This document shows positions 1 to 24,000 of a DNA stretch of 24,000 bases, one piece after another. The number at the start of each line of letters is the position of its first letter. Position 1 is the stretch's first letter. The notes beneath the pieces are model-generated. The model worked only from the letters and a program-made list of their open reading frames with translations. It searched no databases and was not told the origin of the DNA. The translations under genes were made by a program, and so were the position numbers. The stretch comes from an uncultured Candidatus Saccharibacteria bacterium. GTDB taxonomy: Bacteria; Patescibacteriota; Saccharimonadia; Saccharimonadales; Saccharimonadaceae. The stretch is taken from assembly GCA_937859515.1 (NCBI GenBank), contig CALMAK010000018.1, positions 16,215 through 40,214 on the forward strand, read 5' to 3'.

Positions 1-1
1 T

Positions 2-994
2 ACTTTCGATAACTTCATTGTTGGATCGAGTAATGACCTTGCCTACACTGCATCACAGGCCGTAGCCGCAAATCCAGGTGAAAAATATAATCCTATATAT
101 TTTTACGGTGGTGTAGGCTTGGGTAAAACCCACCTTATGCAGGCGATTGGTAACGAGATTATTCGCCGCCAACCAGACGCACGTGTGTTATATATCAGCA
201 GCGAGACGTTTGTTAATGAATTCCTAGATCATATCAGGTTTAAGAAAAAAGGATTTTCTGATAAATACCGCAATGTTGATGTGTTGATTGTTGACGACAT
301 GCAGTTCATTGCTGGTAAAGAAAAGACTCAAGAGGAATTCTTCCATACTTTTAACCACCTCCACCAGAACAATAAACAAATAATCATCAGTAGCGATAAG
401 CCACCGCGTAGTATCCCTACACTAACTGAACGCTTGCGTAGTCGATTCGAAATGGGCATGGCAATTGATATCCAGATGCCTGATTTCGAGACGAGGTGTG
501 CCATTATTACTGCAAAGGCTGCAATGTCGAACGTTGAACTCGCACGCGATACGGTTGAATATCTTGCAACAAATATCAAGACTAATATTCGTGAGCTTGA
601 GGGTGTACTAAACCAACTACTTGCCTATGCAGAAATGCGTGGCATTGAGCCAGATCTTACTACCGCCGAAGGGTTGATCGGAAATGTCAGGGCAACTCGC
701 CCGCAACATCTCACAGCGCGACAAGTTATCGATAAGACTGCACGACACTTCCAAATTAAAGTAGACGAGATATGTAGCGCTAAACGCGATAAACATATTG
801 TTGTGCCACGCCAGATTGCAATGTATCTTTTGCGTAGTGAATTACACTTAAGTTTTCCAAAAATAGCTTCAGAACTAGGCCGTAAAGACCATACTACTGC
901 AATTCACTCTGTTGATAAGATCGAAAAAGCTATTAAACTCGATAGTGTAGTGCGTGAACAAGTCGCAATAATTAAGGAGAACCTTTATGGGTAA
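2..994 (+). CDS. dnaA: Chromosomal replication initiator DnaA (N-terminus lies upstream of the window)
   Basis: The frame is open from base 2 (TFDNFIVGSSNDLAYTASQAVAANPGEKYNPIYFYGGVGLGKTHL...). It has an AAA+ Walker A (GGVGLGKTH), a Walker B (VLIVDDMQF) and the C-terminal DNA-binding signature ELGRKDHTTAIHSVDKI. The ORF-track start at 119 is an internal TTG. Confidence 0.95.
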   Translation, partial: TFDNFIVGSSNDLAYTASQAVAANPGEKYNPIYFYGGVGLGKTHLMQAIGNEIIRRQPDARVLYISSETFVNEFLDHIRFKKKGFSDKYRNVDVLIVDDMQFIAGKEKTQEEFFHTFNHLHQNNKQIIISSDKPPRSIPTLTERLRSRFEMGMAIDIQMPDFETRCAIITAKAAMSNVELARDTVEYLATNIKTNIRELEGVLNQLLAYAEMRGIEPDLTTAEGLIGNVRATRPQHLTARQVIDKTARHFQIKVDEICSAKRDKHIVVPRQIAMYLLRSELHLSFPKIASELGRKDHTTAIHSVDKIEKAIKLDSVVREQVAIIKENLYG

Positions 995-1273
995 GTTGTT
1001 GCCAGGTCTCTGTGGAAAGATTGTGAGAAACCTGCGAACTATCCTATGGACAACTTGTGATCGTCTTTCCACACCTATTGTAAAAAAGATATTTAACTCA
1101 CAACAAGATGCGAAAAACTACCTAACAACCCACCGTTTATACCAACGCATTTCCGACCGATTATCCCCAGCTAGAATTACCAAAATACCTCTTATGAACA
1201 CTATTTTTACCCAGTTTCCACAACACCTACTATTACAACCACTAAAGAAAAAATTAGAAAGGTAATAACAATA
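995..1273. promoter_or_regulatory. Putative oriC segment: DnaA-box cluster in the dnaA-dnaN spacer
   Basis: This 279-nt non-coding spacer holds several near-consensus DnaA boxes (consensus TTATCCACA). They are TGTGGAAAG 1011-1019 (reverse orientation), TATGGACAA 1045-1053 (reverse), cTTTCCACA 1065-1073, TTATCCCCA 1161-1169 and gTTTCCACA 1214-1222. An A-rich stretch (aaagaaaaaattagaaaggtaataacaataatg) lies just before dnaN. Confidence 0.6.
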
Positions 1274-2374
1274 ATGGAACTAACTGTTACTCAAGAAAAT
1301 CTCACACGAGCACTAGCTGCAGTAAGTCGTGTTGCCAGCACTAAGACGCAGTTGCCAATTTTAAATAATATTCTTTTAAGAACAGATGGTACACGTTTGT
1401 TAGTTGCAGCAACAAATCTCGAAATTGCTAGTACGCAATATGTTGGTGCAAAGATCGTGTCCCATGGATCGATTACCATCCCTGCTCGATTAGTATCAGA
1501 ATTTGTGGCGAGTCTACCGAAAGGTTCAGTTGAATTGAAGGTAACAAACGATAAACTTTCAATTACGAGTGGTCGGTATACATCGGTGGTAAATGGGGTT
1601 GTGGCGGATGAATTTCCAGAACTACCAACAATTGATGAGTCGTCCTCAATTCAATACAGTATTACAGCTGAGGATTTTAAACAAGCCGTCTCTCAAACTA
1701 TCATTACAACTAGTAGTGATTCGACACGTCCAATACTAACTGGAGTGTATTGGCACTCGTTTGAAGGTTCATTATATCTTGCCTCGACTGACGGCTATCG
1801 CTTATCTGAGCGGCGCCTTGTCGAGACATCTAGTGAAGTATCGGCGATTATCCCCACTCAGACTCTTCAGGAAGCACTACGACTCATCACAGATGGTATA
1901 GATGAAGTTGAGGTGTTATTTGATGAAACACAGGTAAGATTTAGATTAAATGAGGCGGAGATTGTCAGTCGTTTGATCGACGGTAACTTCCCTGACTATC
2001 GTCAGTTAATTCCTGATGAAATGTCAATCAGTGGTGTCATTGCACGAGACGACTTTGTGCGTATTACTAAGATTGCAGGGTTATTTGCGCGTGAATCCGG
2101 CGGTAGCATTACATTGACGCTGGACACAGCTGAAAATATAATTTCAATTCATTCTATTGCATCGGAACTTGGTGAGAATACGTCCGAAGCATCTGCTGAG
2201 GTAACGGCAGATGGTGTGATTACACTTAACTCACGATATGTTAGTGATGCATTATCAGTGATTGATGGTGATAAGATAGAGTTTTCATTTAACGGAAAAA
2301 TGTCACCGTCTGTACTGCGTAATGTTGGTAAAGATGTGAATTACTATCATGTCATTATGCCGCTAAAGAGTTAA
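1274..2374 (+). CDS. dnaN: DNA polymerase III beta sliding clamp
   Basis: 366 aa, in the canonical position after dnaA. The N-terminus is typical (L..AL..V.RV....T.LPIL.N.LL), as are the three-domain length and the C-terminal end ...HVIMPLKS. Confidence 0.93.
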   Translation: MELTVTQENLTRALAAVSRVASTKTQLPILNNILLRTDGTRLLVAATNLEIASTQYVGAKIVSHGSITIPARLVSEFVASLPKGSVELKVTNDKLSITSGRYTSVVNGVVADEFPELPTIDESSSIQYSITAEDFKQAVSQTIITTSSDSTRPILTGVYWHSFEGSLYLASTDGYRLSERRLVETSSEVSAIIPTQTLQEALRLITDGIDEVEVLFDETQVRFRLNEAEIVSRLIDGNFPDYRQLIPDEMSISGVIARDDFVRITKIAGLFARESGGSITLTLDTAENIISIHSIASELGENTSEASAEVTADGVITLNSRYVSDALSVIDGDKIEFSFNGKMSPSVLRNVGKDVNYYHVIMPLKS

Positions 2375-2379
2375 AACGT

Positions 2380-3420
2380 ATGAAGATTCGCCGGTTGTCG
2401 GTTCAGAATGTTAGGTCTCATAACGAGAAGACTATTGAATTATCTCCACAAACGACAATATTGACCGGTAGTAATGGTATTGGTAAGACAACGCTTCTTG
2501 AAGCGATTTATATAGCATTACAGGGCTCATCTTTTAAGGGTGTTGATTCTGATATCTTGGCACATAGTGCACCGTGGTATCGTATTGATGTCATGACGGA
2601 TGAGGATATGGTGCGATCGGTTACTTTTGATCCATCGCGGACGAGTGGCAAAAAAAGATTTATTATTAATGAAAAAATTTCATACCGTATGTCGCCACGG
2701 GATAAATACCCGGTGGTGTTATTTGAGCCTGAAGATTTACGGCTACTACACGGTTCACCGTCGCGAAGGCGGCAGTTTATTGATCATTTTATATCACAGA
2801 TCAGCCCGACATATAGTACGACACTGCGACGTTATGACCGAGCGCTAAAACAGCGTAATACACTATTAAAACGTGATACCGTTACGAATGAGGACTTGTT
2901 TGTATGGAATGTTGCACTTAGTGAGCATGGCGCACGTATCATTGAACAGCGTATTTATGCAGTGGAGATGATTAATAAACAGCTAAATGATCATTATCGT
3001 GATATTGCACAAACTAACGATGTGATATCGGCGCACTATTCTGATACCTATATCGGTAACTTATCACAAAAAATCCTTCGTGAGTTAGAGGCGAAGTTAT
3101 CGTATGATAAGGCAGTGAAACACACGAGTATTGGCCCACACCGTCACGATATTATATTTCGTTTTAACGACTCACCCGCCCTATCGGTTGCCTCACGTGG
3201 TGAAGTTCGTACTATTTTATTGGCGCTAAAAAGAATTGAAACTCGTCTCATTAGTGATCTGACGGGACAGGATCCAATTATTCTTCTGGATGACGTGTTT
3301 AGTGAACTCGACATCACTCGACAGTCACATATTGTATTGGGCGAAAATAACCAAACAATCATTACGACGACGGACTTTGATTCAAACAAAAGCGATGTAC
3401 TGATACAGGAGCTATCGTAA
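2380..3420 (+). CDS. recF: DNA replication/repair protein RecF
   Basis: 346 aa. It has an SMC-type Walker A (LTGSNGIGKTTLLEAI), a signature-like SRGEVRTILLALK and a Walker B (IILLDDVFSELD). The gene order dnaA-dnaN-recF is the usual synteny. Confidence 0.9.
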   Translation: MKIRRLSVQNVRSHNEKTIELSPQTTILTGSNGIGKTTLLEAIYIALQGSSFKGVDSDILAHSAPWYRIDVMTDEDMVRSVTFDPSRTSGKKRFIINEKISYRMSPRDKYPVVLFEPEDLRLLHGSPSRRRQFIDHFISQISPTYSTTLRRYDRALKQRNTLLKRDTVTNEDLFVWNVALSEHGARIIEQRIYAVEMINKQLNDHYRDIAQTNDVISAHYSDTYIGNLSQKILRELEAKLSYDKAVKHTSIGPHRHDIIFRFNDSPALSVASRGEVRTILLALKRIETRLISDLTGQDPIILLDDVFSELDITRQSHIVLGENNQTIITTTDFDSNKSDVLIQELS

Positions 3421-3424
3421 ACTT

Positions 3425-4045
3425 CTAGTTGGTAGTTGTTGAGGGGATACTGCTATTTATTGCGCTTCTAATCGGTTGAGGAACTTCCGAAAAACTATTA
3501 TCAATAATTAGGACTGGTCGGTTTACAAGACTCCATTCCTTGCCATCATATTTCATAATAAAACGAAAATAATCTTTCTTATTATTTATAGTGGAGTTTT
3601 TATTGTAGAGTATCGCACCATACCAGTTTGCATTATCAAATAGTTGCGCGTCTACAATCGTATAAGAGTCCATAAGGGAGCCGTATTTATCCTGTAATAA
3701 AGTAAGGGCGCTCAAGGTGGTCCTATCTACAAGCCCTCCAAGATAATCTGTAGTATATGGCATATCCACCGAGAATTTATTTGATTGTAGTGCTCGGGAT
3801 ATTGAGATAGTCTTATTTGTCGAGTCAAATTTTTTATCCTTGGTGCGTATTTGGTATTCCCCTGGTGTTATCCATAGAGAATCACCGTCTTTTATATTGT
3901 CGTATCGTATATCTCCAGCTTTATTCGTGAGGTAGATTGACTCTATATCTTCTGAAATAGAGAAAGTGGCTGAACGTGGTGAGAGGAAGACACCGAGAAG
4001 AATCACGCCAATAATAACACCAATGATTATTAATTTAGTTTTCAT
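3425..4045 (-). CDS. Bitopic membrane protein, type B paralogue (N-terminal TM helix, PEGA-like beta domain, C-terminal W/YFRF domain); last gene of the T4SS-like operon
   Basis: The ORF track gives 3425..4096. I prefer the ATG at 4043-4045 (MKTKLIIIGVIIGVILLGVF...) because GGAGGA (revcomp of 4054-4059) lies 8 nt upstream. The segment ITPGEYQIRTKDKKFDSTNKTISI looks PEGA-like. The C-terminal part (NWYGAILYN...DYFRFIMKYDGKEWSL) parallels the 6015..6617 product. Confidence 0.75.
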   Translation of the reverse strand: MKTKLIIIGVIIGVILLGVFLSPRSATFSISEDIESIYLTNKAGDIRYDNIKDGDSLWITPGEYQIRTKDKKFDSTNKTISISRALQSNKFSVDMPYTTDYLGGLVDRTTLSALTLLQDKYGSLMDSYTIVDAQLFDNANWYGAILYNKNSTINNKKDYFRFIMKYDGKEWSLVNRPVLIIDNSFSEVPQPIRSAINSSIPSTTTN

Positions 4046-4670
4046 TAAAAGGATCCTCCATATCGTAAAACTCAAACTTATAGATGGATAGATCATATCC
4101 CTTCTTTATTAGATAATTAATGGCATCTTGACGATACTGTTCCGTCGCTCTAATAGTTACGATGACCGTCTCTTCGGATGGATCTGCGGGATCATTTTTA
4201 TACCCTATCTTAAATAGCATGTTAGATATGGGGAGCTCTTTTACGATAGGATTCTTGTTTTTTACGGCAATTCCCTTGTTAACCGCTGCGTTACCTGCGA
4301 AGCTTTCGAATTCTCTCACCTTCTTCTGATTATTCTTTAACCACTCATTGGCCGCCTCAGTTTCCGCCTGTAGCTGCACAATTAAAGAAGGGCTAGACGA
4401 AGAGTCGGTTATAGTAATTTTTCTGCTCTCAGAAACAAACCCGTCGCGGGATACTTCGTATTGATAATCTCCTGCTTTAAGATATATTTTTGACCCTGAT
4501 CGTACTATTTGATCATTAATTAATACTACTGCATCGTCAGGTATTGTATGAACAGGCACCTCCACCTTGCCCTGTTCTTCTAATGACCGAGATATGCCTA
4601 TAATGGCGGCTATGATAACTGCTATCGCGAAAAATATACAAATAAATATAACAATCTTCTTTTGTGTCAT
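4035..4670 (-). CDS. Bitopic membrane protein, type A paralogue (TM helix, PEGA-like domain, C-terminal GY...PF motif domain)
   Basis: The ORF-track start at 4700 is a GTG. The ATG at 4668-4670 (MTQKKIVIFICIFFAIAVIIAAIIG) follows gaaagga and lies 4 nt after the stop of the upstream gene. A PEGA-like block is present (IPDDAVVLINDQ...LKAGDYQYEVSRDGFVSESRKITI). The C-terminal AINYLIKKGYDLSIYKFEFYDMEDPF matches the end of the 6614..7417 product. Confidence 0.75.
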   Translation of the reverse strand: MTQKKIVIFICIFFAIAVIIAAIIGISRSLEEQGKVEVPVHTIPDDAVVLINDQIVRSGSKIYLKAGDYQYEVSRDGFVSESRKITITDSSSSPSLIVQLQAETEAANEWLKNNQKKVREFESFAGNAAVNKGIAVKNKNPIVKELPISNMLFKIGYKNDPADPSEETVIVTIRATEQYRQDAINYLIKKGYDLSIYKFEFYDMEDPFNEN

Positions 4671-4674
4671 GATT

Positions 4675-6009
4675 TTATCCTTTCTTCCTGAACCACTCAC
4701 CGCTTGAGTCGGTTATACTTTCACCTCCGGCCATGGGGACTCGTTCGTCCAAGGACGCAGAGGCAATTTTAGAATTAATGCCAGGCACATCACCGATAAA
4801 TACAAAAGTATGACCATCGGATATCCATACATCGCCTGGCTGTAAACTTGCTGCATCGATAGAACCGGCGTTACCTAGATTTTGCCAGTTAGCTCTTAGC
4901 CAATCTCTTTGCGTACCTGTTGGTCCGGCACCCTCTGATATTTTAGAATTGTGATTATAGGTAGGATCGAACCCGCTATCAATAATGAGAGTAGTGACAA
5001 ATCCACCACAGTCCGCGTAATAAGTAGGCGATCCGACGTATCGGCCTGCTGCTACAGCTGTGTCCTGTGCCTTTACGTATTCGGGCTTAGCTTTGTCGGC
5101 CCCAGCGTAAGGAGCGCTGTGATAGTCAGGGAGGACGTAGCCGGATACAAGGCCGGCGAGTCCTTCGGCGTTTGCACCACACGAACCTCCGCTATTACCA
5201 GAGAATTTTTCATAGAAGTCGAGGCCGTACTGCATTCGTTCAATAATACTTCCGTGGCCAGGGTCGGGTACTACTTGGTCGCCAGATATAACGAATCTCG
5301 CATGAATATGTAGTAAACTTCCTTTTCCCTTCATTTCCTCAACGTTGCCGAATTGTCGCTTTGGCGCCGTTGATTTGAGACCTTCGAGATAAGACATCTC
5401 ACCAACAGTGGTTTCGCTACTAAATTGTTCCCAGCCACCATACGACGCCTCCATCTCATCCCAAAGATAGTTGAGCTGAACTAAGAGGCCTTTGTCTCGA
5501 TTTGCGTCATTGTAATCTGCTGGAGTTATGCCGGCCGCCGCAAGTGCTGCCTCAACCCCTGGTCGACGTCCGCCCGTCCATTGAACAATTCCAAAACCTT
5601 GTCCTCCATGATATGATGCCCCTTCTAATCCCCACGGGTTCATACCGTGTGACTCCTTCTCTAAGTTACCCATCATACCAGCGGTAACAACGGGAGATAA
5701 TCCTCTTCCTGTGAAATAATTCCACACCTTTTCGTAATTATCTTCACCAGATAGGCTCGTAGGCGCCGACCCTCCTATTGATCCACCGCCGGTACTACAT
5801 CCAGCATCGCAGGGGTCTATGAATTGTATATCATTTTTCGAGTAAAAATCTGCACGCGCCTCTCTATCCGCCTCACTACAGCCGAGGGCATCAGCGGTGT
5901 TGGGCGCGATGATTGTTTGGGCGCTACTTGTAATGAGGGATAGTCCAACTAAAAGCGCAATGGATGCTATGCGTATTCTTTTCCCTTTATTCTTATCTCT
6001 TTTTACCAT
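4675..6009 (-). CDS. Secreted/anchored bifunctional cell-wall hydrolase: lysozyme-like (phage-tail-lysozyme-type) N-domain plus NlpC/P60-type cysteine peptidase C-domain (CwlT/VirB1 analogue)
   Basis: An N-terminal signal/anchor is present (KRIRIASIALLVGLSLITSSAQ). The motif VTAGMMGNLEKESHGMNP...GFGIVQWTGGRR resembles the phage tail lysozyme family. The C-terminal ADCGGFVTTLI...GDVWISDGHTFVFIGD fits the NlpC/P60 Cys...His pattern. Confidence 0.8.
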   Translation of the reverse strand: MVKRDKNKGKRIRIASIALLVGLSLITSSAQTIIAPNTADALGCSEADREARADFYSKNDIQFIDPCDAGCSTGGGSIGGSAPTSLSGEDNYEKVWNYFTGRGLSPVVTAGMMGNLEKESHGMNPWGLEGASYHGGQGFGIVQWTGGRRPGVEAALAAAGITPADYNDANRDKGLLVQLNYLWDEMEASYGGWEQFSSETTVGEMSYLEGLKSTAPKRQFGNVEEMKGKGSLLHIHARFVISGDQVVPDPGHGSIIERMQYGLDFYEKFSGNSGGSCGANAEGLAGLVSGYVLPDYHSAPYAGADKAKPEYVKAQDTAVAAGRYVGSPTYYADCGGFVTTLIIDSGFDPTYNHNSKISEGAGPTGTQRDWLRANWQNLGNAGSIDAASLQPGDVWISDGHTFVFIGDVPGINSKIASASLDERVPMAGGESITDSSGEWFRKKG

Positions 6010-6014
6010 AATAG

Positions 6015-6617
6015 TTACATTATATCCTGTTTGTATAAATCATAAACAATATCAAGAGGTATATCTTTGCTAGGAGCTTCACTTTTATTGATGGCTATTG
6101 TAGGGGTGATAGTGAATTCCCACGAGTCATCCTTTTTCTTCAGAATGAATCGATAAATATCGTTAGGTTTATCGTTTAGATTAATTTTTCCATAAGCCCA
6201 AGCACCCGTCTCGTGGATAGAAAGGCTTTTAACGGTTATATTACCAGTTGCAGAGTACCTCTTTGAAATCATTTCTATTATACCGGCACGCTCTTGCTCC
6301 AGTAACTTTAATCGATAACTCTCGAGATATTTTGGTGTCACAGTTATCTCTTGATTGTCGTTGGTGTGAAAAGATATGATCTCTTTCTGGTAATTTGTAC
6401 CAGCGATAATGTAAAAATACGCTCCTTTTTCCAGGGTTACGTTACTAGAGTTGTCTATTTTGGTTACTTTTTTACCATCTTCGGTTACGATTTCGACGGT
6501 ATATCCAGATCCACGAAGATCAAAACGTACCTCTCTCCGAGAAAGTAGGTAGTCGGCTCCAGCCCAGATAGCGAGTCCGATGGCAATAATACTAATAACT
6601 ATGATTAAGCGCTTCAT
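6015..6617 (-). CDS. Bitopic membrane protein, type B paralogue (TM, PEGA-like domain, W/YRF domain)
   Basis: The N-terminus MKRLIIVISIIAIGLAIWAG is a TM helix. The segment LEKGAYFYIIAGTNYQKEIISF is PEGA-like. The C-terminal AWAYGKINLN...DIYRFILKKKDDSWEF parallels the 3425..4045 product. Its start overlaps the upstream stop in an ATGA (6614-6617). Confidence 0.75.
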   Translation of the reverse strand: MKRLIIVISIIAIGLAIWAGADYLLSRREVRFDLRGSGYTVEIVTEDGKKVTKIDNSSNVTLEKGAYFYIIAGTNYQKEIISFHTNDNQEITVTPKYLESYRLKLLEQERAGIIEMISKRYSATGNITVKSLSIHETGAWAYGKINLNDKPNDIYRFILKKKDDSWEFTITPTIAINKSEAPSKDIPLDIVYDLYKQDIM

Positions 6618-7417
6618 TCAAATGGATTCCTGTAATTAACAAAAGTAATATTGAAATCAGGAACTTTATAACCAAGGGAGAATATATAGGAAAGAGCAGA
6701 TTCTTTATCTGTCCCGTCAATAGAGAGGTCGGTTGATGAAGTATTGATTTGTCTAATATGAAAGTTATCACGATCCACCCTGTTGAGTCCGCCGACGTAT
6801 ACAAAACTTTCGTTAGATCCAATTTTTACAAGGGCTTTCCGATAACGATCTTCCGACGATATGAAGATCGTTGCTGTAAAAGGCACTGTGTTATCAGTAT
6901 CACCAAGCTGTATCCTTCCCTGTATCATTGACTGGTTAACGGTAATGGAGTTTATATCTATGGAGAGAGTTTTATATTTTGCGCCCAGGTCGTCACTTCC
7001 GTACCGCAGTATTGCTGTGGCTATGTCGTTAGGTATTGAACCAACGTCATCCATCGACTTTGATAACTCGTAACTAAGGTGGGGTATGCCGTACACTTTT
7101 ATCTTATGTATGCGCACCCCGGGTATTTCGGCGTTTGGATCAAGGGATCCTCCGAGATCTGTCGAGAATGCCGGATCTATTTCAATATCTATACTAGTCC
7201 CTTCGTCTGTGATACGTGGAGTTGCAGGGCTATTCTTCTCTTCGGTTGGTGAAGGTGTTGTGGTAGTGGCGTCTTGTTCTGTTGCATCTTTGTTGGTCTG
7301 CTCGGTTGTATCCTTTGTGCTTTTCGGGGTCAAGGCGTAGATAGTGAGACCGATTATTAATATACCCAAGATGACTCCAGTTGCGATTACTATTCTTAAG
7401 GGTCTTTTATCTATCAT
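6614..7417 (-). CDS. Bitopic membrane protein, type A paralogue (TM helix, Thr/Glu-rich linker, globular domain ending in the GY...PF motif)
   Basis: A TM helix is present (LRIVIATGVILGILIIGLTIYAL), followed by a low-complexity linker (TKDTTEQTNKDATEQDATTTTPSPTEEK). The C-terminal ALSYIFSLGYKVPDFNITFVNYRNPFE aligns without gaps to the end of the 4035..4670 product. Confidence 0.75.
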   Translation of the reverse strand: MIDKRPLRIVIATGVILGILIIGLTIYALTPKSTKDTTEQTNKDATEQDATTTTPSPTEEKNSPATPRITDEGTSIDIEIDPAFSTDLGGSLDPNAEIPGVRIHKIKVYGIPHLSYELSKSMDDVGSIPNDIATAILRYGSDDLGAKYKTLSIDINSITVNQSMIQGRIQLGDTDNTVPFTATIFISSEDRYRKALVKIGSNESFVYVGGLNRVDRDNFHIRQINTSSTDLSIDGTDKESALSYIFSLGYKVPDFNITFVNYRNPFE

Positions 7418-7420
7418 AGG

Positions 7421-8455
7421 CTATTGCGTTATTGAGTGATCGCAACCTCCATCGGGACAGAGTTCGACACCACCAAGCCTCATAAACTCTGCCGGATTAA
7501 CAAATTTCGACCAAGTACATCTTCCCAGGGGTAGTTTGGCAACTTCCGGGTTAGTATTCTCGTCTATGTCAACTTCGAAATGGAGGTGCGCGCCAAATGA
7601 ATATCCCGTGTTACCTACATATCCTAATTGATCACCCGCTTTAACAACTTGACCGGTTGTGACGATAATATATCCGTCATCCATGTGGAGATATCTGGTT
7701 CGATATCCATCGGGATGTTTAACATATACAGAGTTGTTATAGTCACCTGTGACTTCAACAGTACCGCCATGAGCCGCTAATACAGGGGTTGTATATCTTG
7801 CTCCGACTAGGTCATACCCGTTGTGCCAAGGTGTTATGCCTCCGCACGATACACTTCCAACATCTGGACGTGGTCCTCCAAATCCTTCACTTACGCGAGT
7901 ACCATCTGCGATAGGATGGACGAAGGTATCATCTATTTGACCAGCTGAGGTTTCGCCGCCCTCTTCCTCATCTTCGCCATTTATTGATTGAAGTATTTGG
8001 TAGTCAATAAGGAATACGGCGATTGCCTGGATGGCCTTTGGATTTTTTACGCCTTCAACTTTTTCCTCATCATCATCTTCAGCTAGCGCACAGCTGGCTG
8101 TAGTTTCTTCACCGTCATCATTAGTATACGTTTCATTACCCTGAAGGCACCCGCTTCCATTTGTTGTAGAATTACCTTGACCATCCGAGGTTACGCAACC
8201 GCCGGCGTTAAATATGTAGTCACCGGTATCGGGGTTACTACAGGAATTTATAAACTCATACAATAGGTTATCTTTGCGGATGAATCCATTTCCGCTGTAT
8301 CCATCCTCATTATCGCCACTTTTTGGCATAAGTTCTTCAATAGTCGCCCCCTCGGGGATTTCTGGACAATCTTCACCTTCACCACTAGCTGTACTGTCGG
8401 CATTACAAATCCAACCTTCGTCTTGTAGGAGGTTGATTGCCTCAGCTGTTGACAT
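7421..8455 (-). CDS. M23 (LytM-type) metallopeptidase with an acidic, Cys-rich N-terminal region; no signal peptide
   Basis: The M23 motifs HNGYDL (HxxxD) and GNTGYSFGAHLHFEV (HxH) are present. The N-terminal ~190 aa are Asp/Glu/Gly-rich with 8 Cys. There is no hydrophobic N-terminus and no Shine-Dalgarno before the ATG. Confidence 0.85.
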   Translation of the reverse strand: MSTAEAINLLQDEGWICNADSTASGEGEDCPEIPEGATIEELMPKSGDNEDGYSGNGFIRKDNLLYEFINSCSNPDTGDYIFNAGGCVTSDGQGNSTTNGSGCLQGNETYTNDDGEETTASCALAEDDDEEKVEGVKNPKAIQAIAVFLIDYQILQSINGEDEEEGGETSAGQIDDTFVHPIADGTRVSEGFGGPRPDVGSVSCGGITPWHNGYDLVGARYTTPVLAAHGGTVEVTGDYNNSVYVKHPDGYRTRYLHMDDGYIIVTTGQVVKAGDQLGYVGNTGYSFGAHLHFEVDIDENTNPEVAKLPLGRCTWSKFVNPAEFMRLGGVELCPDGGCDHSITQ

Positions 8456-8539
8456 ATTTGCCTGGGTTTTTGTAATACCAGTACAAGGCAGGCCTGCAAT
8501 ATAAAGGGGGGGTGTTGTGTTTTGACTGTTTGTGTCTAG

Positions 8540-10543
8540 TTAATACCCCCCTGCATAACCACAATATTGGCTAGAGAAGTTAACCGCCGCACCAACATTA
8601 GTCGAGAGTGCTGATGGTAATTTTGAGAATGATGAAAAGAGGCCTGTAATACCATATCCCCCACTCGAAAAGGCGGCCATCTGGGCATTGTAGAGAAGAC
8701 TACCCATGAAGGTGTAACGGCTTGATGTATCGAATGGGCTGAGCGAGGCGATATCCATCTCGCGTTGGAAGTTCTCACTTTCTTGTTGCATAGCAGTGAA
8801 ATCACCCAACTGATCAACAGATAGTGTTGGTAAGTGGTGCGCCATACCACCAGATGAGAAGAATGCTGCAGCAGATACGCCCAGGACGTCGCCCAACTCT
8901 TCTCCTTGTGCCTCTGGTATGGCATCATTTTGAGCAAATTGTGTTATCCAATCAATTGCGTAGGTTTCAGCAATTGTTTTAATAAGTTCCGAAACAAGTT
9001 CTGATATTAACCATGAGGCAGCAATTTTAATTAGCCCACCAATAATTGTTGCAGAGGCGGCAACGGTTGTTGCCATATCTACTGCCATGGCAGTATACAT
9101 GGCAGTAGGGCTCATGATGACATTACAGGCTGGCTCCGTAGCCTTTGAAACATCTTGAGCAGTACGAACTACAGGGTTAGACAATAGACCATACCCTGGT
9201 GCGAACTTTGTTGATACTCCTGGTTTTGACTTATTAACCCCCATTGCGGCTAAGAGATACTGTGAATCAAGCGCAGATGTCATATTTCCGCCAGAGTTCT
9301 CTGTTTTATTCGTCAACAGTGTTCCTATGGCGTCTGCATCGTCTGCCGTTATACTATTTTCTTTATCCACGCCTGACGCCTTTGCTTTTGAACCAGGGGA
9401 CATAACGACATCCATGACTATAGGAAGTAGTTGGGCTAACTGAATGGCAGCGACACCAGCAGCGACATACCCCGGTGCTTTAACCGTAATACAGCCCGCG
9501 ACAGCGATGAGATAGCCAACCCCTCCTTTCTTTGCTTTGCCAGTCTGTTTGTTGATTTTATCTGTTATCTTGCCAGCAGTTTTCTCCGCCGTCTCCATTC
9601 CAGGAATTGATGTTTTTAGTTTTTTCTGTATATTACTTAAACGTTCTTTGGCGGTCCCTTTTTTATTGGTACCGTCTGCGAGACCACCATTTCTTTTAAT
9701 ACCAAATTTGTTAAAGAGCTTACCAGTTATATGCTTACCAGTCCATGCCTTAACTCGAAGATTAAATGCGCCGCGATGACCAAGGACCTTGCTGGCTAAT
9801 TTTCTATTATCTTTGTTTGCCAGAAACCCGGTAAGGTCCTTTGCCGCAACTCTTTTTGGACTTTTTCCTTCACCCATGTCGAATTCGTAATGACTTGGAT
9901 TTTTCTGAGGATACCCCGTTCTTTTGCCGTCGTACCTTGTTGAGTCACTTGTGCCACCATCGAAGATAGCTGTGACACCTTTCTTTTTTAGTTGGCGGAG
10001 GGCCTTATTTGATATTTTGCCCATCTTGCATTTAATGTTTTTAGTACTATTTGCACAAACGGCATCGCCTTTTGTCATGTTATTGAATACCTTCATGAAG
10101 CGGCGTTCCATTGCCGTCGACGAAGAATCATTGGATATGCTGAAGTTCTCGGTGAGATTAATTAATAAACTTGCAGGTCCGAAAAATCCAGCCAGAATAC
10201 CACCACCGATTCCAAATATAGATATAAGACCAATGATTCCGCCGCGTTTTTTCGCAAATCCTACCGCCTTTTGTAGCCGCGGCTTGTCAATCGCATTACC
10301 GCCGTTACCGGTATAATTCATGGTATTGGGGTTTTCTTCTGCCCTTTTGGTACCACCGCTTAAGTCACCGGATGTACCGTCTTTTTTGTAGTTTTCACCA
10401 CCAAATTCACGTTCAAATGCGTCACGTTGATCTTGTGCGGCATCGGCAGCGGTGTTCTCGGCATCGTTCAAGTATGCACCATTTCCGGCCTCGACCTTTC
10501 TGTCGATAGCTGATTTTTGATCGTCATCTGTAAGTGTTGGCAT
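8540..10543 (-). CDS. Large membrane-associated protein of unknown function (T4SS-cluster component)
   Basis: 667 aa. The order of regions is an acidic N-terminus, a Gly-rich TM helix (GGIIGLISIFGIGGGILAGFFGPASLLINL), a Lys-rich basic region of about 230 aa, and a C-terminal half of Ala/Gly-rich hydrophobic or amphipathic segments. I recognise no catalytic motif. Confidence 0.7.
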   Translation of the reverse strand: MPTLTDDDQKSAIDRKVEAGNGAYLNDAENTAADAAQDQRDAFEREFGGENYKKDGTSGDLSGGTKRAEENPNTMNYTGNGGNAIDKPRLQKAVGFAKKRGGIIGLISIFGIGGGILAGFFGPASLLINLTENFSISNDSSSTAMERRFMKVFNNMTKGDAVCANSTKNIKCKMGKISNKALRQLKKKGVTAIFDGGTSDSTRYDGKRTGYPQKNPSHYEFDMGEGKSPKRVAAKDLTGFLANKDNRKLASKVLGHRGAFNLRVKAWTGKHITGKLFNKFGIKRNGGLADGTNKKGTAKERLSNIQKKLKTSIPGMETAEKTAGKITDKINKQTGKAKKGGVGYLIAVAGCITVKAPGYVAAGVAAIQLAQLLPIVMDVVMSPGSKAKASGVDKENSITADDADAIGTLLTNKTENSGGNMTSALDSQYLLAAMGVNKSKPGVSTKFAPGYGLLSNPVVRTAQDVSKATEPACNVIMSPTAMYTAMAVDMATTVAASATIIGGLIKIAASWLISELVSELIKTIAETYAIDWITQFAQNDAIPEAQGEELGDVLGVSAAAFFSSGGMAHHLPTLSVDQLGDFTAMQQESENFQREMDIASLSPFDTSSRYTFMGSLLYNAQMAAFSSGGYGITGLFSSFSKLPSALSTNVGAAVNFSSQYCGYAGGY

Positions 10544-10567
10544 AACTGGTATTAGTATATCCTATTG

Positions 10568-12412
10568 TTACATTTGCTGACTATATCCACTCGTATCTGT
10601 GGCTGCCGCTTGCGGCTTTGTAGTAATCAGTCCTGTTTCTGTTTGACTGGCAATAATTTGAATATGTACGTGGTTTTGCCCAGCAAAGAATAGTCCTTGT
10701 CCGACTGGGAAGTTGGCGAGGCGCTTTTTCTCTTCTTCGGTTAATTTAAAAACATCAGACAGGACGTCGACGGCACTGGTCGATTGCTTGAGGAGAAGTT
10801 GCATTGAACTGTTGGCAACGATGGCGCGACCCATCTTGCTACCCATAAAGTCTTCAACGTCCTGAGTAATCGTCGTAACACCAAGATAGTATTTACGAGC
10901 ACGCTTGGCGAGAGAGAAAAGAAAGCTGGCACTATCGTCGTACTTCATTAATTGCCAAGCCTCGTCAACGATCAGCATACGCTTTTTCTGGTCGGTACGT
11001 GTAATATTCCAAATGTGACTGAGGACGATATACATTGCTACTGGTCGTAATTCATCCTCAAGGTCGCGAATATTAAACACTACCATGCTGTTATTAATGT
11101 CGATATTGCTTTGCTGACTGAAGATACCAGCGAAGGTTCCGGTGGTGTATTTACGCAGACGCTGCGCTAATTGTGGGCCAGTCCCACCCATATGAAGCAA
11201 TGTGTCGTATAGGTCGGAAATAGTTGGTGGCTGTGAACCGTGTGTCAGGGGATCGCTGGTGATACCAACACGAGCATAGGTATCAATTAGGCCTTGGTCA
11301 AGGTCGGCTTCTTCTGCTGGTGTCAGTGCGGACATTGCTTGTCCATTAGCGGCTACTTGAGTACCGCCTAGCATGAGGCGAAAGAGACCATGCAATGTAA
11401 CAAGGTTTGCACGCAAGGCATCATCTGCCTCGTCGCTATCAATCACGCGTGGCAAATCAAATGGATTAATACGTGTGTCGCTGCTGAGGCTGAGGCGAAT
11501 ATAACTACCACCTACTGCATCGGACAGTTTTTGATACTCGTTTTCTGGGTCAATGATGAGGACTTCTGCACCAACCATCATACTGCGGAGGGCCTCCAAC
11601 TTGACCGTAAATGACTTACCGGCACCAGACTTTGCAAATACCACCATATTGGCATTTTCCAGCGTGAATCGATCAAAAATAACGAGGCCGTTATTGTGCA
11701 TATTGATTCCGTACAGAATACCACTACTATCAGTAAGGTCAGCACTAGTGAACGGGAATGAGGTACTGATTGCACCGGTGTTCATATTGCGGCGGATCTG
11801 TAGCTGGTCAGATAGTTGTGGTACGGTACTGTTGAGGCCTTGCTCTTGTTGGCTACTGGCAACCTTACTGAAGACCATTTGTTGGCCAAAAATCGTCTCG
11901 ATCTTGTTTTGAACAAAGGTCAATTCTTCCAAACTGTCGGCGTACAAAGTAAAGTACAGCCCGTAACGGAAGAACCGTTCGGCGCCAACCTGAATCTGGT
12001 CACGTAATTCCTCGGCGTCTTGAATTGCCGCCTCGAGGCCCGGGTCACGAGTACGCCCCTTCTCGTTGTTGATTGATTGTGTTGCCTCAAGCTGCGTCAC
12101 CTTCTTTTTGAGGTTATTAAGTACTGTTTGGCTGTCGACGGGATAAATATACATGCTAATGTCGAGCACCTCGTCGATGTTAATGAGGCTCGATAGCCAT
12201 CCGGTGTAGATTTCGCGTGGGTAGCCATAGACATAAATCGTCCGACCGTATTTTGTGCCCAGGCGGAAGTGGTCGCTGTGAATCTCGAGACTACTTGGTG
12301 CGATAAAGTCGCGCATTGTCGAGACACCTTTAAGGAACGCCTGCTCAACTTCGGCTTGTTCACGCGCAGCTTGTGCTGCAGCAATGTCAACTGCGTCTCT
12401 TTTTTTAGCCAT
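10568..12412 (-). CDS. virB4: VirB4/TrbE-family T4SS ATPase
   Basis: Walker A is VVFAKSGAGKSFTVK and Walker B is RMLIVDEAWQLM. The N-domain has the Gram-positive VirB4 look (GRTIYVYGYPREIYTGWLSSL...LDISMYIYPVD). I prefer the ATG at 12410-12412 (MAKKRDAV...) because AGGAG (revcomp of 12419-12423) lies 6 nt upstream. The ORF-track start at 12439 remains possible. Confidence 0.9.
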   Translation of the reverse strand: MAKKRDAVDIAAAQAAREQAEVEQAFLKGVSTMRDFIAPSSLEIHSDHFRLGTKYGRTIYVYGYPREIYTGWLSSLINIDEVLDISMYIYPVDSQTVLNNLKKKVTQLEATQSINNEKGRTRDPGLEAAIQDAEELRDQIQVGAERFFRYGLYFTLYADSLEELTFVQNKIETIFGQQMVFSKVASSQQEQGLNSTVPQLSDQLQIRRNMNTGAISTSFPFTSADLTDSSGILYGINMHNNGLVIFDRFTLENANMVVFAKSGAGKSFTVKLEALRSMMVGAEVLIIDPENEYQKLSDAVGGSYIRLSLSSDTRINPFDLPRVIDSDEADDALRANLVTLHGLFRLMLGGTQVAANGQAMSALTPAEEADLDQGLIDTYARVGITSDPLTHGSQPPTISDLYDTLLHMGGTGPQLAQRLRKYTTGTFAGIFSQQSNIDINNSMVVFNIRDLEDELRPVAMYIVLSHIWNITRTDQKKRMLIVDEAWQLMKYDDSASFLFSLAKRARKYYLGVTTITQDVEDFMGSKMGRAIVANSSMQLLLKQSTSAVDVLSDVFKLTEEEKKRLANFPVGQGLFFAGQNHVHIQIIASQTETGLITTKPQAAATDTSGYSQQM

Positions 12413-13268
12413 TCTGTACTCCTGGTGCTTGGCCTTCACCCTTGCGTGTATAAATTGATGTCATTTGTTCGAAATTACGAATTGGCTCGCGGATTGCTGT
12501 ATCTGGGTTGTAGAAGTTGTATAGCAACTCACTGATCTCTGTTGTATTGAGGCGGATACTGTGGACGCCCATCTGAAAGAGACCTGCGATTACGCTTTCG
12601 ACACGGTTATTGATTTCAGTCTTTGCCTTTTCGTAAGCGTCGCTGTTGATCGTTGTAACTGAAGCAGGGCTGGTGAATAGTTTCCCGAAGAATCCTTTGG
12701 CCTGCCCCTTGAGGTTGGCGGCATCACCTTCTGGGAAGTAAGGTATGACGATATAGAACGATTTATCCATAATATTTGCCTCTTGTGCCAAGGCATCGAT
12801 AAAGTTTATGTAGTCATCCATAAGGACAGTTAGTAGCATGTTATCTTCGTTACGCCTGAGATCAACAAGCTTATCGATGTATGGCCCGATATCGACACGC
12901 TGTGACCGCACGAGAATTTGAATTGGGTGGTGTAATGAATTAAGGAAGTTCTGATAGGCATATTCAACGCCCTCCCGTTCGCGACTGCTCATAAGATCAA
13001 AGTTAATTGACTGGCACGCAACGATTGATCGGAAAGTTCCATCGGTCATGATTGCCATACTGTCGCGAATTTCAGCGAATTGAAGACTGTTTTGGGTTGA
13101 GTTAGGATTTTGTGGCTGTGCCTTTTGTGGTTGTTGGGGTACACCTGGTTGCCCTGGTATTGGCTGTCCTGGAGCAGCCTGAAAAGGCGCTCCATTTGGG
13201 GCGGCTGGCATTGGTCCTGGTGTTTGATTAGTTGGTGGCATAGCGCCGGTGTTCCCCACTCCTATCAA
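12405..13268 (-). CDS. Hypothetical protein: Pro/Gln-rich N-terminus plus a domain resembling a stand-alone VirB4 N-terminal domain
   Basis: 287 aa. The start is uncertain: the ORF-track start is a TTG at 13266-13268, and the next ATG ends at 13241. After PGQPIPGQPGVPQQPQKAQPQNP comes TDGTFRSIVACQSINFDLMSSREREGVEYAYQNFLNSLHHPIQILVRSQRVDIGPYI. That pattern recalls conjugative VirB4/TraC N-domains, but no Walker motifs are present. Confidence 0.6.
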   Translation of the reverse strand: MIGVGNTGAMPPTNQTPGPMPAAPNGAPFQAAPGQPIPGQPGVPQQPQKAQPQNPNSTQNSLQFAEIRDSMAIMTDGTFRSIVACQSINFDLMSSREREGVEYAYQNFLNSLHHPIQILVRSQRVDIGPYIDKLVDLRRNEDNMLLTVLMDDYINFIDALAQEANIMDKSFYIVIPYFPEGDAANLKGQAKGFFGKLFTSPASVTTINSDAYEKAKTEINNRVESVIAGLFQMGVHSIRLNTTEISELLYNFYNPDTAIREPIRNFEQMTSIYTRKGEGQAPGVQNG

Positions 13269-13277
13269 TTAGACTGA

Positions 13278-14405
13278 TTATCGCAATGAGATGACAACTT
13301 CATCTTCATCGAGAGATGCTGACTTTTCGCTGATGCGATGAGCTTCCCTGGCAATTGTCTCGACCGATAAATCAGTATTGCTTGCAAGCTTTATTATATC
13401 AGGTGAGACGGCATTAGTGCTAGTGGTTGTTTGTTCTTCGGGCGCCGGTGTCTGGGCGACTATTGGCGTGTCCATTTGCGGCTCTGGTGCGGGCATAGCG
13501 GGTTGAGGTTGAGTGACCTGCGCCTGAGCTGATAGTGGCTGTATGACAGTCTGGTTCATGCTGGATGGGTACGGATTGAACTGAGGGGCAGCTGCTGTAT
13601 CAAAGGGGTTTGGCGCGGGTGCAACAACGGTTTGAGTTTGAGGTTGCACTACAGCTGGCTGTGGAGCCGGTGTATATACGGGTTGTGGCGCTGTAGCGGG
13701 TGTAGTCATTTGAGGTTGCGCAGGTGCGGGCGTTGGTGTTGGCTGGGCGAGGACAGTATATGGATCCGGTGGTGTATATACGGGTTGTGGTGCAGGCACA
13801 GCTGGTGCTGCGGCCGCTGATTGGAATCGGTTAAGCATTTCTTGGTGGCGACGTTGGTCGGCCTGAGAAATCATATGATTGAGATTTTGTGCCACAGTAC
13901 CATCGTTGTCCAGAAGGTCCTGGGTTTGTTGTGCCTCGTTGAATATATCAGCGTTTAGCGAGTTACCTGATGGATCATGGATGCCACGCACCGACCATCC
14001 GTGGGTATCGGAAAGGTTCGAAAGATAGCGCAGGCGCTGTTCGGCCTCACTGCTGGATATATTTTTTGTTCGTTGTGGCTCGACGTTACGCGGAGCAGCA
14101 ATCTGTATCAGGGTCTCAATACCATCAGGATCCCACATGCGATTACGAGGCTTGAGGTAAAACGACAGAAGAGCTGCCATATATATTTCCATTGGTTGAT
14201 CCTTACGCAGTGGCAGCGCTAGTGCACCAAAAAAGACCACAAACGGCAGTGCAATGACGGCAAGTGGCGCGAATATCTTGAATAAAAGGAAGCCTACTCC
14301 CAGGGCAACCGCAACAATCATCAGATAGACGAACTGCCTAAAGCTGAATGGTCCAAGGAGTTTATCGTCGGCTTCGACGTCTTGAGGCACTTTATAACTG
14401 GACAT
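13278..14405 (-). CDS. PrgI-family / VirB3-like T4SS membrane protein with a long Pro/Gln/Thr-rich C-terminal extension
   Basis: The N-terminus YKVPQDVEADDKLLGPFSFRQFVYLMIVAVALGVGFLLF...LAVIALPFVVFFGALALPL matches the PrgI-family layout (conserved VP.D....DK..G.....Q motif followed by two TM helices). It lies directly upstream of the VirB4 genes, as prgI does with prgJ. The tail carries the repeated PQPVYTP. Confidence 0.75.
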   Translation of the reverse strand: MSSYKVPQDVEADDKLLGPFSFRQFVYLMIVAVALGVGFLLFKIFAPLAVIALPFVVFFGALALPLRKDQPMEIYMAALLSFYLKPRNRMWDPDGIETLIQIAAPRNVEPQRTKNISSSEAEQRLRYLSNLSDTHGWSVRGIHDPSGNSLNADIFNEAQQTQDLLDNDGTVAQNLNHMISQADQRRHQEMLNRFQSAAAAPAVPAPQPVYTPPDPYTVLAQPTPTPAPAQPQMTTPATAPQPVYTPAPQPAVVQPQTQTVVAPAPNPFDTAAAPQFNPYPSSMNQTVIQPLSAQAQVTQPQPAMPAPEPQMDTPIVAQTPAPEEQTTTSTNAVSPDIIKLASNTDLSVETIAREAHRISEKSASLDEDEVVISLR

Positions 14406-14434
14406 ATAGTACTAGTGTAGCATAAGGGTTTTGA

Positions 14435-16759
14435 TTATGGGCGTGATGATGGTGGCGGTCCGCCATTTCGTCGACCGGCTTCACCTCGGGCAACCTTTAA
14501 GACTTCTTGGTAGTGGGCGTCGTTTTCGGCACCAGGTGTTGTTTGTGCTTGCTGGATCAGCTCACCCAGCTGAGCATCAGAGAGATTACCTACGCCAGCC
14601 TTGAGAGACTTTTTAGTTGCAGAACCTTCGTGACCTGATGCATGATGTATTTGTTGCATGACTTCCTGGCCGCTGGCAAAGTTTGAAGTAGTGGTTACTT
14701 CACCAGTTGAGGGGTTAATGTTGGTAGTTGGTGCATTTTCGTATGAGATTTGTGGTGTACCACCACCAGATGCGCCACCTCCACCTCCGCTGCTTGGAGC
14801 TGGAGTGTCAGGAGATGGGCTGCTGCTGCCTGTGCCACCACCTGATAGTGGGTTGCCGCTAAGATCTGTACCGGCAAGCCCTGCCATTGTTTCGCGATCT
14901 CCAACACTCATGAGGTTTCTGGCAGACTCGGTGCCCATGACAGACTGAGCCATAGATTGATTGATAAGTCCATTTGACATGAGGTTACCAAGATTCTTTT
15001 GCCCCGCAAGCTCGGATGCACCAAGTCGACTATACGTCTCCGGGTCTCCCTGTATCTTTGTGAAGTCCGGCTGTATTATATTACCGTTCTCGTCTTTTCC
15101 TGGAGATGCAGTGGAGAAGCTATCGATAGCAGCACTCTTCCCTTTCAGTCCAAGTCCAAGGGCATCACTAGCAAGACTTTGTCTCATTGAGCTGTTATCG
15201 GTAATTGCCCCTGAGCTGGCACCATATACTCTCTCGAGCTCCTTAATACCAGCACCGCCAGCACCTGCGAGGTATCGCTGCATGGCCCGTGCTTTAGTGG
15301 AATCACCACTCTTAATGGCTTTTTTCATTTCCGTACTCGCGCCCTCAATATCTGTAGCACCATTCATATTCTTAAATCGTGTCAGTTCTTGTGATACGTC
15401 CATCTCATCCTGCTTGTCAACGGCGGCCATTGCTGCGGCCGAACCTTTGTCAAGGCCAAGCGCCTTGCCAAACCGTGAATTATCGACTGCCCGCCCAATG
15501 CGACTATTGCCGCGTCTAGTCGCCCTGCGGAGGGCCATCCTGTTCTTAATTCCACGCTGTGCCTCGCCTAGCCTTGAGGTGTCGCGTACCTTGCTTCCAA
15601 TTCTGCCATTTGCCTTCGAGCTCCAGCCAGACAGCTTATTTCCGATCGATCCTGCAGCACTCATTGAATTTTTCAAGAGACTTGGGACAAGGAATAATGG
15701 AACTGTTGCAACACCCATTGCGATAACTTGCATAAGCAGGTTTGGGTCACCAGTAGGATTACCGCTCGCATCCATTGGTGTTGCGGTTTGGTTAATCACT
15801 TCTGCGACTAATGCCGACGCACCAAAAACGACAGCAATTATTGGAAATACCATTAACAAGGCAAGGAACATTTTATACCACTTTTTGAACCACTGTTCGG
15901 TGTTTGGCAGCAGGAACGCGACAAACGCAAGCGGTGAAATAATGGTCAGGGTGGTGATAAGGGCGATACGAGCCACAAGGATGAGTGCAATGAGGAGGAG
16001 CGCGAGAACGGCCGCCAGTATTACCGGGCCAGATATTGAGAGTGCTAATGTGATGCCTCCAGCTAGTAACGCGGCAATTAATGTAGCCCAACCGAGGCCT
16101 GTCAAGGCAGTATTCACACCAGTCGGGTCATCTATAGGTCTGCTTAGTAGAACGTCATTACCGAGTGTGTCGAATAGTGTTTTTAGGCTGTAGCCTAAAA
16201 TATTACTAATATCGACGGCAATTTGACATATAATCAGGGACATATTCACCAAGATGGCTGCAATAATAAGGCGTGGAAGGAGCTTCTTGACTCCGTAATT
16301 GCTAATACCCGTACTTGTTAATTGAGAGAAAATGATTACCAAGAAAGCGATGACGAACACAACGTTTGCGAGCGTTCGCATAACACCCCAGGCACTCTCT
16401 ACGCTGGCTGAGTTTACATATTCAACCTTTATCGATAAAAAGCTGTCGGCAAGAAAATTAAAGGCCATATCCGCAACTCCACCAAGGAAGTCCATGACGG
16501 GACAGACTACCCAACCGATGCCTTCGATACCACATGAGGATTTAGCGGGTTCAACACACTTACTGGCGTCACCGTCCCATTCGTATTCTGCATCCTCACA
16601 CGCCGACTGATTATCGTAATCCTCCGGGGCAGCATAAGACGGTTGAGATATTACTGTTGCTGTTACCAATGCCCCCACAAGAACGAGTGACGCAAAAAAC
16701 ACAGAGAATAAGCGCGAGCTTTTCTGTTTCTGTTTATTCTTTGGGCTTTGCCGTAACAT
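14435..16759 (-). CDS. Extended VirB6/TrbL-like polytopic membrane protein with a ~400-aa C-terminal tail
   Basis: I prefer the start at M17 (ATG 16757-16759, MLRQSPKNKQKQKSS + TM), because the ORF-track start at 16807 lies inside a 16-bp hairpin. A Cys-rich ectodomain follows (CEDAEYEWDGDASKCVEPAKSSCGIEGIGWVVCPVMDF). There are about 6 TM helices, including ISPLAFVAFLLPNTEQWFKKW (TrbL/VirB6-like). The Gly/Ser/Pro-rich tail includes SGGGTGSSSPSPDTPAPSSGGGGGASGGG. Confidence 0.75.
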   Translation of the reverse strand: MLRQSPKNKQKQKSSRLFSVFFASLVLVGALVTATVISQPSYAAPEDYDNQSACEDAEYEWDGDASKCVEPAKSSCGIEGIGWVVCPVMDFLGGVADMAFNFLADSFLSIKVEYVNSASVESAWGVMRTLANVVFVIAFLVIIFSQLTSTGISNYGVKKLLPRLIIAAILVNMSLIICQIAVDISNILGYSLKTLFDTLGNDVLLSRPIDDPTGVNTALTGLGWATLIAALLAGGITLALSISGPVILAAVLALLLIALILVARIALITTLTIISPLAFVAFLLPNTEQWFKKWYKMFLALLMVFPIIAVVFGASALVAEVINQTATPMDASGNPTGDPNLLMQVIAMGVATVPLFLVPSLLKNSMSAAGSIGNKLSGWSSKANGRIGSKVRDTSRLGEAQRGIKNRMALRRATRRGNSRIGRAVDNSRFGKALGLDKGSAAAMAAVDKQDEMDVSQELTRFKNMNGATDIEGASTEMKKAIKSGDSTKARAMQRYLAGAGGAGIKELERVYGASSGAITDNSSMRQSLASDALGLGLKGKSAAIDSFSTASPGKDENGNIIQPDFTKIQGDPETYSRLGASELAGQKNLGNLMSNGLINQSMAQSVMGTESARNLMSVGDRETMAGLAGTDLSGNPLSGGGTGSSSPSPDTPAPSSGGGGGASGGGTPQISYENAPTTNINPSTGEVTTTSNFASGQEVMQQIHHASGHEGSATKKSLKAGVGNLSDAQLGELIQQAQTTPGAENDAHYQEVLKVARGEAGRRNGGPPPSSRP

Positions 16760-16790
16760 GCTACGTTTAATTAAAGCACAAGCGGCGTAA

Positions 16791-16824
16791 TTTAAGAATA
16801 GACCCAACTGGGTCTATTCTTAAA
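16791..16824. repeat. Perfect 16-bp inverted repeat (hairpin) between the lipoprotein gene and the VirB6-like gene
   Basis: tttaagaatagaccca (16791-16806) and tgggtctattcttaaa (16809-16824) are exact reverse complements separated by 2 nt. They lie in the 96-nt gap between the stop at 16856 and the ATG at 16759. Confidence 0.85.
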
Positions 16825-16855
16825 TTATGGCCTATTAGGTGGGACTATTATCTGT

Positions 16856-17707
16856 TTATTCTTCGGTTTCGGGGGTGTAGTTTTTGCTTCTATAGAGCCC
16901 TGAACCAGAATCCACCGCAGTCCATAGTTGTTGCGCTGTTACAGTGTCGCCATCAGGCGAAACGAGGGTGTAGTTCGCAAATACACTGCCATTTTGTTCG
17001 TGAACGTATTTGTTAATTGATTGCAGTGTCATATTTTGTGGCTCAATACTACCGTTACGAATGCCCTCAATGATTGAAGTTAATTCCTGTCGTGAATCAC
17101 TGTTTGGCGCCGTAACACACTCAGTGAGATTATAGGAGACCTCGAGGTTTCGCGGATCAGTGTCATCGGCGGCAAGTGCGAGGATCATATTTTGGCGCCC
17201 AACCATAGAATTAACGAACTCCTCGCCATTAGTAGCAAGATTCTCACCGTTACTATCAACTTCCCAGCCATTTTCTACATTTATCTCTAAGCCATTCGTC
17301 TCAAAAAAATTGTAGCAGATAGAACGCTTTGAGCCTGGGAATCTGAGGTCGTAAGTATCCTCCTCTAGGCTGCTTCCGCCGGGAATAGTAAAACTCGTTA
17401 TATCATCCCAGTCAGCAAAGGCATCATAGTCAACCTCAAGCCCAGAAGGCACACCTACAAACTCGCCAGCCGCTGGGGTGGTTGGTGTAGTATCAGGGCT
17501 GTTGGGTTGTTCTGTAGGGTCTTGTGATGCAGATATTGAAGGCTGTTCAGTCGGTGGCTGTTCCTGTGCACCGGTATTAGAGCATGCAACTAATGCGACT
17601 GCAGTTAATGCTGCAATAACCGGCACGCCAGCGCTGCGCAGTAATCGCTCGCGTAAGGTTGAGTCGTTGTCGGTTCGTGGACTTTTGCTACCATGTTCAG
17701 ATGCCAT
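16856..17707 (-). CDS. Putative lipoprotein; first gene of the T4SS-like operon
   Basis: The signal peptide carries a lipobox (VIAALTAVALVAC|SNT). A Pro/Thr/Gln-rich linker precedes an acidic globular domain. A strong SD (AAGGAG) lies upstream of the ATG at 17705-17707. Confidence 0.75.
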   Translation of the reverse strand: MASEHGSKSPRTDNDSTLRERLLRSAGVPVIAALTAVALVACSNTGAQEQPPTEQPSISASQDPTEQPNSPDTTPTTPAAGEFVGVPSGLEVDYDAFADWDDITSFTIPGGSSLEEDTYDLRFPGSKRSICYNFFETNGLEINVENGWEVDSNGENLATNGEEFVNSMVGRQNMILALAADDTDPRNLEVSYNLTECVTAPNSDSRQELTSIIEGIRNGSIEPQNMTLQSINKYVHEQNGSVFANYTLVSPDGDTVTAQQLWTAVDSGSGLYRSKNYTPETEE

Positions 17708-17741
17708 TATAGGGAGTCTCCTTCTTATTAAAGATGTTACT

Positions 17742-17770
17742 ATTATACATCAAAATTGCAAATATTGCAA
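17742..17770 (-). promoter_or_regulatory. Sigma70-type promoter for the minus-strand T4SS-like operon
   Basis: Read on the minus strand, the sequence is TTGCAA (17770-17765), a 17-nt spacer, then TATAAT (17747-17742). This sits about 35 nt upstream of the lipoprotein ATG, with the SD in between. Confidence 0.55.
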
Positions 17771-17827
17771 TACCTCTTGTGATTTTTATTGCCTGAGGCG
17801 CGGTTATGTTGTATCGTGATAGTAGCT

Positions 17828-18235
17828 ATGAATAAAAAACACATATTATATATAACAATAACGACATTAACACTTGGTCTTGCGACTCTTTTGACGCCAA
17901 TTGCCCCCACTGCCGCGGCGGCTGATTTAGAGTGTGGCGTTTTGCCTTCTTCTCTCTGTAATGCTGCTACAAAGGGCGACAAAGATAAAATTGAGGATAC
18001 GGGCGTTTGGAAATTACTGAAACTGGTCGTAAACATCATGACTGCAGGTGCGGGTATTCTAGCCATCGCTGGCATTATATATGGATCGGTGATGTATACG
18101 ACCGCAGGCGGCAATCAGGAGCAAGTTAAGAAAGCCCGAGGTATCCTAACGAATGTGGTGATTGGTGTTATTGCGTTTGCTGCCATGTGGGCGCTACTGC
18201 AATGGCTATTGCCAGGAGGGGTATTAAATAAATGA
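17828..18235 (+). CDS. VirB2/TrbC-like T4SS pilin paralogue 1
   Basis: The ORF-track start at 17789 is a TTG. The ATG at 17828 gives MNKKHILYITITTLTLGLATLLTPIAPTAAAA|D, a signal peptide. The mature part has a Cys pair, then two hydrophobic helices joined by YGSVMYTTAGGNQEQVKKAR, the layout shared with the other paralogues. Confidence 0.75.
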   Translation: MNKKHILYITITTLTLGLATLLTPIAPTAAAADLECGVLPSSLCNAATKGDKDKIEDTGVWKLLKLVVNIMTAGAGILAIAGIIYGSVMYTTAGGNQEQVKKARGILTNVVIGVIAFAAMWALLQWLLPGGVLNK

Positions 18236-18921
18236 GAAAAATCTTACTTACCGTCGGGATAGTGTTTGCGGGATTATTTGGTGGAATGGTAGGTATGGTT
18301 GCTCTTCCGTCGGGTCAAGCCGCCGCCGCCTGTGATACTGCAGTTTTAGGTATTAACCCATGGTATAAGGGGATGACTGAAGGAACGGGTTCTGACTGTA
18401 AGATAAAAAGTCCTCCAAAGACTGAGCAAGGATTAAAGGAATATATCTGGAAGATTGTCCTCAATGTTGTTGACATTGTATTAAGGGTCATTGCATATCT
18501 CGCGGTGATATTTATCATATATGGAGGATTCTTATATATTACGAGTGCTGGCAACTCTGATGCGACAGCACGAGCCTTAAAGTCGATCATCAATGCATCT
18601 GTTGGCTTTGCAATTGCCCTTAGCGCGATCGCTGTAAAGAATTTCATATGGGACAGTTTGGTTGCACCTGGGTCGAACGTCTTTGGTATACCAGATAAAA
18701 ATGCGGGTCAAATACTAATTGATGCATTAAATATGTCCTACTTTATTGCTGGTGTCGTTGCGGTGATTATGGTAATTCTTGGTGGATTAAATTACGTAAC
18801 ATCATCTGGTGACTCAGGTAAGACAGCGAAGGCAAAAAATACAATCCTATATGCGGTGATTGGTATTGTAGTGATTATCTTTGCATTTGCGATTACGACA
18901 TTTATTAATTCGAAATTATAA
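18232..18921 (+). CDS. Tandem double-domain VirB2/TrbC-like pilin (paralogue 2)
   Basis: The start overlaps the upstream stop in an ATGA (18232-18235). The signal peptide ends in QAAAA|C. Two successive copies of the helix-loop-helix module are present: IIYGGFLYITSAGNSDATARALKSI... and VILGGLNYVTSSGDSGKTAKAKNTILYAVIGIVVIIFAFA. Confidence 0.75.
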   Translation: MRKILLTVGIVFAGLFGGMVGMVALPSGQAAAACDTAVLGINPWYKGMTEGTGSDCKIKSPPKTEQGLKEYIWKIVLNVVDIVLRVIAYLAVIFIIYGGFLYITSAGNSDATARALKSIINASVGFAIALSAIAVKNFIWDSLVAPGSNVFGIPDKNAGQILIDALNMSYFIAGVVAVIMVILGGLNYVTSSGDSGKTAKAKNTILYAVIGIVVIIFAFAITTFINSKL

Positions 18922-18932
18922 GGAGATATATA

Positions 18933-19331
18933 ATGAAGAAACTAAAACAATTATTACTCCCTGCCCTGTTGGTGGTAGGTATCGCCGCATCTGTGGCGGT
19001 GCCAGTAGTGCCAGTAAGTGCGGCAGATCTTGACCCTTGTACGCTCAATCCTGGAATGTGTACCGGCAAGAAGACTGATGTAAATGACATCTTTAAGACG
19101 ATTGTAAACGTCTTGTTGTTTATTGTTGGTGTAATTGCGGTGATTATGATTATTGTGTCGGGTGTACGTTATACGGCATCGGCAGGTAATGCAAACAGCG
19201 TTGCCGCAGCAAAAAACACGCTATTATATTCGATTATCGGCCTCGTAGTGGCGATTTTTGCCTATGCAATTGTCAATTACATTGTGTTTAAGGCAAGTGG
19301 TGGCACATCAGGAGTGAATCCTGGGGCGTAA
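18933..19331 (+). CDS. VirB2/TrbC-like T4SS pilin paralogue 3
   Basis: A strong SD (AAGGAG) lies 8 nt upstream. The signal peptide ends in VPVSA|AD. A Cys pair is present (CTLNPGMC), and the core is IIVSGVRYTASAGNANSVAAAKNTLLYSIIGLVVAIFAYAIVN. Confidence 0.8.
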   Translation: MKKLKQLLLPALLVVGIAASVAVPVVPVSAADLDPCTLNPGMCTGKKTDVNDIFKTIVNVLLFIVGVIAVIMIIVSGVRYTASAGNANSVAAAKNTLLYSIIGLVVAIFAYAIVNYIVFKASGGTSGVNPGA

Positions 19332-19402
19332 TCTGTTCACAAGCGTAATAGAATGTGATATAACATAAGGTATAGTTCAATAATATGAAAGGAAAGAAAT
19401 AA

Positions 19403-19816
19403 ATGAAGAAAACAATTCGAACTGCACTTGCGGGGTTGTTGATGGTTCCAGTCCTTGCACTAGGTTTGACTGTTACAGCAGGAACCCTCGATGCCGCCGC
19501 AGGAACCCTCGATGCCGCTGCACAGATCAACTTGAACGCAGCAAAGCCAAATGGCGTACCAACAAGTGTTGGTGGAACAAACGGTATTTTTAATACCGTT
19601 GTAAACGTCCTATTGTTCATCATCGGTGCTGTGTCTGTCGTGATGCTTATTTACGGAGGTATTCGTTATACAACCTCTGGTGGTAATGCAAACAGCGTTA
19701 CTGCGGCTAAGAACACGATTATGTATGCGATTATCGGTCTTGTTATCGCTATCTTTGCCTACGCACTTGTCAACTGGGTTGTTGGTGCAGCAATGAACGG
19801 AAACACTACTACTTAG
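19403..19816 (+). CDS. VirB2/TrbC-like T4SS pilin paralogue 4
   Basis: It has a signal peptide and the core LIYGGIRYTTSGGNANSVTAAKNTIMYAIIGLVIAIFAYALVN. It shares an identical 18-nt block (ggtaatgcaaacagcgtt) with paralogue 3. Confidence 0.8.
   Translation: MKKTIRTALAGLLMVPVLALGLTVTAGTLDAAAGTLDAAAQINLNAAKPNGVPTSVGGTNGIFNTVVNVLLFIIGAVSVVMLIYGGIRYTTSGGNANSVTAAKNTIMYAIIGLVIAIFAYALVNWVVGAAMNGNTTT
19478..19519 (+). repeat. Tandem 21-bp duplication inside pilin paralogue 4 (encodes AGTLDAA twice)
   Basis: gcaggaaccctcgatgccgcc (19478-19498) is followed directly by gcaggaaccctcgatgccgct (19499-19519). The two units match at 20 of 21 positions and are in frame. Confidence 0.9.
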
Positions 19817-19836
19817 TAGAGGGTACGTGGTATCGC

Positions 19837-19872
19837 AATACTCCCCTTCATTACGAAGGGGAGTATTTTATT
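19837..19872 (+). terminator. Rho-independent terminator of the pilin operon
   Basis: aatactcccctt (19837-19848) pairs with aaggggagtatt (19856-19867). A T-rich run follows, 21 nt after the pilin-4 stop. Confidence 0.75.
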
Positions 19873-19886
19873 AGAATTGTGCATAT

Positions 19887-19918
19887 AAAAACACCCTCGG
19901 ATGAGCGAGGGTGTTTTT
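19887..19918 (-). terminator. Terminator of hsp20 (structurally bidirectional)
   Basis: aaaaacaccctcg (19887-19899) pairs with cgagggtgttttt (19906-19918). A/T runs on both sides give a U-tract in either direction. It lies 15 nt beyond the hsp20 stop. Confidence 0.75.
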
Positions 19919-19932
19919 GCTATCAAGTCGAT

Positions 19933-20403
19933 TTATAGTACTTGAATCTTCTTTGCTTGCTCTTGCTGTACCTTCGGGAAGGTAATTGAAAGAACGCCGT
20001 CCTTCAGTGAAGCCTGAGCCTCATCTTCCTTTACTGGGACTGGCAAGGCAACGGTGCGGCTGAACTCACCCCAGTAGCATTCTTGGATGTGCCAGTTGGT
20101 TGCGTCAGTGTCGTCACCACTTGACAGGGTACCACTGACGGTTAGGATGCCGTCGCTGATGCTAACATCAAGATCCTCTTTGTTGACGCCGGCAGTACGT
20201 GCCTTAACAACAAGAGTTCCCTCTGTCTCGTATACATCAACAGCGAGCTGTCCAGGAAACTCGTCGTCAGCTTCTTCCCATGCATCATCAGCGGGTGCTG
20301 GTGCTACGGTTGGTTGCTCATCGGTCGTTGCAAAGTCGTCATTTAGAAACGCTTGTGCAAGCTCATCTTCGATCAAGAGATCGTCATTTTGTTTACGGGC
20401 CAT
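19933..20403 (-). CDS. Small heat-shock protein, Hsp20/alpha-crystallin family
   Basis: The alpha-crystallin domain pattern is present: LAVDVYETEGTLVVKARTAGVNKEDLDVSISDGILTVSG...GEFSRTVALPVPV...ASLKDGVLSITFPK. I prefer the ATG at 20401-20403 because GGAGGA lies 5 nt upstream. The ORF-track start at 20415 is a GTG that partly overlaps that SD. Confidence 0.88.
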   Translation of the reverse strand: MARKQNDDLLIEDELAQAFLNDDFATTDEQPTVAPAPADDAWEEADDEFPGQLAVDVYETEGTLVVKARTAGVNKEDLDVSISDGILTVSGTLSSGDDTDATNWHIQECYWGEFSRTVALPVPVKEDEAQASLKDGVLSITFPKVQQEQAKKIQVL

Positions 20404-20510
20404 GATATCCTCCACTTTTCTCTAGGCTCTATTGACAAATAGTCTCTATCAGTATAACCGAGTATTACGCTATAATCAACCTTAGAAAGGCGCGAAACGT
20501 AAAAATCACA

Positions 20511-21176
20511 ATGATAGATAAAGTGCTGTCGTTTTTTGCCCCACACCACTGTTATTTTTGTGGACAAGTGGGGGTGCCAATATGCAAAAATTGTAAATAT
20601 AACATCATTAGTGACCCATTTGAAAGATGTATTGGCTGCGGAGGTGTGGCGCTGCCCAGTGGCTTGTGCGGCAGATGTACCGTTCCTTATGGGCGTGGAT
20701 GGGTAGTGGATGGCTATAAGGGTCCGATGGGTGATGCAATCAAGGGGATGAAGATTGTATCGATGCGCCAAGTGGCGACAGTGCTGGGCGAAATATTAGC
20801 AAGTAGGTTACCGCGGCTTCCCTCTCATGTGGTGATCGTGCCTGTGCCAACCCTGCGGTCGCATATCCGACAAAGAGGGTTTGATCATACGAGAATAATT
20901 GCCACGACCGCCTCACGTCACCTGAAGATACCTGTTGAGTTCCCCCTGCGACGCATTAGTAAAACAATGCAGCGAGGAGCAACTGGGGTGCAGCGCTATC
21001 AGCAAGCGAAGGAGGCGTTTCGTGTAGAGGGTGTCATTAACCCCGATACAATTTATCTGCTGGTTGATGATGTAGTGACGACCGGTGCAACGATTCGCGA
21101 GGCGACCAAGCGGCTGCGTGAGGCGGGCGCCAAAGAGGTTTGGGTGGCGGTCCTAGCGCGCGAGACCCTCGACTAA
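20511..21176 (+). CDS. comF: ComF-family protein (zinc-ribbon + phosphoribosyltransferase fold; ComFC-like)
   Basis: The N-terminus has four Cys pairs (CYFCG...CKNC...CIGCG...CGRC). The C-terminal part carries the PRTase PRPP-binding motif IYLLVDDVVTTGATIREA. Confidence 0.85.
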   Translation: MIDKVLSFFAPHHCYFCGQVGVPICKNCKYNIISDPFERCIGCGGVALPSGLCGRCTVPYGRGWVVDGYKGPMGDAIKGMKIVSMRQVATVLGEILASRLPRLPSHVVIVPVPTLRSHIRQRGFDHTRIIATTASRHLKIPVEFPLRRISKTMQRGATGVQRYQQAKEAFRVEGVINPDTIYLLVDDVVTTGATIREATKRLREAGAKEVWVAVLARETLD

Positions 21177-21213
21177 ACAAGCTATATCTGATAGAATACA
21201 TCAGTAACAATCT

Positions 21214-21338
<125 letters not shown>

Positions 21339-21394
21339 GTTCAGGGGTTTGGAGCGATATCCCTCCCCCCCGATTATCCTGTACACTATACCTA

Positions 21395-22747
21395 ATGCGT
21401 CATTTACGAAACTTTATTGCAACTCACTCTCGCCTGCTGCTATTCATCGGTATCTTCACGATGTTCTTCTTGTGGTCATATATGACACTTGATCCTGATT
21501 TTGGTTGGCATTTACGCTCGGGACAATATTTTATTGAACATGGAATCCCGAGCTATGATATATTCACCTATACCGCCGGGGCGTTTCATTGGGTAAACCA
21601 TGAGTGGCTGAGTGATGTCGTTGTTGCGCTCGTATACGGGGTGGGCTCATTCGAGCTGCTTGCGCTCCTTTATGCGGCTTTGTGGACGTCGGCGTTTGCA
21701 ATCTTAGGTCGGGGCGTTCATGCGGCCTTTTTGGTATCAGGAGCTGTCGCAGTATTGCCATTTGCGGGGGTCCGAGCCCTTACGTGGTCAGTGTTGGGTC
21801 TTGCGCTCCTACATCTTATTATTCGCCAAAGAAACAAAAAGTGGCGACTGGTAATTCCCTTCTTATTTTTGGTATGGGCAAATCTCCATGGCAGCTTTTT
21901 GATTGGAATCGCCTATGGTGGCTGGCAGGTGTTACGCGAAAAATCGTGGCGACTGTTGGTTATTGGTGTGGTGTCGCTGGCGGCTACCTTTATAAACCCT
22001 TATGGCATAGAGATATATACCGAAGTATTTAGAACCATGTTTGATAGTGATCTGCATGCCACAATTATAGAGTGGGCACGGTTTGCGCTGCCGATTAGTG
22101 CAATACCATATACCCTGGTGTGGTTGGGGCTAACCGTGTATCGGAATCGCTGCGACTGGAAGCGATATGTGCAGTTTGAGACCCTCTTGTTTGTTATGGC
22201 GGTGACAAGTATGCGCATGACGCCACTGTTTGTCCTGATGTCACTGCGTGGTTTACAACAGACAGTAAGGGATATCAGTGATGATACACCGAAGAAGTAT
22301 CGATCAAAGCAAGTACAGGCAGCCACTATGGCTGGGGTTATCCTTGTATGCGTTTCTTTGTTGGCACCTGTTGCTGAGAGTGCATCGGGAAATTCGTTAT
22401 CCATCACCTACCCCGAGCGTGCAGTGCAATACCTGACAGAACGTCCATGTAATGGCAATTTGTTCAATAGTTATAATTTTGGTGGATATCTTATCTGGCA
22501 ACTTCCCAACCACAAAGTATATATCGACGGTCGTATGCCAAGTTGGGAGCATGGGGACGGTACCTATATGAAAGATTATTTGCGCATACTAGATGATGAA
22601 TCGTATCGAACTGTACAGTTTAGCCAATATGACATCGGCTGTGTGCTTGTTGAGAACACGGCAATTATTCAAGTGCAACTAAAAGACCAGGGATGGCGCA
22701 CGGTTGTTGATGATGGATACTCGAGCTTGTTGATGCGAGGTAACTAG
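21395..22747 (+). CDS. Polytopic integral membrane protein; possibly a GT-C-type glycosyltransferase or polymerase-like protein (function uncertain)
   Basis: 450 aa with about 10 or more hydrophobic helices. An early loop carries an acidic motif (TLDPDFGWHLRSGQYF), and a soluble domain of about 110 aa lies at the C-terminus. The assignment rests on topology only. Confidence 0.55.
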   Translation: MRHLRNFIATHSRLLLFIGIFTMFFLWSYMTLDPDFGWHLRSGQYFIEHGIPSYDIFTYTAGAFHWVNHEWLSDVVVALVYGVGSFELLALLYAALWTSAFAILGRGVHAAFLVSGAVAVLPFAGVRALTWSVLGLALLHLIIRQRNKKWRLVIPFLFLVWANLHGSFLIGIAYGGWQVLREKSWRLLVIGVVSLAATFINPYGIEIYTEVFRTMFDSDLHATIIEWARFALPISAIPYTLVWLGLTVYRNRCDWKRYVQFETLLFVMAVTSMRMTPLFVLMSLRGLQQTVRDISDDTPKKYRSKQVQAATMAGVILVCVSLLAPVAESASGNSLSITYPERAVQYLTERPCNGNLFNSYNFGGYLIWQLPNHKVYIDGRMPSWEHGDGTYMKDYLRILDDESYRTVQFSQYDIGCVLVENTAIIQVQLKDQGWRTVVDDGYSSLLMRGN

Positions 22748-23145
22748 ACGTTGGTGCCGCCTGCTGTTCCGCCAGTTAGTGAACCGATGACGAAGTTGAC
22801 GATTGCATAAGCAAAGATGGCGATAATAAGACCAACAATTGCGTAAAGGATGGTGTTTTTAGCTGCAGTAACAGCGGCTGCGTTACCACCAGAGATAATG
22901 TAACGCAGGCCACCCCAGATCAGCATAATGACGCTGAGGAAACCGATAATAAATAGCATAGAGTTGACGATTGTTGTCAGTGCGCCGCCGTCTCCGAGAA
23001 GCGTACTGGGCACATCGCTGCCGCGTGCTGCATCAACACCGCCACGGACAGAACCATCAAATGCACTGGCAATAACAGGAGTAAACAGAACAGCACCAAC
23101 CATAAGGGCTGAAGCGGTGAGGGCAAGAAGTAATTTGGTTGTCAT
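22744..23145 (-). CDS. VirB2/TrbC-like T4SS pilin paralogue 5 (orphan copy)
   Basis: The signal peptide is MTTKLLLALTASALMVGAVLFTPVIASA|F. The core LIWGGLRYIISGGNAAAVTAAKNTILYAIVGLIIAIFAYAIVN is nearly identical at protein level to paralogues 3 and 4. AGGAG lies upstream. Confidence 0.8.
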   Translation of the reverse strand: MTTKLLLALTASALMVGAVLFTPVIASAFDGSVRGGVDAARGSDVPSTLLGDGGALTTIVNSMLFIIGFLSVIMLIWGGLRYIISGGNAAAVTAAKNTILYAIVGLIIAIFAYAIVNFVIGSLTGGTAGGTNV

Positions 23146-23183
23146 AAGAGGCGTGCTCCTGTTTTATTATGCAATATAGTTAT

Positions 23184-23234
23184 ATTATAGCAAATTATAC
23201 GTAATTTGTCTACCTTTAACTGTAATCTTATGGT
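23184..23234. promoter_or_regulatory. Back-to-back promoters for pilin 5 (minus) and tRNA-Ser(GCU) (plus) sharing the -35 region
   Basis: On the minus strand: TAGACA (23212-23207), 17 nt, TATAAT (23189-23184), with a second TATAAT at 23199-23194. On the plus strand: TTGTCT (23206-23211), 17 nt, TATGGT (23229-23234). These are motif-level calls only. Confidence 0.4.
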
Positions 23235-23359
23235 ACTATATAGAACGTACTTTACCTTGAAGCCTGTACTGTGGCTAAGGGAAAAGAGCAGCCGGTCCCG
23301 ACGAATTTACTTCGTCGCACCGCGCGATGAGAAAAACCGTAGGTTTATCTCATGTTGCT

Positions 23360-23452
23360 GGAGGAGTACCCAAGTGGCTGAAGGGGACGGTTTGCTAAAT
23401 CGTTAGTCTGGGGAGACCTGGAGCGGGAGTTCGAATCTCCCCTCCTCCGCCA
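23360..23452 (+). tRNA. tRNA-Ser (anticodon GCU), CCA encoded
   Basis: The acceptor stem is GGAGGAG/CTCCTCC. The anticodon stem is ACGGT/ATCGT with loop TTGCTAA. It has a long variable arm. The T arm is GGGAG-TTCGAAT-CTCCC, followed by G-CCA. Confidence 0.87.
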
Positions 23453-23490
23453 AATAAAATTCACGACCTTTATGGTCGTGTATTTTATTT
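23453..23490 (+). terminator. Hairpin terminator after tRNA-Ser(GCU)
   Basis: cacgacc (23462-23468) pairs with ggtcgtg (23474-23480). The stem is extended by aataaaat/attttatt arms and ends in a T-run. Confidence 0.65.
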
Positions 23491-23600
23491 GCCTGGGGTG
23501 AGATCTGAACTCCCGCGTAATTTTGACTTCGTCAAAATTGGCGGCGAGTTCGGCGCAGTGCGTGAAATGAAAAAGTGTTTACATTTTTTCATGAACAAAC

Positions 23601-23640
23601 GGAGGAGCGCAACGAAGTGAAGCGATATCTCCCCTCCTCT
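23601..23640 (+). pseudogene. Internally deleted tRNA-Ser(GCU)-like remnant
   Basis: GGAGGAG (23601-23607) equals the tRNA 5' acceptor strand. ATCTCCCCTCCTC (23627-23639) equals tRNA positions 23435-23447. The D, anticodon and variable arms are missing. The remnant is preceded by a diverged copy of the tRNA leader. Confidence 0.45.
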
Positions 23641-23705
23641 CTCACGTGACCTACAGCTAGAGGTTTTTTCTTGCATCTACCCCGCTTGTGGTAAACTAAA
23701 AATAT

Positions 23706-24000
23706 ATGAATCCCGAAGAGAACCAGGAGAATTATTGGCAAGAAAATCAACAGCAGGCACCTGCTACTGATTATCCACAAGAGGTGTATCAACCTTCGGT
23801 TGAGGAGATTGAAGACGATACAGAGGTAACGGAAGGCATCGAACCCGTTGAAGTGCCAGACGAAGTTCCGGTTCAATGGATAGCTCGTGAATATATTGAT
23901 GAGGCCAAGGGCACGGGTTGGTATGCTATTTTTGCTCTTGTGGCGATTGGATTTATTGCGGCTGACATCTTTCTGCTGCGATCATGGCTATACACCTTCT
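23706..24000 (+). CDS. Hypothetical membrane protein (3'-truncated by window edge)
   Basis: This ORF is not in the ORF track because it has no stop in the window. The ATG at 23706 opens MNPEENQENYWQENQQQAPATDYPQEVYQPSVEEIEDDTEV...WIAREYIDEAKGTGWYAIFALVAIGFIAADIFLL, an acidic N-terminus followed by a TM helix. Confidence 0.6.
   Translation, partial: MNPEENQENYWQENQQQAPATDYPQEVYQPSVEEIEDDTEVTEGIEPVEVPDEVPVQWIAREYIDEAKGTGWYAIFALVAIGFIAADIFLLRSWLYTF

Follow-up and report, generated by a model that had tools for sequence, protein, structure and literature searches.

What kind of machine does a Saccharibacteria chromosome encode beside its replication genes, and what is it for? Positions 3425-19816 of the 24,000-nucleotide stretch analysed here (the window) hold a tight minus-strand operon that faces four genes for VirB2-like pilins, with dnaA-dnaN-recF alongside. 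The operon encodes a putative VirB8-like lipoprotein, VirB6-like, PrgI/VirB3, TrsD-like and VirB4 proteins, two wall hydrolases and bitopic proteins. We conclude that the locus, known here from its genes, is very probably a Patescibacteria-type type IV secretion system (T4SS), conserved and fixed in the chromosome, that serves host contact and epibiotic growth. This interpretation is supported but already published, and is not new. The locus has been described since 2020 (McLean 2020, PMC7427843; Wang 2023, PMC10633639; Quinonero-Coronel 2025, PMC12102498; FEMS review 2025, PMC12857230), and these papers report that it has monoderm (MPF-FATA) affinity, carries arrays of pilins, lacks a relaxase and lies near dnaA; a genome comparison covering 2,474 patescibacterial VirB4 proteins yielded the same description (PMC12102498). 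An earlier note on this DNA, which said that T4SS-like loci had been noted in Saccharibacteria, was right but understated the record.

The origin-of-replication context occupies 119-3420 on the plus strand and comprises the 3' part of dnaA (119-994 as listed, the gene running past the window's left end), a 92-aa ORF (987-1265), dnaN (1274-2374) and recF (2380-3420). The three named genes were assigned from their translations and from matches on identical contigs (precomputed Pfam DnaA, DNA_pol3_beta and SMC_N). Farther left of dnaA lie rnpA, yidC and jag (precomputed Pfam, identical contigs), and the right flank holds genes for ValRS, a SPOUT methyltransferase and a trypsin-like protease.

The ORF listing gives 12 minus-strand ORFs at 3425-17707, here called g12 (first) to g1 (last), and four plus-strand ORFs running from 17789 or 17828 to 19816. 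The operon proposed in the earlier note is indeed tight, but because g6 and g7 are one frame split by a TAA it has 11 genes, not 12. Similarly, the two largest gaps had been put at 84 and 96 nt; the second separates g12 from g11, but the first falls inside the split frame. Measured from gene-caller starts taken from near-identical contigs, the other spacers are 29 nt (g11-g10), 9-36 nt (g10-g9), 24 nt (g8-g7), 3 nt (g6-g5), 5 nt (g4-g3) and 4 nt (g3-g2), with overlaps of 8 nt (g9-g8), 4 nt (g5-g4) and 11 nt (g2-g1). An inverted repeat search found a perfect 19+19-nt palindrome (16788-16827) in the 96-nt spacer, which could be an RNA hairpin or a candidate operator. Between the divergent g12 and pilin transcription units, the control region (17708-17827) contains a predicted minus-strand sigma-70-like site (TTGCAA-17-TATAAT, 17770-17742), in a scan whose overall promoter counts were no higher than chance.

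The secretion core is encoded by g12 to g8, all on the minus strand. The 614-aa g8 product (10568-12412) is a VirB4 ATPase of CD1110/MPF-FATA type, matching NCBIfam NF045971 (CD1110-type VirB4) at 378 bits (cutoff 325; E 7e-113) over model positions 177-733, Pfam P-loop_TraG (E 6e-28) and PDB 4AG5 (E 4e-48). Its closest plasmid relatives, at 30-38% identity, are all from monoderms (Firmicutes or Actinobacteria). The extreme N-terminal subdomain of VirB4 is missing from g8 and is found detached in the TrsD-like g9 (12405-13268), which matches NF041427 TrsD (E 1.5e-6), NF045971 model positions 2-119 (E 4e-4), TraC-like PF26593 (precomputed) and, over its full length, a Pontibacillus counterpart (29% identity, E 1.5e-31). 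The PrgI/VirB3-like g10 (13278-14405; PF12666, E 4.7e-11, 43.5 bits, GA 27) has a two-TM hairpin at residues 19-68 by hydropathy and a long Pro/Gln-rich C-terminal extension. An extended VirB6/TrbL-like polytopic protein is encoded by g11 (14435-16759), with at least six TM helices and a hydrophilic C-terminus of ~400 aa; its match to PF04610 TrbL/VirB6 (E 6e-5, 23.2 bits) falls slightly under GA (25.9), and it also matches TrbL_3 (precomputed) and a Pontibacillus VirB6-like protein (E 6e-8). The operon's first gene, g12 (16856-17707), encodes a lipoprotein with an LVAC lipobox and one N-terminal TM helix by hydropathy. Its AlphaFold2 (AF2) model, mostly above pLDDT 90 over residues ~80-280, has VirB8, TrwG, R388 VirB8 and PrgL as top PDB matches in Foldseek at marginal E-values (best E 1.6e-3, TM 0.44; all above 1e-3), and its Southlakia epibionticum orthologue, SEML1_0012, is annotated as NTF2-like e4ec6; the predicted fold thus suggests a VirB8-like NTF2 protein. 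The proposal that the order VirB6, PrgI/VirB3, VirB4 mirrors Gram-positive conjugation systems is borne out by these profile matches and by the same order on Gram-positive conjugative plasmids.

The divergent plus-strand operon (17828-19816) encodes four VirB2-like pilins, as had been proposed, each above GA for PF18895 and each with a Sec signal peptide and a two-helix hairpin by hydropathy: p1 (17828-18235), p2 (18232-18921), p3 (18933-19331; also above GA for TrbC/VirB2) and p4 (19403-19816). p2 consists of two pilins in tandem, with four TM helices, and scores above the cutoff of NF045849 (Mbov_0395 pilin-like family). One more VirB2-like pilin, p5, is encoded apart from the array, beyond this segment (22744-23145, minus strand; T4SS_pilin PF18895 E 4e-9, above GA) and is 54% identical to p4; identities among the paralogues range from 24 to 55%. 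Profile matches and plasmid gene order together uphold a T4SS-like machine that combines a monoderm-type VirB6/VirB3/VirB4 core with VirB2-like pilins.

Directly 3' of the VirB4 gene, g7 and g6 form a single 1040-codon frame for a giant membrane protein (7421-10543, minus strand), broken by one in-frame TAA at 8540-8542. The 99.9% identical contig L005 has an uninterrupted 1040-aa ORF covering both parts, and homologues of ~800-1100 aa carry the g7-like and g6-like parts on one polypeptide in 40 of the 40 checked. The TAA is probably an assembly error; if real, it would leave the giant hydrolase gene inactive in this strain. The protein opens with a cytoplasmic tail, followed by ~3 TM helices and a scaffold; a Cys-rich middle domain comes next, and an M23 peptidase forms the C-terminus (window ~7421-7945; Peptidase_M23 E 4e-22; both the HxxxD and the HxH motif occur). 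Its AF2 model has a pTM of 0.73, and a search of the PDB library returned no fold match for the scaffold among solved structures. Among homologues the C-terminal enzyme domain is interchangeable, falling into M23, VanY, NlpC/P60, C39-like and EEP classes.

The second hydrolase, g3 (4675-6009, minus strand), is signal-anchored and VirB1/CwlT-like, with a Phage_lysozyme2 domain (PF18013, E 7.8e-18), PHROG matches to endolysin and tape-measure lysozyme, and a C-terminal Cys/His region. Pfam found no NlpC/P60 domain in g3; the homologue in the relative L093 has a weak CHAP match, and judging from its pattern of Cys/His motifs and from the annotation of orthologues, the C-terminus may be NlpC/P60- or CHAP-like. 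The remaining minus-strand products, g1 (3425-4096; 206 aa from ATG 4045, maximal ORF 223 aa), g2 (4035-4700; 211 aa from ATG 4670), g4 (6015-6617) and g5 (6614-7417), are bitopic, each with one N-terminal TM helix by hydropathy. g1, the operon's last gene, and g4 are paralogues (BLASTP E 0.007, common C-terminal motif), as are g2 and g5, which also have a C-terminal motif in common. g2 has a weak PEGA-like domain (E 0.0019, under GA), and its orthologue SEML1_0005 is annotated as PEGA from structure. g1 has no Pfam match, and profile searches gave no family matches for the poorly conserved g4 and g5, present in 6 and 2 of 49 related loci, respectively. The earlier description of two peptidoglycan hydrolases and several bitopic proteins stands, except for NlpC/P60. 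Of the profiles it had proposed searching, VirB4, PrgI, pilin, M23 and Phage_lysozyme2 were recovered, TrbL/VirB6 fell just below GA, and NlpC/P60 was absent in Pfam.

We also observed that the operon's distal third is a swapped cassette, replaced wholesale in close relatives and beginning at a fixed junction within the giant protein. Compared with L093, nucleotide identity is 90-97% in the flanks, but similarity is absent across 3246-7946 (minus strand), an interval that covers the giant protein's M23 tail, g5 to g1 and the recF 3' end. The same pattern occurs between species pairs, and GC content is 38-40% over most of this module versus 45-52% in the core. This is possibly a new observation.

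How might such a machine work? Pilins would be inserted by the Sec pathway and then cleaved. Hexamers of VirB4, seated on VirB3/TrsD and VirB6, would extract them from the membrane and polymerise them into a pilus or conduit; in Gram-negative pilus biogenesis, VirB4 is required and VirD4 is not. The FEMS review raises a pilus for this system (PMC12857230). The two hydrolases would open the symbiont's own wall, the host's, or both, and the assembled structure would contact the actinobacterial host and support epibiotic growth, transporting proteins or small molecules rather than relaxase-bound DNA. In S. epibionticum, Tn-seq found the orthologues SEML1_0004-0019 essential, pilins included, with the g12 orthologue SEML1_0012 non-essential (PMC10633639). 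Saccharibacteria probably cannot live on their host without this origin-adjacent T4SS.

A contact-dependent effector translocator like Xanthomonas X-T4SS or Bordetella Ptl, which would place proteins, perhaps including the hydrolase domains, on or inside host cells, is a possible though unlikely alternative. The giant protein's enzyme domain swaps like a polymorphic toxin module, and the entire distal module is exchanged among close relatives. However, these hydrolase domains are covalently joined to a membrane scaffold, a cognate immunity gene could not be demonstrated, the small downstream genes being one fast-evolving bitopic family, and on Gram-positive plasmids hydrolases beside VirB4 routinely serve as VirB1-like assembly factors. 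The locus also lacks a coupling protein (T4CP), as previously claimed, but the S. epibionticum genome holds two T4CP-like genes elsewhere; one, SEML1_0142, is essential, in keeping with effector delivery, and a coupling protein encoded elsewhere in the genome may contribute to this system.

The missing coupling ATPase, the five pilin paralogues and the essentiality of the pilin array in S. epibionticum would also suit an apparatus for adhesion only, in which the core builds a VirB2-type attachment fibre without translocation. We consider this doubtful: type IV pili are reported to mediate adhesion in Saccharibacteria already (PMC12206443), and the extended VirB6 and two hydrolases suggest a wall-crossing channel. 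Very unlikely is a ComB/Ced-like DNA-uptake machine feeding a nucleotide-auxotrophic symbiont. The locus resembles ComB of H. pylori, which has VirB2-like pilins and neither T4CP nor relaxase, and its VirB4 has a weak CedB match; 700 nt separate the pilin array from a ComF/GntX-family gene, which McLean 2020 also noted (PMC7427843). Yet comEC deletion in S. epibionticum abolished transformation and kept viability, whereas the T4SS is essential, and the comF-like SEML1_0021 is not.

As the earlier note had stated, no T4CP, relaxase, VirB11 or integrase was found by profile searches among window ORFs of at least 110 aa, and no flanking direct or att repeats occur in the window; nor do att repeats or relaxase, T4CP or integrase genes, which it had said would mark an ordinary integrative conjugative element (ICE), lie in ~9 kb to either side. 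We found 571 relatives. The core is syntenic in all 49 Saccharibacteria species loci with full flanks, TrsD-PrgI-VirB6 adjoining VirB4 in each; dnaA lies within 10 kb in 46, and dnaA/dnaN are adjacent in 46-47. Among the matches listed (30 of the 49 loci), VirB4 identity is 83-95%, versus 72-94% for DnaA and 56-91% for DnaN, a sign of strong constraint. An ordinary ICE, or its remnant, transferring DNA between cells is largely refuted and scarcely credible, for although the core shares homology with conjugation proteins and a related Embleya plasmid pairs the core with transfer genes, the window and its ~9-kb flanks lack such genes, its place beside dnaA is fixed in 46 of the 49 species, its VirB4 is better conserved than DnaA, and 3,035 patescibacterial genomes yielded only 109 relaxases, few near virB4 (PMC12102498). 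These results show that the locus belongs to the chromosome and is passed on vertically, as the core apparatus proposed earlier would be, and that it is not an ICE.

The T4SS very probably descends from monoderm (MPF-FATA) conjugation machinery and is no longer linked to a relaxase and a coupling protein. Brevibacillus and Enterococcus plasmids have the same VirB6-PrgI-VirB4-hydrolase order, and the Embleya plasmid has the same core, but with a T4CP and a relaxase-like gene. The statement that Gram-positive-type T4SSs normally lack VirB2 pilins proved too general: PF18895 pilins adjoin this core in Embleya, Priestia and Pontibacillus. On both Firmicute and Actinobacterial plasmids, such pilins flank the same monoderm core, and the combination is not confined to the CPR.

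Judged by its ORFs and annotation, the window comes from the origin region of a chromosome of the Saccharibacteria. The 3' part of dnaA, a 92-aa ORF, dnaN, and recF occupy 119-3420 on the plus strand, followed by the twelve ORFs of a minus-strand operon (3425-17707; g12 to g1 in order of transcription) and by four small plus-strand ORFs encoding pilins (17828-19816; p1 to p4). To the right of the pilins lie genes for Hsp20, a ComF/GntX-family phosphoribosyltransferase (20511-21176, plus strand), and a 450-aa polytopic membrane protein with no family match (21395-22747, plus strand), along with two tRNA-Ser genes, and then a fifth small ORF, p5 (22744-23145, minus strand). Near-identical public contigs (99.9%; GCA_035328985.1, Logan SRR2107216, and ENA ERZ27240683) extend the view by ~9 kb on each side, with dnaA, rnpA, yidC, and jag on the left, and an unknown gene, a trypsin-like protease, a SPOUT methyltransferase, ValRS, and FemAB on the right. 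An Rfam scan of the window found the two tRNA-Ser genes and nothing else, and promoter and terminator scans gave site counts no higher than chance.

The 92-aa ORF (987-1265, plus strand) overlaps the end of dnaA by 8 nt, lies upstream of dnaN, and is annotated as a gene on one of the public contigs. In a related locus, L009, it is 90% identical, compared to 84% for dnaA and 74% for dnaN; it has no family match and no counterpart in the gene table of Southlakia epibionticum. At the other end, hsp20 and comF lie beside the locus in about a third of 49 related loci (10-kb flank), and the gene for the 450-aa membrane protein was not found in any of the 49. A membrane-protein gene does occupy the same position in S. 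epibionticum, where it and the ComF-like gene at the matching position are both non-essential (PMC10633639 Table S1).

Profile searches bore out the VirB4, PrgI/VirB3, hydrolase, and pilin calls of the earlier note (NF045971, PF12666, Phage_lysozyme2, M23, and PF18895, respectively). The g8 product belongs to the Gram-positive CD1110 family of VirB4 proteins (NCBIfam NF045971, 378 bits against a cutoff of 325), with matches to Pfam P-loop_TraG (E 6e-28) and to PDB 4AG5 (E 4e-48), annotated as 'type IV secretory pathway VirB4 components-like protein'; its translation contains the Walker A (GAGKS) and Walker B (VDEAW) motifs of a VirB4-family ATPase. We rejected a GTG start for this gene: an exact-protein look-up from the GTG gave nothing, because the real start is a downstream ATG, and look-ups with PrgI, dnaN, and p5 found matches. 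The CD1110 VirB4 model is divided between two proteins: g9 covers model positions 2-119 and g8 positions 177-733. A TrsD match (NF041427, E 1.5e-6) falls on g9 as well. Judged by these profile matches, g9 is the detached N-terminal subdomain of VirB4. This TrsD-like gene alone separates VirB4 from g10, a PrgI/VirB3 protein (PF12666, 43.5 bits against a GA of 27).

The VirB6 call for g11 was borderline. Its match to TrbL/VirB6 (E 6e-5, 23.2 bits) falls just under the GA of 25.9 and a search of PDB sequences found no match; a precomputed TrbL_3 match, at least six TM helices, and its position fit a VirB6-like protein. The g12 product is a lipoprotein with an LVAC lipobox, and its domain, predicted with pLDDT >90, has VirB8, TrwG, R388 VirB8, and PrgL as its top PDB neighbors, although these matches are marginal (best E 1.6e-3, TM 0.44). 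Like g12, the g1, g2, g4, and g5 products are bitopic; a homolog search with g4 returned only g4 itself. Two wall hydrolases of VirB1-like type lie adjacent to VirB4, as is also seen on Gram-positive plasmids. The first, g6, is part of the protein encoded immediately downstream of VirB4 and carries an M23 domain (E 4e-22) in which the HxxxD and HxH motifs are intact; the second, g3, has a Phage_lysozyme2 domain (E 8e-18), matching PDB sequences only weakly through the phi29 gp13 lysozyme. The NlpC/P60 domain that the earlier note had proposed checking was not confirmed in g3: Pfam found no significant family in the C-termini of g3, g11, and g2/g5 or in the g6 N-terminal domain. Pfam and NCBIfam found no VirB7/9/10 outer-membrane core among the window ORFs.

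The spacer of 96 nt between g12 and the VirB6-like gene contains a perfect 19+19-nt palindrome (16788-16827; TAATTTAAGAATAGACCCA..TGGGTCTATTCTTAAATTA), which could form an RNA hairpin or serve as an operator. The S. epibionticum ortholog of g12 is non-essential, unlike the genes downstream of it (PMC10633639 Table S1).

All four ORFs of the divergent array, and p5, score above GA for PF18895 T4SS_pilin. In addition, p3 exceeds GA for PF04956 TrbC/VirB2 (28.5 against 27.9), and the pilins match NF045849, a family of mycoplasma ICEs that NCBIfam names 'Mbov_0395 family pilin-like conjugal transfer protein', with p2 above its cutoff. With their small size, signal peptide, and two hydrophobic helices, these proteins have the features of pilins. 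Searches with p3 found no match among PDB sequences or, by tblastn, among plasmids, where pilin homologs surfaced only beside VirB4 matches; the papers that we read on the system report no extracellular filament of these pilins. Three further features of the array are that p2 (18232-18921) is a tandem double pilin with two PF18895 stretches and four TM helices, that p1 to p3 have a Cys pair at their mature N-termini, and that the signal and pro-region of p4 contains a tandem duplication of 21 nt (19478-19519).

The earlier note had taken the locus for a core chromosomal apparatus rather than an ICE, and its neighborhood across genomes agrees. When genomes were scanned, one for each species, 571 relatives of VirB4 turned up; the 80 best of these 571 all come from Saccharibacteria-type MAGs, at 84-96% identity. 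We then compared 49 loci with full 10-kb flanks by tblastn with the window proteins. The TrsD-like, PrgI, and VirB6-like genes flank VirB4 in 49/49 loci, dnaA lies within 10 kb in 46/49 and dnaN in 47/49, and pilins are within reach in about 36. For the 30 of the 49 loci listed, conservation is higher for VirB4 (83-95%) than for DnaA (72-94%) or DnaN (56-91%) from the same loci. No relaxase, VirD4/TcpA-type coupling protein (T4CP), or integrase is found in the 24-kb window or in ~9 kb on either side, as the earlier note had reported for the window, and no att-like repeats were found, the repeat search recovering only the paralogy of the pilins. The locus thus lacks the linked relaxase and T4CP, the integrase, the att repeats, and the variable insertion site of a conjugative element, and this local absence and the fixed position beside dnaA and dnaN largely rule out a mobile element.

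Because of the synteny and the pattern of VirB4 conservation across loci, the locus fits a vertically inherited, strongly constrained chromosomal apparatus. We observe its parts, their order, their chromosomal fixation, and the constraint on them directly; essentiality is taken from the literature on a sister species, S. epibionticum, in which Wang et al. 2023 found SEML1_0004-0019 to be essential by Tn-seq (PMC10633639). The lack of a coupling protein holds for the locus and not for the whole genome of that species, which encodes two T4CP-like proteins far from the T4SS genes: SEML1_0142, a 1019-aa P-loop protein with a TraM-recognition domain that was scored essential, and SEML1_0293, a non-essential coupling-protein-like ATPase with a TrwB_AAD_bind domain (PMC10633639 Table S1). 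A 2025 comparative paper mentions solely a non-essential T4CP (PMC12102498).

The locus is real and its coordinates and gene calls were essentially right, with one correction to the gene count. The earlier note described a closely spaced operon of twelve genes with one gap of 84 nt; the spacing is as described, but g7 and g6 form one 1040-codon frame (7421-10543, minus strand) interrupted by a single TAA at 8540-8542. Counting them as one gene brings the operon to 11 genes and makes the 84-nt 'gap' coding sequence. On a near-identical contig (99.9%), L005, which differs from the window by 11 mismatches and no gaps over 12.4 kb, TAC stands in place of the stop and the gene is a single ORF of 1040 aa. 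Nine of these 11 mismatches fall within 8498-8547, where the window deviates from residues that are nearly invariant in the protein family and where three short-read public contigs end. Moreover, 119 homologs of ~800-1100 aa are among the matches listed, and g7-like and g6-like parts were on one polypeptide in all 40 that we checked. The split is probably a consensus or assembly error; a real strain polymorphism at 8540-8542 is less likely.

The giant protein encoded by g7 and g6 is the ortholog of SEML1_0007 and consists of a conserved scaffold of ~850 aa, whose predicted fold has no PDB match, and a C-terminal enzymatic tail, at 7421-7945 in the window. Across the family the tail is exchanged at a fixed QSINGED(D) junction. 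Among the 119 homologs listed (P0017-P0136), 38 have an M23 tail and 37 a VanY/M15B tail, 18 have a tail of unassigned class, two each have an Exo_endo_phos (EEP) or a C39-like tail, one each has an NlpC/P60 or an M15_3 tail, and about 20 have no enzymatic tail. Two homologs, P0043 and P0044, are identical at 849/850 scaffold residues up to QSINGEDDIE and then continue into a VanY and an M23 tail, respectively; the same pair of tails recurs on another pair of scaffolds, and for 50/119 members the nearest scaffold neighbor has a different class of tail. This combination of a constant N-terminal region, a fixed junction, and at least seven tail classes is a polymorphic-toxin-like architecture. 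The window has no orphan tail cassettes.

The exchange extends beyond the tail. Compared to the window, a related locus, L093, is 90-93% identical through PrgI, TrsD, VirB4, and the scaffold down to 7946, which is exactly the tail junction, then has no similarity as far as 3246, inside recF, and is 96.6% identical beyond. The intervening 4.7 kb of the window encode the M23 tail, g5, g4, g3, g2, and g1; the L093 counterpart (8490-11800) encodes a VanY tail, a bitopic protein, a lysozyme/CHAP protein, and another bitopic protein. The species pairs L074/L081 and L077/L078 have the same break, with L074/L077 replaced from 14358 to dnaN. Between relatives, the flanks of the replaced distal part are 89-97% identical, and most of this distal module has a higher AT content than the core. 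The small ORFs downstream of the giant protein form clusters that track the tail class; they are, however, one fast-evolving bitopic family exchanged with the whole module, so that the tail-class signal is confounded. The idea that these genes encode cognate immunity proteins is unsupported because they are a single bitopic family that moves with the whole module. The cassette structure of the distal module may go beyond published accounts.

Mechanistically, the pilins would be inserted by the Sec pathway and then extracted and polymerized by a membrane complex of VirB4, TrsD, VirB3, and VirB6. The hydrolases would open the wall, and the resulting structure would serve a host-contact function other than relaxase-driven DNA transfer. 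Gram-negative pilus biogenesis requires VirB4 and no coupling protein. Delivery of effectors has some support as the function, in that the giant protein has polymorphic tails, although it must contend with the lack of a local coupling protein. A rival proposal is that the structure serves adhesion only. DNA uptake, a ComB-like function, is disfavored, as the comEC result in S. epibionticum speaks against it.

A joint reading of these observations, which we offer tentatively and would ourselves call rather unlikely to hold as a whole, divides the host-contact apparatus in two. The pilins, VirB6, VirB3, TrsD, VirB4, and the giant-protein scaffold would form an ultra-conserved engine, and the region from the fixed 'Q..Q.(I)NGED' junction in the giant protein to recF would be a horizontally exchanged cassette carrying all of the wall-active enzymes and bitopic surface proteins. 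The cassette would decide which host cell wall the symbiont can breach, and so its host range, and the T4SS pilus would act as a feeding or attachment conduit through the breach. It would follow that the architecture with pilins and a split-off TrsD is an old monoderm T4SS subtype common to Firmicutes and Actinobacteria and no CPR chimera. A swappable half of hydrolases and surface proteins with a precise junction is a testable handle on host specificity, and knowing the cargo, the direction of transport, and the structure would account for the ability of ultrasmall CPR bacteria to live at their hosts' expense.

The locus is a published system. McLean et al. 2020 described a VirB4/VirB6/PrgI region with a small secreted protein array and a GntX gene across Saccharibacteria, including TM7x (PMC7427843); their analogy to Ptl, in which the small proteins are toxin subunits, is superseded by the identity of these proteins as pilins (PF18895). 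Wang et al. 2023 noted that the T4SS composition 'most closely resembles' Gram-positive conjugative T4SSs, with the essential pilins as a 'notable distinction' and coupling and relaxase proteins missing (PMC10633639). From 2,474 patescibacterial VirB4 proteins, Quinonero-Coronel et al. 2025 reported an MPF-FATA affinity, TrsD, PrgI, VirB6, VirB2 arrays, no relaxases, and dnaA/dnaN proximity, in a clade without non-CPR members, and left open whether the pilins were co-opted from elsewhere (PMC12102498). A 2025 FEMS review summarizes the system, speculates on a pilus conduit, and describes the Saccharibacteria T4SS as the first reported to be required for growth of the bacterium that carries it, and as the only T4SS of a monoderm suspected of making a pilus (PMC12857230). 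The earlier note mentioned T4SS-like loci in Saccharibacteria and knew of no mechanistic or structural description. The literature that we searched indeed reports no structure or substrate, but the locus itself was already in print. The note's interpretation is supported, but none of its elements is new to the literature, and it adds nothing to the published description.

By gene order and annotation (gene table), the T4SS of S. epibionticum ML1 (SEML1_0004/0006-0019) and the TM7x locus match the window from dnaA-dnaN-recF to the divergent pilin array, with two bitopic proteins, a lysozyme-type hydrolase, a giant peptidase-bearing protein, VirB4, and TrsD-like, PrgI, VirB6-like, and NTF2-like proteins. 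In ML1 the match continues beyond the pilins (Hsp20, ComF-like, tRNA-Ser, a membrane protein, and an extra pilin), and neither locus has a relaxase or T4CP. ML1 differs in that SEML1_0013 is a further VirB6-like gene, that there are six pilins, and that the giant protein ends in an M15/DD-peptidase tail, whereas the window has a single VirB6-like gene, four pilins with a fifth unlinked to them, a giant protein with an M23 tail, and the additional bitopic pair g5-g4. By identity and synteny, the TrsD-like protein with VirB4, the pilin array, the missing relaxase, and the origin proximity make this a Patescibacteria-type T4SS, and the window agrees with that clade in all of its listed features: TrsD, PrgI, VirB6, VirB2 arrays, no VirB7/9/10, no relaxase, and dnaA/dnaN proximity.

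H. pylori ComB and Bordetella Ptl also combine VirB2/3/4/6-type components with no coupling protein or relaxase in the locus, but are diderm systems with VirB7/9/10, unlike the window. The nearest plasmid-borne VirB4 relatives are all monoderm. With the CD1110/CTn2 and pCF10 (prgH-prgI-prgJ-prgK-prgL) systems, the window shares a VirB4 scoring above the cutoff for the CD1110 family, the gene order (VirB6-like)-PrgI-VirB4-wall hydrolase-small membrane proteins, and a lack of outer-membrane core components. Those systems have a full-length VirB4 of ~800 aa, a VirD4-like T4CP (CD1115 family), and a relaxase with MobC in a plasmid or ICE context, whereas the window has a split VirB4 (TrsD-like protein and ATPase), no T4CP or relaxase, a fixed chromosomal position, and multiple pilins.

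The statement in the earlier note that Gram-positive T4SSs normally lack VirB2 pilins proved too broad, as PF18895 pilins lie beside the TrsD-like/VirB4 core in three of four replicons, those of Pontibacillus (L087), Priestia (L091), and Embleya (L088); Miltoncostaea (L092) has the core, with no pilin found beside it. In Pontibacillus sp. ALD_SL1 (898-kb replicon NZ_CP062975.1, 351-361 kb), two PF18895 pilins are followed by VirB6-like, VirB3-like, and TrsD-like genes, VirB4, and a 1050-aa protein with NlpC/P60 and a C-terminal M23 domain, with no relaxase annotated nearby. Its VirB4 is 36% identical to that of the window and its TrsD 29% over the full length, but its pilins are co-directional with the core rather than divergent and its giant-protein scaffold has no detectable homology to ours. 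Plasmid pFDU301A of Priestia megaterium carries a pilin, PrgI-like and TrsD-like genes, and an interrupted VirB4, with a T4CP-like ORF 2.4 kb off, and both Bacillaceae clusters sit among flagellar and chemotaxis genes, that of Pontibacillus on a megaplasmid. The Embleya plasmid has a pilin (72 bits), a VirB6-like gene, a PrgI/TrsD-like fusion, and VirB4, then a T4CP and a relaxase-like gene. Because these Firmicute and Actinobacterial replicons carry pilins beside the same core, their sequences suggest that the combination of pilins and a monoderm core need not be a CPR-specific chimera. Such pilin-bearing relatives in ordinary Gram-positive replicons may go beyond published accounts; they bear on the origin of the pilins and offer tractable model organisms for the same core.

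Follow-up and report, generated by a model that had tools for sequence, protein, structure and literature searches.

The classical pilins of type IV secretion systems (T4SSs), namely VirB2 of the Ti plasmid, TrbC of RP4 and TraA of F, are single-module proteins of diderm bacteria, some of them cyclised or acetylated, and their systems have VirB5 tip proteins. The pilin array described here belongs to a kind already known from Saccharibacteria: such an array was first recorded in 2018, proved essential in 2023 and was covered by a survey in 2025. The 2018 preprint recorded it as signal-peptide proteins of TM7x (McLean et al. 2018, 10.1101/258137). In Southlakia epibionticum ML1 the array comprises SEML1_0014-0019 plus 0024; all six array genes were essential or growth-defective in Tn-seq, where essentiality of single operon genes can stem from polar effects, and 0024 was non-essential (Wang et al. 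2023, Cell; PMC10633639). The genes that follow the array are 0020 (Hsp20), 0021, 0022 (tRNA-Ser), 0023 and the pilin gene 0024 (PMC10633639). Few functions have been demonstrated to be indispensable for Saccharibacteria living as epibionts, and the T4SS with its pilins is one of them. VirB2-like arrays of Patescibacteria were surveyed by Quinonero-Coronel et al. 2025 (PMC12102498), whose searchable text describes 2-11 divergent pilin genes near virB4, especially in Saccharimonadia and often close to dnaA.

Pilin genes beside a divergent T4SS

The window, a stretch of 24,000 nt from an uncultured Candidatus Saccharibacteria bacterium, comes from a Saccharibacteria-type (Patescibacteria) chromosome, near dnaA. 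Five of its ORFs, P1-P5, carry six helix-loop-helix modules, and an HMM built from the modules of the window matched these six and nothing else. The pilin genes and their neighbours are as follows.

119-3420: dnaA, dnaN and recF
10568-12439, minus strand: VirB4 ATPase (NF045971 conju_CD1110, 378 bits, above cut-off; also NF045975)
12405-13268, minus strand: TrsD-like protein (NF041427)
13278-14405, minus strand: PrgI/VirB3-like protein (PF12666)
14435-16807, minus strand: VirB6/TrbL-like protein (PF04610)
16856-17707, minus strand: lipobox protein, divergent from the pilin array
17828-18235, plus strand: P1, one module
18232-18921, plus strand: P2, module A (about aa 65-144) and module B (about aa 158-228)
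18933-19331, plus strand: P3, one module
19403-19816, plus strand: P4, one module
19933-20415, minus strand: Hsp20 (PF00011 and PF00156 cover this gene and the next)
20511-21176, plus strand: phosphoribosyltransferase/ComF-like protein
21214-21303, plus strand: tRNA-Ser, in the spacer block
21395-22747, plus strand: 450-aa membrane protein, in the spacer block
22744-23145, minus strand: P5, one module, about 3 kb from the other pilin genes

All five proteins passed the PF18895 (T4SS_pilin) gathering cut-off of 26.6 bits (whole-protein score), with E-values from 4.7e-7 to 6.4e-17: P1 scored 30.2 bits, P2 61.8 bits in two stretches (6.4e-17), P3 45.7 bits (7e-12), P4 44.4 bits (1.8e-11) and P5 36.8 bits (4e-9). 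With PF04956 (TrbC/VirB2; gathering cut-off 27.9 bits), P3 passed at 28.5 bits, P4 stayed under the cut-off at 18.5 bits, and the profile search gave no match for P1, P2 or P5. NF045849, a pilin-like conjugal transfer protein family, was matched by all five window proteins. P2 lies above its cut-off of 40 bits (47.6 bits), solely by summing its two modules, and the other four lie below. These profiles place P1-P4 and P5 in the PF18895/VirB2-like pilin family. An earlier note, made from the sequence alone, had proposed six pilin modules in five genes and a check against T4SS pilin profiles; both the proposal and the check came out in its favour. It had placed the array at 17828-19816. This range does hold four genes and five modules, but P5 falls outside it, and the third example that the note quoted (beginning MLIWGGLRY) is P5, on the other strand.

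The array adjoins a divergent, monoderm-type T4SS, with VirB4, PrgI and VirB6-like genes no more than 7 kb away, and the order of the core genes (10568-17707) is repeated in the related loci L081 and L082 and in ML1. Gene for gene, the window follows the order of ML1, through Hsp20 and tRNA-Ser to the minus-strand pilin; this match is based on synteny, lengths and Pfam positions. P1-P4 and P5 are the positional counterparts of SEML1_0014-0019 plus 0024. The conserved spacer block (19933-22747) does not belong to the pilin system but acts as the synteny marker linking P5 with SEML1_0024, and a minus-strand pilin lies 1.3-5 kb downstream in most of the related loci (best 80 of 327 GTDB matches). 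As in ML1, the pilins match PF18895 with or without PF04956, and the array lies near dnaA, divergent from the lipoprotein/VirB6/PrgI/TrsD/VirB4 genes and upstream of Hsp20, a ComF-like gene, tRNA-Ser, a membrane protein and a minus-strand pilin. In contrast, the ML1 array consists of six single-module genes. There, 0015 (185 aa) and 0016 (103 aa) are two genes with a 4-nt overlap, whereas their counterparts in the window form a single 229-aa ORF, and the window has one canonical pilin fewer.

In each of the five proteins, a basic N-terminus is followed by a hydrophobic stretch, an AxA-type site and then two long helices. Read off the sequence in this way, the predicted signal-peptide site and topology fit a cleaved signal peptide plus hairpin, a point that the earlier note had wanted checked. 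The AlphaFold2 model of P2 (mean pLDDT 80.8) contains four long helices that form two hairpins (module A, aa 65-104 and 109-144; module B, aa 158-190 and 195-228), and that of P3 contains one (aa 50-82 and 87-121; pLDDT 73). Neither model had a significant Foldseek match in the PDB; the best were generic hairpins, with E-values above 0.4 and above 3. These structure matches were to c subunits of ATP synthase and to other hairpins of membrane proteins, in line with an ECOD match in the table of Wang et al. 2023 (PMC10633639). A profile of the six modules found none of the solved pilins by sequence.

P1 is a divergent pilin whose stop codon overlaps the P2 start (ATGA); its signal peptide, with an AAA/AD-type site, is followed by a short Cys36-Cys44 ecto-segment and one module. 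P3 is canonical, with a signal peptide ending VSA/AD, a Cys36-Cys43 loop and a Gly/Ser/Thr-rich C-terminal tail. P4, likewise canonical, carries a 21-nt tandem duplication (19478-19519), so that AGTLDAA is encoded twice; it closes the plus-strand array, and a terminator-like hairpin (19844-19861) comes after it. P5, separate from the array, has a sigma-70-like promoter match at 23212-23184 (11/12, with TG). The Cys pairs are where the earlier note had seen them (P1 36/44, P2 34/56, P3 36/43), and P4 and P5 have none. A shared core also exists, but it is looser than the motif that had been written for it: the invariant columns over six modules are I, Y, G, A, G and A, GG is replaced by GS in P1 and by SG in P3, and module A has R-A-L at the supposed (A/K)-A-(K/R) position. 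The segments before the core had been called unrelated; most do differ strongly, but those of P1 and P3 share the start ADL-x-(x)-C-x6-7-C.

Identity between paralogues within the window is just 23-68%, with P3, P4 and P5 mutually at 57-68%, and the searchable text of the 2025 survey (PMC12102498) likewise gives little identity between members of one array as the usual state in Patescibacteria. P5 and P4 share 71% nucleotide identity over 166 nt. An identical 18-nt block, GGTAATGCAAACAGCGTT, is indeed present in frame at 19185-19202 (P3) and 19682-19699 (P4), where it encodes GNANSV. In shuffles of sequence pairs with 71% identity over 204 nt, a run of at least 18 nt arose in 8-11% of cases, and the block is within chance for sequences that similar.

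The fused gene pair and its conservation

P2 begins with a signal peptide (putative site AAA/AC) and a conserved Cys34...W44...Cys56 ecto-segment, and a conserved 13-residue linker (aa 145-157; APGSNVFGIPDKNAG), which has a GIP motif, joins modules A and B. The linker is identical at 16/16 positions to that of the L081 orthologue, and full-length homologues of P2 form about 59 clusters, down to 33% identity. Two modules in one polypeptide, matched by PF18895 in two stretches, bear out the fusion seen by the earlier note. Its remark that such an arrangement was not known in classical pilins holds in that the fusion is unusual for proteobacterial VirB2/TrbC, but multi-module proteins are common within PF18895.

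P2 is one ORF corresponding to two adjacent genes elsewhere. We counted both forms among related Saccharibacteria loci, taking the best 80 of 327 GTDB matches: a stop-free two-module ORF was present in 63/80, and A and B were separate genes at the same place in 17/80. In the split form, gene A encodes a signal peptide, the disulfide ecto-segment and a module, and gene B encodes a short leader and a module; several split loci have their own Shine-Dalgarno sequence. Across the loci scanned, the type and position of module A were kept in every one and B followed in nearly all. Three modules in one ORF occurred at one locus, in a Nanosyncoccus MAG. The split A and B genes were in the same frame in 14/17 pairs, compared to 66/232 (28%) of other adjacent pilin pairs (Fisher p = 1.5e-5 within the same best 80 of 327 matches). 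This excess suggests that the split pairs arose by splitting of a single ORF. The direction from fused to split rests on the frame bias and on a midpoint-rooted NJ tree of 54 VirB4 sequences, across which the split forms are scattered.

The pilins are more conserved than the neighbouring genes, being 89-96% identical to their orthologues (P4, 96% in amino acids to that of L081) compared to 59% for VirB6 and 70% for the lipoprotein. dN/dS against the L081 orthologue was 0.017 for P1, 0.036 for P2, 0.031 for P3 and 0.040 for P4, and 0.037 for the P2 ecto-segment. By these sequence comparisons, each paralogue is under strong purifying selection. The earlier note had argued for such selection from the paralogues themselves, which are saturated at synonymous sites within the window; its conclusion stands by the orthologue comparison but not by that route. 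Its suggestion of variants specific to a host or condition is disfavoured by the same identities and dN/dS values. The selection seen in these alignments is consistent with a need for the pilins in epibiotic growth, which is known only for ML1.

A predicted assembly and its alternatives

Based on these observations, we predict that the hairpins of this PF18895 pilin array beside a T4SS are exported by Sec and build one hetero-oligomeric pilus or short conduit; we give this explanation, the best of those considered, a probability of about 0.72. After Sec export, signal peptidase I would cleave each pilin at the AxA-type site. Both ends of the resulting membrane hairpin would lie outside, with the basic G-(N/D)-x5-AAK loop on the cytoplasmic side. 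The VirB4/VirB6/PrgI machine may then recruit the pilins into one hetero-oligomeric structure directed towards the host. Since modules are predicted to start and end outside the membrane, they could be joined head to tail with topology unchanged. The A-B fusion would fix a 1:1 neighbour pair in which B needs no leader of its own. P1 and A, divergent and Cys-bearing, may be minor, initiating or tip-like subunits, and the similar B, P3, P4 and P5 types may provide the bulk. Reviews treat a T4SS pilus in Patescibacteria as a possibility only, with none reported (PMC12857230).

The hairpins might instead act without an extracellular pilus, as a membrane ring or tube in the channel or after delivery into the host membrane. 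Gram-positive-type T4SSs normally lack pili (PMC10633639 and the searchable text of PMC12102498), the TM7x literature takes the array as putative effectors, and the structure matches are to membrane hairpins. Some relatives string 4 to about 17 hairpins together in one polypeptide, which is reminiscent of the concatenated hairpins of rotor-ring c-subunits. Nevertheless, the families to which the proteins are homologous, PF04956 and PF18895, form pili, and with module ends facing outside a concatemer would be equally compatible with a helical pilus lattice. We regard this reading as rather unlikely. A further proposal is that the paralogues are interchangeable variants used one at a time, per host strain or for surface variation. 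It has been put forward for arrays of VirB2 paralogues in Bartonella and Anaplasma, and Quinonero-Coronel et al. 2025 suggest it for the 441 Patescibacterial arrays, citing their low within-array identity (searchable text of PMC12102498). In this locus, the ecto-segments from signal peptide to core are strongly unlike between paralogues, P3, P4 and P5 are similar enough to be partly redundant, and the ML1 counterpart of P5 is non-essential. Against this stand the conservation of each paralogue across species, far above that between paralogues and extending to the P2 ecto-segment, the constancy of module A and near-constancy of B in the loci scanned, the covalent fusion of two paralogues in most genomes (best 80 of 327 matches) and the growth requirement for all six ML1 array genes. 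Interchangeable variants are therefore quite improbable. Taken together, the fused/split pattern and the paralogue conservation point to a heteromeric machine rather than a variant set, and favour pilins that are fixed, non-redundant subunits of one assembly.

The chance that these are two-TM proteins of an unrelated sort (holin, bacteriocin or immunity type) that lie near the T4SS by coincidence is close to nil. The earlier note had named such proteins as what would weaken its pilin reading, and the one sign of them is a marginal match of P3 to the holin family phrog_6384 (E = 0.005, 17 bits). In contrast, all five proteins pass PF18895, with E-values down to 6e-17, and the T4SS linkage of the pilins is conserved in 80 loci (best 80 of 327 GTDB matches) and in ML1. 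A profile search of the neighbourhood found no phage, lysis or bacteriocin genes near the pilins. The profile and the T4SS context effectively refute a holin or other two-TM identity.

Comparison with other pilins and membrane hairpins

Compared to the searchable literature, what is new is the fused/split polymorphism, the same-frame bias of split pairs and the strong conservation of orthologues. The searchable text of the survey and the preprint (PMC12102498, 10.1101/258137) gives gene counts, makes no mention of multi-module pilin ORFs or of such a polymorphism, and favours a host-range or variation reading that the orthologue conservation found here does not support. The polymorphism is a natural "Rosetta stone", as it predicts that A and B lie side by side at 1:1 in the assembly; this prediction of adjoining modules gives testable constraints for structural modelling and for S. 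epibionticum genetics.

Concatenated modules, up to about 17 per protein, also occur in other Patescibacteria and in an Altiarchaeales archaeon, and such multi-module relatives match PF04956 strongly (for example P0156, E = 1.2e-42). The long concatemers include P0121, P0175, PIT98131.1 and OYT27652.1 as well. We tentatively raise the possibility, doubtful at present, that head-to-tail concatenation is a general and apparently undescribed feature of PF18895 that creates ordered sets of covalently or genetically fixed neighbours in place of a single repeated subunit, the A-B fusion being older and the ML1-type pair a split. If so, it would be a distinct way to build a T4SS filament or conduit.

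Rotary-ATPase c/K subunits show that an oligomerising membrane hairpin can be tandemly duplicated in one polypeptide with topology unchanged, but the parallel is an analogy only, as family and function are unrelated. The Mbov_0395/MMCAP2_0565 proteins of Mycoplasma ICEs (NF045849) are similar in that all five window proteins match their family and they serve a monoderm conjugation system, as does the window VirB4 by type; they differ in having a single 80-residue module and in lying in a mobile element. Similar to classical pilins, the window proteins have a leader peptide, two hydrophobic helices and a short basic loop, and are encoded with VirB4 and VirB6. In contrast to them, the window system is monoderm-type, its several pilins are not identical, and it has disulfide ecto-segments and a fused pair.

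Pilin genes and their secretion-system neighbourhood

The window contains five small VirB2-like pilin genes, P1 to P5, which together encode six helix-loop-helix modules.

Pilin genes of the window, from the ORF listing
17828-18235, plus, P1
18232-18921, plus, P2, two modules
18933-19331, plus, P3
19403-19816, plus, P4
22744-23145, minus, P5

The earlier note had placed five genes and six modules within 17828-19816. The count is right when P5 is included; however, the range holds only P1 to P4, four small genes in the same direction with five modules. P5 lies outside it, and one of the three example peptides in that note is P5 sequence. P1 and P2 overlap at ATGA, and AGGAG-like ribosome-binding sites precede P2 to P5. 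A sigma-70-like promoter match (23212-23184, minus; 11/12 with an extended TG) is the best in the region and lies just upstream of P5, which suggests that expression of P5 does not depend on the array. All five proteins open with a basic N-terminus, which is followed by a hydrophobic stretch and then an AxA-type site, read off the sequence rather than called by a predictor (P1 AAA-AD, P2 AAA-AC, P3 VSA-AD, P4 VTA-GT, P5 ASA-FD). After the signal peptide, hydropathy analysis revealed one hydrophobic helix pair in P1, P3, P4 and P5, and two in P2.

The scores of all five proteins against Pfam PF18895 (T4SS_pilin) exceed its curated cut-off, P2 being matched in two stretches, and P3 is also above the cut-off for PF04956 (TrbC/VirB2). 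These matches, along with linkage to a T4SS, support the VirB2/TrbC-like pilin identity first proposed from sequence alone. All five also match NCBIfam NF045849, which models the pilin-like conjugal transfer protein Mbov_0395 of Mycoplasma ICEs, with P2 exceeding its cut-off. A holin or bacteriocin identity was unsupported, as PHROGs yielded a single marginal holin match. In the alignment, the six modules share 23-68% pairwise identity; the proposed core motif serves as a consensus but not as a rule, since just six columns are invariant. Cys positions confirmed that P1 to P3 carry Cys pairs and that P4 and P5 have none. The 18-nt block reported as identical in P3 and P4 is present, and it is no outlier for two sequences sharing 71% identity over 204 nt (p ~0.08-0.11). 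P4 additionally carries a 21-nt tandem duplication, perfect but for one position (19478-19519), which encodes AGTLDAA twice directly after the signal peptide.

A monoderm-type T4SS is located immediately upstream of the array on the opposite strand.

Genes upstream of the array
119-3420, dnaA, dnaN and recF (ORF listing)
4675-6009, minus, Phage_lysozyme2-domain (lysozyme-like) protein, in the T4SS-side gene block
7421-8455, minus, M23 peptidase, in the T4SS-side gene block
10568-12439, minus, VirB4, CD1110-type (378 bits; cut-off 325)
12405-13268, minus, TrsD-like, 287-aa ORF, 35-nt overlap with the VirB4 start
13278-14405, minus, PrgI/VirB3-like
14435-16807, minus, VirB6/TrbL-like
16856-17707, minus, lipobox protein, 283 aa, lipobox LVAC, Pro/Thr/Gln-rich linker

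The TrsD-like ORF has weak matches to TrsD and to VirB4-family models in their N-terminal part, which fits the report that a separate TrsD protein is the T4SS component found most often in Patescibacteria. The lipobox protein had no family match in profile searches; its position between the VirB6-like gene and the array is conserved in two related loci (L081 and L082). The lysozyme-like protein and the M23 peptidase are candidates for a cell-wall-opening (VirB1-like) function. The neighbouring ORFs 3425-4700, 6015-7417 and 8540-10543 had no Pfam match.

Synteny and selection

Arrays of this kind have been described previously. McLean et al. 2018 (10.1101/258137) report four to six VirB2-related signal-peptide proteins in an array in TM7x and other Saccharibacteria, and Quinonero-Coronel et al. 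2025 (PMC12102498) report 441 Patescibacteria VirB2 arrays of 2-11 genes, often near dnaA. In Southlakia epibionticum ML1, six plus-strand PF18895 genes (SEML1_0014-0019) are followed by a minus-strand Hsp20 gene (0020), a 675-nt gene (0021), tRNA-Ser (0022), a 1392-nt gene (0023) and a minus-strand pilin gene (0024) (Wang et al. 2023, supplementary table, PMC10633639). The window has the same order: array, Hsp20, gene, tRNA-Ser, gene, minus-strand pilin.

Genes between P4 and P5, with ML1 counterpart positions
19933-20415, minus, Hsp20 (0020)
20511-21176, phosphoribosyltransferase-domain (ComF-like) gene, 666 nt (0021)
21214-21303, tRNA-Ser (0022)
21395-22747, 1353-nt gene (0023)

By synteny, the window array is orthologous to the ML1 array, in which 0014-0019 were scored growth-defective or essential; 0024, of which P5 is the positional counterpart, was non-essential (PMC10633639).

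Purifying selection on several pilins had been suggested in the earlier note. Synonymous sites between window paralogues are saturated (pS 0.64-0.89), and only P3/P4 and P4/P5 gave usable dN/dS values (~0.13-0.16). Comparison with the L081 orthologues, which lie on a 7-kb metagenomic contig of a close relative and keep the gene order of the window array, demonstrated strong purifying selection on P1 (dN/dS 0.017), P2 (0.036), P3 (0.031) and P4 (0.040). The P2 ecto-segment gave 0.037, and the 16-residue linker of P2 is identical in both loci despite synonymous divergence of pS = 0.60. Protein identity to L081 is 89-96% for the pilins, compared with 59% for the VirB6-like protein, 70% for the lipoprotein and 77% for the ComF-like protein. 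These values indicate that the paralogues are old and individually constrained, without rapid variation. The P4 duplication is also present in the L081 orthologue and is thus not recent.

Fused and split forms of two pilin genes

The presence of two modules, A and B, in the P2 polypeptide is confirmed by its two PF18895 stretches, two helix pairs and two modelled hairpins. A confident AlphaFold2 model built from the homologue alignment (mean pLDDT 80.8) has four long helices, pairing aa 65-104 with 109-144 and aa 158-190 with 195-228. Some 59 clusters of proteins 220-360 aa long align with P2 over their full length, down to 33% identity, conserving Cys34, Trp44, Cys56 and both module cores. 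The closest genome loci among the matches listed are all Saccharibacteria/Saccharimonadales MAGs (best 67% identity for P2); the best metagenomic protein match is 90% identical.

A module HMM scan covered 80 species-level Saccharibacteria loci, the best 80 of 327 matches. In 63 of these a stop-free two-module ORF occupies the P2 position, while the other 17 have two adjacent genes instead (e.g. L010:9998-10723, L011:9899-10699 and L055:10010-10720). Split gene A encodes ~140 aa with a signal peptide, Cys segment and module; split gene B encodes ~98 aa, comprising a short leader that is often hydrophobic, a G-(I/V)-P motif and a module. The hydrophobic leader of several split B proteins is absent from the fused P2 linker. 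In several split loci B has a Shine-Dalgarno sequence of its own just past the A stop codon, which shows that these B genes are genuinely separate. The split arrangement is also that of ML1 (0015, 185 aa, PF18895 at aa 115-180; 0016, 103 aa, PF18895 at aa 38-99; PMC10633639). In a Ca. Nanosyncoccus MAG (JAZNJY010000026; L039:3549-4556), a stop-free 335-aa ORF contains three modules, A and B together with that of the next canonical pilin, indicating that the fusion was extended by one further gene in that lineage.

In a midpoint-rooted neighbour-joining tree of VirB4 (drawn from the best 80 of 327), split loci are interspersed with fused ones at three or more distinct positions. The A and B genes are in-frame with each other in 14/17 split loci, often as stop-NNN-ATG, compared with 66/232 (28%) of other adjacent pilin pairs (Fisher p = 1.5e-5). 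A nonsense mutation that interrupts one ORF leaves the frame unchanged, whereas independently arranged genes need not share a frame. The simplest reading is that many of the split pairs arose by fission of a fused gene, or at the minimum that a single stop codon separates the two states.

Longer fusions were found elsewhere. A profile of the six modules, searched against 1.84 billion representative proteins, found 74,287 relatives at E <= 0.001. Two or more stretches were matched in 149 of the 150 best relatives, although a few short two-stretch proteins are probably single modules split by alignment. The maximum was 17 stretches in a 1775-aa protein (P0175); others include P0156 (1147 aa), P0211 (1039 aa), P0122 (820 aa) and P0121 (552 aa), and a Pfam check of concatemers gave 3, 4, 6, 8 and 11 PF18895 stretches. 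Judged by sequence, these examples (among P0121-P0267) look like genuine head-to-tail concatemers of 3 to ~17 modules behind one signal peptide. Three of them are annotated at NCBI: PIT98131.1 (Ca. Andersenbacteria), MDP3997021.1 and OYT27652.1 (a Ca. Altiarchaeales archaeon). The tandem fusion had been considered unfamiliar; the frequency of multi-module pilins among the family's strongest matches tempers that surprise. Our literature search found no paper discussing multi-module PF18895 pilins.

Pilin assembly and relation to known systems

VirB2, TraA and TrbC are hairpins with both termini outside and the loop inside. Each window pilin would likewise be exported by Sec, processed by signal peptidase I and inserted with its termini outside and its basic loop inside, per the positive-inside rule. 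With both ends of every module placed outside the membrane, a head-to-tail fusion would preserve this topology; helix 2 of A would export the linker, so that B would need no separate leader. The VirB4/VirB6/PrgI machine could then recruit pilins to build a pilus, or a short conduit, directed at the host bacterium. The product may be a genuine pilus outside the cell or a tube close to the membrane; no pilus has been seen so far, and the literature treats one as a possibility only (PMC12857230).

By a Rosetta-stone argument, the fusion suggests a 1:1 pairing of A with B as neighbours. A is constant in type and position, and B is next in nearly all loci scanned (best 80 of 327). The paralogues could instead be variants for different hosts or conditions, an option raised in the earlier note and, for hosts, by Quinonero-Coronel et al. 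2025 (PMC12102498). Nevertheless, each paralogue is strongly conserved relative to L081, two pilins are fused in most scanned loci (best 80 of 327), A-B order holds in nearly all of them and the ML1 array genes are scored growth-defective or essential. With this in mind, we favour a heteromeric assembly in which each subunit has a fixed role. In such an assembly, P1 and A, which are divergent and disulfide-bearing, might be minor or initiating subunits, and B, P3, P4 and P5, of canonical type, might supply the bulk.

The NF045849 matches hint that monoderm MPF-FATA-type systems do include pilin-like proteins, which bears on the published idea that Patescibacteria co-opted pilins from diderm T4SSs. 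In conclusion, the system belongs to a known, recently published kind, to which this study makes modest additions: the fused/split polymorphism, with its frame signature, that affects two essential pilin genes, evidence against variant pilins, and the long concatemers.
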